This document shows, one piece after another, positions 1 to 64,000 of a DNA stretch of 64,000 nucleotides; the first letter of the stretch is position 1, and each line of letters begins with the position of its first letter. Made by a program: the position numbers and the translations under genes. The notes below the pieces were generated by a model, which did not search any database, was not told the DNA's origin, and worked only from the letters and a program-made list of their open reading frames with translations. The stretch is from an uncultured Actinomycetes bacterium (GTDB lineage Bacteria; Actinomycetota; Actinomycetes; Streptosporangiales; Streptosporangiaceae). The stretch is taken from assembly GCA_963800415.1 (NCBI GenBank), contig CAWDBS010000083.1:210-64209 (forward strand). The letters run 5' to 3'.

Positions 1-1667
1 ACAGCGTCCAGAACGACGCGGATTCCTTCTTCCACGGCCTGCGGCACGACGCCGTCCAGATCGCTACCTGCACGGCGAACTGGGTTAAGGACGAGGCCGA
101 TGACGCCTACCACTGGGCCGTGAGCCTGGCCGTCACGATCGGCGACGACATCGCGGAGATAGCCAGCTACGTGATCACCGACATCAAGTCGGCCATCCAC
201 GCCGTCACCGCCTTCTTCGCCAGGCTCGGCGCCGACATCGGCGACGCGATCAGCTGGCTGCGGCACAACGTCGGCGAGCTGATCGCCGAGGCCGGGCAGA
301 ACGCCAACCAGATCGAGGCCTGGCTGGATCAGCTGCCCGGGATCGCCACCGGCAAGCTGACCGAATACGGCCAGCTAGCGGACGGCTTCTTCGCCAGCCG
401 GGAGACGGCCATCGACGACAAGATCGACACGATCGTCATGCCCGGCCTGGGGCAGCAGACGTTCGGCAGCCCGGCCCCCAGCACGCCGCCGGCGGTCTTC
501 GACATCGAGAAGTTCCTGTCCGGCGTCCAGCACAACTGGCTGCTGGACAAGATCGAGTCGTTCTTCGCCGGCGACACCCCGGCTCAGGTAAACACCGGCC
601 TGCAGGCGGCCTTCGACCAGCTGGCCGCCGCCGTGCAGGACGGCGTGCAGGCCGTGACCGACATCGCCGAGCTGCTATGGACGGGCCTGGAGGAGCCGTT
701 CGCCAGCAGCGACTCCAGTCAGCAGACGCAGCTAGCCGAGTTCGTCGGCCTCCTCAAGCAGGCCGTGCACGACCTGCTGGCCTTCGCCGACGCCGTCGTC
801 CAGGCACTGATCGACCTGGCCAAGGCGGCCATGGACGAGCTGGGCGACATGCTCTCGCACGGGTTCGAGGACATACCCCTGGTCAGCAAGCTGCTGGCGC
901 ACTTCGGCGTGGACACCACGATGAACGTCGCGCACCTGGTCAGCCTGGTCCTGATGTACCCCGCCACCCTGGCCAACCGGATCAAGAACGGCTCAGGCAG
1001 CTCGCTGTTCCCCGCCGTCACCGCCGGCCAGGACGGCGGAACCGTGGCGGACGCGCAGCAGGACTGGGCGTTCGGCCTGGGGCTGTCCGCCGCGATCGGC
1101 CAGGGCATCTGGGGCGCCGCCGACGCCGTCGGCGACCTGTCCCGGGTGGCCGGCCAGGAGCCCTCCGGCATCATCGGCTGGATCGACATCGCCTCCCCGC
1201 TCGTCCTGGCCATCCTGGAATGGCCCGGCACGCCCGCCGGGCCGCCGTTCGCCAACCCCATCGACGGCTCCGGCCCGGACGGCGCGATGATCTGGCCGAA
1301 CTGGCTGCTCGGGCTGGTGCCGCCGATCGTCGGGCTGTGCGGCCAGTTCGCCGACTACAAGCCGCCCGCGGCCGTCGAGGCGAGCGACGGCGAGCCGGAG
1401 GACTGGCCGGAGATCGGCCAGTACTTCACCATGGCCGCCGCCATCGCCTCCACCATCCTCGGCAGCATCTACAACTTCCAGACCAGCGACAACCCCTTCA
1501 CCCAGGCCGCGGGCATCGTCAGCAACGTCTCCAACGTCATCGCCCCGTTCGCGACCAAGACGCTGGCCGAAACCACCAGCGGCGGATCCGAGATCATCAA
1601 GCTCTTCATCGACTACTTCTGCAACATCGGCGCCGCGGGCCTCATGGGAGCAGCACTCGACGCATGA
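1..1667 (+). CDS. hypothetical protein, 5' partial (frame is open to the window edge); helical Ala/Asp-rich N-terminal part, hydrophobic and probably membrane-spanning C-terminal part
   Basis: The frame of ORF 120..1667 has no stop back to nt 3, so the gene starts upstream of the window. High GC3 and the absence of the Arg/Pro-rich composition of spurious frames support coding. I recognise no family motif. Confidence 0.5.
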   Translation, partial: SVQNDADSFFHGLRHDAVQIATCTANWVKDEADDAYHWAVSLAVTIGDDIAEIASYVITDIKSAIHAVTAFFARLGADIGDAISWLRHNVGELIAEAGQNANQIEAWLDQLPGIATGKLTEYGQLADGFFASRETAIDDKIDTIVMPGLGQQTFGSPAPSTPPAVFDIEKFLSGVQHNWLLDKIESFFAGDTPAQVNTGLQAAFDQLAAAVQDGVQAVTDIAELLWTGLEEPFASSDSSQQTQLAEFVGLLKQAVHDLLAFADAVVQALIDLAKAAMDELGDMLSHGFEDIPLVSKLLAHFGVDTTMNVAHLVSLVLMYPATLANRIKNGSGSSLFPAVTAGQDGGTVADAQQDWAFGLGLSAAIGQGIWGAADAVGDLSRVAGQEPSGIIGWIDIASPLVLAILEWPGTPAGPPFANPIDGSGPDGAMIWPNWLLGLVPPIVGLCGQFADYKPPAAVEASDGEPEDWPEIGQYFTMAAAIASTILGSIYNFQTSDNPFTQAAGIVSNVSNVIAPFATKTLAETTSGGSEIIKLFIDYFCNIGAAGLMGAALDA

Positions 1668-1677
1668 GGCACCCCAG

Positions 1678-1710
1678 CCGGGCCCGTCCGCCGCGGGCGG
1701 GCCCGGTTCC
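1678..1710 (+). terminator. GC-rich hairpin downstream of the first CDS (candidate intrinsic terminator)
   Basis: CCGGGCCCG (1678-1686) pairs with CGGGCCCGG (1698-1706), with further inner pairing, followed by TT. It starts 11 nt after the stop codon. The T-tract is weak. Confidence 0.4.
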
Positions 1711-1750
1711 GGCACATCAACCGCAGCGCCAGCAGCCGAAGGAGTCCCCG

Positions 1751-2050
1751 ATGCCAGCCATCTCGTTCAGCGGAGTGCTGATCATCGCCCTGGTGGCGGT
1801 GGCCGTCCCCGCGGCGCTCGCCGCCGTGCCGCGGCTGCCGGTCCCCGGCGCGGTCCTGGAGGTCGCCGCCGGGATCCTGGTCGGGCCCTCGGTGCTCGGC
1901 TGGGTTCACGTCGACACGTCCATCCAGGTGCTGAGCGATCTCGGCCTGGGCATGCTGCTGTTCCTGGCCGCCCTGGAGATCGACTGGGGGGCCTGCGGGG
2001 GCCGCTGGGACGGCTGGCAGGCTCGTAATACGGCCCTCGATCCGCGCTAA
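1751..2050 (+). pseudogene. cation:proton antiporter (CPA/Kef-type) N-terminal remnant, about 95 codons
   Basis: ATG at 1751 is preceded by GAAGGAG. The translation MPAISFSGVLIIALVAV...VLEVAAGILVGPSVLGW...LGLGMLLFLAALEID matches the first transmembrane helices of CPA antiporters. The frame drifts after EID (the alternative frame reads LGGLRGPLGRLAGS). The gene ends against the 3' end of the convergent FUSC gene, and the remaining ~300 residues of a normal antiporter are absent. Confidence 0.6.
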
Positions 2051-4421
2051 CGCCACCAGGGCAGGCGGCGCTGCTCGGCCACGTGCGAGGCCGGATCGGT
2101 GATCACGTACGCGTGCGAGCTGAGGTGCTGCAGGTGCTCGGCCACCCACAGCAGGTGCGGGTGATGCGGGGCGGTGATGACGCGGACCAGGTCGGTGCCG
2201 TCGCCCTCCTCCAGCCCGTCCGCATCGCCGGCCATGGTCAGTATTTCCACGCCGCTGTCCTCGGCCCGCGCCGCGCTGCCGTTCCCGTTCAGGCCGGTGA
2301 ACGCCGGGACGCTGAGCGGCAGCAGCACCTGGCCGGCGACCGGCCGACCGACCAGCACCGCGACCCGCTCGTAGAAGCCGGTCAGGTCCGCGGTGGCGTG
2401 CGCCAGCGCGGTCCGCGCGTAGGCGGTGCCCCGGTGCTTGTGCTGCCCGAGGTGCTCGGGCGCCTGCATCCCGGCCAGCGAGTAGGCGGTCAGCCGGAGC
2501 CGCATGGACGCCATCACCAGCATCCACAGCTCCTCTTTGGATACCCGCTTGGTGCCCTGCTCGGCCAGGAAGCCGCGCAGCGCCTCGTCCAGCCGGATCC
2601 CGGCGGTGACCGCGGCGGCGCCCGCGTCCGGCGGCTGGTGCCGGGTGCCCAGCGACCAGTCCACCGCCTGAGTCAGGTAGGCGGCGCCGCGGCGGAACGC
2701 GTCGGCGAGGTCGTCGCCGACCACGGAAGCGGCGCCCCGCGGCCAGAACAGGACGCCGACCACCAGGCTCACCAGGCAGCCGATGGCCACGTCCTCGATG
2801 CGCAGCAGGCCCACTCGCCAGCCGGCCGGCACGAGCAGGTTGAACAGGACCACCACCACGACGGTGAACGCCGCCTGGCCGAAGGCGAACGGCAGCGTGC
2901 CCGGCGCGTAGGCGGCCACGGCCAGGGCGATCGGCAGCGCCGCCCACAGCGCCGGGGTGCTGGTGCCGATGCCGAGCAGCAGCAGCGCGCCCGCCGCGAA
3001 GCCGACCACGGTGCCGCCCAGCGCGCGCAGCGCGGTGGATTCGGTCGACGCCGCGTTGGTGCGCAGCACCGACAGGGTGCCCAGGACCACCCAGAACCCG
3101 TGCTGGACCCCGGACAGGTCGGCCACCAGGACCGCCACGGCCAGGGCCAGCGACCCGCGCAGGCTGTTCAGGAACCAGACCGAACGGAAGCTGGCGTGCC
3201 TGACCAGGACGCCCATCGCGCCGGAGATCGCGGCCACCCGGCGCTCGGCCATCGTCCCTTCGGGCTGAGCCCCGTACCAGCCGCGGCGCCGGGCCGCGAT
3301 CGTCTCCGGATCGGCCCGCCGGGTGGCGATCAGGGCGTCCGCCACGACGGCCCGCACGGCGAGGGCGATAGCCTGCGCGTGAAAGGCGTGCCGGGCGATG
3401 ACCTCCACCGAGTCGTAGTCCCCGTCCGCCTGCACTGCCGCCGACCGGTGGTAGGCGGCGCTGGCCTCACGCTGCCGGTCCATCGCGGTCAGAGTCGGGC
3501 AGCGCGCTGGATTCGGGTGCCGGCCAGCAGGTCGCCGGTCTGCCGGAGCACCGTGGCGGCCAGGCCGAGCAGGTCGCGATCGGACTGCGCGGCCCGGTCC
3601 AGGTTCGGGTGCCCGTCGGTGGCGTCGGCGATCAGCGCGGTGCACCACTCGAGCAGCTGGACGACGCTGGCCATGCCCTGGTCGGCCGTGGCCAGGCCGA
3701 CCGGCCGGTACGGCGTGCTGGCAAACGCGCTCATCAGCTGGTGCTTGGCGGCCTGGCAGGCCTCGGTGTCCGCGGCGGTGGCGGTGCCGCGCACCGAGGC
3801 GTCCAGGTGGGCGGCCAGCGCCCGGGCCGATCCGGCCGCCGCCACGCGCAGCCGGTCTCCCGGGGACGGCGTCGGAAGCGCCAGCACGACCGCGGTCGAG
3901 ACGACCGAGGCCAGCCACCAGCCCGCCAGCCGGTCACCGATCATGCCGACCGTGCCCGGCGTGGCCACCGACAGCACGAAGGGCAGCAGCGCGGCGGTGA
4001 CGCCGGAGGCCGCATTGGGCCCGGCCACCCCGGCGAAGAAGATCCCGAACGCCACCGGGATCGTGACCAGGACGGCCAGCCAGGTGATCCCGTTGACCGC
4101 CGTGCCGATGATCAGCCCGATGCTGCCGATCACCGCCAGCCCCAGGTGCGCGCGGACCTTGTCCCGCCAGCTGCCGCCGAACGCGGCGAAGATCAGGCTC
4201 GCGAACCCGCCGAACGCGGCGAACAGCGCCATCTGCAGGTTGCCGAAGCCCTCGTAGGTCAGCGCGAACAGGGACGGAATCACCAGGACCGCACGCAGCG
4301 TGCGCAGCGCGGCCGGCACCGACCAGATCGGCCACCAGGCGGGCCGCATCCTTTGCTGTCCGGATCCGGACTGCGGGAGGTGGCCCAGCGGAAGGCGGCG
4401 CGCAACGCTCAGATCGGGCAT
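2047..4421 (-). pseudogene. FUSC / aromatic-acid-exporter family membrane protein, split into two ORFs by a 1-nt frame change near 3485-3491
   Basis: ORF 3489..4421 encodes the first transmembrane bundle plus a cytoplasmic linker. The frame starting at ATG 3483 (to 2047) encodes the second bundle (SFRSVWFLNSLRGSLALAVAVLVADL...) and the C-terminal helical domain. Together they have the two-half FUSC architecture. The stop of the first part lies 6 nt from the ATG of the second, in a different frame. Confidence 0.6.
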
Positions 4422-4602
4422 TTGCCCAGTCTAAGAAGCGCGGCCAGAGCGCCTCAACCGCGCAGGTCGGCGCATCCGGCGCCGCCCAACGGCTGGGATT
4501 CAGCAGGCTGAGACCTCGGCGCAGACGCAGACCGCCGGCCGTCACGACCCGGAGGGCTCGTGGGCGCGACCGCCTTGCCGTCCGTGGTAGTGTGAAACGC
4601 TG

Positions 4603-4660
4603 CCCGGCGACTAGCCGGGTCGGCGAGAGGCGTGCTGCACCCTCATGCGGCTGCCTCGCC
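4603..4660 (+). promoter_or_regulatory. candidate structured rpsO 5' leader (two adjacent hairpins)
   Basis: CCCGGC(4603-4608)/GCCGGG(4614-4619) and GGCGAGAGGC(4622-4631)/GCCTCGCC(4653-4660) lie 70-120 nt upstream of the rpsO start. S15 autoregulation through leader structures is established in other bacteria. Its role here is inference only. Confidence 0.2.
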
Positions 4661-4726
4661 CAGAGTTACTCTCAATCGGGGAATCAGCCCGCTGAACCCC
4701 GTTTCGTGCCAATTCTAAGGAGTCAC

Positions 4727-4996
4727 GTGCCGCTCGACACCGCCGCCAAGAAGGAGATCCTGGCGGAGTACGCGACCAGTGAGGGTGACACCGGTTCGCC
4801 GGAGGTCCAGGTCGCGCTGCTGACCAGGCGGATCAACCACCTGACCGAGCACCTGAAGGTGCACAAGCACGACCACCACAGCCGCCGTGGGCTGCTGCTG
4901 CTGGTCGGCCGCCGCCGCAGGCTGCTGAAGTACCTGGCCAAGAAGGACATCAACCGCTACCGAGCGATTCGGGAGCGGCTCGGCATCCGCCGCTAA
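4727..4996 (+). CDS. rpsO: 30S ribosomal protein S15
   Basis: GTG at 4727 is preceded by AAGGAG. The translation [70 protein letters not shown] is typical S15. Confidence 0.95.
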
Positions 4997-5146
4997 GTCC
5001 CGGCCTGGCCAGGAACAACTGCATAACGACAACACTGACATCCCGTAGCCCCCGGCCCCGAGCGCCATGGCCGGTCCTCGGTAGTGGTCCCCGGGTTGCC
5101 TGCCCCTCAGTAAGGAGTACTAGTAGCACTGAGTAGTGCATGAGCA

Positions 5147-5187
5147 GGCAGCACCCGAGGGCTTCGATCGAAGACCGGCCGGCTGCC
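5147..5187 (+). promoter_or_regulatory. hairpin in the rpsO-pnp intergenic leader (candidate RNase III/autoregulatory processing stem)
   Basis: GGCAGC(5147-5152)...GCTGCC(5182-5187) enclose the 12-nt palindrome CTTCGATCGAAG. pnp leaders with processed stems are established in other bacteria. The equivalent sequence in the second duplicate unit (7935-7965) is degraded. Confidence 0.3.
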
Positions 5188-5260
5188 TCCCTAGGCGAGC
5201 CAGGCCACATGCGGCACGGCGGCGGGTGGGTGCGGGATCTACCGCAAGGAGGTCTCACCC

Positions 5261-7630
5261 GTGGAGGGTGTCCATAGCGCTGAAGCCGTCATCGATAACG
5301 GCGAATTTGGCGTACACACAATCAGGTTCGAGACGGGCCGGCTGGCCCGTCAGGCTGCCGGTTCCGCCCTGGTAACGCTGGACGGCGAGACGGTGGTGCT
5401 TTCCGCGACCACCGCGTCCAGGCAGCCGAAGGAAAACCTGGATTTCTTCCCGCTCACCGTGGACGTGGAAGAGCGGATGTACGCGGTGGGCCGGATTCCC
5501 GGCTCGTTTTTCCGTCGGGAGGGCCGTCCGTCCGAGGACGCGATCCTGACCTGCCGGCTCATCGACCGGCCGCTGCGCCCGTCCTTCGTCAAGGGCCTGC
5601 GCAACGAGATCCAGATCGTCGCGACCATACTCGCGCTCGACCCGCAGCACCTGTACGACGTGGTGGCGATCAACGCCGCGTCCATGTCCACCCAGCTGGC
5701 GGGCCTGCCGTTCTCCGGCCCCATCGGCGGGGTGCGGGTGGCGCTGATCAAGGGCCAGTGGGTGGCCTTCCCGGCGCACGAGCAGCTGGCGCAGGCCACC
5801 TTCGACATGGTGGTGGCGGGCCGGGTGCTCGCTGAGAAGGCGGGGACGGCGACGTGGCCATCATGATGGTCGAGGCCGAGTCCACGCCCGAGACGCTCAA
5901 GCTGATCGCGGACGAGGGCAGCGGCGCCGTCGCGCCGACCGAGGACACGGTGGCCGAGGGTCTCGAGGCGGCCAAGCCGTTCATCCGCGTGCTGTGCGAG
6001 GCGCAGCAGCGACTCGCCGCCGAGGTTGCGGGCGATGGCGCCCCGGCCGCCCAGTACCCGGTCTTCGTCGACTACGCCGAGGACGTCTACGAGGCGGTGG
6101 CGCGCGAGGTCTCCGAGGAACTGGCCAAGGCGCTGACGATCGCGGGCAAGCACGACCGCGAGGCGGAGACGGACCGGGTCAAGGCGATCGCCCAGGAAAA
6201 GCTCGCCGAGCAGTTCGAGGGCCGCGAGAAGGAGATCAGCGCCGCGTTCCGGTCGCTGACCAAGAAGCTGGTCCGGGAGCGGATCATCTCCGGCGGGGTG
6301 CGCATCGACGGCCGCGGCCTGACCGACATCCGGCCGCTGGCCGCGCTGACCCACGTGCTGCCCCGGGTGCACGGGTCCGCGCTGTTCGAGCGCGGCGAGA
6401 CCCAGATCCTCGGCGTGACCACGCTGAACATGCTCCGGATGGAGCAGATGATCGACACGCTCAACCCGGACCGCACCAAGCGTTACATGCACAACTACAA
6501 CTTCCCGCCGTACTCGACCGGGGAGACGGGCCGGGTCGGCTCACCGAAGCGCCGCGAGATCGGCCACGGCGCGCTGGCCGAGCGCGCGCTGCTCCCGGTG
6601 CTGCCGACGCGGGAGGAGTTCCCTTACGCGATCCGGCAGGTATCCGAGGCGATCAGCTCCAACGGCTCGACCTCCATGGGCTCGGTCTGTGCCTCCACCA
6701 TGTCCCTGCTTGACGCCGGCGTGCCGCTGAAGGACATGGTGTCCGGCATCGCCATGGGCCTGATCCACGAGGGCGGCCAGTACGTGACGCTGACCGACAT
6801 CCTCGGCGCCGAGGACGCCTTCGGCGACATGGACTTCAAGGTGGCGGGCACCGAGCAGGTGATCACCGCACTGCAGCTGGACACCAAGCTCGGCGGCATC
6901 CCGGCCTCGGTGCTCGCCGCGGCCCTGAAGCAGGCCCGCGCGGCCCGGATGACTGTCCTGGACGTCATGCGCGGCGCCATCACCGAGGCGGGCGAGATGT
7001 CCGTCTACGCCCCGCGGATCATCACGATCAAGGTCCCGGTGGACAAGATCGGCGAGGTCATCGGCCCGAAGGGCAAGATGATCAACTCGATCCAGGACGA
7101 CACCGGCGCCGAGATCACCATCGAGGACGACGGCACCATCTACGTCGGGGCCACCGACGGGACGTCGGCCGAGGCGGCGCGGGCCGCGATCAACGCGATC
7201 GCCAACCCGCACATGCCCGAGGTCGGCGAGCGGTTCCTCGGCACGGTGGTGAAGACGACCACGTTCGGCGCCTTCGTCTCGCTGCTGCCCGGCAAGGACG
7301 GCCTGCTGCACATCACCCAGATCCGCAAGCTGCATGGCGGTAAGCGGATCGAGAACATCGACGACGTGGTGCACATCGGCGACAAGATCCAGGTCGAGAT
7401 CCGCGAGGTCGACGACCGCGGCAAGCTGTCGCTCGTGCCTGTCGAAGTGGTGGAGCGCGAGGCGGCCGGCGAGGACCTGTCCGGCGGCGAGCGTCTGGCG
7501 GCGAGCGTTCCGGCCGCCCCAGGGACCGCGGCGGCGACCGCGACCGCGGCGACCGGGACGCGGCGGCGACCGCGACGGCCAGGACGGGCACCGCCGGACC
7601 CGGCACCGCACCCGCGGGCATCACGAGTAG
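5261..7630 (+). pseudogene. pnp: polyribonucleotide nucleotidyltransferase (PNPase), copy 1, frame-disrupted
   Basis: GTG at 5261 is preceded by AAGGAGG. The translation covers two RNase PH domains, KH and S1 domains and an Arg/Asp/Gly-rich tail. The frame changes near 5830-5850 (a 4-nt length difference from copy 2) and at least twice in the tail (about 7490 and 7560). The in-frame end ...[14 protein letters not shown] at 7628-7630 abuts the next ATG. Confidence 0.85.
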
Positions 7631-7924
7631 ATGGCCACCGCACAAGCCCATGAAGTCCGTCGCACGGTCCTTCCGGGCGGCCTGCGCGTAGTCACCGAGT
7701 CCCTGCCCGCGGTGCGCTCCGTCGCGCTCGGCATCTGGGTGGGGGTCGGCTCGCGCGACGAGGACCACGCGCACGCGGGCGCGACCCACTACCTGGAGCA
7801 CCTGCTGTTCAAGGGCACCAGGCGGCGCACCGCGCTGGAGATCTCCGCGGAGATGGACGCGGCCGGCGGCGAGATGAACGCGTTCACGCGAAGGAGTACA
7901 CCTGTTACTACGCGCGGGTGCTGA
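7631..7924 (+). pseudogene. M16 (pitrilysin) peptidase 5' fragment, truncated at the duplication junction
   Basis: The first ~90 codons are nearly identical to 10399.. and include the HYLEHLLFKGT zinc motif. A 1-nt deletion follows AFT, and homology ends at 7929, where the pnp leader sequence restarts. Confidence 0.85.
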
Positions 7925-8032
7925 CGCGGGCATAGAGGGCTTCGATGAAGACGGGGCTGCCTCTAGGCGAGCTAGCAGGCCACATGCGGCACGGCGGCGG
8001 GTGGGTGCGGATCTACGCAAGGAGGTCTCACT

Positions 8033-10398
8033 GTGGAGGGTGTCCACAGCGCTGAAGCCGTCATAGATAACGGTGAATTTGGCGTACACCAATCAGGTTC
8101 GAGACGGGCCGGCTGGCCCGTCAGGCTGACGGTTCGGCCGTGATGACGCTGGACGGCGAGACCGTGGTGCTTTCCGCGACCACCGCGTCCAGGCAGCCGA
8201 AGGAGAACCTGGATTTCTTCCCGCTCACGTGGACGTGGAAGAGCGGATGTACGCGGTGGGCCGGATTCCCGGCTCGTTCTTCCGCCGGGAGGGCCGTCCG
8301 TCCGAGGACGCGATCCTGACGTGCCGGCTCATCGACCGGCCGCTGCGCCCGTCCTTCGTCAAGGGCCTGCGCAACGAGATCCAGATCGTCGCGACCATCC
8401 TCGCGCTCGACCCGCAGCACCTGTACGACGTGGTGGCGATCAACGCCGCGTCCATGTCGACCCAGCTGGCGGGCCTGCCGTTCTCCGGCCCCATCGGCGG
8501 GGTCCGGGTGGCGCTGATCAAGGGCCACTGGGTGGCCTTCCCGACGCACGAGCAGCTGGCGCAGGCCACCTTCGACATGGTGGTCGCGGGCCGGGTGCTC
8601 TCCGCTGACCAAGGCGGGGACGGCGACGTGGCCATCATGATGGTCGAGGCCGAGTCCACGCCCGAGACGCTCAAGCTGATCGCGGACGAGGGCAGCGGCG
8701 CCGTCGCGCCGACCGAGGATACGGTGGCCGAGGGTCTCGAGGCGGCCAAGCCGTTCATCCGCGTGCTATGCGAGGCGCAGCAGCGGCTCGCCGCCGAGGT
8801 CGCGGCCGATGGCGCCAAGGCCGTCGAGTACCCGGTCTTCGTCGACTACGCCGAGGACGTGTACGAGGCGGTGGCGCGCGAGGTCTCCGACGAGCTGGCC
8901 AAGGCCCTGACGATCGCCGCCAAGCACGACCGCGAGGCGGAGACCGACCGGGTCAAGGCGCTGGCCGCAGGAGAAGCTCGCCGAGCAGTTCGAGGGCCGC
9001 GAGAAGGAGGTCAGCGCCGCGTTCCGGGCGCTGACCAAGAAGCTGGTCCGGGAGCGGATCATCTCCGGCGGGGTGCGCATCGACGGCCGCGGCCTGACCG
9101 ACATCCGGCCGCTGGCCGCGCTGACCCACGTACTGCCCCGGGTGCACGGGTCCGCGCTGTTCGAGCGGGGCGAGACCCAGATCCTCGGCGTGACCACGCT
9201 GAACATGCTCCGGATGGAGCAGATGATCGACACGCTCAACCCGGACCGCACCAAGCGTTACATGCACAACTACAACTTCCCGCCGTACTCGACCGGGGAG
9301 ACGGGCCGGGTCGGCTCACCGAAGCGCCGCGAGATCGGCCACGGCGCGCTCGCTGAGCGCGCGCTGCTCCCGGTGCTGCCGACGCGCGAGGAGTTCCCTT
9401 ACGCGATCCGGCAGGTATCGGAGGCGATCAGCTCCAACGGCTCGACCTCCATGGGTTCGGTCTGCGCCTCCACCATGTCCCTGCTCGACGCCGGCGTCCC
9501 GCTGAAGGACATGGTGTCCGGCATCGCGATGGGCTTGATCCACGAGGGCGGCCAGTACGTGACGCTGACCGACATCCTCGGCGCCGAGGACGCCTTCGGC
9601 GACATGGACTTCAAGGTGGCCGGCACCGAGCAGGTGATCACCGCGCTGCAGCTGGACACCAAGCTCGACGGCATCCCGGCCTCGGTGCTCGCCGGGGCCC
9701 TGAAGCAGGCCCGCGCGGCCCGGATGACGGTCCTGGACGTCATGCGCGGCGCCATCACCGAGCCGGGCGAGATGTCCGTCTACGCCCCGCGGATCATCAC
9801 CATCAAGGTCCCGGTGGACAAGATCGGCGAGGTCATCGGCCCGAAGGGCAAGATGATCAACTCGATCCAGGACGACACCGGCGCCGAGATCACGATCGAG
9901 GACGACGGCACCATCTACGTCGGGGCCACCGACGGGACGTCGGCCGAGGCGGCGCGGGCCGCGATCAACGCGATCGCCAACCCGCACATGCCCGAAGTCG
10001 GCGAGCGGTTCCTCGGCACGGTGGTGAAGACGACCACGTTCGGCGCGTTCGTCTCGCTGCTGCCCGGTAAGGACGGCCTGCTGCACATCACCCAGATCCG
10101 CAAGCTGCACGGCGGCAAGCGGATCGAGAACATCGACGAAGTGGTGCACATCGGCGACAAGATCCAGGTCGAGATCCGCGAGGTCGACGACCGCGGCAAG
10201 CTGTCGCTCGTGCCGGTCGAGGTGGTGGAGCGAGAGGCGGCCGGCGAGGACCTGTCCGGCGGCGACTCCCGCGGTGAGCGTTCCGGCGGCTCCAGGGACC
10301 GCGGCGACCGCGGCGGCGACCGTGACCGCGGCGGGGACCGCGACGGCCCGGACGGGCATCGCCGGACCCGGCACCGCACCCGCGGGCATCACGAATAG
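8033..10398 (+). pseudogene. pnp: polyribonucleotide nucleotidyltransferase (PNPase), copy 2, frame-disrupted
   Basis: GTG at 8033 is preceded by AAGGAGG. Relative to copy 1 there are 1-nt deletions at about 8088 (CACACAATC to CACCAATC) and about 8228 (CTCACCGTGG to CTCACGTGG), and a 1-nt insertion at about 8965. From 9073 to the stop at 10398 the 441-codon C-terminal part is uninterrupted. Confidence 0.85.
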
Positions 10399-12470
<2,072 letters not shown>

Positions 12471-12486
12471 GCGGTACCGTCGGAGT

Positions 12487-12783
12487 ATGTGCCGAAGCAT
12501 CAAGACCCTCCGCCCGCCGTACGCCGATCAGGTGACCGACGAGGACATCCGCGCCGCCGCGCTGCAGTACGTGCGGAAGATCAGCGGTTTCCGCACGCCC
12601 GCTGGGCACAACTCCGATGCGTTCGGCCACGCGGTCGACGCCGTCGCGGCCGCCACGGCGACGTTGCTCGGCCAGCTCCAGGTGAGGTCGGGATCCGGGT
12701 CGCCGCAGCGTCAGCAGGCCCGCGCAGCTAGGGATCTCGCCGATGGCCGCGGCGAGGCTCACGGCTCGCTCCACGGCAGGTAG
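12487..12783 (+). CDS. DUF2277 domain-containing protein
   Basis: The N-terminus MCRSIKTLRPPYADQVTDEDIRAAALQYVRKISGF matches the conserved DUF2277 signature as I recall it. The C-terminal part is less certain. Confidence 0.65.
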   Translation: MCRSIKTLRPPYADQVTDEDIRAAALQYVRKISGFRTPAGHNSDAFGHAVDAVAAATATLLGQLQVRSGSGSPQRQQARAARDLADGRGEAHGSLHGR

Positions 12784-13259
12784 GCGGTCGTCCCGGTGTC
12801 CCGGCCGCGTACCGCGGCGGCCACCCGCGCGCTGATGAGCGGCGGCAGGTAGTCATCCAGGTCGGCGGTCTCGACGAACCGGTACTCGTCGAGCTCTTCT
12901 TCCTGCAGCCGGATCGGCACGTCGTCGGCCAGCGCGCCGCCGTCGAAGACGAAGTGCACCACCGGCCGGGGGCGCACCTCGTCCGGCCCGGCCCAGCCGA
13001 CGACCAGCAGCCGGCCGGGCGCGATGTCGAGGCCGAGTTCCTCCTCGACCTCGCGGCGGCAGCCCTCGTGCGGCGGCTCGCCGTGCTCGAGGATCCCGCC
13101 CGGCAGCGACCAGTGGTCCCGGTAGTTCGGCTTGACCAGCAGCACCCGGCCGGCCGCGTTGCTGAACAGCGCCGCCGCGGCGCCGAACATCGTGGGCAGC
13201 TGCGCGTACCACGCGGCCTGCTCGGCGGGCGAGAAGCCGGCGGAAACGGGATCGGGCAC
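12759..13259 (-). CDS. NUDIX hydrolase
   Basis: A Nudix box is present: GGILEHGEPPHEGCRREVEEELGL. The start was chosen as the GTG at 13259. Alternative starts are ATG 13190 or the far-upstream ATG 13400 from the ORF track. Confidence 0.75.
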   Translation of the reverse strand: MPDPVSAGFSPAEQAAWYAQLPTMFGAAAALFSNAAGRVLLVKPNYRDHWSLPGGILEHGEPPHEGCRREVEEELGLDIAPGRLLVVGWAGPDEVRPRPVVHFVFDGGALADDVPIRLQEEELDEYRFVETADLDDYLPPLISARVAAAVRGRDTGTTAYLPWSEP

Positions 13260-13292
13260 GGAGACGACCCTATCCGGTAGTACCCTGAGCGC

Positions 13293-13550
13293 ATGCACAC
13301 ACCGGGTGACCACGCCGCGCCAGTCAATGCCGTGGCGGTCGATTCCGAGGAGAGCCGGGTCGAGGTATATGTCACCACCGACACCTCGGCCGCGCCGCAT
13401 AAGGCCGACGAGGCCAGGCTGTACGTGATGTACGACGCGGCCAACCCCGACGGCGACAAGCTCTATTTCACCGAGGCCGAGTGGGAGGCGTTCGTCCTCG
13501 GGGTCAAGGACGGCGAGTTCGACCTCGACGAGTCGGGCAACCTACCGTAA
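13293..13550 (+). CDS. DUF397 domain-containing protein
   Basis: The C-terminal DKLYFTEAEWEAFVLGVKDGEFD is the characteristic DUF397 motif of actinomycetes. The start codon is uncertain. Confidence 0.65.
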   Translation: MHTPGDHAAPVNAVAVDSEESRVEVYVTTDTSAAPHKADEARLYVMYDAANPDGDKLYFTEAEWEAFVLGVKDGEFDLDESGNLP

Positions 13551-14245
13551 CTTGTTCGGGCCGGCCTTGCCGGACTGCGACTGCGGCTGAGCCAGCATCG
13601 AGGCGGGCACACCGAGGACCGCGGCCATGTCGGCCCGCAGCTTCGGCGCGGCGGCGAAGCCGCGCCGAATACCATCGTGGACTGGGTCTTGCCGTCGGCC
13701 GTGAGGCTCACCGTCTGGCAGCCGCTCGCGCCGTAGACGAACCTGGCCAGCGCCCGGCTGCCGTCGTAGAACGTCCCCGAGTAGGAGACGCCGAAGTCGG
13801 CCGCGCAGTGCACCGTCCCCTTCGCCGTGGCCGCGTGGCCGACGGCGCTGCAGAACTGGCCGAACAGCGCGCGCACCAGCGCCGTCTGGTGCTGGGTCAT
13901 GCTGAGCGCACCCATCCGGGTCGGCTCGACCAGGTGCATGGTGCGATGCACGGTGACCGACGTCGCCTGGTTGACGCTGGCGCAGCCGGTCGCCGTCGCG
14001 GTGGCGGCTGAAGACCCGGCCGAAGACGCCGCAGCCGAAGACGCCGCAGCCGAAGACGCCGCGGCCGAAGACGCCGCGGCGGCCGATGATGCTGCCGGGG
14101 CCGATGATGCTCAGGCCGATGTGTGGGCCGACGACGTGGTGCCGGACCCGGCCGCGCTCGAGGCCGTAACGGAGCCGCACCCGGCGAGCGCCGAGCACAG
14201 CAGTACCGCTAGTACAGTTCCGCGAACTTGGCGTGGAGACATCAT
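13542..14245 (-). pseudogene. lipoprotein with Ser/Ala-rich linker, frame-disrupted
   Basis: The start ATGATG at 14245 gives MMSPRQVRGTVLAVLLCSALAGCGS (signal peptide plus LAGC lipobox). This frame stops after ~44 codons. The Ser/Ala repeat and a globular part (VNQATSVTVHRTMHLVEPTRMG...CQTVSLTADGKTQSTMVFG) continue in a second frame, and the C-terminus (AAPKLRADMAAVLGVPASML...) is in a third. Confidence 0.6.
14010..14084 (-). repeat. 15-bp tandem repeat (about 4.5 copies) inside the lipoprotein gene
   Basis: GAAGACGCCGC(A/G)GCC occurs at 14022, 14037, 14052 and 14067, with a degenerate copy at 14010. It encodes an (AASSA)n linker on the minus strand. Confidence 0.85.
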
Positions 14246-14293
14246 GCCGCTTGGACGCACCCCGCGCGTCATCAGTTCCCTCGTGTTGCGGCA

Positions 14294-14830
14294 TCACCAC
14301 AAGGTGACCGGTCCCGCGCCCTCCAGCCGGAGCAGCAGCTCCTTGCGTTCCAGGCCGCCGCCGTAGCCGGTCAGGCTGCCGTCGCTGCCGATCACCCGGT
14401 GGCACGGCACGATGACCGAGATCGGGTTGGCGCCGTTGGCCAGGCCCACCGCGCGCGACGCGACCAGCCGCTTGCCGAGCGCCCGGGCGATGTCGCCGTA
14501 ACTGACCGTGCTCCCGTACGGGATCTTGGTCAGCTCGGTCCAGACGGCGAGCTGGAACGGGCTCCCGCTCGGCGCCAGCGGCACGGTGAACTCTTTCAGG
14601 TCGCCGCCGAAGTACGCCTCGAGCTGCGCCGCGACCTCGCGGAAGGACTCCGGGCTCGGCATCAGCGCGGACACGTCCCAGCGGGCCGAATGCCGGTCGG
14701 CGTCGATCATCCACAGGCCGGTCAGGGCGTGCCCGTCGCCGAGCAGCAGCAGCCTGCCGATGGGGGAGCCGACGATGTGGGACAGGCGCGGCGCGCCGGA
14801 GTCAGGCGCCACGAACGGGCTCGTCATCAT
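14294..14830 (-). CDS. ogt: methylated-DNA--protein-cysteine methyltransferase
   Basis: The PCHRV active-site motif is present (VIVPCHRVIGSDGSLTGYGGG). The start ATG at 14830 overlaps the upstream stop (ATGA). Confidence 0.88.
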   Translation of the reverse strand: MMTSPFVAPDSGAPRLSHIVGSPIGRLLLLGDGHALTGLWMIDADRHSARWDVSALMPSPESFREVAAQLEAYFGGDLKEFTVPLAPSGSPFQLAVWTELTKIPYGSTVSYGDIARALGKRLVASRAVGLANGANPISVIVPCHRVIGSDGSLTGYGGGLERKELLLRLEGAGPVTLW

Positions 14831-16428
14831 TGATCCTTTTCTTCGAGGTACGCCCACAGGTGGTGGACGGCGTAGGAGCGCCACGGCCGCCAGTTCTCGG
14901 CCAGCGCGGCCGCCGCCCTGGCCGCCCGGGCTCGCGCCGACGGGCCGGTCCCGGCCGGTACCGCGCCGAGGCGGGCCAGCGCGTCGAGCACGCCGACGTC
15001 TGAGGGCAGGAACGCGTCCGGGTCGGACAGCGCGCGCATCCGGATGTAGGAGGCGGTCCACGGGCCGATGCCCGGCAGCGCCAGCAGGACCGCCTCGGCG
15101 CGGTCCCGTTCGGCGCCCGGGTCGAGCGACAGTTCGCCGGAGGCGAGCGCGGCGGCCAGCCCGGTCAGGGCCAGGGCGCGGCTCCGCGGCATCGGCAACG
15201 CGGCCGGATCGGCCGCGGCGAGCGTCTCGGCCGCGGGGAAGCAGTGCGTCAGCGGACCGTCAGGCCGCTCCAGCGGCTTGCCGTAGGAGGCCACCAGCCG
15301 CGCCCCGAGGCGCCGGGCCGCGGCCACCGACACCTGCTGGCCGAGCACGGCCCGCAGCGCCAGTTCGCTGCCGTCGACATGCCCGGGCGACCGCCGTCCC
15401 GGATTGGCCCGGGCCAGCGATCCGAGCACGGGGTCGGCCGACAGGTAGCCGGTGACGGCCTCGGGGTCGGCGTCCAGGTCGAGCAGGCGCCGGCAGCGCT
15501 GCACCGCGGCGGTCAGGTCGCGCAGGTCCTCGAGCTGGAGCTCGCAGTCGACGTAGCCCGGCCCGGGGCGGCGCATGACCGGGCCGGGCCCGAGCGGGCT
15601 CAAGGACAGGATCCCGGTTCCGTTCGGCAATTGAATGGTCCGCCGGTACCGGCCGTCCCGCACCTCTTCCACCCCCGGGATGGCCCGCGCGGCCAGGAAG
15701 CCCAGCATCCGCTCCCCGTCGATCGGGGCCCGGTACGCCAGCCGAAGTCTGATCAGGCCGGGTGCCGCCGGGTCGCCCGGGGGCGGCGCAAGCAGTAGCC
15801 GCCGGGTCGGCGCCGCCCGCTGGCCACGCGCCTGGCGGAGCTGAGTCGGCGTCACCGCGAAGACCTCGTGGATGGTCGCGTTGAACTGCCTGATGCTGGC
15901 GAAGCCGGCCGCGAAGGCGATCTCGGACAGCGGCAGCGCGGTGGTCTCGGTGAGGATGCGTGCCGTCTGTGCCCGCTGCGCGCGGGCGATGGCGAGCGGG
16001 CCCGCGCCCAGTTCGGCGGTGACCAGGCGGCGCACCTGGCGCTGCTCGTAGCCGAGCCTGCTGGCCAGGCCTTCGACGCCGTCCCGGTCGACCACGCCGT
16101 CGGCGATCAGCCGCATCGCCCGGCCCACCACGTCGGCCCGGATGTTCCACTCGGGCGAGCCGGGGGAGGCGTCGGGACGGCACCGCTTGCAGGCCCGGAA
16201 GCCTGCCTCCTGGGCCGCCGCCGCGCTGCGGTAGAACCGCATGTTCGCGCGCTTCGGCGTGATCGCCGGGCAGGACGGACGGCAGTAGATGCCCGTCGAG
16301 GTCACCGCGATGAAGAACACGCCGTCGAACCGGGGGTCCTTGCTGACCGCCGCCTGGTAACGCCGCTCGTCGTCGAGCGCGGGCACGCCGCCGGCCAAGG
16401 TCGTGAGGTTGTGTGTCACGTCCTCCAC
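14827..16428 (-). CDS. bifunctional Ada-type transcriptional regulator / DNA-3-methyladenine glycosylase II (Ada zinc domain, AraC HTH, AlkA N-terminal domain and HhH-GPD)
   Basis: The N-terminal Cys4 methyl-acceptor region is FFIAVTSTGIYCRPSCP...CKRCRP. An AraC HTH (LSEIAFAAGFASIRQFNATIHEVF) and a HhH-GPD region (LLALPGIGPWTASYIRMRAL) follow. The 533-aa ORF is intact. Confidence 0.88.
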   Translation of the reverse strand: MEDVTHNLTTLAGGVPALDDERRYQAAVSKDPRFDGVFFIAVTSTGIYCRPSCPAITPKRANMRFYRSAAAAQEAGFRACKRCRPDASPGSPEWNIRADVVGRAMRLIADGVVDRDGVEGLASRLGYEQRQVRRLVTAELGAGPLAIARAQRAQTARILTETTALPLSEIAFAAGFASIRQFNATIHEVFAVTPTQLRQARGQRAAPTRRLLLAPPPGDPAAPGLIRLRLAYRAPIDGERMLGFLAARAIPGVEEVRDGRYRRTIQLPNGTGILSLSPLGPGPVMRRPGPGYVDCELQLEDLRDLTAAVQRCRRLLDLDADPEAVTGYLSADPVLGSLARANPGRRSPGHVDGSELALRAVLGQQVSVAAARRLGARLVASYGKPLERPDGPLTHCFPAAETLAAADPAALPMPRSRALALTGLAAALASGELSLDPGAERDRAEAVLLALPGIGPWTASYIRMRALSDPDAFLPSDVGVLDALARLGAVPAGTGPSARARAARAAAALAENWRPWRSYAVHHLWAYLEEKDQ

Positions 16429-16469
16429 AATGCCAGCCCGCGTGGACCAGAACTAGCGGGAATCGGACA

Positions 16470-16772
16470 TCAACCCCTGAGGGTGCTGATGACGATGGCG
16501 ACAGCTTCTGCCTGGTCCTGCTGACCGGCCCCGGGCCAGATCTGGCGCTGCTCGATGTCCGTGCTGGCGCACGGACTGGCCGTACCTCGCCCGCCATGGC
16601 GATAACAGGCGTCGAGGCCGGTGCGGTCGGCGGGATCATCGGCAATATCATGCGCGGACAGTGACCATTGGATCACAATTATTCTTCCGAACGAACCGTG
16701 GTGCGCAGCCCAGATAACGCTTTTCGTGTTCACATGGGCATCAACCGTCCCCTGATGTCTCTCCGGTGGCAT
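16470..16772 (-). CDS. hypothetical protein (orphan, about 100 aa)
   Basis: ATG at 16772 is preceded by GAGGGT. GC3 is moderately high in the 3' two-thirds. No family was recognised, and the 5' part lies in the lower-GC patch. Confidence 0.3.
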   Translation of the reverse strand: MPPERHQGTVDAHVNTKSVIWAAHHGSFGRIIVIQWSLSAHDIADDPADRTGLDACYRHGGRGTASPCASTDIEQRQIWPGAGQQDQAEAVAIVISTLRG

Positions 16773-16837
16773 GTCTGTAACCCTCTGTAGTGTATGGCTC
16801 GGGAGATAGGTAACTATTACCTCTGTTACCCATTGCA

Positions 16838-17281
16838 TTGGAGACAGCACTTAGTGTTACATTACAAATGGTAGCGAAACAACTTCGCACCGTGTTAGAG
16901 CCGCATTCGAGGTGTGTGTCGTGGCCAGCAATTTTCCGGACGAGGGCCTACCAGCGGACGAGGGCGGGGAGCTACCGCGCCGACCTCCCCTTCCGTACGG
17001 GCGGCAATGGCCACCCGGCGCACACCGAAGCCCGTGCCGAACTTCGTGACCGGGAGACCTACTACACAGAGCTACGCTTCGCCGTCCACTGCCAGAGCAG
17101 GTCCATTCCCGCCCCGCGAGCCGCCCTCGACAACGAGGAGTCCAGCATCTGGACGCACGGTGCTTCCGCCAAGAGCGCCCCGGAGAACGGTGCCGACCAG
17201 GCTCGTACCAACGAGGATGACGGCACCGCGGGCGAAAGCTGGGATGAGATGATCGCGCGCTTCGGCGATACCTGGACCTGA
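16838..17281 (+). CDS. hypothetical protein (orphan); start uncertain, possibly an internal GTG near 16915
   Basis: GC3 is high from about 17000 to the stop at 17281 (…TEARAELRDRETYYTELRFAV…SWDEMIARFGDTWT). The first ~25 codons are AT-rich and probably non-coding. No family was recognised. Confidence 0.4.
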   Translation: METALSVTLQMVAKQLRTVLEPHSRCVSWPAIFRTRAYQRTRAGSYRADLPFRTGGNGHPAHTEARAELRDRETYYTELRFAVHCQSRSIPAPRAALDNEESSIWTHGASAKSAPENGADQARTNEDDGTAGESWDEMIARFGDTWT

Positions 17282-17288
17282 AAGGCCA

Positions 17289-17343
17289 CCAGCGGCGGCC
17301 CGGAGCCTTCCTCCGGCGCTCGGGCGTCCGGGTCCGCCGCTGG
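17289..17343. terminator. compound hairpin between convergent genes (candidate bidirectional terminator)
   Basis: The outer 10-bp stem is CCAGCGGCGG(17289-17298)/CCGCCGCTGG(17334-17343). The inner stem is CCGGAG/CTCCGG (17300-17316). Confidence 0.4.
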
Positions 17344-17374
17344 TCACACAGGGGGTAAAGCCGCCTCTACGGGG

Positions 17375-18292
17375 TTAGAGCCGCCAGAAGTCGAAGCGGT
17401 CGCGCCCGGCCCGGAAACCGGCCGCCTCGACCACGTCGACCGCCAGCTTGAACTTGTCGCCCACCCGCCAGGGCTGGTGCGCGTCGCTGCCGAACGACAC
17501 CGCACGTCCCCCGGCCTCCCGCCACCAGCGCGGCAGGTCCGCCGAGATCAGCGGGCTCTTGGTGTTCACTTCGAGGACCCGGTCGCTGGCGGCCAGGGCG
17601 CGCAGCACGGTTCGGATTTCCGCCTCGAAGGCCTGCTCCTCGTACGGCCCGGCCGTCCGCGGCCACATCCGCCGGGGGAAATCAAGGTGCGCCAGCACCT
17701 GGAAGATGGTGCTGCCCTCGACCAGTCGCAGCAGTTCGGCGAAGTACCGGCGCATCACGTCGCCGGCCGGCATCTGCCGGAACAGGTCGTCGGCGGCCGT
17801 CAGTCGCCCGCCGTACGGGATCGCGTGCAGCGAGCCGAGAATCCGGTCCGGGCCGGCCCTGGCCACCTCCGCGGCCGCGCTGGCGGCCCACATATGGGCC
17901 TCGCCGATCTCGACGCCGGAGAGTATCCGCAGCTCGGGGTAGCGCTCACGGCAGTCGTCCAGGGTCGCGAGGTAGCCCGTCATGTCGAGCAGGTGCATCC
18001 GGGGGTACCGGTGCGGGTCGAGGTTCTCCGCGCCGATCCGGTCGCCGTCGGTCCAGGTGGTGAAGTCCAGGTGATCGGTGAACGCGACGCCGGGCAGGCC
18101 GGCCGCCACCGCCTGCTCGCAACTGCGCGCCATGGACGCCTCGCGCGGCGCGTCCCACGACCACTCGGTATGCACGTGGTTATCGACCGGGGGAGACCAG
18201 CCTCCGCTGGCCGCAGACGGTTCGGCGGGCTGGTCTGACGAGGCATGCGGGGATTGCTGCGCAGGAGGCACTGCCGGATCTGTCCTACTCAT
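17375..18292 (-). CDS. PHP-domain phosphoesterase (histidinol-phosphatase HisJ-like family)
   Basis: VDNHVHTEWSWDA..., ...VAFTDHLDF..., ...GSLHAIPY... and ...FGSDAHQP are PHP metal-binding motifs. ATG 18292 was chosen as the start because the upstream part of the ORF-track frame is Arg/Pro-rich. Confidence 0.8.
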   Translation of the reverse strand: MSRTDPAVPPAQQSPHASSDQPAEPSAASGGWSPPVDNHVHTEWSWDAPREASMARSCEQAVAAGLPGVAFTDHLDFTTWTDGDRIGAENLDPHRYPRMHLLDMTGYLATLDDCRERYPELRILSGVEIGEAHMWAASAAAEVARAGPDRILGSLHAIPYGGRLTAADDLFRQMPAGDVMRRYFAELLRLVEGSTIFQVLAHLDFPRRMWPRTAGPYEEQAFEAEIRTVLRALAASDRVLEVNTKSPLISADLPRWWREAGGRAVSFGSDAHQPWRVGDKFKLAVDVVEAAGFRAGRDRFDFWRL

Positions 18293-18374
18293 GTCGTGGC
18301 TGATGCTTCCCCTTGAGCCTACCGAGGCATTCCCGCGGCTCCCGTGGTGCGCCGTCGCCCCGGGCCGATCCGGG

Positions 18375-19929
18375 CTACCAGCCGGGCTGGCGCGGCTTGG
18401 CCGAGGTGATGACGTACACCTCGCCGCTGTCGGGTTCGGGTGGCTGCGCCGCGGCGGGCTTGAGGGCCGGCGGCTCCAGGGCAGCCGGGGCCTCCGCCGG
18501 TTCCACTGGCTCGGCGTCTTCCTCGCCCTCGTTCCTGCGCTTCCTGGCCGCGTCCGCGGTAATCCTCTCGGCGAGTTTCTGCCAGCGCTCTTCCCACTCG
18601 GCAACGTTCCCGTCGCAGGCGCGCACGAAGGCGACGGCGACGGGAAGCGAGGGCAGGCGCAGGCCGCCGGCCGCCGCCGCGAGCGTCTTCATCTCGTAGT
18701 GGGAGACCTCGGCCATCTCCGGGTAGTCGAGGTCGGCCGTGGCCCGCAGCGCGCGCAGATCCCGGGCAAACGCCTCCAGGTCGTCCGGCGCGATGCTGGC
18801 CGCCGGCTGGGCTGGCCCGGCCGGCCGGTCCTCGGGTACGGCCGTATCACGCTGGCGGATCACCGGCCCCGCCGGTTCCGGCGGCGGGCCGAGCCGCTCA
18901 CGTCCGTCAGGCGCCTCGAAACGCGGCCCGGCGGGCGGGTGCTCGCGCAGCGGCGGAGTCCCGGATATCCCGGGTGCCCCCGGGGGCCCGGATAGCCCGG
19001 ATACTCCCGGAGCGCCGGAAAGCCCGGATGCTCCGGGGGGGCCGTATGGTGGCGGACCCCCGCGACCCGGCCCTGAGGCCGGTCCGCCCGGACCGGGACC
19101 GCCCGGACCGTGCCCGCCCGGCGTCGGCGAGCCCGGCGCCGGGGTCGGTCGGTTCCGGTTGTCGGCGTAGGGGTCCGGCGCGGCCGGGGCCCGGCCCGTG
19201 GTGCCGCCCCGAGGTACCGCCCGGAGCGCTAGGCCCTGGCGGCCGGTACAAGCGGTCCGCGCCCGGCGGCACCCGGCGCCCGTTAGGCAGCCGGTACTGG
19301 CGATTGGACCCCGGCCCGCCGTTGGGTGCCCCGCCGTTGGGTGCCCCGCCGTTCGGCATCGGCCCGCCGTTCGGGGGCCCGCCGTTCGGGGGCCCGCCGT
19401 GCGGCGCTCCGCCGTGCGGCGCCGCTCCAGCATGTGGCGCTCCAGCGTAGGGCACGCCCCCATATGGGCCGCCGGCGTTCGGCGTTCCGCTGTGCGACGC
19501 GGCCCCGTACGGGCCGCCGCCATCTGGGTACCCGCCGTGCGGCCCACCGGGGCCCGGAGGTCCGCCGTGCGGCGCCGGGCCGTTACCTGGGAAGCCGCTG
19601 GCAGGCATCCCGCCACCCGGCATGCCGACATGGCCGGGGCTGCCGTTCGGAGGCGCGCCCGGCGGGAACCTCCCCGGCTGGCCTGGGTGCGGCCGTCCCG
19701 GCTGCCGGAGCCGCTGCTGCCGCGGCGGGGTCTCGCCTGGGCGGCGCAGCAACTGCCCGTAGTCGTCTTCTTCGATCTCTGCCGGTCGGCCTGACCCGGC
19801 CGCATCATCCTCATCGGCCGGGTAACCCTCGTCGGAGGGGTAAGGTCCAGGGCCATAGCCGCGGCGATCCCGCTCGCGCCTAGGCGGACCGTACGCGTCA
19901 CGGCCGAGGCCGGTGTCGCCACGTTCCAC
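18375..19929 (-). pseudogene. Pro/Gly-rich protein with C-terminal helix-turn-helix domain, apparent frameshift in the low-complexity region
   Basis: The N-terminal frame (ATG 19929: MERGDTGLGRDAYGPPRRE...(GGxPN) repeats) and the C-terminal frame (…DDLEAFARDLRALRATADLDYPEMAEVSHYEMKTLAAAAGGLRLPSLPVAVAFVRACDGNVAEWEERW…, stop at 18375) differ. The switch lies somewhere around 19.0-19.3 kb. Alternatively the real start is internal. Confidence 0.5.
19315..19423 (-). repeat. 15-bp periodic repeat (about 7 units) encoding Gly/Pro/Asn-rich low complexity
   Basis: CCCGCCGTT(G/C)GG... units start at 19315, 19330, 19345, 19363, 19378, 19393 and 19409. Confidence 0.8.
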
Positions 19930-20028
19930 CAGATACCTCCTGGACCTAAGTGTCCAGCCGCGCCGCGGGACATTTGCCCTTACCTCTTGAGTGTAGGTCG
20001 ACAGAAATCCCCTGTATGACCTAGACGG

Positions 20029-20056
20029 CTAATTGTCACTAATTGCACACAATTAG
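20029..20056. promoter_or_regulatory. candidate operator: inverted repeat CTAATTG-CACA-CAATTAG plus an extra upstream half-site
   Basis: A perfect 7-bp inverted repeat lies at 20039-20056, and a direct copy of CTAATTG lies at 20029-20035. The site is in the AT-rich divergent region between the HTH gene (minus strand) and nfeD (plus strand). Confidence 0.35.
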
Positions 20057-20183
20057 GTGTACCGCCCTGGTGTTCTCCCGATAACGCCGTGTATCAAATG
20101 AGACGGCTGGCTAGCCGGGGGACGTGCTGCGAACGGTCCCCGGTGGGGTTACAGTCGGAGCAAGAGCTTTCCGCGGAGCGGCC

Positions 20184-20615
20184 ATGTTGTCCTGGATCGT
20201 GTGGCTGATCGTGGCAGCAGTCCTCGGCGTTGCCGAACTGCTCACCACGACGCTAGCTTTCGGCCTTATCGCGGTCGCGGCGGTGGTCGCGGCTGTGATC
20301 GGGACGTTTCATCTCGGCCTGCCTTTCCAGCTCGCCGCGTTCGTCGTCGCGGCCGGGGCCGGGCTCGGTTTCGTCCGGCCGATCGCAATGCGGCATGTCA
20401 AGCAGCCGCCATTGCTGCGCACGGGAACCGCCGCGCTCGTCGGACGCTCGGCGATTGTCCTGGAGGAGATCACCGAGCACAGCGGCCGGATCCGCATCGG
20501 CGGCGAGGAGTGGTCCTCGCGTCCTTACGACGAGTCGCTGGTGATCCCGGTCGGCGCCAAGGTCGACGTCATGCAGATCGACGGTGCCACCGCCCTCGTT
20601 TACCCTCGGGAGTAG
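20184..20615 (+). CDS. NfeD family membrane protein
   Basis: Transmembrane helices are followed by a C-terminal OB-like domain (GRSAIVLEEITEHSGRIRIGGEEWSSRPYD...VDVMQIDGATALV). The gene lies immediately upstream of an SPFH gene, which is the classic pairing. Confidence 0.85.
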   Translation: MLSWIVWLIVAAVLGVAELLTTTLAFGLIAVAAVVAAVIGTFHLGLPFQLAAFVVAAGAGLGFVRPIAMRHVKQPPLLRTGTAALVGRSAIVLEEITEHSGRIRIGGEEWSSRPYDESLVIPVGAKVDVMQIDGATALVYPRE

Positions 20616-20617
20616 CC

Positions 20618-21808
20618 ATGTTGCTGGCAGAAGGCCTCATCGCGGCGGTCGTCGCGCTGCTGGTCGTTATCATCGTGATGCGTTCGGTACGGATCGTGCC
20701 GCAGGCACGCGCCCGCAACGTCGAGCGGCTCGGCCGTTACCGCAAGACGCTGGAGCCTGGGCTGAATTTCGTTATCCCCATGATCGACCGGGTAAAGCCG
20801 ATGATCGACCTGCGCGAGCAGGTGGTCTCGTTCGCAGGCGCGCCGGTAATCACCGAGGACAACCTGGTCGTGCTCATCGACACCGTGCTGTTCTTCCAGG
20901 TGACCGACCCGCGCGCGGCGGACTACGAGATCGTCAACTACATCCAGGCCATCGAGCAGATCACCGCCACGATGCTGCGCAGCGTGATCGGGTCGATGGA
21001 CCTGGAACAGACGCTCACGTCGCGCGACAAGATCAACGCCTTGCTGCGCGGCGTGCTGGATGACGCGTCAGGGAAGTGGGGCATCCGGGTCACCCGGGTG
21101 GAGATCAAGGCCATCGACCCGCCGAAGTCGGTCAAGGACGCGATGGAGAAGCAGATGCGTGCCGAGCGCGAGAAGCGCGCCGCGATCCTGACCGCCGAGG
21201 GCGTCAGGCAGTCCAAGATCCTGACCGCCGAAGGCGAAAAGCAAAGCGCCATCCTGACCGCCGAGGGCGTCAAGCAGGCCAAGATCCTGACTGCGGAAGG
21301 CGAGGCGCAGGCCATCAGCGCGGTGTTCCAATCCGTACACGACAACGACCCCGATCCCAAGCTGCTCGCCTACCAGTACCTGCAGACGCTGCCGCAACTC
21401 GCCCAGGGCGCGGGCAACACGTTCTGGGTCATCCCGAGCGAGGTGACGACTGCGTTGCGGTCGGTGGCCAGCGCCTTCGGCGGCGGCGACGCCGGACCCG
21501 CAGAACCAGCGCCGAAGGGGAGGACCCGGCGTGAGCCGTCCGCCGTCGCCGCCAGCAGCGCCGCCGCCGTCCCGGCCGACAGCCCACCCGCTCTGGATCC
21601 CGCCCCGGTTCCCGCTGGTACCGCGGCCTCCGACAGCGATCAGGCCACAGCCGATGCCCTGAGCGCCATGCTGGCCGCCGCCATGCCCGGGACCAGCTTC
21701 GTCGATCCGCTAGGGGGCGCCGATTCCGCCGGTGCCGAAGCCGAGGTTTCCGCCACACCCCAGGACGGCGGCCCGATCGGCGCCAATGGCAGCGAAGCGG
21801 CGGGCTAG
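20618..21808 (+). CDS. SPFH/band-7 (stomatin-like) protein with long Ala/Pro-rich C-terminal tail
   Basis: RIVPQARARNVERLGRYRKTLEPGLNFVIPMIDRV... and ...KAIDPPKSVKDAMEKQMRAEREKRAAILTAEG repeats are typical SPFH. The ATG lies 2 nt after the nfeD stop. Confidence 0.9.
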   Translation: MLLAEGLIAAVVALLVVIIVMRSVRIVPQARARNVERLGRYRKTLEPGLNFVIPMIDRVKPMIDLREQVVSFAGAPVITEDNLVVLIDTVLFFQVTDPRAADYEIVNYIQAIEQITATMLRSVIGSMDLEQTLTSRDKINALLRGVLDDASGKWGIRVTRVEIKAIDPPKSVKDAMEKQMRAEREKRAAILTAEGVRQSKILTAEGEKQSAILTAEGVKQAKILTAEGEAQAISAVFQSVHDNDPDPKLLAYQYLQTLPQLAQGAGNTFWVIPSEVTTALRSVASAFGGGDAGPAEPAPKGRTRREPSAVAASSAAAVPADSPPALDPAPVPAGTAASDSDQATADALSAMLAAAMPGTSFVDPLGGADSAGAEAEVSATPQDGGPIGANGSEAAG

Positions 21809-21812
21809 GACG

Positions 21813-23093
21813 TTACTTCAGCAGCAGCACCAGCGCGCTGCCGATAAGCGCGGCGATGACGATGACCACCAGAAGTCGCACCGGGAAAAGCCGGTCCTGG
21901 CGGCGATCCTTGTCGCTGACAGGCGCTTTCGCGGTGGACCCAGATGCGCTGAGCGGCTGAGCCGAGGCAGCGGCGGTCGCGCTCCGGTTAGCGGGTTCCG
22001 CAGCCGCGGGCGTGGCGGCGTCGGCCGGGGTGGGCCAGGACGCCCGCGTGATCGTCGGCTCCTCTGCCCGTGGCGCCGCGGCGGGCATCCGCAGGTCGGC
22101 CAGGGCCGGAGGAGTCGGCTTGGCCCAGAAGTCCGTACGTTCCTGTGACGTCACCCCATCGGCCTGGTAGCGCGGGATCTGCTCGGGGACGTCGGCCGGC
22201 TCGGCGGCTGATCCGGTCTCCGCCGCCCCGGACCAGCTGAAGTCGCTGTCGGCCGGCTCCGCGGTCCTGCCGTTGTCGGTCTGCTCCGGCCACGTCAGCT
22301 CGCTGGCGGCGGCCCGGGTTTCCGGCGTGGTCTCTTGCGGCCAGGAGAACTCCTCGGCCGGAGCCGGTTCGGCAGGCTCAGCGGCATCGGGGATGCTGGT
22401 GAACGCGGCGTCGAACGGCCCGCGGGTGCCGTGCTTGGCCGAGTGATTCCCGTTAGCCGACGTGACGCCTGGGTCGGGGACCACGTCCCAGCTCGAGTTG
22501 GCCCCCCAGCGGTCCGGATTGGTGCCGGGATGGCCGGACAGGCCCTGAGCCGGTCTCTCCATGTCGGTGGCGCTCGCGGCCGGGACCGAGAGATCCGTGT
22601 CGTTGGCTCTTCGCCCGGCCTGGTCCGAACGCGCCTTACCCCGGAGCGCGGCCCTGATCCGCTCCGGGTCGTAGACATCGGGAGGCGCGACGCCGACGCC
22701 CGCGCGGGCACCGGCCACGGCGGCCGCGCTAGCCCCGGCGGGCCTGACGGGGAGGTCCGGGTCTTCCGGTAGCTCGGGGTTGAGCCGCCGCCACCGTTCC
22801 TCCCAGTCCAGGACGTCCCCCTCGCAGGCACGGACGTACGCCGTGAGAATGGGTAGGCCAGGCAGGTAGGGGCCGTTCTCGGCTTCTTTCAGGATGCCGC
22901 TCGGGTAGTGTGCCCGGGCCGCCAGCTCGTCGTACCCGATCGCGGCGGAGTCGCGCAGCGCGCGCAGGTCAGCTAGGAACCGTGCCTGATCGTCGCCAGG
23001 TCCGGCCGACCATGTTCCCCGGATTTGCAACTGGGCACCTTCCCGTTGGATCCGCATGGGCTTAGGCACCACCCCACGCCCGCACCTCATCAC
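21813..23093 (-). CDS. helix-turn-helix protein with disordered linker and C-terminal transmembrane anchor (paralogue of the 18375 gene's HTH domain)
   Basis: The N-terminal region reads DDQARFLADLRALRDSAAIGYDELAARAHYPSGILKEAENGPYLPGLPILTAYVRACEGDVLDWEERW. The C-terminal region is RLLVVIVIAALIGSALVLLLK. An alternative start at ATG 23057 has a better Shine-Dalgarno sequence. Confidence 0.7.
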   Translation of the reverse strand: MMRCGRGVVPKPMRIQREGAQLQIRGTWSAGPGDDQARFLADLRALRDSAAIGYDELAARAHYPSGILKEAENGPYLPGLPILTAYVRACEGDVLDWEERWRRLNPELPEDPDLPVRPAGASAAAVAGARAGVGVAPPDVYDPERIRAALRGKARSDQAGRRANDTDLSVPAASATDMERPAQGLSGHPGTNPDRWGANSSWDVVPDPGVTSANGNHSAKHGTRGPFDAAFTSIPDAAEPAEPAPAEEFSWPQETTPETRAAASELTWPEQTDNGRTAEPADSDFSWSGAAETGSAAEPADVPEQIPRYQADGVTSQERTDFWAKPTPPALADLRMPAAAPRAEEPTITRASWPTPADAATPAAAEPANRSATAAASAQPLSASGSTAKAPVSDKDRRQDRLFPVRLLVVIVIAALIGSALVLLLK

Positions 23094-23421
23094 CTGGGAT
23101 TACCGGGCAGGGTACCGCGCCAGCAGCCGCTACGTCGCTGATACCACGCATTTCCTGTTAAGTGTCTCTCGCCAGGCCCGCAAGCGTGCCAGAATCACGC
23201 ATCCGAGCCCATCTTGTGCCCGGCGATCCGCTTAACCCGCGTACCGCCCGGATCGCGATCGGTGGTCCGCCGCTTCCGCCGGTACCGCCGTTCCCGTGCG
23301 TGCCATCCTGCCACTTACGTACCGTATCGGGAGAGATTTCCGGGGTGGATCATGCTGCCGGTTCCGGATGCGGCGACAGGTGTTCGTGCACGGCGGCCCA
23401 GCGGCAAGGACCTCGTCGTGC

Positions 23422-24411
23422 TCATGATGCAGCCTTCCTCGCCGCGAGCGCGGACAGCAGCTCATAGCCGACGTGCGCGGCGGCGATTCCGGTGATCTGG
23501 GCGTGATCGTAGGCGGGCGCGACCTCTACGATGTCTGCGCCGATAAGGTTCAGGCGGGAGAATGATCGCAGCGTGGCCAGCAGTTCCCGGCTGGACAGGC
23601 CGCCCGCCTCCGGGGTGCCGGTACCGGGAGCGTGCGCCGGGTCGAGCACGTCGATGTCGACCGAGACGTACACCGGCCGGTCGCCGACCCGCTGCTGTAT
23701 GCGTTCCACCATGCCGGCCACGCCGAGCTGGTCCACGTCGGGCGCCGATATCACCTGGAAACCCAGGTCGGTGTCCTGGGTGAGGTCGCTGCCGGTGTAC
23801 AGGGGGCCGCGGATCCCGGCGTGCAGGCACCCGGTCCGGTCCAGGAGGCCTTCCTCGGACGCGCGGCGGAACGGAGTGCCGTGGGTGTAGGGGGCGCCGA
23901 AGTAGGTGTCCCAGGTGTCCAGGTGCGCGTCGAAGTGGACGACCGCCACCGGGCCGTGTACCGCCGACAGGGCCCGGAGCATCGGCAGCGCCACGGTGTG
24001 GTCGCCGCCCAGGGTCAGCACGAACCGTGTGCGCTCCAGCAGGGCGCGTGCGCCCCGCTCGATGGTGGCGATCGCATCGTCGATGCTGAACGGGTTGACC
24101 GCGAGATCCCCCGCGTCGGCCACCTGCTGGGCGGCGAACGGCGATACCTGCAGGGCCGGGTTGTAGGGCCGGAGCAGGCGGGATGATTCCCGGATGTGGG
24201 ACGGTCCGAACCGGGCGCCCGGCCGGTAGCTGACCCCGCTGTCAAAGGGCACGCCCAGCACGGCAACATCGGCCTGTGTCACCTCATCGATGCGCGGCAG
24301 CCGGGCGAAGGTGGCCTCCCCGGCGTAGCGGGGTACCACGGTGGCGTCCACCGGCCCGACAGTGTCACCGGCGATGACCCGCGGGACAGGCCCGGTCATG
24401 TCATTCCCCAT
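23422..24411 (-). CDS. agmatinase / guanidino-acid hydrolase (ureohydrolase family)
   Basis: The manganese-binding motifs [16 protein letters not shown] and [19 protein letters not shown] are present. An alternative start at ATG 24399 would remove the overlap with the permease stop. Confidence 0.85.
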
Positions 24412-25951
24412 CCCGGGGTGCCTGCGCGTCTGTGTGGCCTGACCCAGCGGTTGCCGCGGTCTCGGCGGCGACGTCGATGGCCTGTAGTTCCCGCTCGCTG
24501 GCGTCGATGGCGGACTGCTCGGCCGTCCGGTCGAGCGAGCGTGACAGCAGCAGGTACACCAGGCCGGAGATCACCAGGCCGACGAGCCAGGCGTAGTCCA
24601 CGCCGTTGGTCAGGTGTCTCGGGAAGTAGCCCGTGTAGGAGAAGCCGGCGATCGGCGGGAGCACCATGAACGGGATCTCGGCGGCAAAGCCGACGAAATA
24701 AGCTGTCAGGCCGCGCCAGCCCCACGCGCCGTAGACGCCGTTGGCGCGGAAGATGTCGGTGATCGCGTAGTGCCCGCGGCGGACGAAGAAGTAGTCGACC
24801 AGGTTGAGCGCGGTCCACGGCACGAGCAGGTACAGCATCAGCGTCAGCGAGTCGAGGACGGCGGACACGGCGCTGGTACTGGAGGAAAGGCTTGCCCCGA
24901 TCACGTACCACACGATGGCCAGCGCGATGACCGTCACGGCGCGCAACGCCCGGCTGGTCTTGATCGTCTTGAACGAGTCGATCCCGGTCAGCACGGTCAG
25001 CATTCCCCCGTAGGCGTTCATGCCCATCGTGGCCAGCAGCGCCGTCGCTGACAGGACCGCCGTGATCGACCCGAGCGGCGCGACCACGTTGTCCCCGACG
25101 ACCTGCAATCCGACGAGACCGTCGTTGATGCCGAGGCGGGTGGCGAGCCATGCGCCCAGGGCGATCAGCCAGATCGCCGAGGTCGAGGCGCCGAAGAACA
25201 CGGCGGCGATGATCCCGCGGGCCGGCGTCTTACGCGGCATGTAACGCGAGTAGTCCGAGACGTACGGCGCGTAGGTGATGTTGTAGGCGGCGGCCACCGA
25301 GAACTGCGCCATGAACGCCGCGAAGAGGAAGCCGGCCGGGTGGTGGGGTGCGTGCCCGCCGGCGTGCCCGATGAGGATGGCGACCGAGATGATCGCGTAG
25401 CACGGGAACGAGATGACCAGCAGGAACCGGAAGACCCGATGCACCCAGTCGTAGCCGAAGATGGCCAGCAGCGCCGCGAGCACCGCGGTGCCGGCCGCCA
25501 CCAGGTGGGCGTTCCAGCCGAATGCGCCGTGCAGCCCGGTGCTCATCAGCACCTGGTCGGCGACGTTGAAGGCCATATAGGTGAACAGCACGGCGAATAG
25601 CGCGACCACCACGCCGCGGTAGCCGAGCTGCGCCCGGGTCTGGATCATCTGCGGCAGGCCGAACACCGGGCCCTGGGTGGCGTGGAAGGCCATGAACAGC
25701 GTGCCGAACCAGATGCCCAGCGCGCCGGCCAGGATCGACCAGCCCAGCGACAAGCCCAGCGCCGGGCCGACGAAGCCGATCGGGATCGTGAAGTACTGGA
25801 AGTTCCCCAGGAACCACAGCATGATCTGCTGCCAGACCTTGCCGTGCCGCTCGGTGTCCGGGATCCAGTCGATCGAGTGCACCTCGATCTGGCCGAGCAG
25901 CCCGCGCTCTTGTTCTTCCTCGACCGTGGGCTCCCTGGACTGTGTGGCCAT
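24401..25951 (-). CDS. NCS1 family (purine-cytosine/hydantoin-type) permease
   Basis: There are about 12 hydrophobic segments and NCS1-like N-terminal motifs ([29 protein letters not shown]). The start at ATG 25951 is preceded by GGGAGA. Confidence 0.8.
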
Positions 25952-26023
25952 GGCTGTCTCCCTGCTAGATGTGACCTGCCTCACGAGCTATAGTCTCTAA
26001 GTGTTTCCTAACAGTCAACCTTT

Positions 26024-26052
26024 GTTTCATAAATATTCCTGTAGTTTCATAA
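26024..26052. promoter_or_regulatory. direct repeat GTTTCATAA x2 spaced 20 bp apart in the divergent promoter region (candidate operator)
   Basis: Copies lie at 26024-26032 and 26044-26052, in the AT-rich gap between the permease (minus strand) and the XRE/cupin regulator (plus strand). Confidence 0.3.
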
Positions 26053-26102
26053 CTGGCAGCGGGTCTCGGGGCTCCGTGCCCCAGGACCGGGGAGGAGGAC
26101 TG

Positions 26103-26795
26103 ATGCCCAGCTCCAGCAGCCGGAGCAGCATTCCGGATGCGGTACCTGACGGCACGCGCATCGGCGCGCAGCTGAAGGCGGCCAGGCTCGCCGCCCGCAA
26201 GACCATGGCCGATGTGGCCGAGCAGGCCGGGCTGACCAAGGGATTCGTGTCCAAGCTTGAGCGGGATCTGGCGAACGTCTCGGTGGCCGCGCTCATCCGG
26301 CTCTGCGAGGCACTGGACGTCTCCGTCGGCTCCCTGTTCGAGGCCTCAATCGGGGAGGTGGTCCGGCGCGACGCCCGCCCGCCCATCAACTTCGGCGGCA
26401 GCCGGGTTAAGGAGTACCTGCTCACGCCGTCCGGCGAGAAACGAGTGCAAGCCATCCTCAGCGACATCGAGCCGGGGGGCGGCAGCGGTGACGAGCCCTA
26501 CTCGCTGCCGGCCGACGTGGAGTTCGTGTTCGTCCTGGCCGGCCAGCTGCAGATCACCGTCGCCGGGGAGCAGATCATCCTCGAACAGGGTGATGCCTTC
26601 ACCTTCCCGGCCAGCACCCAGCACACTTTCCGGGTGGCCCCGTCAGCTGACCGCGCCCAGGTGCTCTGGATGTTCTCGCCCGCCCTGCCCGACACCGGCC
26701 CCGGCGTGCAGCGGCCAGCCAGCCGGTCCCGCGCCAGGGAACGGGATGACGATGGCGGCGGACATGAACCGCGAAAGCTGGCCAGCCCCGGTTAG
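26103..26795 (+). CDS. XRE-family HTH transcriptional regulator with C-terminal cupin domain (PuuR-like architecture)
   Basis: The HTH region is IGAQLKAARLAARKTMADVAEQAGLTKGFVSKLERD. The cupin region is FVFVLAGQLQITVAGEQIILEQGDAFTFPASTQHTF. Confidence 0.8.
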   Translation: MPSSSSRSSIPDAVPDGTRIGAQLKAARLAARKTMADVAEQAGLTKGFVSKLERDLANVSVAALIRLCEALDVSVGSLFEASIGEVVRRDARPPINFGGSRVKEYLLTPSGEKRVQAILSDIEPGGGSGDEPYSLPADVEFVFVLAGQLQITVAGEQIILEQGDAFTFPASTQHTFRVAPSADRAQVLWMFSPALPDTGPGVQRPASRSRARERDDDGGGHEPRKLASPG

Positions 26796-26860
26796 CCATC
26801 GGCTCGCCTACCGGTGTCCCATAAGGGCCCCGGCAGTCCCGGCCGGGTCTTCGCGCGCCG

Positions 26861-26947
26861 GCCGAGACCGTCGCGGCCAGACCGTCGCGGCCAGACCGTC
26901 GCGGCCACGCCGACCCGGCCGCGACCGGTGCGCCCGCGACCGGTGCG
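26861..26947. repeat. 14-15-bp tandem repeats in the convergent intergenic region 3' of menA
   Basis: GCC(G)AGACCGTCGCG occurs three times (26861, 26876, 26890), followed by related units G/CCCGCGACCGGTGCG twice (26918, 26933). Confidence 0.8.
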
Positions 26948-26968
26948 GTCCAGGCCGGCCGAGGCCAC

Positions 26969-27841
26969 TCAGAGGCGGATGGCCAAGCCGATCGTGAACG
27001 CGATGCCGAACGCCAGCTGCAGCCGCCCCGTCTGGCCGAGCGTCTTGATCAGCGCGGGACCCGACGCCCCGGCCCGCACCGAACGGATGGGCAGCCGCGC
27101 CAGCGGCAGCGCCAGCGCGGTGATCAGCGTGAGCGGCCGGGTGAAGGCGAGCAGCGCAGCGACGCCGAACGGCACGAGCAACGTCAGCACGTACGTCACG
27201 CGACTGCGCGCGTCACCGAGCATGACCGCGAGCGTGCGCTTGCCCGCCAGCGTGTCGGTGCCGATATCACGCAGGTTGTTGACCATCAGCAGGGCGCAGG
27301 CGAGCAGCCCGGCGGGCACCGAAGCGGCCAGGCCGAGCCAGCTGAACGACGACATCTGCACGTACGCGGTACCCGCCACGGCCACCACGCCGAAGAAGGC
27401 GAACACGAAGACCTCGCCGAGCCCGTTGTACCCGTAGGGCCGCGGCCCGCCGGTGTAGAACCAGGCGGCGGCGATGCTGGCCGCGCCGACGGCCACCAGC
27501 CACCAGGACGTCACGGCGGCCAGCGTCAGCCCGGCCAGGGCGGCCACGGCGAAGCACCCGAAGGCCGCCCCGAGCACCTGGCGCGGCGGTGCGAGCCCGG
27601 CGGCGACCAGCCGGACCGGCCCGACCCGCCGCTCGTCCGAGCCGCGCACGCCGTCGCTGTAGTCGTTGGCGAAGTTGACGCCGACCTGCAGCGCCAGCGC
27701 CACCACGAGAGCGAGCAGCGCCCGCCACCAGGAGAACCTGCCGTAGCCGAAGGCCACGCCCGAGCCGATCAGCACCGGCACCACCGCCGCGGGCAGCGTC
27801 CTGGGTCGTGTTCCCGCCAGCCATTCCCGAGCTTCAGCCAC
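26969..27841 (-). CDS. menA: 1,4-dihydroxy-2-naphthoate polyprenyltransferase
   Basis: UbiA-family motifs are present (LQVGVNFANDYSDGVRGSDE) along with 8-9 transmembrane segments. The start is GTG at 27841. Confidence 0.88.
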   Translation of the reverse strand: MAEAREWLAGTRPRTLPAAVVPVLIGSGVAFGYGRFSWWRALLALVVALALQVGVNFANDYSDGVRGSDERRVGPVRLVAAGLAPPRQVLGAAFGCFAVAALAGLTLAAVTSWWLVAVGAASIAAAWFYTGGPRPYGYNGLGEVFVFAFFGVVAVAGTAYVQMSSFSWLGLAASVPAGLLACALLMVNNLRDIGTDTLAGKRTLAVMLGDARSRVTYVLTLLVPFGVAALLAFTRPLTLITALALPLARLPIRSVRAGASGPALIKTLGQTGRLQLAFGIAFTIGLAIRL

Positions 27842-27892
27842 GCACAGATCCTAGGCCAGCACCGATCCTAGGCCAGCACAGATCCTAGGCCA
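27842..27892. repeat. 3 x 17-bp tandem repeat abutting the menA start codon
   Basis: GCAC(A/C)GATCCTAGGCCA occurs at 27842, 27859 and 27876. Each unit contains the palindrome CCTAGG and, on the menA strand, an AGGA Shine-Dalgarno-like core. Confidence 0.85.
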
Positions 27893-27898
27893 GCCGCC

Positions 27899-28471
27899 TT
27901 ATTCACTGATGACCGTGTGCAGGCGCACCACCCGCACGCTCGTGCCCACGTCAAGCTCGCCCCGGGCGCCGTCGGCGGCCCAGCCGGACGACTCCAGGAA
28001 GCGGCGCAACTCCGCGTCCGCCTCGAGCGCCCACATCGACATGGTGTGGAAGCCATCCTCGGCGAGCGTGTCCGCCACCGCGTGCAGCAGCCGGCTGCCG
28101 TGCCCGAGCCCAGTCCGTTCGGGCGAAACCCGCAGCTCATATACCTCCCCGTCGGTGCCAGGCCAGCGGTCCGCGTCGCTGGCGGGCCCGGCCGAGACGA
28201 AACCGGCCACCTCGCGGGACGGCGCCCCCTCCACCGCGGCCAGCACGTGATGCCTGCTCGTCGGCGGGTTCGTGATGGCCTCCCGCCAGCGGTCCCGGAA
28301 CACCACCTCGGCCTCGTCGCCGGTCAGCTCGGCCAGCAGCGCGGGCGGCACGATCCCGGCGAAGCCGCAGCGCCACGAGGCGACCTGGACGCGGGCCAGG
28401 CCGACGGCGTCGCCCGGGCGGGCCGGGCGCACGAAACCCGCGGTCAGGTCGGGCGGCGAAGCTGGGCTCAC
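27899..28471 (-). CDS. GNAT family N-acetyltransferase
   Basis: An acetyl-CoA binding region ([19 protein letters not shown]) is present. The GTG start overlaps the ilvD stop (GTGA). Confidence 0.75.
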
Positions 28472-30321
28472 TTGTCCGGGTGGGCGATGAGCGTGATGTC
28501 GCGGGCCGCGCCGGTCGAGGCCGACGTGGCCATCGCGGCGTAGACCTGCAGCGCGGCACTGACCGGGCGCTGCCGGTCCGCGGGCCGGTACGAGCCGAGG
28601 GAGGCCAGCATCCGGTCCAGCCGGGCCGCCAACGCCGAATCAGGCACGTCCAGCCGCAGCTCGCGGCGCGGGATGTCGATCACCACGGTGTCGCCGCTGG
28701 CGGCCAGCGCGATAGCCCCGCCCGCGGCCGCTTCCGGCGCGACGTGGCAGATCGACAGGCCCGAGGTCCCGCCGGAGAACCGCCCGTCGGTGATCAGCGC
28801 GCAGGCCCGGCCCAGCCCCTTGCCCTTGAGGAAGCTGGTCGGGTACAGCATCTCCTGCATCCCGGGCCCGCCCCGCGGGCCCTCGTAGCGGATGACCACC
28901 ACGTCGCCGGCGCTGACCGCGCCGCCGAGGATGCCCGCGACCGCGTCTTCCTGGCTCTCGAACACCACCGCTGGCCCGGAGAACGTCCACAGCTCCTCCG
29001 GCACGCCCGCGGTCTTGACGATGGCGCCGTCCGGAGCCAGGTTCCCGTACAGCACGGCCAGCCCGCCGTCCGCGGTGTAGGCGTGCTCGACGTCCCGGAT
29101 GCAGCCGGCCACCCGGTCCGTGTCCAGCGTGTCCCAGCGGGCCGACTGCGAGTACGGCCGGGTGGTACGGACCCCGCCGGGCGCGCCGTGGTACAGCTCG
29201 ATGGCCTCCGCGCTGACGGAGGAAGAACACAGATCCCACCGGTCAAGGAACTCGCGCAGGGAAGAACTGTGCACGGTGCGCACGCCGCGGTTCAGCAGCC
29301 CGGCGCGGTCCAGCTCGCCCAGGATCGACGGGATGCCGCCGGCCCGGTGCACGTCCTCCAGGTGGTAGGAGCTGCTCGGCGCGACCTTGCACAGGCAGGG
29401 CACCCGCCGGGACAGTTCGTCGATGTCCTTCAGGCCGAAGTTGACGCCGCCTTCGTGCGCCGCGGCGAGCAGGTGCAGGATCGTGTTGGTCGACCCGCCC
29501 ATGGCCACGTCGAGCGTCATCGCGTTCTCGAACGCGTCCCGGTTCGCGATCGCCCTGGGCAGCACCGAGGAGTCCCCGCCGGCGTAGTACTGCCGGGTGA
29601 TCTCGGCGATCAGCGACCCGGCCCGCTCGAACAGGCCGCGCCGGTCCGCGTGGGTGGCCAGCGTGCTCCCGTTGCCCGGCAGGGCCAGGCCGATCGCCTC
29701 GGTCAGGCAGTTCATCGAGTTCGCGGTGAACATGCCCGAGCAGGACCCGCACGTCGGGCAGGCGGACTCCTCCATCTCGAGCAGCTGCTCGTCGGACACC
29801 GAGGGGTCGGCCGAGGCCACCATCGAGTCGATCAGGTCCAGCTTCCGGCCGGCCAGGCCAGCAGGCGCGCCGGCTTCCATCGGGCCGCCGGACACGAACA
29901 CGGTGGGGATGTTCAGCCGCATGGTGGCGATCAGCATGCCCGGCGTGATCTTGTCGCAGTTCGAGATGCAGATCATGGCGTCGGCGCAGTGCGCGTTCAC
30001 CATGTACTCCACCGAGTCGGCGATCAGCTCCCTGCTGGGCAGCGAGTACAGCATGCCGCCGTGGCCCATGGCGATGCCGTCGTCCACCGCGATCGTGTTG
30101 AACTCACGCGGGATCGCCCCGGCCGCCCGGATCGCGTCCGCGACCACCTGGCCGACCTCGCGCAGGTGCACGTGGCCGGGGACGAACTCGGTGAAGCTGT
30201 TCGCTACCGCGATGATCGGTTTGCCGATGTCTTCCCTGGCTACTCCCGTGGCGCGCAGCAGGGCGCGCGCGCCTGCCATGTTCCTGCCGTGCGTGACCGT
30301 CCGGGACCGAAGCGGCGGCAT
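28468..30321 (-). CDS. ilvD: dihydroxy-acid dehydratase
   Basis: The motifs [27 protein letters not shown] and [11 protein letters not shown] are present in an intact 617-aa ORF. Confidence 0.95.
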
Positions 30322-30330
30322 ACCGATCTC

Positions 30331-30374
30331 CCTCAGCGTGTGCTGGCTAGCCCCTCAGCGTGTGCTGGCTAGCA
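30331..30374. repeat. 2 x 22-bp perfect-core tandem duplication 10 nt upstream of the ilvD start
   Basis: CCTCAGCGTGTGCTGGCTAGC(C/A) occurs at 30331-30352 and 30353-30374. On the ilvD strand each unit ends in CTGAGGG, which resembles a Shine-Dalgarno sequence. Confidence 0.85.
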
Positions 30375-30406
30375 GAGCACCAGCCTACCGGGGCGCAAGA
30401 GCCCTA

Positions 30407-31645
30407 TCAGCTCGCCGGGGAACCCGAGTTGAGATGCGGGAACGCCTTGTTCGCGGCCTCGTAGATCCGCTCGATCTCGTCGTGGCTCAGCGACCGGATG
30501 TCGGTTTGCCTGGCCCGGCGGCGCAGGTACTTGCGCAGCCGCGGGCCGCTGAATACGTCGACCTCCCGGATGGTGGCCACGTCCCACGGGATCTTCGGCC
30601 CGTAGACCGCCATCGCCGGGCGGACCGCGACCGGCTTGCCCACCTCGCCGGAGAGCAGGTCGGCGGCCCGCTGGGCTTCCCACTGCGCGTGCTCGAGCCG
30701 GTCCTTCTTGCTGAACGGACCGTGCCACAGCTGCCGGCCGTTCTTCGTCCGGACCACCAGATGCTTGTCCCAGGCCTCCGAGTCGATGGCGAAGACACCC
30801 GCCGGCCCGACCACCAGGTGGTCGATCTGGTCCTCGCTGCCCGGGATGGCGCTGGCGTGGATGGCGCGGTAACCCGCGCGGCCGAGCTTGGCCAGCTGCC
30901 TGCGGGTGTGGCGCTGTGCGCCGGTCATCCGCACCTTGCCGGAATAACCCCGCCGGGATCGGTAGATGGTGTCGGCGATGATCACGACGACGGCGAGCGT
31001 CAGCCCGAACTGCCAGGAGATCAGGATCGAGAACGCCACCATGACGAGGACCGCCACGATGATCCGCCACCGCCAGACACGCATCCTCGGGTTCGCGGAC
31101 AGGTGCGCCAGGTTGCCCCGGCGCTGGCCGATGCCGGGCGGCTGCGTCCCGTTGGCTCCCGTGATCTCCTCGACCGGAGTGACCACGGGCTTCAACTCGG
31201 CCCTGGGCGGGTCCGCCGCCCCGGCGGGGTCGTCCCCGAGGCCGGATGATGACACGTCCTCGACGACCTTCTCCCACCGGAACCCGTCACCGGGATCGTG
31301 GGACTCGCCCGTGTCCTCAGGCCCCGTGTCCTCAGGGAGGACCCAGTCCCACAACGGCAGGTCGCCCGGAGCAACCTCGCCCGAAGCGACGTCCGCCGCC
31401 GCGACCTCGGGTCCCGGAACCTCGGCCGCCGCTACCTCGTCGTCGGCCTGCCCCGGCCAGGTGTCCGGTGTCACCGGCGTCACCACCGCGTCCGGTACCG
31501 GGTCCGCCGGCCCGCGGGCCGAACCTCCCGATGCACCCTCAGGTACGTTTCCCTGCGACCGTGCCCCGTTGTGTGCTGCCCCGCTGCGATTGCTTGCCGT
31601 CATCAGCGGCCCTGATGACTTATTTCTCAGCTTCGGCCACGCCAT
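30407..31645 (-). CDS. NERD domain-containing membrane protein
   Basis: A disordered acidic N-terminal region and two transmembrane helices (IIVAVLVMVAFSILISWQFGLTLAVVVIIA) are followed by a NERD-like region (HLVVGPAGVFAIDSEAWDKHLVVRT...). Confidence 0.7.
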   Translation of the reverse strand: MAWPKLRNKSSGPLMTASNRSGAAHNGARSQGNVPEGASGGSARGPADPVPDAVVTPVTPDTWPGQADDEVAAAEVPGPEVAAADVASGEVAPGDLPLWDWVLPEDTGPEDTGESHDPGDGFRWEKVVEDVSSSGLGDDPAGAADPPRAELKPVVTPVEEITGANGTQPPGIGQRRGNLAHLSANPRMRVWRWRIIVAVLVMVAFSILISWQFGLTLAVVVIIADTIYRSRRGYSGKVRMTGAQRHTRRQLAKLGRAGYRAIHASAIPGSEDQIDHLVVGPAGVFAIDSEAWDKHLVVRTKNGRQLWHGPFSKKDRLEHAQWEAQRAADLLSGEVGKPVAVRPAMAVYGPKIPWDVATIREVDVFSGPRLRKYLRRRARQTDIRSLSHDEIERIYEAANKAFPHLNSGSPAS

Positions 31646-31802
31646 CCGGTATCACCCACCACCTCAGCGTAATTGCCTTAGGACTCTGCGCATAGCACCG
31701 TCACTACGACGATTGTGCCCTACTCCGGCTGGTTTTATAGCTGGACATTCGGCCCGATACCACGCTAAACGCCTGGGCTTCACGTGGTCTACGATCCCTA
31801 AC

Positions 31803-33227
31803 ATGCCCCAGATTCACGAGCTGTCCATGATCGAGCTGGCCGCAGCCATCCGCGCGGGCGAGCTCTCGCCAGTCACCGTCACCGATCATTATCTGCGCCG
31901 GATGGAGGAACTCAACGACAAGGTCGGTGCGTTCTTCACCGTCACCGCCGAACTCGCCGCCGACCAGGCCCTGGCGGCGGAGAAAGCCGTCGCCTCGGCC
32001 GAGGACAAGGCGGCGCTGCCACCGCTGACCGGCGTGCCCATCCCGATCAAGGACCTCAACATGGTAGCCGGGGTGCGGCAGACGATGGGCTCGAAGGCCT
32101 TCGACGCCAACGTGCCGGACACCGACGACAACGTGGTGGTCGCGATCAAGCGGGCCGGCGCGGTCATCACCGGCAAGACGGCCACCCCCGAGTTCGGGCT
32201 GCCCTGCTACACCGAGACCGACGTCGGTCCGCCGGCCCGCACGCCGTGGGACTTGTCCCGGTCGGCAGGCGGGTCGAGCGGCGGCGCGGCCGCCGCGGTC
32301 GCGGCCGGCCTGGCCCCGGCCGCCCAGGGCAGCGACGGCGGCGGGTCGATCCGCATCCCGTCAAGCGTGTGCGGGCTGTTCGGGATCAAGCCGTCCCGCG
32401 GCCGGATCTCCGAGGGCCCGCTCATGCCCGACCTGGCCGGCCTGGGCGTCAACGGCCCCATCGCGCGCACGGTCGCGGACGCCGCGCTGCTGCTCGACGT
32501 GATGGCCGGGAACTTCCCTGGCGACATGTACACCCAGCCGCCGCTCCCGGCCGGCGAGTCGTTCCTCGGTTACGCCAGCCGCCCGCCCGGCCGGCTGCGG
32601 ATCGGCCGGACGATCCAGCCTCCCGTCGAGGGCGCCGAGGTGCACCCGGACTGCGTGGCCGCCTACGAGGACGCCAGCGCCCTGCTGGCCAGCCTGGGCC
32701 ACGAGGTCGAGGACGTGGCCATGCCGTTCGGCCCGGACGTGGTGCCGTTCTTCGAGATCCTCTGGTACGCGTACGCGACGCTCGCCCCGCTCGCCCCCGG
32801 CCAGGAGGAGATGCTCCGCCCGCTGACCCGGTACCTGCGCGGCCGCGGCCAGGCCACCGGCGCCGCCGACCTCATCTTCGCCCAGGCCTACCTGCAGGCG
32901 GTGACCCGCGCGGCGATCCCCGTGCTGAACGCCTACGACGCCATCTTGTCCCCGACGCTGGCCCTGCCCCCGGTCCCGGTCGGCTGGTTCGAGGAGGTCG
33001 AGCCGGCCGAGAACTTCGAGCGGCAGAAGCGGTTCACCCCGTTCGCCGCCCTGTACAACGTCTTCGGCCAGCCGGCCGTGAACGTGCCGCTGCACTGGAA
33101 CGCCGACGGCCTGCCGATCGGGGTCATGCTGGCCGGCCGGATGGGTGACGAGGCAACCCTGATCTCCCTGTCCGCCCAGCTGGAACAAGCTCGCCCGTGG
33201 AAGGACAGGCACCCGCCGCTCTGGTGA
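31803..33227 (+). CDS. amidase (amidase-signature family)
   Basis: The signature GGSSGGAAAAVAAGLAPAAQGSDGGGSIRIPSSVCGLFGIKPSRGR is present in an intact 474-aa ORF. Confidence 0.88.
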   Translation: MPQIHELSMIELAAAIRAGELSPVTVTDHYLRRMEELNDKVGAFFTVTAELAADQALAAEKAVASAEDKAALPPLTGVPIPIKDLNMVAGVRQTMGSKAFDANVPDTDDNVVVAIKRAGAVITGKTATPEFGLPCYTETDVGPPARTPWDLSRSAGGSSGGAAAAVAAGLAPAAQGSDGGGSIRIPSSVCGLFGIKPSRGRISEGPLMPDLAGLGVNGPIARTVADAALLLDVMAGNFPGDMYTQPPLPAGESFLGYASRPPGRLRIGRTIQPPVEGAEVHPDCVAAYEDASALLASLGHEVEDVAMPFGPDVVPFFEILWYAYATLAPLAPGQEEMLRPLTRYLRGRGQATGAADLIFAQAYLQAVTRAAIPVLNAYDAILSPTLALPPVPVGWFEEVEPAENFERQKRFTPFAALYNVFGQPAVNVPLHWNADGLPIGVMLAGRMGDEATLISLSAQLEQARPWKDRHPPLW

Positions 33228-33262
33228 TCCGTTTCCCCAGCGGCTCTGCATATAGTGCGAAG

Positions 33263-34081
33263 GTGGATTCAGGCATCAGCGCGATCTTGCTGGACGCGGG
33301 TGGCGTCCTCGTCTTTCCCGAACCCGCCACTGTGCTCCCGCCGCTGCGCGCGGCCGGCGCGGACCCCGACCTGGCCACCCTGGAGCGCGCTCACTACCAG
33401 GCGATGGCGATCCAGGACGCCGAGGCGCTGCCGCCCGTCCAGGCCACCTGGTGGCACAACTACCTGCTCACCTACACGGCCGCCTGCGGCGTCCCTCCCG
33501 ACCAGGCCGGACTTCTCGCCGCCGAGATGTCCCAGGGCATCCGCGGGCACAGCTGGGCGCACGTCGGCCTCGGCGTGATGGACGGCCTGCGGGCCGTGGC
33601 CGGGCTCGGCCTGCCGATGGGCGTGGTCTCCAACTCCGACGGCAGCGTGGAGGGCGACCTGCGCCGCCTCGGCGTCTGCTACGCGCCGAAGCAGACGCCG
33701 GACCCCGCGCCAGGCCAAGCGCCCCCGCCAGCCGGCGTCGAGATGGGCGTCATCCTCGACTCCGCCGTGGTCGGCGTGGCCAAGCCGGACCCGGAGATCT
33801 TCCGCCTCGCGCTGGACGCCCTCGGCGTGCCCGCCGGCGGCACCGTCCTGCACGTGGGGGACAGCCTGCGGTACGACGTGGCCGGCGCCCTCGCCGCGGG
33901 CCTGCAGCCGGTGCACATGGACCCGTACGGATTCTGCCCGGCGCCCGATGGCCACCCGCACATCCGCAGCCTGGCCGAGCTAGCCGGGTCCGGCGATATC
34001 GAATCCGCGATAACCTTCCGCCGGCGCAATGCTGGTCCCCGGGGGGGACGACCCCCCCGAACCCCCCCGCGAGGGCACTAG
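33263..34081 (+). CDS. HAD-superfamily hydrolase; the C-terminal ~15 codons are contributed by a GC-hairpin repeat element
   Basis: HAD motif I is ILLDAGGVL and motif II is VVSNSDG. KPDPEIF and HVGDSLRYDV are also present. The GTG start at 33263 was chosen. The tail AGPRGGRPPRTPPRGH is encoded by the repeat at 34037-34075. Confidence 0.7.
   Translation: MDSGISAILLDAGGVLVFPEPATVLPPLRAAGADPDLATLERAHYQAMAIQDAEALPPVQATWWHNYLLTYTAACGVPPDQAGLLAAEMSQGIRGHSWAHVGLGVMDGLRAVAGLGLPMGVVSNSDGSVEGDLRRLGVCYAPKQTPDPAPGQAPPPAGVEMGVILDSAVVGVAKPDPEIFRLALDALGVPAGGTVLHVGDSLRYDVAGALAAGLQPVHMDPYGFCPAPDGHPHIRSLAELAGSGDIESAITFRRRNAGPRGGRPPRTPPRGH
34037..34075 (+). repeat. GC-hairpin repeat element, copy a (short form)
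   Basis: The sequence is CCCCGGGGGGGACGACCCCCCCGAACCCCCCCGCGAGGG. It shares the core CCCGGGGGGACGACCCCCC with copies at 44532, 47642 and 49018, and with the inverted copy ending at 42982. Confidence 0.8.
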
Positions 34082-34092
34082 ACTACGGCGTC

Positions 34093-35829
34093 ATGCGCTG
34101 GTCCAAACTGCACATCCCGACGCTGCGCGACGACCCGGCCGACGCCGGCGCGCCCAGCCACCGCCTGCTGCTCCGCGCGGGCTACATCCGCCAGCTGATG
34201 GCCGGGCATTATTCTCTGCTGCCGCTCGGCCAGCGGGTCCGGCTGAAGGTCATCGGGATCATCCGCGAGGAGATGAACGCGATCGGCGCGCAGGAGATCC
34301 TGATGCCGGTCATGCACCCGGCCGAGCTGTGGCAGACGAGCGGCCGCTGGGAGCTGATGGGGGACGAGATGTTCCGGCTGAAGGACCGCCGGGGCGCGGA
34401 CCTGGCCCTGGGCATGACCCACGAGGAGATCGTCGCAACGCTGGCCACCGAGCTCGAGTCCTACCGCCAGCTGCCGCAGATGTGGTATCAGATCCAGACC
34501 AAGCTGCGCGACGAGCCGCGGCCCAAGGCGGGCCTGATGCGCACCCGCGAGTTCACCATGAAGGACTCCTACAGCTTCGACCTGGGACCGGAAGGGCTGG
34601 ACGCATCCTTCGCCGCCCACCGCGGCGCCTACGCCCGCATCTTCGAGCGCCTCGGCATCCCGGCCATCCCGGCCGAGGCGTCCAACGGCACCATGGGCGG
34701 TTCGGACTCGATTGAGTTCATGTCTCCCTCGCCGACCGGCGAGGACCTCATCATTCACTGCCCCGACTGCGGTTACGCGGCGAACATAGAAAAGGCCACC
34801 TCCCGGCTGGCCGGCCTAGAAGATTCAGCCGAACGGACCGTGCTCCTCGCCGCCCCGGAGTCCTTTGCCACCCCGGGTGTGCGCACGATCGAGGATCTCG
34901 CCCAGCAGTACGATGCGCCGGCCGACCGGCAGATCAAGACCCTGGTGTACTTCCTGGACGGTGTGCTCACCCTGGTGCTGATGCGCGGCGACCACGCGCT
35001 GAACGAGCAGAAGCTCGTCGACGCGACCAGGGCGGTAGCGGTCCGCCCCGCCCAGCCGGAGGAGATCCGCGGCGTGCTCGGCGCCCTGCCGGGCAGCCTC
35101 GGCGCGGTCGGTACTCTGCCTGCCAGCCTCGGCGGTCCCCCGGTGATCGCGGACGAGGCGCTGCGCGGGCGGCGGGGCATGTACACCGGCGCCAACCTCG
35201 ACGACACCCACCTGCGCGGCGTGGACGTCGAGCGGGACATCGCCGTCGGCCAGTGGGCCGACCTGCGCGAGGCCGCCGCGGGCGAGGGGTGCGTCATCTG
35301 CGGCCATCCGCTCGAGGTGGAGCGCGGCATCGAGGTCGGCCACATCTTCAAGCTCGGCTACAAGTTCAGCGACGCCATCGGGCTGAGCGTGTCCGGCCCG
35401 GACGGCAAGCCGGTCCGGCCGATCATGGGTAGCTACGGCATCGGCGTGGAGCGGGCCATGGCTGCGGCCGTCGAGGTCCACCATGACGAGAAGGGCATCG
35501 CATGGCCGGTCTCGATCGCGCCGTTCGACGTCGTGGTGGTGATCGCCCAGCAGGACGACGCCGGCGTGGCCGCGGCGGGGGAGCTGGTGTACCAGGCGCT
35601 GCTCGGGGCCGGCGTTGAGGTCATCGTGGACGACCGGCCGGTCCGGGCCGGCGTCAAGTTCAGCGACGCCGAACTGGTCGGCATCCCGTTCCGGGTCACC
35701 GTGGGCAAGCGCGGCCTGGCCGCCGGGACCGCGGAGCTCACCGATCGCGCCACCGGCTCCACCGTGCCGATCCCGCTGGGCGATGAGCTGCCCAAGCATG
35801 TTCGGGAGGCAGTGGCCCAGGCCAGCTGA
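34093..35829 (+). CDS. proS: proline--tRNA ligase
   Basis: MRWSKLHIPTLRDDPADAGAPSHRLLLRAGYIRQL... is the ProRS N-terminus. Class II motifs and an INS domain are present in an intact 578-aa ORF. Confidence 0.93.
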   Translation: MRWSKLHIPTLRDDPADAGAPSHRLLLRAGYIRQLMAGHYSLLPLGQRVRLKVIGIIREEMNAIGAQEILMPVMHPAELWQTSGRWELMGDEMFRLKDRRGADLALGMTHEEIVATLATELESYRQLPQMWYQIQTKLRDEPRPKAGLMRTREFTMKDSYSFDLGPEGLDASFAAHRGAYARIFERLGIPAIPAEASNGTMGGSDSIEFMSPSPTGEDLIIHCPDCGYAANIEKATSRLAGLEDSAERTVLLAAPESFATPGVRTIEDLAQQYDAPADRQIKTLVYFLDGVLTLVLMRGDHALNEQKLVDATRAVAVRPAQPEEIRGVLGALPGSLGAVGTLPASLGGPPVIADEALRGRRGMYTGANLDDTHLRGVDVERDIAVGQWADLREAAAGEGCVICGHPLEVERGIEVGHIFKLGYKFSDAIGLSVSGPDGKPVRPIMGSYGIGVERAMAAAVEVHHDEKGIAWPVSIAPFDVVVVIAQQDDAGVAAAGELVYQALLGAGVEVIVDDRPVRAGVKFSDAELVGIPFRVTVGKRGLAAGTAELTDRATGSTVPIPLGDELPKHVREAVAQAS

Positions 35830-35841
35830 GGAGGGACCGGC

Positions 35842-36213
35842 ATGTCGCAGACGGTGAAGTGGCTACCCAAGCCGGAAAGGCATGACTTCCAGGCCGCGGA
35901 GGACTACCTGTCGCTGATCATGCCGGCCAAGCGGGCCGCCGAGTGGCGGCGGAAGCTGGCCGCCGCGCGGGACAACATCACCCACCGCAAGGCCAAGGAC
36001 ATCCTGCGGGCCAGCCAGCTCGCCCTGCTCGGCGAGGACAACAAGCACGTCGCGGCCGACCTGCGCAAGGCCGCCTCCGGCACGCCCCTGTCACCGATCC
36101 TGCTGCTGCGCGGCGATGATATCCACCCGCTCATCGTCGCCGATGGCTACCACCGGGTCTGCGCCAGCTACTGGATCGACGAGAACACCGACATTCCCTG
36201 CGTCATCGTCTAG
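35842..36213 (+). CDS. hypothetical protein, possibly with a ParB/Srx-like fold (ADGYHR motif)
   Basis: The intact 123-aa ORF starts 12 nt after proS and has good GC3. The C-terminal LLLRGDDIHPLIVADGYHRVCASY resembles the DGxHR motif of ParB/sulfiredoxin-like domains. This assignment is tentative. Confidence 0.5.
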   Translation: MSQTVKWLPKPERHDFQAAEDYLSLIMPAKRAAEWRRKLAAARDNITHRKAKDILRASQLALLGEDNKHVAADLRKAASGTPLSPILLLRGDDIHPLIVADGYHRVCASYWIDENTDIPCVIV

Positions 36214-36275
36214 CCCTCAGGGCCGGCTCGGCCGCCTCGGCCATGTTCCCCTCCCTCGCTGCTCTCACCTGCGGG

Positions 36276-38810
36276 CTAGGAGGCCTGCCGGTCGCGCTCC
36301 TGGCAGCGCAGCGCGCGGAGCACGTCGTCGCGGCCCTCGATGAGCAGGCGGCGCAGCGCGGCCGGCGGATCCGCCGCCCTGAGGGAGGCATCGGTCAGCT
36401 CGACCGTCTCGCGCGAGATCGCGCATACCCCGTAGGCGCCACTGGCGAAGTCCTGCGCCATCGCCGAGGGCCAGTTCCGCCAGATGTCCCCGAGGACCTC
36501 GAAGTACTTCTCCCGGTAGGGCTCGATCAGCGCGGGCTGGTCGGGGTCGACGAACCCGGCGAGCGTGGCGCGGAACATGGCGATGGTTAGCTCGCCTCCG
36601 GTCAGCGTTGCCCAGGCCTCCTGCTTGGCCTCGGCCGTCGGGATCGCGGCGCGGCACGTCGCGGCATGCCGTTGGCCTGCGTCAGTGGCGTCCCGGGCCA
36701 GCTCGGCGTCGATCTCATCCGGCCCGGCGGCGCCGCGGCTGACCAGCCGCCACAGCAGGGCCCAGCGCAGGTCGGTGTCGACGGTGAGCCCGTCCAGCTG
36801 GACCGAGCCGTCGAGTAGCCCGGCCAGCAGGGCCAGGTCGTCGCCCGTGGCCACGCCGGCGAAGGCCCGGAGGTACGCGAGCTGCACGTCCGAGCCGGGT
36901 GACGCCTCGTGCAGCAGACCGCGCAGGGTGCTGGCCATCAGGGCCAGCCCGGCCGGCCGCCAGCCGGGGTCGGCAAACCGGCGTACCGCCTGGCTGGCCT
37001 GCCGGAGCAAGGTCTGCACCACGCTGATGTCGGCCACCGAGGAGATGCCCGACAGGACCAGCTTGACGTAGTTGCGCGTCGCCATCTCGCCGTCGCGGCA
37101 CATGTCCCAGGCGGCGGACCAGCACAGCGCCGCCGGGAGCGAATCGGTGAACGAGCCGATCGAGTCCACCAAGGTTTGCAGCGAATGGTCATCGAGCCGG
37201 ATCTTGGCGTAGCTGAGGTCATCGTCATTAACCAGGGCCAGGTCGGGGCGCGGCTGCCCGGCCAGTTCCGGCACTACCGTGCGCGCGCCCGCCACGTCGG
37301 TCTCTACCCGCAGCCGGCGGACGATGCCGGCCTCAGTCCGGTCGTACAGGCCGATGGCGATGCGGTGCGAACGCAGCACCTGATGGGTGGCGGGCGCTTC
37401 CTGTTCCACCGCGAACTCGGTGAACCGGTCGTCGGCGCCCACCGAGTAGGACGGCCGCAGCGTGTTCACGCCCGCTGTCTGCAGCCATTGGGCCGACCAC
37501 GCGGCCAGGTCGCGGCCGGAGGTCTCCTCCAGGGCGGCCAGCAGGTCGGCCAGCGTCGCGTTGCCCCACGCGTGCGCGGCGAAGTACTTCCGCACGCCGT
37601 CCAGGAAGTTCTCCCGCCCGACGTAGGCCACCAGCTGCTTGAGCACGGACGCGCCCTTGGCGTAGGTGATCCCGTCGAAGTTCACCTCCACCGCCTCGAT
37701 GTCACCGATGTCGGCCGCGATCGGGTGGGTGGAGGGCAGCTGATCTTGCCGGTAGGCCCAGGCCTTGTACAGCTGGGCGAACGTGGTCCACGCCGACGTC
37801 CACCGCGTCGCCTCGGCCTGCGCCAGCGTGCCTGCCCAGGTGGCGAACGACTCGTTCAGCCACAGGTCATCCCACCAGCGCATGGTGACCAGGTCGCCGA
37901 ACCACATGTGCGCCATTTCGTGCAGGATCGTCTCGGCCCGCGCCTCGCGGGCGAAGTCGGTGACCCGCGACCGGAAAATGTAGGTTTCCAGGAACGTGAC
38001 GCAGCCGGCGTTCTCCATCGCGCCCTCTTTGAACTCCGGCACGAAGAGCTGGTCGTACTTGCCGAACGGGTACTTGATGCCGAACGAGCTGTGGAAGAAG
38101 TCAAAGCCCTGCCGCGTCACATCGAAGATCTCGTCGGCGTCAAGGTAGGAGGCCAGCGACTGGCGGCAGTACAGGCCGAGCGGGATGCCGTCGTGCTCGT
38201 CGCGGACCACGTGATAGGGCCCGGCCGCGACCGCCGTGATGTACGTCGGCACGACCGGGGTGGGCGGGAAATGCCAGCGAACTGCCTCGCCGCCGGGGAT
38301 GTTCGATTCCGCCGCCATGTTGGACACGACCAGCCAGTCCGCCGGGGCGGTGACCGACAGCTCGTAGCTGGCCTTCATGTCGGGCTGGTCGAAGCAGGCG
38401 TAGACCCGGTGCGCGTCAAAGGTCTCCAGGTCGGAATACAGGTAGACGCGCCCGTCGGCGGGATCGGTGAACCGGTGCAGGCCCTCGCCGCTGTGCGAGT
38501 AGGCGCAGTCGGCCGCCACTCGGAGCACGTTGTCGGCCGCCAGGGCGGTAAGCGTGATCCGGTTGCCGTCGAAGGCGTCCAGGCTGACCGGGGCGTCGTT
38601 CAGGGTGATCTCGCGGACCGCGGGGGCGGTGAGGTTGATGAAGGTGGATGAGCCCGGTGTGGCACAGCCAAACCTGACCACGCTGACCGAGCCGAACGTG
38701 GCGTCGCCGTCCCCCCGCGCCGTCAGGTCGAGGTCCACCTGGTAGGAAGCCACCGTTATGAGCGCCGAACGCGTCGCCGCCTCGTCGCGGGTCAGGTTGT
38801 CCGTGGTCAT
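36276..38810 (-). CDS. pepN: aminopeptidase N
   Basis: GAMEN (KEGAMENAG) and HEXXH (HEMAHMWFGD) motifs are present. The start at ATG 38810 gives MTTDNLTRDEAATRS. The ~845-aa ORF is intact. Confidence 0.93.
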   Translation of the reverse strand: MTTDNLTRDEAATRSALITVASYQVDLDLTARGDGDATFGSVSVVRFGCATPGSSTFINLTAPAVREITLNDAPVSLDAFDGNRITLTALAADNVLRVAADCAYSHSGEGLHRFTDPADGRVYLYSDLETFDAHRVYACFDQPDMKASYELSVTAPADWLVVSNMAAESNIPGGEAVRWHFPPTPVVPTYITAVAAGPYHVVRDEHDGIPLGLYCRQSLASYLDADEIFDVTRQGFDFFHSSFGIKYPFGKYDQLFVPEFKEGAMENAGCVTFLETYIFRSRVTDFAREARAETILHEMAHMWFGDLVTMRWWDDLWLNESFATWAGTLAQAEATRWTSAWTTFAQLYKAWAYRQDQLPSTHPIAADIGDIEAVEVNFDGITYAKGASVLKQLVAYVGRENFLDGVRKYFAAHAWGNATLADLLAALEETSGRDLAAWSAQWLQTAGVNTLRPSYSVGADDRFTEFAVEQEAPATHQVLRSHRIAIGLYDRTEAGIVRRLRVETDVAGARTVVPELAGQPRPDLALVNDDDLSYAKIRLDDHSLQTLVDSIGSFTDSLPAALCWSAAWDMCRDGEMATRNYVKLVLSGISSVADISVVQTLLRQASQAVRRFADPGWRPAGLALMASTLRGLLHEASPGSDVQLAYLRAFAGVATGDDLALLAGLLDGSVQLDGLTVDTDLRWALLWRLVSRGAAGPDEIDAELARDATDAGQRHAATCRAAIPTAEAKQEAWATLTGGELTIAMFRATLAGFVDPDQPALIEPYREKYFEVLGDIWRNWPSAMAQDFASGAYGVCAISRETVELTDASLRAADPPAALRRLLIEGRDDVLRALRCQERDRQAS

Positions 38811-38931
38811 CGGGTGATCGCCCCTTCTGCGGAATTTGCGTGGTTCCCGCGGTTTCTGGTTCGACCCTATCTGCCCTGGGCCTGGCTCACTTCCCCTCTT
38901 CGGCCGGCACCGCATCTGGCAGACTTGCCTC

Positions 38932-39405
38932 GTGCGCGTATACCTGGGATCTGATCACGCAGGCTTCGAACTGAAGGCCCGCCTCATCCAGTGGCTAGGC
39001 GCGGCCGGCCACGAGCCGGTGGACTGCGGTCCGAAAGCGTACGTTCAGGGCGACGACTACCCGCCGTACGTCATGCGGGCGGCGCACGGGGTGGCCAGCG
39101 ACCCGGGCAGCCTCGGCATCGTGATCGGCGGCTCGGGAAACGGCGAGCAGATCGCGGCGAACAAGATTCCGGGCATCCGCGCGGCGCTGGCCTGGACCGA
39201 TGAAACTGCCCAGCTGGCCCGGCAGCACAACGACGCCAACGTGCTCAGCCTCGGCGCGCGGATGTATGCCCTTGACGAGGCGGTCGGCTTCGCCCAGGTG
39301 TTCATCTCCACTCCCTTCTCCGGCGAGCCCCGGCACGCCCGGCGCCTGGCCATGATCGCCGACTATGAGAAAACCGGCGAGCTGCCCCCGCTACCCGCCT
39401 CCTGA
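38932..39405 (+). CDS. rpiB: ribose-5-phosphate isomerase B
   Basis: VRVYLGSDHAGFELK and ...GGSGNGEQIAANKIPGIRAA... are typical RpiB/LacAB family motifs. Confidence 0.9.
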   Translation: MRVYLGSDHAGFELKARLIQWLGAAGHEPVDCGPKAYVQGDDYPPYVMRAAHGVASDPGSLGIVIGGSGNGEQIAANKIPGIRAALAWTDETAQLARQHNDANVLSLGARMYALDEAVGFAQVFISTPFSGEPRHARRLAMIADYEKTGELPPLPAS

Positions 39406-39760
39406 GCTCCTCAGCCCCGAAGCTCTCCGGCGCTCAGCGAGACGGGCGCCCTCGATGGCCGGCGTCCCGTGGCCCCCGGCGCCGCCGCGGGAAACCCGGC
39501 CGTCCCGCGCGCTCGTCCCCAGTAGGCGTCCCCGCGCCCGGCTCCGTCCCGCCGGGTGCAGTCCTCGCCCGCGAACTGCCGGGCGTGCTCTCTTCGGCCG
39601 CCTCGGCCTCGGCGAGCTGCTCGGCGCGCGGGCGGGACACGTCCCTGGCCCGCATCGCGGCGTTGGGCGTCAGCTTCATGGGCGGCACGGCATCCTCCTG
39701 TGCCCAGTGTCATGCCAAAGGCGGATCACGCACTACCCCCGTGGCCAGGTTACGTTGCCT

Positions 39761-41038
39761 TTAGAAGACCATCGGGCACCAGGGAGCGGGATCCCAGGAC
39801 AAAGCGGCCGAGAGCTGCCGGGCGGCGCCGGGCCGCAGCTCGGCGACTAGGCCGCTGCCGACCAGGGCGCCCAGCCTGGTCCCGCCCAGGTACGCCGCGC
39901 CGAGTTCGGTCACGTCCAGCGCCAAGTCGGCCGTCGAGCTGGCCGGAACGCACGCCGCCGCCAGGCCGCCGCTAGTTTCGGCGGTGGTGGTAAGCCGCCA
40001 GCGCCCGGCGTTGGACGGCAGGATCTCGTCCCGCACCTCGATGACGATGTTGACCGGAGAGGAGTACCTGCGCCCGGCCAGTGCGCGGGGCACGTCGATG
40101 ATCCGGACCCACAAGCCGTCGCTCAGCTGCGGCCGGGCCCGTCGCGGGTCGGCCAGCTGGTAGAGCAGCGGGTCATCGACCGGGCGCCGCTGAACGTGGA
40201 ACTCGCTGGTCAGGTCCCTGCTCAGCAGGTCGGCCCAGAGGGCTGCGCTGGCCGCGGGATCGACCGCCATCAGCTCGCGCACGGTCAGCACGTTGTCCGG
40301 CAGGAAGTCGGTCCAGGAGTTCACGCCCGAGTACAGCGCGTAGCCGCGCGGCCCGCTGGCGTCCTCGGCCAGCAGGCAGTGCAGCGGGCTGGCGCCCTGC
40401 CGTTCCTCCGCTGGGTCGTCGATCGTGCTCCGCCACCACGCGTCGTTGCGCCCGAAGAACCCAGGGCGGGTCGGCAGTACCGCGTCGTAGACCTTGGTCA
40501 GCTCGGGCAGGGCGGCGTCGGGTTCGGCGATCCTCAGCCGCAGGCCATCACCGGACGGTGCGGTCATGGCCAGCTTCCCCTCGCCGCGCCGCAGCGTGAA
40601 GCCGAGGTACCAGCTGGCGCGGCCGTAACCGTACCTGGAGTAGATCACCGACTCTGATGCCCACAGGACGGCCAGCGGCTCGCCGCGGTCACGGACGTCG
40701 GCCAGCTGGCGGCGCATCAGGCTGTTCAGCACGCCCCGCCGCCGGTGCGTGGGCAGCACCGCCACGAAGGTCACCCCGGCGGCCGGCAGTGCCTTCTGCC
40801 CCGGCACGCTCAGCTGGAAGCTGTAACACATCGTGACGCCGACGGGCGTCGTACCGTCGTAGGCCGCGAGGGTCCGGTCGAACTCGAACCGGTCAAGGAT
40901 CACCCGCCGGTCGCTTTCGGACATCGGCGAGCCGTGGAAAGCGTGCTCGTCCACCCTGATGAAGCTGTCGAACTCATCGTCTTCGATGGGCCGGATCGGA
41001 TACGGGTCACCGGGGCGGCTGCTGGCAGACTCTGTCAT
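39761..41038 (-). CDS. Eis-like GNAT acetyltransferase (GNAT plus SCP2-like C-terminal domain)
   Basis: IRPIEDDEFDSFIRVDEHAFHG..., ...VAVLPTHRRRGVLNSLMRRQL... and ...VLWASESVIYSRYGYG match the Eis family pattern. The 425-aa ORF is intact. Confidence 0.8.
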   Translation of the reverse strand: MTESASSRPGDPYPIRPIEDDEFDSFIRVDEHAFHGSPMSESDRRVILDRFEFDRTLAAYDGTTPVGVTMCYSFQLSVPGQKALPAAGVTFVAVLPTHRRRGVLNSLMRRQLADVRDRGEPLAVLWASESVIYSRYGYGRASWYLGFTLRRGEGKLAMTAPSGDGLRLRIAEPDAALPELTKVYDAVLPTRPGFFGRNDAWWRSTIDDPAEERQGASPLHCLLAEDASGPRGYALYSGVNSWTDFLPDNVLTVRELMAVDPAASAALWADLLSRDLTSEFHVQRRPVDDPLLYQLADPRRARPQLSDGLWVRIIDVPRALAGRRYSSPVNIVIEVRDEILPSNAGRWRLTTTAETSGGLAAACVPASSTADLALDVTELGAAYLGGTRLGALVGSGLVAELRPGAARQLSAALSWDPAPWCPMVF

Positions 41039-41120
41039 GTATGCCTTAGTACCTCTGCTTGCCCCGCCGGCGCGACTGGTTTAGCCTGCGCCGGCCCGGA
41101 TCGAATACAGTGCCCGCATC

Positions 41121-42239
41121 ATGGTTACCCCGCCGCCGCCGAACAGACCTCGCCCCCGGCGGCGTGCGCTGCGGTTCTTTCGGTCCCTGCGTACCCAGCT
41201 GACCAGGCAGTTCATTACCAGGAACCGTCGGCTGGCCTTCGCCTTGTCGGTGCTGACGATCGCCATCGCGGTGGCCTCGGTGCACCTGTCGGGGTGGTGG
41301 TTCTCGCCCGGCGTGATGATATTGCCGATCCTGGCCGGGGGCCTGCTGCTGTGGCCGCGGGCGCTGCGTATCTTCTTCGGGTTCGCCGCGGTGGCCCTCA
41401 TCTACGACGTGGTCCAGGACAGGGCCGGGGCCGGCATCATCGCCACCATCGTGCTCACCGCCGCCTTCGCCGACGTGCTGGCGCGGACCAGGGAGAAGCT
41501 CGGCGTCCAGGGGCTGCGCGGCGACCGGATGCTGCTCGAGTTGCGGGACCGTATCCGGGCGCAGGGCAAGCTCCCCGAACTCGGCGAGGGCTGGGGGTCG
41601 TCCCTGGTGCTCAAGCCGGCCGGCGGTTCGTCGTTCGGCGGCGACTTCGTGGTGTCGTTCTGCGACGGCAAGATGCTCGAGGTGGCGCTGGTCGACGTCT
41701 CCGGGAAGGGCATCGACGCGGGGACCAGGGCGCTGCTGCTCTCCGGTGCCTTCGGCGGGCTGCTCGGCTCGGTGCCCAGGGACGAGTTCCTCCCCGCCTG
41801 CAACGCCTACATGCGCCGCGGTGCGGGCAGCGAGGGCTTCGTCACGGCCGTGCACCTCTCGCTGGACCTGGCGTCGGGTGAGTACGTGGTCTCGTCGGCC
41901 GGCCATCCGCCGGCCGTGCACTACGACGGGGCGGCGGGCCGCTGGCGGCTGACCCGGGCGCACGGGATCGTTCTCGGCGTGGTGCCGGACCTGCACGGCG
42001 CGGCCACCGAATCCGAGCGCGGCGTGCTGCAGCGCGGCGACGCGCTCATGCTCTACACCGACGGGCTGGTCGAAGCGCCCGGGCTGGACATCGACGTGGG
42101 TACCGACCGGCTGCTCGGCGAGGCCGAGCGCATGCTGACCAGCGGTTTCCGGACCGGTGCCCCGGCACTGGTCGCGGCCATGCAGCGGGAGATCGGCGGC
42201 TCCGACGACCGCGCCCTGGTGCTGCTCTGGCGAGCTTGA
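41121..42239 (+). CDS. PP2C-family (SpoIIE-like) serine/threonine phosphatase with N-terminal transmembrane segments
   Basis: GGDFVVSFCDGKMLEVALVDVSGKGIDAG... and ...LMLYTDGLVE are SpoIIE/PP2C motifs. Three or four N-terminal hydrophobic helices are present. Confidence 0.8.
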   Translation: MVTPPPPNRPRPRRRALRFFRSLRTQLTRQFITRNRRLAFALSVLTIAIAVASVHLSGWWFSPGVMILPILAGGLLLWPRALRIFFGFAAVALIYDVVQDRAGAGIIATIVLTAAFADVLARTREKLGVQGLRGDRMLLELRDRIRAQGKLPELGEGWGSSLVLKPAGGSSFGGDFVVSFCDGKMLEVALVDVSGKGIDAGTRALLLSGAFGGLLGSVPRDEFLPACNAYMRRGAGSEGFVTAVHLSLDLASGEYVVSSAGHPPAVHYDGAAGRWRLTRAHGIVLGVVPDLHGAATESERGVLQRGDALMLYTDGLVEAPGLDIDVGTDRLLGEAERMLTSGFRTGAPALVAAMQREIGGSDDRALVLLWRA

Positions 42240-42444
42240 GCCGGGGCGGTCCCGAAGGTGACCCGGACTCCCGGCCGAGCGGCTGGCGTGGCTGCGGGCG
42301 CTCCATATCGGAGGTAGCCCGGCAACTCGAAGATCTCTCCTAACCGGAGAGCCCCCGGTGATGCGATGAAGGAGCGGGCCTCCGCTCCTGGCGGACACCA
42401 TTAGCGGCTGCCTCGCCGGCTGCCGGGCCCCTACCGCGTCGAAA

Positions 42445-42483
42445 CTGACATGTATGTCAGGTATTTCCAATATCATGATATTG
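42445..42483. promoter_or_regulatory. two adjacent palindromes upstream of the hopanoid operon (candidate operators)
   Basis: CTGACAT-GT-ATGTCAG lies at 42445-42460 and the perfect 16-bp palindrome CAATATCATGATATTG lies at 42468-42483. Both sit in a lower-GC 400-bp gap about 180-220 nt upstream of hpnC. Confidence 0.4.
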
Positions 42484-42662
42484 TTCGCTAACACAAAAAC
42501 TATTTTCCCGGCTGTAACCTGCGTGAACACTGGCGAAACCTTGCGAACAGTAATGAACGGGCCGCTCAGCGGCTCCGGCTCCCCAGGTTAGCCGACGCCT
42601 CCGTCATGTGACGCACGCGTCATTGTTTGCAATTATTTGTGCATTCCCTGGAAGATAACTCC

Positions 42663-43665
42663 GTGACCGGGGGCAGCCGAAGTACCGGCGATACCGAACG
42701 GGCGGGCGTGCGGGAGCACGTCCGCCCGTCGCTGACGCGCGCCGAAGAGGTGGTGGCCAACGCGTCGGGGGAGAACTTTCCGGTCGCGCTCCGCCTGCTG
42801 CCAGCCCGGTACCGGCGGCACCTGACGAACCTGTATTTCTTCGCGCGGCTTACCGACGACCTCGGCGACGAGGTCAGGCCAGGGGGGTCTGGGCCAGGGG
42901 AGTACGGGCCAGGGGGGTACGGGGGGGCGGGGCAGCCCCCCCGTGAGCGGGGGGTTCCCGGGGGGTCGCCCCCCCGGACTAACACAGTTTCGGCTGCGCC
43001 TGCTCGACGAGCTGGCCGCCGACGTGGACCGCATCTATCAAGGCCAGACAGCGCAATCGCCGGTCATGCGCGCGATGGCGGACACCGTGCGCGAGTGCGG
43101 CGTCCCGGCCAAGCCGCTGCTCGACCTGATCCAGGCCAACCGGCAGGACCAGCAGATCACCCGCTACCGCACGTTCGCCGACCTGGCGCAGTACTGTGAG
43201 CTGTCCGCCAATCCCGTAGGCCAGATCGTGCTCTACATCTTCGGCGTCGCCACGCCGGACCGCATCGCCCTCTCCGATAGCGTCTGCACTGCCCTGCAGC
43301 TGGCCGAGCATTGGCAGGATGTGGCCGAGGACCTGGGCAACGGGCGGATTTACCTGCCGGGCGAGGACCTGGAGCGGTACGGCTGCACGGAGGCAGACCT
43401 GGCCGCACCCACCGCGAACCCGGCCGTGCGACAGCTGATGATCTTCGAGGTCGACCGCGCCTCGCGCCTGCTCGACGAGGGCGCGCCGCTGGTCGGCACG
43501 CTGCGCGGCGCGGCCAGGCTGGCGGTCGCGGGCTACCTCGCGGGCGGGCGGGCGGCGCTGGCCGCGATCAGGGCGCAACGGCATGACGTACTGAGGGGAA
43601 CCCCGCGGCCGCGCAAGCAGCGGCTGGCCGCGGAGCTGGTCAAGGCTTACGTGAGAGGGAGGTGA
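42663..43665 (+). pseudogene. hpnC: hydroxysqualene synthase HpnC (squalene/phytoene synthase family), interrupted by a repeat element and frame change
   Basis: GENFPVALRLLPARYRRHLTNLYFFARLTDDLGDEV is read in frame 0. A 115-nt G/C-homopolymer-rich insert follows. The sequence RLRLLDELAADVDRIY...NPVGQIVL...LQLAEHWQDVAEDLGNGRIYLP then continues in frame +1 to the stop at 43665. Confidence 0.8.
42876..42982 (-). repeat. GC-hairpin repeat element, copy b (inverted orientation) inside hpnC
   Basis: The reverse complement of the right end reads CCGGGGGGGCGACCCCCCGGGAACCCCCCGC, which matches the family core. The left half carries GGGCCAGGGG(G/A)GTAC direct repeats. It contains C7-GTGAGC-G6 and G6-TCG-C7 hairpins. 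Confidence 0.75.
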
Positions 43666-43675
43666 GCAGGCGCTA

Positions 43676-44518
43676 GTGGAACTCACCGAGGCGTACCGCG
43701 AATGCGAGCGGATCACGTGGACGCAGGCGAGGAACTTCGCTTACGGCATCAGGCTGCTGCCGGCCGTCAAGCGGCGCGGCCTCGCCGTCATTTACGCGTT
43801 CGCCCGCCGCATCGACGACATCGGCGACGGCACGCTGCCTGCTGAGGAGAAGATCGCCGCGTTGGAAGCAGCCCGCCGCGCGGTCCTGGACCTCAGCTCG
43901 GCTGATCCGGCCGATCCGGTGCTGCTCGCGCTGGCCGACACCGGGCGCATCTTCGGTGTCCCGATGGCCGCGTTCGGCGAGCTGATAGACGGGTGCGTGG
44001 CCGACGTGCGCGGCACGCACTACGAGACGTTCGAGGACCTCCTGCACTACTGCCGCTGCGTGGCCGGCTCGATCGGCCGGCTGTCCCTGGGCATCTTCGG
44101 CACCCGCCATGATCCGGGGGAGGCCGCGCGCCTGGCCGACTCGCTGGGCGTTGCCCTGCAGCTGACGAACATCCTGCGCGATATCCGCGAGGACTACCAG
44201 AACGGGCGGGTTTACCTGCCCGCAGAAGACCTGGCAAAATTCGACTGCGAGCTGGATAACCCAGACGCCGCCCAGTTCAAGCGTCTGGTCGAGTTCGAGG
44301 CCGAACGGGCCAGGGACTGGTACGCCACCGGCTTGCGGCTGCTGCCGATGCTCGACCACCGCAGCGCCGCCTGCACCGGAGCCATGGCGGGCATCTACCA
44401 GCAGCTGCTCGACCGGATCGCCGCGCATCCGGCCGCGGTACTGCGCGGCCGGATGTCGCTGTCGGCGGGGGAGAAGGCCGCGGTCGCCGTCAAGGCCCTG
44501 GCCAGGAGGATCCGATGA
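43676..44518 (+). CDS. hpnD: presqualene diphosphate synthase HpnD (squalene/phytoene synthase family)
   Basis: YRECERITWTQARNFAYGIRLLPAVKRRGLAVIYAFARRIDDIGD... and ...LQLTNILRDIREDYQNGRVYLP are present in an intact 280-aa ORF. Confidence 0.88.
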   Translation: MELTEAYRECERITWTQARNFAYGIRLLPAVKRRGLAVIYAFARRIDDIGDGTLPAEEKIAALEAARRAVLDLSSADPADPVLLALADTGRIFGVPMAAFGELIDGCVADVRGTHYETFEDLLHYCRCVAGSIGRLSLGIFGTRHDPGEAARLADSLGVALQLTNILRDIREDYQNGRVYLPAEDLAKFDCELDNPDAAQFKRLVEFEAERARDWYATGLRLLPMLDHRSAACTGAMAGIYQQLLDRIAAHPAAVLRGRMSLSAGEKAAVAVKALARRIR

Positions 44519-46029
44519 ATGCTCTGCCTGTCCCGGGGGGACGACCCCACGGGATCCCCCGGAAGGGAGTCAGAGTCGTGGTGATCGGCGGCGGGCTGGC
44601 CGGGATCACCGCCGCGATCACGCTCGCGGAGTCGGGCGCCGACGTCACCCTGCTCGAGGCCAGGCCCCGGCTCGGCGGCGCGACCTGCTCCTTCAACCGG
44701 GACGGCCTGATCGTCGACACCGGCCAGCACGTCTTCCTCGGCTGCTGCTCGGCCTACCGCGGCCTGCTGGCCAAGCTCGGCATGACCGAGCAGGCGCCGC
44801 TGCAGGACCGCTTCGACGTGACCGTCCTCGCCCCCGGCCGCTCTGCTAGCGAACCCAGGCGGGCCAGGCTCCGCCGGACCGCGCTCCCCGGCCCCCTGCA
44901 TATGCTTCCGGCCCTGGGCCGGTACCCGTTTCTTTCCCGGGCCGAACGGATGTCGGTGGCTCGCCCGGCGCTTTCGATGCGCTTTGTCGACCCGGCCGAC
45001 CCGGCGGCGGACACGCAGCGGTTCGGCGACTGGCTAGCCGCGCGCGGACAGAGCGAGCGGACCCGCCGGGCGCTGTGGGACCTGTTCTCCGTCTCGTCCC
45101 TGAACATCGCGGGCGATGACGCCTCGCTGGCGCTGGCCGCCACCGTGGTGAAAACCGGCCTGCTCGGCAGGAACAACGCGGCGGACATCGGCGTCCCGGC
45201 CCTCCCGCTCGGCGAGCTGCACGGCGACGCGGGAGCGACCCTGCTGACCAAGCTCGGCGCCCAGGTCGCCCTGGGCACCAAGGTCGCTGCTATCGAGGCC
45301 GGGGCGATCCGGCCCGGCGACGACTGCGGGTTCCGCGTCCGGCTGACGCAGGGCGGTGAGATGCCGGCCGACGCAGTGGTCGTGGCCGTCCCGCACGAGA
45401 AGGCCGCGCCGCTGATCCCGCCGGGCACGCTGCCGGACGGGACGGTGGCGAGCTGGGCCGGCCTGGGCGCGTCACCCATCGTCAACGTGCACGTGATCTA
45501 CGACCGGCCGGTGACCGACCTCCCGTTCGCCGCCGCCATCGACTCCCCGGTGCAGTGGATCTTCGACCGGACCCGCATCTCCGGCATCAGTGCCTCTAAC
45601 CACGGGGCCTCTAACCACGGGGCCTCTAACCACGGGGCCTCTAACCACGGGGCCTCTAACCACGGGCGTGCTGGGCAGCAGTACCTGGCCATCTCGCTGT
45701 CGGCCGCGGACGAGTACGTGGACGTGCCTGCCGCCCGGCTGCGCGAGCAGTTCGTCCCCGCGCTGGCCGAACTGCTCCCCGCCGCCCGCGACGCCCGGGT
45801 CACCGAGTTCTTCGTCACCCGGGAGCGGCGGGCGACCTTCCGCCAGGCACCGGGCAGCGGCGCGCTGCGGCCGAAGGCCGCGACCCTGCGGCCGGGCCTG
45901 GTGCTGGCCGGCGCGTGGACCGATACCGGCTGGCCGGACACGATGGAAGGCGCGGTGCGCAGCGGCCTGGCCGCGGCCATCGAGCTACGTCATACCGTTC
46001 ATACCTCAACGATGGGGGTACCTCAGTGA
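44515..46029 (+). CDS. hpnE: hydroxysqualene dehydroxylase HpnE (FAD-dependent amine-oxidase family)
   Basis: The dinucleotide-binding motif VVVIGGGLAGITAAITLAESG is present, and the gene follows hpnD. The true start may be GTG 44578 rather than ATG 44515. It contains an in-frame (ASNHG)5 repeat. Confidence 0.85.
   Translation: MNALPVPGGRPHGIPRKGVRVVVIGGGLAGITAAITLAESGADVTLLEARPRLGGATCSFNRDGLIVDTGQHVFLGCCSAYRGLLAKLGMTEQAPLQDRFDVTVLAPGRSASEPRRARLRRTALPGPLHMLPALGRYPFLSRAERMSVARPALSMRFVDPADPAADTQRFGDWLAARGQSERTRRALWDLFSVSSLNIAGDDASLALAATVVKTGLLGRNNAADIGVPALPLGELHGDAGATLLTKLGAQVALGTKVAAIEAGAIRPGDDCGFRVRLTQGGEMPADAVVVAVPHEKAAPLIPPGTLPDGTVASWAGLGASPIVNVHVIYDRPVTDLPFAAAIDSPVQWIFDRTRISGISASNHGASNHGASNHGASNHGASNHGRAGQQYLAISLSAADEYVDVPAARLREQFVPALAELLPAARDARVTEFFVTRERRATFRQAPGSGALRPKAATLRPGLVLAGAWTDTGWPDTMEGAVRSGLAAAIELRHTVHTSTMGVPQ
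44532..44567 (+). repeat. GC-hairpin repeat element, copy c (short form) at the hpnD/hpnE junction
   Basis: The sequence is CCCGGGGGGACGACCCCACGGGATCCCCCGGAAGGG. It lies between the hpnD stop (44518) and a well-placed alternative hpnE start (GTG 44578, preceded by GGAAGGGAG). Confidence 0.75.
45592..45666 (+). repeat. perfect 5 x 15-bp tandem repeat inside hpnE
   Basis: GCCTCTAACCACGGG occurs five times with no mismatch. It is in frame and encodes ASNHG x5. Confidence 0.95.
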
Positions 46030-47058
46030 CTGCTGTAATGCCCGAGGGCGTGGCCCTGGCCCGGGACCTGGTCGGCCCCGCGATGGAGTCCGCGATCGCC
46101 CGGCTGACGCCGGACGTGCGCGTCGTCGCGGCGTACCACCTCGGCTTCGCGGACGCCGCGGGTAACCCGACCGGCAACGGCAACGGTGCCGGTAAAGGGG
46201 GCAAGGCGCTGCGGCCCGCACTCGCCCTGCTGTCCGCCCGCGCCGCGGGCGCGCCGCCCGAGCGCGGCGTGACCGCCGCGGTCGCGGTCGAGCTCGTGCA
46301 CAACTTCTCCCTGCTGCACGACGACATCATGGACAACGACACCGAGCGCAGGCACCGCCCGACGGCCTGGACCGTGTTCGGCGTCGGCGCGGCCATCCTG
46401 GCCGGGGACGCGCTGCTCGCACTGGCTCAGGACCTGCTGCTGGAGGACGGTAACCCGCAGGGCGCGTGGGCGGCCCGGTGCCTGTCCGCGGCGGTGCAGC
46501 GGCTGATCGGCGGCCAGGGCTCGGATCTGGCCTTCGAGAAGCGTGACGACGTGACGCTGGCCGAGTGCCTGGACATGGCCGGCGACAAGACCGCCGCGCT
46601 GATGGCCTGCGCCTGCAGCATCGGGGCGGTGCACCTCGGCGCGCCGCCCACGCTGGCGATGGGGCTGGCCGGGTTCGGCGCGCACGTCGGGCTGGCGTTC
46701 CAGCTCACCGACGACCTGCTCGGCATCTGGGGCGCGCCCGAGGTCACCGGCAAGCCGGTCCGCGCGGACCTGCGCGCCCGGAAGAAGTCGCTGCCCGTCG
46801 TGGCCGCGCTGAACAGCGGCACGCCCGGGGCGGCCGAACTCCGTGCCCTGCTCGACCACCCCGGCGCCGCTGACCGAGGACGACCTGGTCCGCGCGGCCG
46901 ACCTGGTGGTCGCGGCGGGCGGCAGGGACTGGGCCGAGGCCGAGGCCGACGCGCAGCTCGCCGCGGCCAACGCCAGCCTGGCCGACATCGACCTGCCCGC
47001 CGACGTCCGGGCCGAGCTGACCTCGATCGCCGAGTTCATCACGGCACGCCAGTGGTAG
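46026..47058 (+). pseudogene. polyprenyl diphosphate synthase (FPP/GGPP synthase family), frameshift near 46860
   Basis: The GTG start overlaps the hpnE stop (GTGA). The motifs LLHDDIMDND and FQLTDDLLGIWG are present. After ...LRALLDHP the frame changes. The conserved C-terminus (...LTEDDLVRAADLVVAAGGRDWAEAEA...SIAEFITARQW, stop at 47058) is in frame +1. Confidence 0.8.
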
Positions 47059-47641
47059 CCAGCACGGTGGTAGTCAACGCTCGCGAAACTCTCCAACGAG
47101 CCCGTGATCACGCGCTCGGGCTGCAGCACGCCGACGGATGGTGGCAGGGCGAGCTCGAGACCAACGTCACCATGGACGCCGAGGACCTGCTGCTGCGCGA
47201 GTTCCTCGGCCTGCACGACGACGCGGCGATCGCGGCGGCGGCGCGCTGGATCCGCTCCCAGCAGCGGGACGACGGCACCTGGGCCAACTTCTACGGCGGG
47301 CCGGGTGACCTGTCCACTACGGTCGAGGCCTACCTGGCGCTGCGGCTGGCCGGCGACGATCCGGACGCGACGCACATGAAACAGGCCTGCGCCTGGATCC
47401 TCGATCAGGGCGGCGTCGAGGCGACCCGCGTGTTCACCCGGATCTGGCTGGCGCTTTCCGGCCTGTGGCCGTGGGACGAGCTGCCGGTCATCCCGCCCGA
47501 GCTGATCTACCTGCCGTCCTGGTTCCCGCTCAACATCTACGACTGGGGCTGCTGGGCGCGGCAGACCATCGTCGCGCTCGCCGTGGTGCAGTCGTTCCGC
47601 CCGTCCCGGCCGCTCTCGTTCACCATCGACGAACTGTATAG

Positions 47642-47779
47642 CCCGGGGGGACGACCCCCCCCAAACCCTCCCCGCGGTTCTTCCGGGGGGACCCATCCCC
47701 CCAGAAGCCCCTTGGGAGAGACCCATCCCCCCGGACCCCCCTGGGGGGACAAGCCCCCCGACCCTCCCGGGATCCCTGG
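47642..47779 (+). repeat. GC-hairpin repeat element, copy d (long form) inside shc
   Basis: The element starts CCCGGGGGGACGACCCCCCCC and continues through ...CCCCGCGGTTCTTCCGGGGGGACCCATCCCCCC and ...GAGAGACCCATCCCCCCGGACCCCCC... to ...CTCCCGGG. It is collinear with copy e over about 100 nt, and its ends form an imperfect inverted repeat (CCCGGGGGGAC / CCCGGGAGGGTC). Confidence 0.8.
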
Positions 47780-49017
47780 GAGCGTGTCTTCACCATCCTG
47801 GACAAGGCGCTGCACAAGTACCGTCCGGTCAAGTCGGTCCGCCGCGCGGCGCTGCGCCGCTGCGCGGAGTGGATCATCGCCCGGCAGGAGCGGGACGGCT
47901 GCTGGGGCGGCATCCAGCCCCCCTGGGTGTACTCGCTGATGGCGCTGAACCTGCTCGGCTACGAAATCACGCACCCCATCATGCAGCGCGGACTTAGCGG
48001 TCTTGACCGGTTCACCATCACCGAAGACACTGCGGACGGGCCGGTGCGCCGCCTGGAGGCGTGCCAGTCGCCGGTCTGGGACACCGTGCTGGTGATGGTC
48101 GCTCTCGCCGACGCCGGCCTGCCCGCCGACCACCCCGCGCTGGCCAACGCCGCCCAATGGGTGCTCGGCGAGGAGATCCGCGGGCCTGGTGACTGGCAGG
48201 TGCGCCAGGCCGGACCTGGCTCCCGGTGGCTGGGCGTTCGAGTTCGACAACGACACCTACCCCGACACCGACGACACCGCCGAGGTTGTCCTCGCGCTGC
48301 GCCGGGCCGGACCTAGGAGCCCCCAGCACCAGGCCGCCATCGACCGCGGGCTGACCTGGCTGGCCGGGATGCAATCCAAGGACGGCGGCTGGGGCGCGTT
48401 CGACGCGGACAACACCCGCGAGCTCGTCAACAAGCTGCCGTTCTGCGACTTCGGCGCGGTCATCGACCCGCCCTCGGCCGACGTGACCGCGCACATCGTG
48501 GAGGCGTTCGCCGCCGAGGGACGCGCCGCCGACCTGGTGGTGCGCCGCGGCGTGGTCTGGCTGCTGCGGGCGCAGGAGCCGGACGGATCCTGGTTCGGCC
48601 GCTGGGGGGCGAACTACGTCTACGGCACCGGTGCCGTGGTGCCCGCGCTGATCGCGGCCGGGGTGAAGCCGTCCAAGCCGGCCATCCGCCGCGCCGTGGC
48701 CTGGCTGGAGGGGCACCAGAACCCGGACGGCGGCTGGGGCGAGGACCTGCGCTGCTACGACGACCCGGCGCTGGCCGGGCAGGGCACCTCCACCGCGTCG
48801 CAGACCGCCTGGGCGCTGCTCGCCCTGCTCGCGGCCGGCGAATGGGACAGCTCCGCGACCGAACGCGGCGTCCGCTGGCTCGCCCAGACGCAGCGGGCCG
48901 ACGGCAGCTGGGACGAGCCGCAGTTCACCGGCACCGGCTTCCCCGGCGACTTCTACATCAACTATCACCTGTACCGGCTGGCCTTCCCGATCAGTGCCCT
49001 CGGCAGATACGTGCTGG

Positions 49018-49122
49018 CCCGGGGGGACGACCCCCCGGAGCCCCCCGCGGTTTCCTCCGGGGGGACCCATCCCCCCGGACCCCCCTTGGGAGAGACCCAT
49101 CCCCCCGGACCCCCCTTGGGAG
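49018..49122 (+). repeat. GC-hairpin repeat element, copy e (long form) at the shc 3' end
   Basis: The sequence is CCCGGGGGGACGACCCCCCGGAGCCCCCCGCGGTTTCCTCCGGGGGGACCCATCCCCCCGGACCCCCCTTGGGAGAGACCCATCCCCCCGGACCCCCCTTGGGAGAC. It ends 8 nt before the hpnG ATG. Confidence 0.8.
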
Positions 49123-49129
49123 ACAGCGC

Positions 49130-50638
49130 ATGACAGATCCGCTGCTCATCTGCGCCCCGATGCGCATCGAGGCCCGCGCCATCCGCCGCGGGCTGCGCGC
49201 CACCCGTGGCCAGCACAGCGCTAACCCGCCGGAGGTGCTGCGCACCGGCTATGGCACCACCCGGGCGGCTGACCGGGCCGGAGGGCTCAAAGCCAGCTCG
49301 TTCGGCCAACTGGGCATCATGGGAGTCGGCGCCGGCCTGACCACCGACCTCAGCCCGGGCGACCTGGTCGTCGGCACCGAGGTGGGCGTGGCCACCTGCC
49401 TGTCCGCTCCGCTGCTGGCGGGGGAGCTGAGCCGGGCTGGGCTGCCGGCCCGGGCGGGCCGGATCACCACCGTGGACCACCTGGTCCGCCGGTCCGAGCG
49501 GGTCGGCCTGGCCGCCGACGGCACGCTGCTGGCCGATATGGAGTCGGCGCCGCTGGCCGCCGCGGCCGGGGACCGCCCGGTGGCCGTGATCCGGGCCGTG
49601 TCCGACACCCCGGTTCACCCGCTGGCGGGCATCGTCTCCGGCGGGCTGGCCGCGCTGCGCTCGCTGCGCGCCGCCGCGCCCGTGATGGAGCGGTGGGCGG
49701 CGGCCTGCGGGCCGCGTCAGGTGCTGCTGGCCGGGCCGCGCTCGTTCTGCGCCGGCGTGGACCGGGCCATCGAGATCGTCGAGCGGGCGCTCGAACTCCA
49801 GGGCAAACCGGTGTACGTGCGCAAGCAGATCGTGCACAACACCCGCGTGGTGGGCGATCTCGAGGGTCGCGGCGCGGTATTCGTGGACGAACTCGACGAG
49901 GTGCCCGACGGCGCCACCGTGGTGTTCTCCGCGCACGGCGTGTCGCCCGCCGTCCGCGCGGAGGCGTCCCGGCGCGGCCTGGCCGTGATCGACGCCACCT
50001 GCCCGCTGGTGTCCAAGGTGCACGCGGAGGCCAGGCGGTTCGCCGCGGACGGGTACACGGTCGCGCTGATCGGCCACGCGGGCCACGAGGAAGTCGAGGG
50101 CACCCTGGGCGAGGCGCCGTCCTCGACGGTGCTGGTGCAGACGCCGGAAGACGTGGCGGCGCTGCGGCCGCGCGACTCCGAACGCGTCGCCTACCTGATG
50201 CAGACCACGCTGTCGGTCGACGAGGCCGCGGAGGTGTCCGGCGCGCTGCGCGAACGGTTCCCCGCGGTGCGCGGGCCCGGCAGCGACGACATCTGCTACG
50301 CCACGACCAACCGGCAGGCCGCGGTGCGGGCTGTCGCCGCCGATTCCGACCTGGTGCTCGTGGCCGGCTCGGCGAACTCCTCCAACTCGGTCCGGCTGGT
50401 GGAGACCTGCGAGCGGGTCGGTACGCCGGCGCACCTGATCGACAGCGCGGAGGACATCGAGCTCGGCTGGCTTACGGGGGTATCGACGATCGGCTTGACC
50501 GCCGGGGCCTCCGCCCCTCCCGCCGTGGTGGAGGAGATCATTTCGGCGCTCTCAGGGCTAGGCCCCCTGTCCGTCTCCGAGCGAGTGACGACCACGGAAT
50601 CAATCCGGTTCGGCCTGCCCAAGGAGGTACGGCACTAA
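49130..50638 (+). CDS. apparent fusion: hopanoid-associated phosphorylase/nucleosidase HpnG domain plus 4-hydroxy-3-methylbut-2-enyl diphosphate reductase (IspH/LytB) domain
   Basis: The ATG overlaps the shc stop (ATGA). The N-terminal ~185 aa are PNP/UDP-phosphorylase-like ([14 protein letters not shown]...GVGAGL...ADMESAP...). The reading continues with no stop into IspH ([23 protein letters not shown]...HNTRVV...[10 protein letters not shown]...TTNRQ...) in the same frame. An internal ATG at 49685 could alternatively start ispH. Confidence 0.7.
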
Positions 50639-51639
50639 TGCCCATGCCATTGCGTCAGTCCCTGCGCGTCGGGTCCTACCTGATGCGTCAGAAGCTGGCT
50701 GGCAACAAGAAGTTCCCGCTGCTCGTCGAGCTCGAGCCGCTGTTCGCCTGCAACCTGAAGTGCGCCGGCTGCGGCAAGATCCAGCAGCCGCACACCGTCC
50801 TGAAGCAGCGGATGCCGGTCGAGCAGGCGCTGGGCGCGATCGAGGAGTCCGGCGCGCCGATGGTGTCCATCGCCGGCGGCGAGCCGCTGATGCACCCGCA
50901 GATCGACGTGATCGTCGCCGAGCTGATCAAGCGGAAGAAGTTCGTCTTCCTGTGCACCAACGCGCTGCTGCTGCCCAAGAAGCTGGACAAGTTCAAGCCC
51001 TCGCCGTACTTCGCCTGGGTGGTGCACATCGACGGGCTGCGCGAGCGGCACGACGAGTCGGTCTGCAAGGAAGGCGTGTTCGACGACGCGGTCGCCGCGA
51101 TCAAGCTCGCGAAGTCGCGCGGGTTCAAGGTGAACACGAACACCACGTTCTTCAACACCGACACCCCGCAGACGATTATCGAGGTGCTGAACTACCTGAA
51201 CGACGACCTCGGCATCGACGAAATGCAGATCTCCCCGGCCTACGCCTACGAGAAGGCGCCGGACCAGGAGCATTTCCTCGGCGTCGAGGAAACCCGGGAA
51301 CTGTTCCGCAAGGCGTTCGCGGACGGGCGGCGCAAGAAGTGGCGGCTGAACCACACGCCGCTGTTCCTGGACTTCCTGGAGGGCAAGACGGACTTCGGCT
51401 GCACCGCGTGGGGGATTCCCTCCTACTCCCTGCTCGGCTGGCAGAAGCCCTGCTACCTGATGTCGGACGGGTACGTGAAGACGTACTCCGAGCTCATCGA
51501 GACCACCGACTGGGACTCCTACGGGCGGGGCAAGGACCCCCGGTGCGCCAACTGCATGGCGCACTGCGGGTACGAGCCTTCGGCCGTGCTGGCCACGATG
51601 GGCTCGCTGCGCGAGACGATCAGGGCGGCGCGGGGATAG
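50638..51639 (+). CDS. hpnH: adenosyl-hopene transferase HpnH (radical SAM)
   Basis: The CxxxCxxC motif (FACNLKCAGCGK) is present. The intact 333-aa ORF overlaps the previous stop (TAATG) and has the conserved HpnH C-terminus (...CANCMAHCGYEPSAV). Confidence 0.9.
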   Translation: MPMPLRQSLRVGSYLMRQKLAGNKKFPLLVELEPLFACNLKCAGCGKIQQPHTVLKQRMPVEQALGAIEESGAPMVSIAGGEPLMHPQIDVIVAELIKRKKFVFLCTNALLLPKKLDKFKPSPYFAWVVHIDGLRERHDESVCKEGVFDDAVAAIKLAKSRGFKVNTNTTFFNTDTPQTIIEVLNYLNDDLGIDEMQISPAYAYEKAPDQEHFLGVEETRELFRKAFADGRRKKWRLNHTPLFLDFLEGKTDFGCTAWGIPSYSLLGWQKPCYLMSDGYVKTYSELIETTDWDSYGRGKDPRCANCMAHCGYEPSAVLATMGSLRETIRAARG

Positions 51640-51640
51640 C

Positions 51641-51665
51641 CCTAGCTGACCTGGCGGCAGCTAGG
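51641..51665 (+). terminator. hairpin just after hpnH (candidate terminator)
   Basis: CCTAGCTG(51641-51648) and CAGCTAGG(51658-51665) form an 8-bp stem with a 9-nt loop. No T-tract follows. Confidence 0.3.
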
Positions 51666-51842
51666 CGTGGTGGAAAACGCGGGTCCCTGACGGGGCCCGC
51701 GTCTTTCAGGTCGGGGAAATCCCGAAGGTTCTGTTCAGCACTCCCTCAGGTAGCACCGCCAAGCTCTGAATCGGCGCGGCGTTCGCTCCGGGGGCGGCCG
51801 CGCCGCCATCTATGCGGCGGCGGTCCCTGTCAGGAGTGCAGA

Positions 51843-53411
51843 ATGTTCTTCACCTATTTGCGGCGTGAGCTTCGCCGCCGCATGCGCCAGGCCGTTTTCA
51901 TCGCGCTCGGCCTCGCCCTCGGCGTGGGCCTGGTCATCACCGTGACGGCGGCGTCGGCCGGCGTCAAGAACGCCCAGGGCACCGTGCTGCACGCGCTGTA
52001 CGGCGTGGGCACGGACGTCACCGTGACCAAGACGCCGACGGCCGGGTCGTTCACCCCCGGGTCGTTCGGGTTCGGCTTCCGGACCGGGACCGGTCCAAGC
52101 GGCCCGCGGCCGGCACCAAGATCAACACCAGCACGCTCGCGGCGGGCGCCACGCTCGCCTCGATCGGCGCGTCCTCGGTCGCCGACGGTGGCCGGCCTGC
52201 ACGACGTGTCGGCGGCGGCGGGCGGGCTGACCCTGAACGACCGGACGCTCAGCGGCACCGTGCCGGCCATCAACACCTCGGGCGGGGGCGGCGGCTTCGG
52301 CGGCGGCAGGATCGGTGGCGGCGGAGGATCCGGCGGCGGCCAGAGCTTCCGCGCCAACTTCACCACCAACACGCTTCGGCGTCGACGGCGTGGACATCGG
52401 CGGCGGCGAACTCGGCCCGCTCAGCTCGGGCAAGCTCAGCGCCGGGCCGCACCTTCACCACCGCGGACGCGTCCTCCGACGTCGCGCTGGTGGACGCCTC
52501 CTACGCGACGCAGAACAAGCTGTCGGTCGGATCCACGATCGCCATCGGCAACAGCAGCGGCACCACGACGAACTTCAAGGTCGTCGGGATCGTCAGCGAG
52601 CCCGCGGGTGACAACCCCTCGGACGTGTACATCCCGCTCGCGGTGGCGCAGAACCTGGCCAACATGAAGAACGACGTGAACACCATCTACGTCGCGGCCA
52701 GCAGCTCCTCGGCCATCGGCACCGTCTCCAGCGAGATCAAGCACGGCGCTGCCGTCGGACACCGTGACCACCTCCAGCGACCTGGCCAGCGAGGTCACCG
52801 GCTCGCTGTCCAGCGCCTCGAGCCTGGCCAACAACCTCGGCAAGTGGCTGGCGATCGCGGTGCTGATCGCCGCGTTCCTGCTGGCCAGCCTGCTGACGTT
52901 GGCGGCGGTCTCGCGCCGGGTACGTGAGTTCGGCACGCTGAAGGCGCTCGGCTGGAAGAGCCGGCGCATCGTCGGCCAGGTGATGGGCGAGTCGGTCACC
53001 CTGGGCATCATCGGCGGCGTGATCGGCGTCGGGCTCGGCCTGGCCGGCGCGGAGCTGGTGTCGAAGATGTCGCCCAAGCTGACCGCCGTGGTCGGCCAGA
53101 CCACCGGCTCGGCCACGCCGGGCGGCGCCAGGCAGTTCGGCTTCGGCGGCGGCGGCGGCGGCGGCACCGGTGGCGGCGGCGGCTTCGGCGGCGGCGGTGG
53201 CGGTGGCGGCGGCGGCGGCGGGGCCGGCGCCTTCCGCCGCGCGGCGGCGGCCAGCCACACGGTGGCCGTGCACCTGTCCCCCGCGGTGAGCACGAACGTG
53301 ATCCTGCTCGCGGTCCTGCTGGCCGTGGCGGGCGGCATCATCGCCGGGATCTTCGGCGGCTGGCGGGCCGCGCGGCTGCGCCCGGCGGCGGCCCTGGCCA
53401 AGGTGGCCTGA
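51843..53411 (+). pseudogene. ABC transporter permease, FtsX/MacB-type, with at least five frame changes
   Basis: The N-terminal transmembrane helix MFFTYLRRELRRRMRQAVFIALGLALGVGLVITV is followed by a large periplasmic domain and the C-terminal FtsX helices (...REFGTLKALGWKSRRIVGQVMGESVTLGIIGG...). Frame switches occur near 52090, 52185, 52375, 52450 and 52745. From 52764 to the stop the frame is uninterrupted. Confidence 0.75.
53145..53223 (+). repeat. (GGC)n-rich microsatellite encoding a poly-Gly tract in the permease
   Basis: GGC is repeated seven times, followed by further GGC/GGT runs. The translation is GGGGGGGTGGGGGFGGGGGGGGGGGG. Confidence 0.85.
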
Positions 53412-53430
53412 ACCCAGGAGGGAAAGCGAG

Positions 53431-54282
53431 ATGTACAAGCTCTCCGGAGTGACCAAGAATTACCAGAAGGGCCGCGAGACCGTGGCCGCGCTGCGCGGGG
53501 TCGACCTGGTGGTCGAGGACGGCGAATGGCTGGCCATCCAGGGGCCGACCGGGCACGGCAAGTCGACGCTGCTGCAGATCCTCGGCGGCCTGGACCGGCC
53601 GTCCGCCGGCCTCGTCGACTTCGACGGCCGTGACCTCGCGCAGCTGCGCGAGGCCGAAGTGACCAGGGTGCGGGCCGAGTCCATGGGCTTCATATTCCAG
53701 ACCTTCAACCTGATCCCCACGCTGTCCGCGCAGGAGAACGTGGAGGCCGCGCTGGTCCCGCTGCACGTCTCCGCGGCCGTGCGGCGGCAGCGGGCCGCGG
53801 TCGCCCTGGACGCCGTTGGCCTCGGCGACCGGCTGCGCCACGTGCCCGGCGAGCTGTCCGGCGGCCAGCAGCAGCGGGTGGCCATCGCCCGGGCCCTGGT
53901 CAAGGAGCCGAAGGTCCTGCTGGCCGACGAGCCGACCGGCAACCTCGACGAGGACACCAGGGACGAGATCATCGGCCTGCTCGAGACCATGTGGCGGGAG
54001 CGCGGCCTGACCATGGTGCTCGTCACCCACGACAGCACCGTGGCCCGCCGCGCCCAGCGCATCGGCGTGATGAAGAACGGCCGCCTCACCTTCAGGCGCC
54101 CGGCCCGCCCGAAGGCCAGCCGCTCCCAGGTCACCGCCTTCGCCTCCCTCGACGGCGAGCCCCTGGCCACCGAGACGCCCAGTTTCCAGCCTCCGGACCT
54201 CCCGCCCGTCGATTCCCCCTCGCCACCGACCCGACCGACTCCATCTCCTTCCCGGACTAGCCACTCCATTTGGGGTGGCTAG
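53431..54282 (+). CDS. ABC transporter ATP-binding protein (MacB/LolD-like) with Pro-rich C-terminal tail
   Basis: Walker A (GPTGHGKS), the ABC signature (LSGGQQQRVAIARAL) and Walker B (LLADEPTGNLD) are present in an intact ORF. Confidence 0.88.
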   Translation: MYKLSGVTKNYQKGRETVAALRGVDLVVEDGEWLAIQGPTGHGKSTLLQILGGLDRPSAGLVDFDGRDLAQLREAEVTRVRAESMGFIFQTFNLIPTLSAQENVEAALVPLHVSAAVRRQRAAVALDAVGLGDRLRHVPGELSGGQQQRVAIARALVKEPKVLLADEPTGNLDEDTRDEIIGLLETMWRERGLTMVLVTHDSTVARRAQRIGVMKNGRLTFRRPARPKASRSQVTAFASLDGEPLATETPSFQPPDLPPVDSPSPPTRPTPSPSRTSHSIWGG

Positions 54283-54288
54283 TCCGGG
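54251..54288. terminator. perfect 14-bp-stem hairpin between convergent genes (candidate bidirectional terminator)
   Basis: CCCGGACTAGCCAC(54251-54264), loop TCCATTTGGG and GTGGCTAGTCCGGG(54275-54288). The hairpin contains the ABC ATPase stop codon. Confidence 0.5.
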
Positions 54289-54303
54289 CCGGTCGCTGCC
54301 GGG

Positions 54304-55252
54304 TTAAGGGTCGAGCAGGGCCTCGCGGCGGAGCAGGGCGGGCAGGTCCGCGGGTTCCGGGCGCACGCCGGCCAGGCCGTGCGCCGCGAACCAGCGGCCG
54401 ATGTTCTCCGCGTCGCGGGTGAGGAAGAAGGCGCCGCGCGGGTTCGCGATCACGTCGACCACCTGGGGGAGGTCGATCATGACCAGCCGCCCGTCGTGTA
54501 CCAGCAGGTTGTACGCGGACAGGTCGCCGTGGGCCAGGCCGTCCCGGGCCAGGGCGACGAGCGCCTGCACCAGCTGGTCCCACAGCCCGGCCAGCTCGGC
54601 CGGGCCAGGCCTGGTCTCGGCCAGCCGCGGGGCGGCGATCCCGTCCGCCGAGCCGATGAACTCGAGCAGCAGTTCGGTGTCGAGGATCTGCGCCGGATAG
54701 GGGACCGGTATCCCGGCCGCGTACAGCCGGGCCAGCGCGCTGAACTCGGCGTGAGCCCACTGGCCGGCGATGGCCTGCCGCCCGAACGCGGTCCGGCTCG
54801 CCACCGCCCGGTTGACCCGGGACTCCCTGGTCCGCCGCCCCTCCAGGTAGCCGCTGTCGCGGTGGAACATCCGGTGCCCGGCGTCGCGGTAGCGCTTGGC
54901 GGCGAGCAGGCAGGACCGGCCCCCGGGTACGCCGCGCCGGATCAGGAAGACGTCGGCTTCCTTGCCGGTCTTCAGGATGCCGAGTTCGGTGTCGACGGCG
55001 GCCAGTTCGGTGACCAGCCAGTCCGGGTGCGGCCTGGGGCCGCGCTGGGTCGGGATCGACTGGTCCCAGGTGGACCAGCGGTCACCTTCGGGCAGGCCGT
55101 CGGTCGCGTCGAATACCTCGATGGACGGCAGCGACCGGCGGCCCCGGACGCGTTTGGCCGTGGTCGGCTCGTCGTCGTCGAAACGCTGCTTACCCGCGGC
55201 GGCGCTAGCCAGAAGTGAACTCTCCGCGGCGTGCGGAGGAATAGTCGTGCAC
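54304..55252 (-). pseudogene. RIO-type serine protein kinase, frameshift near the 5' end
   Basis: ...ILKTGKEADVFL..., ...LAHGDLSAYNLLV... and ...MIDLPQ are RIO motifs. The frame carrying FDDDEPTTAKRVRGRRS... has no start codon. A GTG at 55252 (VHDYSSARRGEF) lies in another frame and stops after 15 codons, which implies an indel near 55210. Confidence 0.7.
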
Positions 55253-55584
55253 GGGTGGTGCTCCTCAGCTGAGCGGTGAACAGGGCAGGCGGGAATGCGC
55301 CCACGACGGGCTTAGACATTTCGTGCCTCCCTTCGCTCAGCCGGCCAGCGCCGGCCCGAACCTGCTGCAGGCTGCCACACCGTCCCCGGCCAGGGCAACT
55401 GGTTTTCCCGACAGTTCCTGCGACCAGATCACCACGACCATACCGACCAGATCACCACGTTATGGCCGGCCGACGGCCACAGCCGGCCCGGCCACTCTGA
55501 TCGGTTCGCGTATCAGGCGGCGGTGCGACGTCTTTGATATGAGAGACAGGGTGACTTCGGGAGGTGGTGAAGTGACCATTGTAG

Positions 55585-56936
55585 ACCTGCCCGGCGCCGT
55601 TCGGAGTCGATGAGCATGGGCCGGTCCTCTCGATGGCCTTCGACCGTAACGGTACCATGGAGGCCAGCGGCGGCGACGATGGCCATAGACGCCTGAGGGA
55701 AGCGCGCACCGGTCAGCAAATCGCCGCTTTAGCAGCGATAACGAGGGCGTATGGTCGATGGCTTAGCCCGGATGGTATGGTCCTGGCCATCGGCGAGGCG
55801 GAGGGCACGGTCCGGGTCTGGGACGTAGGCAAAGGCGAAGAGCGCACTGTGCTCGATGACGACATCGGCTTGGTCCTAGCCGTAGGCTTCGATTCACACG
55901 GGGACGTCCTGGCCGCCGGCGACATGGACGATACGTCAGGCTGTGGCACAGTCGCGCTGGCGATCGAGCTCTGCCTGCCGAGGACCACGGCGGGGTGCAG
56001 TCGGCGGCCTGCAGCCGGGACGCCGCGATCCTCGCCGTCGGCGAGGCGGACGGCACGGTCCGGGTCTGGGACGTGGGCAACGGCGAAGAGCGCGGTCGGT
56101 TCGCCAGCCCCAGGGGCGCAGAGCAGTCGGTGGCGTCCAGTGCTGACAGTTCCGTGCTGGCCAGCGGCGGCGACGACGGCTTGGTGCAGCTGTGGGATGT
56201 GAACTCGGGCAAGCCGCGCATGGCCGTCTCCGTGAACGTCGGCACGGTGCAATCGGTGGCGTTCAGCCCGGACGGTACGTCGCTGGCCGTCGCGGCCAGA
56301 ACGGCCAGGTCTGGGCGACGGACGTGCACACCGGCCGCCGCGTGCCGTCCTGACCGGCCACGACGGCTGGGTGTCCGCGCTGGCCTTCAGCCCGGACGGA
56401 ACCGTGCTAGTAACCGGCGGCGGGCACGACGGGACCGTGCGGCTGTGGGATGCAGCCACCGGCGTGCAGCAGAGTAACCCGGGCCTGGGCGATGCGCCTT
56501 TCGACCCCCGTAACCTGGAACAGGAACTGGCCGACGCTACCAGGGCGGCGCAGGATGATCCCGGGAACATCGGGGCGCTGGTGACCAGGGCCGAACACCT
56601 GCGGCAGATGGGCGGGCTGCAAGAGGCGCTGGCCGACGCCGAACGAGCCCTCGCCACCGACCCGTCGAACCCGGCAGCCACGCTGACATGGCGCGGATTC
56701 TGCACGACATGGGGCGATCGACGAAGCGCTCGATTGGGTGAACCGGGCGATAGCCGCCGAGCCCTCGAACATTCAAGCGCATCTGGACCGGGTGCGCGTT
56801 CTGTCCAGCCGGGGCGGCTGACGAAGCGCTGGCGGCGGCCACCTCCGCAGCTGATCAATACCCAGGTTCTGAGGCTGAGTCGTTCAAGCAGGTCCTGGCC
56901 GCGAACTCAGCAGTGCCCAGGCTGCCCCGGACGTGA
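55585..56936 (+). pseudogene. WD40-repeat plus TPR-repeat protein remnant, 5'-truncated and multiply frameshifted
   Basis: WD40 units are recognisable in shifting frames: GPVLSMAFDRNGTMEASGGDDG, ILAVGEADGTVRVWDVGNGEE, VLASGGDDGLVQLWDVNSGK, VQSVAFSPDGTSLAV and VSALAFSPDGTVLVTGGGHDGTVRLWDAATG. TPR-like units follow (ALVTRAEHLRQMGGLQEALADAERALATDPSNP; IDEALDWVNRAIAAEPSNIQAH). There is no start codon, and a conserved Trp is replaced in the first unit. Confidence 0.65.
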
Positions 56937-59515
56937 CTGGCGAGGCCTGCGAGACGAGACCCGGGACTGGTCCGTCGAATCGTCGCTCGACGGCGGCTAC
57001 GACGCCGACGACGCCGGTGATCCCGATCGCCGCGATGCCTGGGGTTCAACGGTGACGTGAAGATGCTCTGTTCCGTCCTGGCCGACAATACGGTCCGGCT
57101 CCCCTTGTCGGTCGGCCTGTTCGGCGAATGGGGAAGCGGCAAGAGCTTCTTCATGCGGCTGATGCAGCAGCGGATCAGCACACTAGCCGACGTCGCGCGA
57201 GATGCCGAAGATCGAAACCTCAAGACGCGCTACTGCGCGCGAGTCGTGCAGATTCAGTTCAACGCGTGGCACTACAGGACGCGAACCTGTGGGCGAGCCT
57301 CGCATCAGAGATCTTCTTCCAGCTCGCGTCGCCAGGTGATGACACAACCGCCGAGGAGAAGCGGCGGATGGCACGGGAACGCGAAGCAGTTCTCAAGAAG
57401 CTCAGCACCTCGCAGCGGCTGGCCACCGAGTTGGAACAAGCACATGAGCGCGCGCAGGCCCAGTGTGAGCAGGTTCAGGGACAACTGAACCAAGCCCAGG
57501 GCGACCGGCAAGACAAGGTCGGTGAGCTCGCCGAGACCGTCGGTAACGTCACCGTCGATCTCGCCTGCAAGCTCGATACTGATAAGAACCTCAAAGAGCT
57601 GAGACAAGAAGCCGCGACGAAGCTCGGCATAAGCGAGCCAGCGCCGCAGGATCTGGCCGGGCTCGTCGGCGAACTCGGCAGGCTGCCTGGGCTGGCCCGC
57701 GCTACCTGGCGCCTGCTCGCCGAGCGCGGACGGACCTGGGTATGGGCGTTCGGGTGCCTGGCGGCATTCTCGTCCTGCTGCTGGCGGGCCTCGTTCTCTC
57801 GCTACCCGCGGTGGCCAGTGGCATGGCTGGGTTGCGATCGGGGCGGCGCTGACCACGATGACGGGCTTCGCCGCCACGATCCGGCTCGATCCTGAGCGCT
57901 GTCAACAGCGGCCTCGGTGCGGCGAAACAGGCTCTGCGGCAGCAGGAGACACTCGTCCAGGAGATCCGGGCGGAACAAGAGGCGAAGCGGGTCAAGCTGG
58001 AGGCCGAACTTCAGCAGCTAGCTGCACGAGAGCAGCACCTGGCGGTCCAGCTCGCCGCCGCACAAGCCGCCGAAGCCGAGGCCAAACTGGAAGTACAGGA
58101 CCTCAGGGCAGGCCGGCGCCTTCGCAAGTTCCTGGAGGAACGCAGCGTCAGCAGTGACTATCAAGGCCAGCTCGGCCTGATATCGATGCTGTACAAAGAC
58201 TTCCAGCGACTCGACGCCCTGCTCAGGCTGAAAAGCGGGACCGAGGACGACGACCTGCCGCGAATCGACTGCATCATCCTCTATGTCGATGATCTGGACC
58301 GCTGCCCGCCGAGCCGGGTAGTGGAAGTGCTCCAGGCGATGCACTTGCTGCTCGCGCTGCCGCTATTCGTGGTCGTGGTCGGGGTCGATCCGCGCCGGCT
58401 GCTCCGCTCCCTGCAGACTCACTACCGTGCCCTGCTGCAGACCCAGGCCGTCACGCGGTCGGCCGACGGCGACCGGTCATACTGGGCCTCCACGCCTCAG
58501 AACTACGTGGAGAAGATCTTCCAGATCCCTTCGCCCGGATGCCGATGACCAGCAGCGGATTCGCCAGCTGGTAAGCGACCTCGCTGCTGAGGAGGAGACC
58601 AGATCGCGGCCACGCGCAGAACGGGGCCGCGGCCGATGGGCGAGAACGCGAGCAGACGGCGCCTTCGCCCTCAGCTGAGACGCCGAGGAGCGTTGCTACA
58701 CCAGGCACGGCAGGGACGCGGGACGCTCGACAGGCAGCCGGAAGCGGCTCCCGGCGACTCGCCCGGCCGGCGGCGGACCTGCCACCCGGACCTGCGAGGC
58801 CACCATGGTGAGCGGACGTCACCGGCGACATCCGGGCAGCCTTCGGCGGTAACAGAGGCCGACGACGTCGCCGCCCGGCGTGTCTGGCGTCCAGCCGCAC
58901 GAGGATGCCGCGGCTCCGTCCCCAGCGGCACCGCAGCCCGTCGAGGAGCAGCGCATACAGGCCAGGCCAGGGTCGGTGACCAGCTCAGCCGAGGATCGCA
59001 TCGACCCGAACCCGGACGGCTTGCGGCTGACTGATCATGAGATTCGCTTTATCCAGGCCCTGGCCCCGATGGTCACGACACCGAGGGCCTGGCATGTGGC
59101 TGATCAATATCTACCGCATGATCCGGAGCACGCAGGCTACTGGAGGATCGTCGCACTTCCTCGACCTCAGCACGGGCACCGGGGACTATCAGGCTATCCT
59201 TCTCCTCCTCGCGATCGTCAGCGGCTTCCCTGAGCTCGCCGCGCCGGCCTTCGAGGCGTTGCTGCGGGCGATCCGGGCACCACCTGGCCGGCGTTCGTGG
59301 ACGAGTTGCTCGCGGCCAGGGCCGTAGCTGGCCAGGATGAAGCCGAGAGCTCTCCCGGCGACTGGGACCGTATGAGGGCGGCGCTGGCGGCGGTCCGGCG
59401 GCGACCACAGCATCCACGTCGCCGACGGTCCGGTCCTACCGTGAATGGGCACCGCGCATCGCCCTGCTTCTCCTTCGCCGTTGCTCACGATCCGAGGATC
59501 TCCGGCGCGACGTGA
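56933..59515 (+). pseudogene. KAP-family P-loop NTPase, heavily decayed (about a dozen frame changes)
   Basis: Motifs are found across shifting frames: LGFNGDVKMLCSVLADNTVRLPLSVGLFGEWGSGKSFFM (Walker A), IQFNAWHY/QDANLWASLASEIFFQLA, an inserted hydrophobic pair (GILVLLLAGLVLSLPAVASG; GWVAIGAALTTMTGFAATI), a coiled-coil, IILYVDDLDRCPPSRVVEVLQAMHLLLALPLFVVVVGVD (Walker B), YVEKIFQIPF, and LTDHEIRFIQALAPMVTTPRA/KRLINIYRMIR. The boundaries are approximate. Confidence 0.7.
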
Positions 59516-59554
59516 AACCGGGGTTCCGGGCGGCGAGGCCCGGCACCGGAGCGC

Positions 59555-60961
59555 CTACACCTGGACGAATTCGATGCCCATGAGCTGGCAGAACGCCTTC
59601 CAGTCGGCGGCGTGGTGGCCCAGGTTCATCACCTCGTGGTGCGGTCCGCCGTGGGACAGCCAGCCGTTCAGGCACTTGCGCAGCCCGGACGCGGGCCGGA
59701 ACTGCCCGTACGGCATCTCCAGCGCCGGCAGTTCCTGGCTGTCCAGGTTCTCGCCCTCGGCGACCACCAGCCGGAAACGGTCTCCCTCCAGCGAGACCAG
59801 CGCGGCCAGCGTGGCCGGACCGGGCTGGTACTGGAACAAGAACGTGGGCGGGTCGGCCAGCCGGCCGATGCCGAGCGGCCGCTTGATCAGCTTCACCGGA
59901 CGGTCGGACCGGGCGATCTTCCAGTTGCCCTCGCCCATGTGGCTCTGCAGGATCGAGTCCGAGGGGAAGTCCATCGCGTACATCTCGGTGAAGTGCGCGT
60001 CGCCGATCAGTACGTGCCCCGCGTAGACCAGGCAGGCGGTGAGCACGTCGCCCTCGGCGGCGTACCCGTAGCCCTTCGCCATCAGCGACGACGCCGCGGC
60101 CAGCGGCAGCCGGCTGAACCGGCCGTCCTCGCCGATCGCGTCGAAGTGCGCCGTGTAGGCGCCGAACCCGCGCATCCGCAGGATCTGCTCGATCGCCACC
60201 TGCATCCGCGCGTGGTCGCTCCGCTCCTCCGCGGAGAGCCGCGGATCGATCGAGAAGTTCTCGTCCTCGAAGGAGATGACCGACGCGACCGCCTCCGAAC
60301 TCGCCTCCTGCATGCCCCGCCACAGGTCGCCCTGCGCGACCGAGATGATGGCCGGGCCGAGCGTGCGGACCAGCGCGTTCTCGTCGACGCGGATGTCGCC
60401 CATCTCGTTCATCGCGTAGCCGAAGATCGCGACCTTGAGCCGCTTCCACGCGGTGGCGGCGGCCGCCGCGCGGGCCCAGCGCCCCACGTCGGCGCGGAAC
60501 GACGCGCTCTTCCAGTCGTCGGTGAGCACCGCGAACCGCTTCCCGGCCCGCACCATGGCGTTGGCCGTGTCCTGCGCGCCGTGCACGCCCTGGTTGTAGG
60601 TCATGTCGGCCATGTCCCAGGCAGGAGTCACGTTGGGCTCCGGCTGGATGTTGGCCAGGCAGACCGGCAGCCGGGACTCGGAGAGCAGCCGGGCCACCCG
60701 CATGGCCGGGCCGTAGGTGAGCATGACGACGAGCACGCCGTCCAGGTCCGCGTTCTCGAACTCGCGCATGGCGCGCTCGGCGTCCTCGCGGTACTTGATG
60801 GCCTTGCTCGGCGTGAACTCGGCCACGTCGGACAGGTGGGCGGCGAGTTCCGCGGCGTACCCCTCCTGCCGCTGCGCGATCCCGGGGATCATGTCGTCGT
60901 ACAGGTCCTGCATGATCCCGAGAATGCCGATGCGCGGCTTGCGCTCAGCCGAAGCAGTCAT
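59555..60961 (-). CDS. araA: L-arabinose isomerase (L-fucose/L-arabinose isomerase family)
   Basis: The intact 468-aa ORF reads ...RIGILGIMQDLYDDMIPG..., ...YNQGVHGAQDTANAM... and ...FTEMYAMDF...HMGEGN. It is the last gene of an araB-araD-araA arrangement. Confidence 0.8.
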   Translation of the reverse strand: MTASAERKPRIGILGIMQDLYDDMIPGIAQRQEGYAAELAAHLSDVAEFTPSKAIKYREDAERAMREFENADLDGVLVVMLTYGPAMRVARLLSESRLPVCLANIQPEPNVTPAWDMADMTYNQGVHGAQDTANAMVRAGKRFAVLTDDWKSASFRADVGRWARAAAAATAWKRLKVAIFGYAMNEMGDIRVDENALVRTLGPAIISVAQGDLWRGMQEASSEAVASVISFEDENFSIDPRLSAEERSDHARMQVAIEQILRMRGFGAYTAHFDAIGEDGRFSRLPLAAASSLMAKGYGYAAEGDVLTACLVYAGHVLIGDAHFTEMYAMDFPSDSILQSHMGEGNWKIARSDRPVKLIKRPLGIGRLADPPTFLFQYQPGPATLAALVSLEGDRFRLVVAEGENLDSQELPALEMPYGQFRPASGLRKCLNGWLSHGGPHHEVMNLGHHAADWKAFCQLMGIEFVQV

Positions 60962-60983
60962 GGTTCAGCTCTCCTTCCAGCAG

Positions 60984-61656
60984 TCAGCGCTGGCCGTAGT
61001 AGTTCTGGTAACGGGCGTGCAGCGCGTCCACCTGGTCGGCGGGCAGCGGAGCCAGCTCGCCGAAGGCGCGGGCCAGATGGACGGTACGCGCCACGTCTTC
61101 GCACATCACGGCGGCCTTCACCGCGTCGCGGCCGGTGCCGCCGATGGTGAACACGCCGTGGCTGCGCATCAGCACGGCGGGGGAGCGGTGCCCGGTCAGG
61201 GTCGCGACCACGCCCCGGCCGATCTCGTCGCCGCCGATCAGCGCGAACGGCCCGACCGGGACCTCGCCGCCGAACTCGTCGGCCATCGCGGTGATCACGC
61301 AGGGGATGGGCTCGCCGCGCGCCGCCCACGCGGTCGCGTAGCGTGGAGTGGGTGTGCACCACGCCGCCGACCTCGGGCATGTGCCGGTAGATGTAGGCAT
61401 GCGTGGCGGTGTCGCTGGACGGGCTCAGGCCCTCGGAAACAGGCTTGCCGTCCAGATCGCAGACCACCATCGACTCCGGGGTCAGGTCGTCGTAGGACAC
61501 GCCGCTCGGCTTGATCACCATCAGCCCGGACCCGGGAATCCGGGCGGACACGTTGCCCGAGGTCCAGGCGACCAGGTTGTTGCGCACGAGCTCGGCGTGC
61601 AGCACGCACACCGTCTCGCGCAGCGCGGTGACCTCAGCGCTCTCCGCCGTGCTCAT
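60984..61656 (-). pseudogene. araD: L-ribulose-5-phosphate 4-epimerase, 1-nt frameshift near 61340
   Basis: The N-terminal part ...LVAWTSGNVSARIPGSGLMVIKPSGVSYDDL...GGVVHTHST is in one frame. The sequence (Y)ATAWAARGEPIPCVITAMADEFGGEVPVGPF...MRSHGVFTIGGTGRDAVKAAVMCEDVA continues in another, down to the stop at 60984. Confidence 0.8.
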
Positions 61657-61672
61657 CAGCAGCCTCCTCGCA

Positions 61673-63366
61673 TCACGAACCGCCAGCCGTCCGGCTGAAG
61701 TACGCGCGGTCGCGGATCGCCCGCAGCCGGTGCATGACCTCGTTCGTCCCCCGCCCGAAATAGTCGTGCAGCCGCACGTACTCCGCGTACAGCTCGTCGT
61801 ACACGTCCGCGCTGGCCGGGTCCGGCCGGTAGACGTCCCGGTCGATCCGGCCCATGGCGGCCGCCGCGGCCGGCACGTCCGGGTAGGCGCCCGCGGCGAC
61901 GGCCGCGTGGATGGCCGAACCCAGGGCCGGCCCCTGCCCGGACCCGATCACGCTGAGCGGGCGCCGGGTGACGTCGGCGTAGATCTGCATGAGCGGGGCG
62001 CTCTTGATCAGGCCGCCCGCGACCACGAGCTCGGTCACCGGCACCCCCGCGGCGCTGAACGTATCGATGATCATCCTGGTGCCGAACGCGGTCGACTCGA
62101 GCAGCGCCCGGTAGATCTCCGGCGCGGTGGTGGCCAGCGTCAGCCCCACGATGGCGCCGGACAGCCGGCCGTCCACCAGTACCGAACGGTTGCCGCCCGC
62201 CCAGTCCAGCGCGATCAGCCCGTGCGCGCCGGGCGGCTCCGCCGTCGCCTGCTCGTCGAGCAGCCGCTGCAGCGAGACGCCGCGCTGCCGGGCCTCCTCG
62301 GCGAACTTGCCCGGGACCCCGTTGGCGGTGAACCAGGCGAAAATGTCGCCGACGCCGCTCTGCCCGGCCTCGTAGCCCCACAGGCCCGGCCACGATGCCG
62401 CCGTCGACCACCCCGCACATGCCGGGCACCTCGGCCAGCTCGGCGCCGTTCATCACGTGGCACGTCGAGGTGCCCATGATCGCCACCATCTTGCCCGGCC
62501 GCGACCGGGCCGGCCGCGGGCACGGTAACGTGCGCGTCCACGTTCCCGATCGCTACCGCGATCCCCTCGGGCAGCCCGGTCAGCTCCGCCGCGGCCGGGG
62601 TCAGGCCGCCGGCCCGGGCGCCGAGCGGCGAGATGGGATGGGCGAGCTTGTCGCCGGCGAAACCGGCGAAGCGCGGGTTCAGGGCGGCCAGGTACTCCCG
62701 GGAGGGGTAGCTGCCGTCCTGGTAGATGCCCTTGTACCCGGCCGTGCACGCGTTCCTGGTCTCGGTCCCGCACAGCTGCCAGATAATCCAGTCGGCGGCC
62801 TCGATCCACCGGTCGGCGCGCTGGTACAGCTCGGGGTCCTCCTCGAGCAGCTGCAGCGCCTTGGCGAACTGCCACTCCGAGGAGATCTTGCCGCCGTAGC
62901 GGTTGATCCACTTCTCGCCCCGCTCCTGGGCGACGGCGTTGATCCGGTCGGCGTGCGGCTGGGCGGCGTGGTGCTTCCACAGCTTGGGGTAGGCGTGCGG
63001 GCGCGCGGCCAGGCCCGGCAGCTGGCACAGCGGCGTACCGTCGGCGCGCACCGGCATGCAGGTGGACGCGGTGAAGTCGGTCGCGATGCCGATCACCTGG
63101 CCCGGGTCGATGCCCGCGTCCCTGACCGCGGCCGGGACGGCGGCGGCCAGCGCGCCGGTGTAGTCGGCCGGGTCCTGCAGGGCCCAGTCCGGCGGCAGCT
63201 CGCCGTACCCGGCGAGGGAACGCTCGATCGCGCCGTGCGGGTACTCGCTGACGGCGGTGCCCGCCTCGGCGCCGTCGCGCACCCGCACCACCAGAGCCCG
63301 CGCCGACAGCGTGCCGAAGTCCACGCCGACCACGTAGGCGCCATCCTTGTTAGCGCTAACATCCAT
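61673..63366 (-). pseudogene. araB: ribulokinase (FGGY family), at least three frame changes
   Basis: The N-terminus is YVVGVDFGTLSARALVV...WKHHAAQPHADRIN...SSEWQFAKALQLLEEDPELY. The middle part ([16 protein letters not shown]...) and the C-terminus (...[24 protein letters not shown]...) lie in different frames, with switches near 62500, 62390 and 62200. Confidence 0.8.
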
Positions 63367-63419
63367 GTGTCCGCCTTATCGTACGTTCCTTCCACTACAT
63401 TGTTGCCATCCCGGCCAGA

Positions 63420-64000
63420 TCAATGCGGCCCGGCGGCGCTCGCCCGGACGATCAGCTCGGGCGCCACGCGGACCCTGGGCCCAGCCGGGATCGCGCCGGA
63501 CATCCGGTTGACCAGCGTACTCAGCGCCTGCCGGCCGACCTCGCCGAAGTCCTGCCGCACGGTGGTGAGCGGTGGCAGGTAGAACCCCGCCTCGGGCACA
63601 TCGTCGAAGCCGACGATGCTGACGTCCTCGGGCACCCGGAGCCCCCGTTCGGTCAGCGCCCGGATGACGCCGAGCGCCATCGTGTCGTTGGCGCAGAAGA
63701 CGGCGGTCAGCCCCGGCTCCGCGGCCAGCTGGCCGCCCAGCTCGTAGCCGGAGCTCGCGGACCAGTCGCCGACCAGCACGGCGGGCTGGGCCGCGCCGGC
63801 CTCCAGCACGGCCTGCCGCCAGCCGTCGACGCGCTCCTTCGCGTCCAGGCAGGACGACGGCCCGGCGACGTGGAACACGGTCTGGTGCCCCAGGCCGAGC
63901 AGGTACCGGGTCGCCGCGACTGGCGCCCGCCATGTTGTCGATGGCCACCGAAGTCACCGACGCGCGGGTGCCGCAACCCACCGCGACCAGCGGCACCTCG
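63420..64000 (-). pseudogene. LacI-family transcriptional regulator (arabinose operon regulator candidate), 5' end outside the window, frameshift near 63900
   Basis: The periplasmic-binding-like effector domain reads ...FCANDTMALGVIRALTERGLRVPEDVSIVGFDDVPEAGFYLPPLTTVRQDF.... The upstream part (VAVGCGTRASVTSVAIDNMAGA) is in another frame. The reading frame continues past nt 64000. Confidence 0.7.

Follow-up and report, generated by a model that had tools for sequence, protein, structure and literature searches.

MIRUs of Mycobacterium are repeats of 46-101 bp, not built as G/C-run hairpins and found only at intergenic operon junctions, where they form direct tandem units between the genes of an operon, vary in copy number between strains and contain open reading frames preserving overlapping stop and start codons. 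Palindromic interspersed repeats that lie in frame inside housekeeping genes are known from Rickettsia as palindromic elements (RPEs; Ogata et al. 2000, as summarised in PMC10969869). Five sequences in the window analysed here (the whole stretch of DNA under study, 64,000 nt) are copies of one unnamed family of short, interspersed palindromic repeats of Streptosporangiales (a soil actinomycete order) that is probably selfish and RPE-like in its behaviour. Like the RPEs of that summary, the repeat is palindromic and interspersed and has no transposase of its own. Both are seen between genes and, to an unusual extent, in frame within unrelated housekeeping genes at sites that the protein fold can accommodate, and the way of moving is unexplained for both (PMC10969869). 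RPEs in the same account are about 100-150 bp long and AT-rich, whereas the unit here consists of 39-41 nt of G/C homopolymers; every RPE family codes for a single conserved peptide, read in one frame, whereas all six frames and both orientations are used here; and RPE hosts have reduced obligate intracellular genomes, as opposed to large, free-living, high-GC genomes throughout an order (PMC10969869). Extension by tandem 30-nt modules also sets the present repeat apart from RPEs, and the two have no sequence similarity.

The first-pass annotation had proposed five copies of one repeat, four of them clustered near one operon. All five were recovered at the positions it named (Table 1), no further copy was present in the window, and four of the five fell inside 6.25 kb. 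Allowing up to three mismatches, the core CCCGGGGGGACGACCCCCC matched nine times, always within the five sites (0.38 matches expected; none of 100 shuffles reached nine), and the module GGGGGGACCCATCCCCCC matched four times (0.25 expected), while 28 of the 34 runs of at least six G or C in the window were inside these sites. The core copies could be aligned with each other once that at 42.9 kb had been reverse-complemented, and alignment bore out the suggested collinearity of the two long forms (47.6 and 49.0 kb) over about 100 nt. The formal alignment check that had been called for was provided by an independent nhmmer profile, trained on 132 copies from other genomes only, which retrieved the five window sites and nothing else (E from 6.6e-10 to 1.6e-4; next match E = 2.1). 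The gene contexts given at the outset (the HAD tail before proS, the hpnD/hpnE and shc/hpnG junctions, and the interiors of hpnC and shc) were all confirmed.

Table 1. Positions of the repeat copies, the host operon and an extra base in shc (window coordinates)
Feature	Position	Strand	nhmmer match	E value, basis or remark
Copy 1, short form	34026..34069	+	34042-34069	nhmmer E 6.7e-6
Copy 2, inverted long form, inside hpnC	42874..42989	-	42948-42987 (minus strand)	nhmmer E 1.6e-4
Copy 3, short form	44521..44563	+	44528-44563	nhmmer E 5.8e-6
Copy 4, long form, inside shc	47634..47779	+	47637-47669	nhmmer E 9.9e-7
Copy 5, long form, shc 3' end	49008..49123	+	49011-49048	nhmmer E 6.6e-10
Host operon	42708..51639	+		Pfam; synteny with L120-L126
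hpnC	42708-43665			
hpnD	43676-44518			
hpnE	44515-46029			
Polyprenyl synthase	46083-47055			
shc	47052-49133			
hpnG-ispH fusion	49130-50638			
hpnH	50638-51639			
Extra base, cgccAggccgg	48207..48207	+		Returns shc from frame 2 to 0; outside element

In the alignment of copies, conservation around the core extended from -10 to +29. The unit, 39-41 nt in length, begins with a conserved 10-nt left tag that the first-pass annotation had not mentioned (lineage-specific; GCNGTGCTRG in the window), followed by a hairpin with an 8-9 bp CC-G6/C6-GG stem and an ACGA loop, a spacer of 3-4 nt and a second run of six or seven C. Some copies are lengthened by 30-nt G6-loop-C6 modules. Folding agreed with the earlier reading of the G-run/loop/C-run modules as hairpins, of 6-9 bp, with Z-scores that were modest because shuffled GC runs also fold well. 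Apart from a CTAG variant of the tag, stop codons are absent from all six frames of the unit.

Copy 1 consists of the tag GCAATGCTGGT followed by CCCC-G7-ACGA-C7-GAA-C7-G; it forms the final 14 or so codons of a HAD-hydrolase ORF (stop 34079-34081) and ends 24 nt upstream of the proS start (34093). In copy 2, which falls near positions 41-48 of the SQS_PSY profile (Pfam), the unit adjoins a G7-CGGGGCAG-C7 hairpin together with three 15-nt GGCCAGGGGGGTACG repeats (42877-42923; 3.1 copies according to Tandem Repeats Finder). Copy 3, the stem of which has decayed (CCCCAC), lies directly 3' of the ATGA overlap between the hpnD stop and the hpnE start (44515-44518) as a net insert of +39 nt that keeps the hpnE frame; an alternative ribosome-binding site, GGAAGGGAG (44561-44569), and a GTG start at 44578 are on offer nearby. 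In copy 4 the unit (47634-47672; tag CTGTATAG, core 47642-47660) is followed by modules of the G6-ACCCAT-C6 type with a period of 30 nt, of which Tandem Repeats Finder reported 1.9 copies at 47690-47746. Copy 5, a net insert of +102 nt, comprises a unit at 49010-49047 and two perfect 30-nt modules (49064-49123; 2.0 copies, 100% identical), with a predicted 34-codon Pro/Gly-rich tail that ends in the ATGA overlap with hpnG (49130-49133).

Outside the window, the exact 19-mer core proved abundant in related genomes, with at least 119 loci; among the matches listed these came from about 90 genomes, nearly all Streptosporangiales (Trebonia, Streptosporangiaceae, Actinomadura, Nocardiopsis). In 2.9 million viral contigs it was matched once only, and the 19-mer is therefore no common chance sequence. 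The statement that the repeat belongs to no recognised named family still holds, both for Rfam, which at curated thresholds gave no family for the window copies, and for the literature, in which no paper containing the repeat sequence was found. It is extremely improbable that no mobile element is involved, and that independent replication slippage and GC bias in hypervariable, low-complexity Pro/Gly loops produced a chance likeness. The 30-nt modules do expand in tandem, and other, unrelated tandem repeats occupy the same loops, namely (ASNHG)n in hpnE and, in L120 and L123, an 18-nt repeat in that of hpnC, but an identical 19-mer with conserved flanks (about 40 nt in all) is found between genes as well as inside genes that are unrelated, in both orientations and all six frames, so that it is DNA that is shared and not a peptide. 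Together with the low chance expectation per window and the single viral match, the number of core loci, the conservation of the flanks and the exact retrieval of five sites by the external profile effectively refute slippage.

Of 74 classifiable copies elsewhere, 21 (about 28%) lay inside uninterrupted ORFs that showed coding signal to either side, 12 in sense and nine in antisense orientation, and all six frames were used. Co-directional junctions held 17 sense and 16 antisense copies, and some copies sat between convergent genes. According to Pfam, the intragenic copies form linkers or loops in NadE, Lnt, prolyl oligopeptidase, riboflavin synthase, FO synthase, HrpA, dGTPase, GlnD, MMPL and GT2 glycosyltransferase proteins. 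The hpnC and squalene-hopene cyclase (SHC) copies of the window are likewise in variable loops: against the solved A. acidocaldarius enzyme, the SHC insert falls in a stretch without alignment from residue 189 to residue 211, an AlphaFold2 model, mediocre as a whole, gave no secondary structure across the insert (pLDDT about 28), and the SHC tail begins past residue 625 of 631. With a unit free of stops in six frames and inserts in multiples of three, copies in genes would be tolerated in surface loops, interdomain linkers, termini and operon junctions, and, judging from the sequence, translated as Pro/Gly/Arg-rich peptides. Like MIRUs, the repeat is actinobacterial, forms direct tandems at operon junctions with a strain-variable copy number and keeps ATGA overlaps (here hpnD/hpnE and shc/hpnG); unlike MIRUs, it also lies deep in coding sequences and between convergent genes.

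Orthologous hpn clusters and HAD genes were empty at all five positions in some relatives, as the first-pass annotation had suggested checking, and the copies are therefore not ordinary conserved sequence. When lengths were taken from one fixed anchor to the next, each hpn site proved empty in some orthologous loci of about 90% identity and of other lengths in other relatives, and the net length differences among relatives (+39, +33, +21, +51, +96, +99, +159 and +72) are all multiples of three, the reading frame thus being preserved. The HAD tail is empty in homologue P0129 (which ends ...AITFRRR), and element-coded tails were seen in about a dozen of 120 HAD homologues. The hpnC loop measures 31-100 nt in six orthologues; in the window it exceeds the shortest by 85 nt, a length not divisible by three. 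The hpnD/hpnE site is empty in L120, L123 and L125 (29 nt between anchors) and the shc loop in L120 and L126 (56 nt), with an in-frame +99 nt form in L124 at the copy 4 junction; the shc 3' end is empty in L120, L121, L125 and L126, with a short form of +39 nt in L123. Element-coded peptide was present in 16 of 85 loops (where frame preservation is partly ascertained through full-length protein calls) and at 19 of 119 C-termini among 120 close SHC homologues, with three different reading frames in use. One long-form subtype was common to the window shc loop, the window shc tail and hpnD of L125. The junctions are not clean, the ancestral loop having been partly replaced in genomes about 90% identical, so that exact element boundaries and the target are not definable from these genomes.

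No target-site duplications above shuffled controls were detected at the copies tested, no terminal inverted repeats were found at element copies, and no mobilising gene or transposase was present in about 1.1 Mb of sampled element-bearing loci; 'mobile' is consequently a reading of the insertion polymorphism alone. MITEs with in-frame fusions (ERIC, BOX, Correia) are similarly small and non-autonomous and can be read through by host ORFs, but are defined by a parent insertion sequence together with target-site duplications and terminal inverted repeats (PMC10969869); the repeat here showed none of the three. The proteobacterial REP/BIME/REPIN-RAYT repeats resemble it in being short, imperfect, GC-rich palindromes of which one end bears a conserved tag, in lacking target duplications, in forming mosaics with other repeat modules, in being common just past stop codons and in having lineage-specific subfamilies (PMC2817692, PMC3116915, PMC3733652). 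A system of this type, in which a single-copy HUH tyrosine transposase of RAYT or IS200/IS605 type cuts and pastes the 5'-tagged hairpins as single strands without target duplications, is a possible though not a favoured explanation; it concerns mobility only and is compatible with a selfish, RPE-like family. It is consistent with the one-sided tag, with the lack of both target duplications and terminal inverted repeats, with the placement of many copies directly behind a stop codon (of 41 upstream stops, 16 are no more than 17 nt from the core), and with subfamilies and lineages in which particular tags go with particular spacers, as expected if the repeat co-evolves with a recognition protein. 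REPs are, however, extragenic, in conflict with the intragenic share noted above; their neighbours are alternating or inverted, whereas adjacent copies here are direct tandems and not inverted doublets; their tag is GTAG or CGTC instead of a 10-mer; and their core is species-specific, whereas the present one is conserved across families of one order (PMC2817692, PMC3116915, PMC3733652). REPs come with a RAYT, whereas neither a RAYT nor another Y1 transposase gene was found in the 1.1 Mb of loci, a weak test given the queries used and the small sample.

The first-pass description of a REP/MITE-like family tolerant of coding regions thus survives as regards a repeat family and its tolerance of coding sequence, but the defining features of MITEs and classical REPs are missing, and the nearest behaviour is that of the RPEs. 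In such a selfish family the unit would be copied into new sites in both orientations and would neither duplicate the target site nor have terminal inverted repeats; composites of about 100 nt could be copied whole, and arrays would gain or lose 30-nt G6-loop-C6-N3-C6 modules locally through tandem duplication. The leading candidates for the movement itself are a protein recognising hairpins in single-stranded DNA and ectopic gene conversion.

Two observations are not predicted by random selfish spread: the repeated filling of the same sites, and the existence of seven genomes with copies in the hpn operon only. In addition, the hairpin and second C run are invariant, base for base, across genera, beyond what is usual for REP families, and could reflect a host function. 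A host cis-acting RNA or DNA signal is nevertheless unlikely, whether the ACGA-capped hairpins are taken as modules like the Guanidine-II riboswitch (mini-ykkC, RF01068), 3'-end stabilisers or terminators, or G6-N4-C6-N4-C6 triplex or i-motif structures as tuning hopanoid operon expression. Besides the invariance, the hpn enrichment and the frequent placement after stop codons, such a signal is favoured by the likeness of a single unit to one Guanidine-II hairpin (GC stem, ACGA (ACGR) tetraloop); 49019-49075 scored 25.5 bits against the Rfam model, and two adjacent units can exceed its threshold, as in a tandem pair in L018 (36.2 bits versus 32). The window copies, however, have no second ACGR hairpin and score below the curated cut-off, and the L018 pair lies upstream of an ORF that by eye resembles JAMM/Mov34, not a guanidine-related gene, nor are the elements in general in 5' UTRs of such genes. 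Orientation is balanced (the sense and antisense counts above), and the half of the copies that are antisense to their host gene show UCGU loops instead of ACGR. Host genes number in the dozens and are unrelated, the hairpins have no trailing U-tract, and all sites are dispensable, being empty in close relatives.

The three junction copies had also been described as read through into protein. This stands, as they would lengthen the protein ends with the ATGA stop/start overlaps kept; the two intragenic copies, in the present assembly, do not stay in frame. The frame changes across them (0 to 1 in hpnC, 0 to 2 in shc) had gone unreported; that in shc takes place within 47642-47684, where shortening the C8 run (47655-47662) to C6 would bring the frame back. 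Assembly error is most likely the cause, because six unrelated single-base insertions, each +1 relative to three orthologues, break four neighbouring conserved genes as well (at least six insertions in the window versus every orthologue, including 48207). It is doubtful that the hopanoid cluster is instead decaying, with element insertions and point frameshifts having inactivated hpnC and shc and relaxed selection leading to element build-up. The frame changes at both copies and again at 48207, and a frameshift in polyprenyl synthase at 46854, would fit decay, but the same type of insertion also occurs outside the cluster, with three breaks in an ABC-permease gene and one in an aldolase gene, and the uniform +1 events look like a technical signature. 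Relatives with intact, in-frame genes have the same hot spot, and between the frameshifts the encoded proteins are still 88-94% identical to their orthologues. Less one base, the hpnC insert measures 84 nt, and less two bases the shc insert measures 99 nt, as in the in-frame form of L124.

The five copies of the G6/C6 repeat that the first-pass annotation had placed in the window are real, and were recovered at the same places by core matching, by alignment and by an independent profile. With up to three mismatches allowed, the core (CCCGGGGGGACGACCCCCC) gave nine matches (palindromic double hits counted), all at the five sites, relative to 0.38 expected in the window; none of 100 dinucleotide shuffles reached nine. 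The module GGGGGGACCCATCCCCCC was matched four times in the window (0.25 expected), and 28 of the 34 runs of at least six G or C fell within the five sites. An nhmmer profile built from 132 copies, all from other genomes, recovered the five sites with E-values from 6.6e-10 to 1.6e-4, the next match having E = 2.1. Alignment also confirmed that the copy at 42.9 kb is inverted, as it aligns as the reverse complement, and that collinearity of the two long forms extends over some 100 nt. The repeated hairpin modules first described by inspection folded as DNA into hairpins of 6-9 bp, with modest z-scores because shuffled GC-run sequence folds well too. Tandem Repeats Finder delimited 30-nt modules in both shc copies (the second comprising 2.0 copies at 100% identity) and a 15-nt unit (3.1 copies) in the inverted copy.

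Gene order in the window was established from Pfam and orthologue comparison, and is listed below with the other features of the region.

Positions of genes, repeat copies (numbered 1 to 5) and other sequence features in the window
Feature	Position	Remark
HAD hydrolase	33197-34081	Copy 1 forms the final codons of the ORF
proS	34093-35829	
hpnC	42708-43665	Copy 2 splits the SQS_PSY domain, between profile positions 40 and 49
hpnD	43676-44518	
hpnE	44515-46029	Copy 3 lies directly after the hpnD/hpnE ATGA overlap, in the frame of hpnE
Polyprenyl synthase	46083-47055	
shc	47052-49133	Copy 4 splits the N-terminal SHC domain, after profile position 185; copy 5 adds 34 codons, reaching the ATGA overlap with hpnG
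hpnG-ispH	49130-50638	One fused ORF
hpnH	50638-51639	
15-nt unit	42877-42923	
30-nt modules	47690-47746; 49064-49123	
Single-base insertions	46854; 48207; 52372, 52447, 52746; 61342	Polyprenyl synthase; shc; FtsX-like permease (three); class II aldolase
15-nt tandem repeat in hpnE	45592-45666	
Degenerate 15-nt periodic repeat	19301-19577	
Tandem duplication	5319-7858 and 8090-10626	
Actino-pnp leader	5070-5179	

Three copies sit at gene junctions (the HAD end, hpnD/hpnE and shc/hpnG), as originally proposed. The read-through claimed for them holds for the reading frame, copies 1, 3 and 5 being in frame with HAD, hpnE and shc, respectively; their translation is predicted. The remaining two of the five were correctly located inside hpnC and shc, as judged by Pfam, and the frame shifts across both as assembled. 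Four of the five copies fall within 6.25 kb of one operon, a clustering with a probability of about 0.02 by a scan-statistic approximation (20 x (6.25/64)^3) for the window alone.

Alignment of 129 copies from other genomes, anchored on the exact core, resolved a conserved block from -10 to +29 (G-C-N-G-T-G-C-T-R-G / CCC GGGGGG ACGA CCCCCC / GGAA / CCCCCC G), with information content at background on either side; the unit is therefore asymmetric and 39-41 nt long. It consists of a one-sided tag, a hairpin of 8-9 bp (CC-G6 with C6-GG), a short spacer and a second C-run. The tag, present in all five window copies, reads GCNGTGCTRG in the main subfamily and differs in the others, spacer and tag being paired by subfamily: GGAA with GTGCTAG, GTA with GTTATCC (Trebonia), and C7-AGA-C7 with GGTGCTGG. 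A further tag was recognized by eye in copies from Actinomadura and Herbidospora. The hairpin and second C-run were identical base for base between genera. Direct reading of the sequence showed a core without T, the complement of which lacks TAA, TAG and TGA. Stop codons are therefore lacking in all six frames of the unit, with one possible source, a tag of the CTAG type. Variable modules are joined 3' of units, for example the 30-nt G6-ACCCAT-C6-N3-C6 repeats of the window (GGGGGGACGACCCCCCGGAACCCCCC). Adjacent copies are direct tandems (periods of 29, 42, 75, 87 and 90 nt), and in two loci of other genomes (L028 and L089) the whole composite is repeated with a period of 87-90 nt. These loci are not CRISPR arrays, as the entire period is repeated, 'spacer' included, and the window holds no such array. 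In Trebonia-type loci (L010, L018, L020, L075, L081, L096, L109 and others) the unit was often paired with an unrelated long hairpin (GCGCGCCCGATGGCAAAAACCGCCATCGTATCGGGCGCGC), found on either side of it and producing BIME-like mosaics.

The exact 19-mer core was found at no fewer than 119 loci in about 90 genomes of a one-genome-per-species collection. Judged by record titles, carriers among the matches listed were Trebonia (including the isolate T. kvetii), Streptosporangiaceae, Nocardiopsaceae/Nocardiopsis, Allonocardiopsis opalescens, three Actinomadura species, Herbidospora mongoliensis and many actinomycete metagenome-assembled genomes (MAGs); the three outliers among these matches were each on a short contig. 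The repeats occur in isolate and MAG assemblies with SPAdes- or k-mer-type contig names as well as in long-contig MAG assemblies, and are therefore no long-read artefact. A phage origin was dropped because the 19-mer had a single match in 2.9 million viral contigs (IMG/VR).

Six orthologous hpn loci of relatives (L120, L121 and L123 to L126), found through homologues of squalene-hopene cyclase (SHC), had about 88-92% nucleotide identity and identical synteny. Allele lengths between fixed anchors are given below.

Allele lengths (nt between fixed anchors) at four hpn sites in the window and six orthologous loci
Site	Window	L120	L121	L123	L124	L125	L126
hpnC loop	116	67	31	100	52	44	31
hpnD/hpnE junction	68	29	125	29	80	29	62
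shc loop	157	56	215	no anchor	155	no anchor	56
shc/hpnG junction	134	32	29	71	no anchor	29	32

An empty allele was found for every hpn site, and other forms of the G6/C6 family occupied the same sites in other relatives. Net inserts in the relatives were all multiples of 3: +39 (the L123 tail), +33 (L126), +21, +51, +72, +96, +99 and +159. Extra sites were present inside hpnE in L126 (in frame) and inside hpnD in L125. Within the loci of 13-22 kb, every convincing copy in the seven genomes fell inside the hpn operon or at its border, and none in its flanks of about 10 kb. Filling has been recurrent in the hopanoid operon and at a few exact positions. The hpnC loop of L120 (5981-6047) and L123 (5864-5963) holds an 18-nt tandem repeat (GACACGAGCGAGGGGGCC)n, so that more than one mechanism must contribute to the hypervariability of this loop, the site of copy 2 in the window.

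The same alternation was seen in proteins. Among 120 SHC homologues (at least 77% identity), element-coded peptides were present in 16 of 85 scorable loops, in three frames (PGGRPP, RGDDPP and GGTTP), and at 19 of 119 C-termini, the remaining homologues having two short 'empty' states per site. A homologue of the window HAD hydrolase (P0129) ends in ...AITFRRR, and element-coded tails in various frames were found in about 12 of 120 HAD homologues. A metagenome scan for the HAD/proS junction with two degenerate patterns of the ProS N-terminus gave no match. Given these empty and filled alleles, orthologues carry the repeats as ordinary conserved sequence, the alternative that the first-pass annotation had considered, at none of the five sites.

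Insertion into genes extends beyond the window. A codon-position GC classifier was applied to the flanks of 133 copies at 119 loci, of which 74 were classifiable and 59 were left out. Continuous ORFs with coding signal on both sides contained 21 copies (12 sense, 9 antisense), and one further copy lay between same-strand segments with a frame change and no stop; 33 copies were at co-directional gene junctions (17 sense, 16 antisense), 13 between convergent genes and 6 between divergent genes. Because neither orientation is favoured, a strand-specific RNA function seems unlikely for the whole family. An intrinsic terminator was also rejected, since GGAA and C6, not a T run, come after the hairpin, orientation is unbiased and many copies lie inside ORFs. 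Among intragenic copies the element is read in all six frames. Ten in-frame copies checked by Pfam had domains on both sides or a single domain spanning the insert: interdomain copies were found in NAD synthetase, Lnt, prolyl oligopeptidase, FO synthase, HrpA and GlnD, and domain-stretching copies in riboflavin synthase, the dGTPase HD domain and a GT2 glycosyltransferase. Relative to the solved Alicyclobacillus (A. acidocaldarius) enzyme, the SHC insert lies within the only unaligned segment (between residues 189 and 211), and the SHC tail starts past residue 625 of 631. An AlphaFold2 model of an insert-bearing SHC homologue lends weak support to a disordered insert, residues 195-257 being without predicted secondary structure at a pLDDT of about 28 in a mediocre model (mean 64.8).

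The broken frames in the window are probably assembly errors. The hpnC insert measures +85 nt (84 + 1) and the shc insert +101 nt (99 + 2); the in-frame shc insert of L124 is 99 nt long, and a run that is usually C6-C7 is C8 in the window. Comparison with orthologous proteins exposed frameshifts in other genes too. In total, six single-base insertions break genes in the window. Set against three orthologues each, all are +1 at the nucleotide level, and no long homopolymer is involved; the one in shc restores the first shc frame. Real pseudogenization of hpnC and shc would leave frames shifted across copies 2 and 4 as well, and is the less likely reading; it is the +1 insertions in several genes, together with the insert lengths and the C8 run, that led us to favour assembly errors. 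The six insertions likewise suggest an error-prone assembly, widespread gene decay being less likely. Indel noise affects related long-contig MAG assemblies too: of two near-identical contigs from different samples (L121, 20144-20691; L122, 20144-20692), only one has its sigma-70 family gene split.

The first-pass annotation had recognized no named family, and the searches agreed. At curated thresholds Rfam matched nothing in the window except Actino-pnp, and no paper containing the unit sequence was found in the literature. Papers mentioning Trebonia had subjects other than repeats; a survey of GTAG- and CGTC-tagged REPs did not mention Actinobacteria or the five Streptosporangiales genera looked for, and Actinobacteria, Streptomyces and Mycobacterium are all absent from a 2024 review of MITEs. 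Within the reach of these searches, the G6/C6 repeats are a real, previously undescribed family. Permissive Rfam thresholds produced window matches to Guanidine-II, a viral frameshift element and Acido-1, memberships that were rejected as all were sub-threshold. One unit does resemble one ACGR-capped hairpin of the Guanidine-II riboswitch (mini-ykkC, RF01068), and window scores reached 25.5 (copy 5) and 17 bits relative to a threshold of 32, but the second hairpins of these matches carry ACCCAT loops. The riboswitch was rejected, as second hairpin, genomic context and orientation statistics do not fit: it resides in the 5' UTR of guanidine export and metabolism genes, whereas the window copies are found within HAD, hpnC, hpnE and shc or at the ends of these genes. 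In L018, a locus of another genome, two units 29 nt apart (3903-3947, minus strand) scored 36.2 bits relative to the gathering score of 32 and precede an ORF that by eye resembles a JAMM/Mov34 protein; the match is probably spurious, a false positive to which the model is systematically prone in these genomes.

Like REPs and REPINs, the unit is a short imperfect palindrome in many copies (39-41 nt, an 8-9 bp stem, at least 119 exact-core loci). REPs, however, are extragenic, whereas 21 of 74 classifiable copies here lie in continuous ORFs; the REP tag is GTAG or CGTC, in contrast to the one-sided, subfamily-dependent tag here (GCNGTGCTRG in the main subfamily); and REPINs and BIMEs form inverted doublets or alternate in orientation, unlike the direct tandems found here. 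MITEs are defined by terminal inverted repeats and target duplications, neither of which was found. Mycobacterial MIRUs are direct repeats of 46-101 bp confined to intergenic operon junctions, with ORFs that overlap the stop and start codons of their neighbours. Copies 3 and 5 recall them in keeping ATGA overlaps and in having lengths in multiples of 3, but the family is not confined to operon junctions and differs in size and sequence. Of the systems compared, the G6/C6 repeats behave most similarly to Rickettsia palindromic elements (RPEs), which frequently insert in frame into unrelated genes (PMC10969869). Both are palindromic repeats in frame in unrelated genes at fold-tolerated positions, translation being predicted in our case. 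RPE families, however, are about 100-150 bp long, encode one conserved peptide each and are specific to Rickettsia, whereas the present units are 39-41 nt, use six frames and reside in Streptosporangiales, with different composition and host biology. The family is thus RPE-like in behaviour, different in build and spread over an order of free-living actinomycetes.

Several signatures of movement were looked for. Among 100 non-tandem copies, flank matches of 3-6 nt at all offsets were not above those of shuffled pairings, and comparison of empty with filled alleles revealed no target duplication, a few ancestral bases often being replaced. Terminal inverted repeats are absent and conservation is asymmetric: the tag marks the left end alone, and at the right end a C-run precedes a G. 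One long-form subtype (the core, GCGGTTTCCTCC, G6ACCCATC6 and a module with a mutated G-run, TTGGGAGRGACCCATC6) is common to the window shc loop, the window shc tail and the hpnD copy of L125, while the shc-loop copies at the orthologous site in L121 and L125 are of a different subtype. Copying between sites, or homogenization by ectopic conversion, has therefore involved composites of about 100 nt. Arrays grow in 30-nt steps, L125 having five or six modules that encode GGDKSPRTPL. Clustering of 904 coding-like ORFs from the 119 loci gave no recurrent transposase family, the recurrent families being ABC ATPases, response regulators, permeases and similar. A tblastn search of sampled loci with IS200 and IS608 TnpA, a weak test, gave no match. 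Hairpins with a one-sided tag, inserted with no target duplication, are typical substrates of a REP-associated Y1 HUH transposase (RAYT) or an IS200/IS605-type enzyme, and the unit might, by analogy, be one of these. We regard as very unlikely a broader, joint proposal, in which the unit would be the substrate of a dedicated hairpin-recognising, site-targeting system and its structures would act as a switch or rheostat on hopanoid synthesis and other host genes. Such a system would account for the hpn hot spot and for the recurrence of copies at identical positions. A pH-sensitive triplex (C+.G-C) or i-motif could form from the invariant G6-N4-C6-N3/4-C6 design, or else kissing of ACGA hairpins or slippage of the long G and C tracts could serve; the beneficiaries would be Streptosporangiales of acid soils.

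If confirmed, the family would be an independent second case of selfish DNA inside genes, so far a hallmark of Rickettsia, and in large, free-living, high-GC genomes. Some hosts are culturable (Trebonia kvetii, Actinomadura, Nocardiopsis, Herbidospora), opening the way to experiments on element movement and on enzyme tolerance of inserted loops. The family provides a natural map of tolerated insertion positions in squalene-hopene cyclase, HpnC, HpnE and many housekeeping enzymes, and its variable sites could be used to type uncultured soil actinomycete strains. For annotation, the repeats create spurious Pro/Gly tails and may mislead start-codon calls, tandem unit pairs can exceed the Rfam guanidine-II threshold, and the stacked G/C homopolymers make these loci fragile in long-read assemblies.

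Other features of the window were noted in passing. The tandem duplication of about 2.77 kb has copies 94-98% identical with fragmented ORFs, and could be real or an assembly artefact; it probably covers the pnp (polynucleotide phosphorylase) gene, because the single Actino-pnp leader adjoins it. Two 15-nt repeats are unrelated to the G6/C6 family: the degenerate, high-GC one (CCGCCGTTCGGGGGC-like) probably encodes a Pro/Gly-rich protein repeat, and the perfect one in hpnE (five copies) encodes (ASNHG)5 and varies from 0 to 6 copies among the six relatives. The fusion of hpnG (a PNP_UDP_1 nucleosidase) with ispH/lytB was also called in five of the six relatives, at 494-503 aa.
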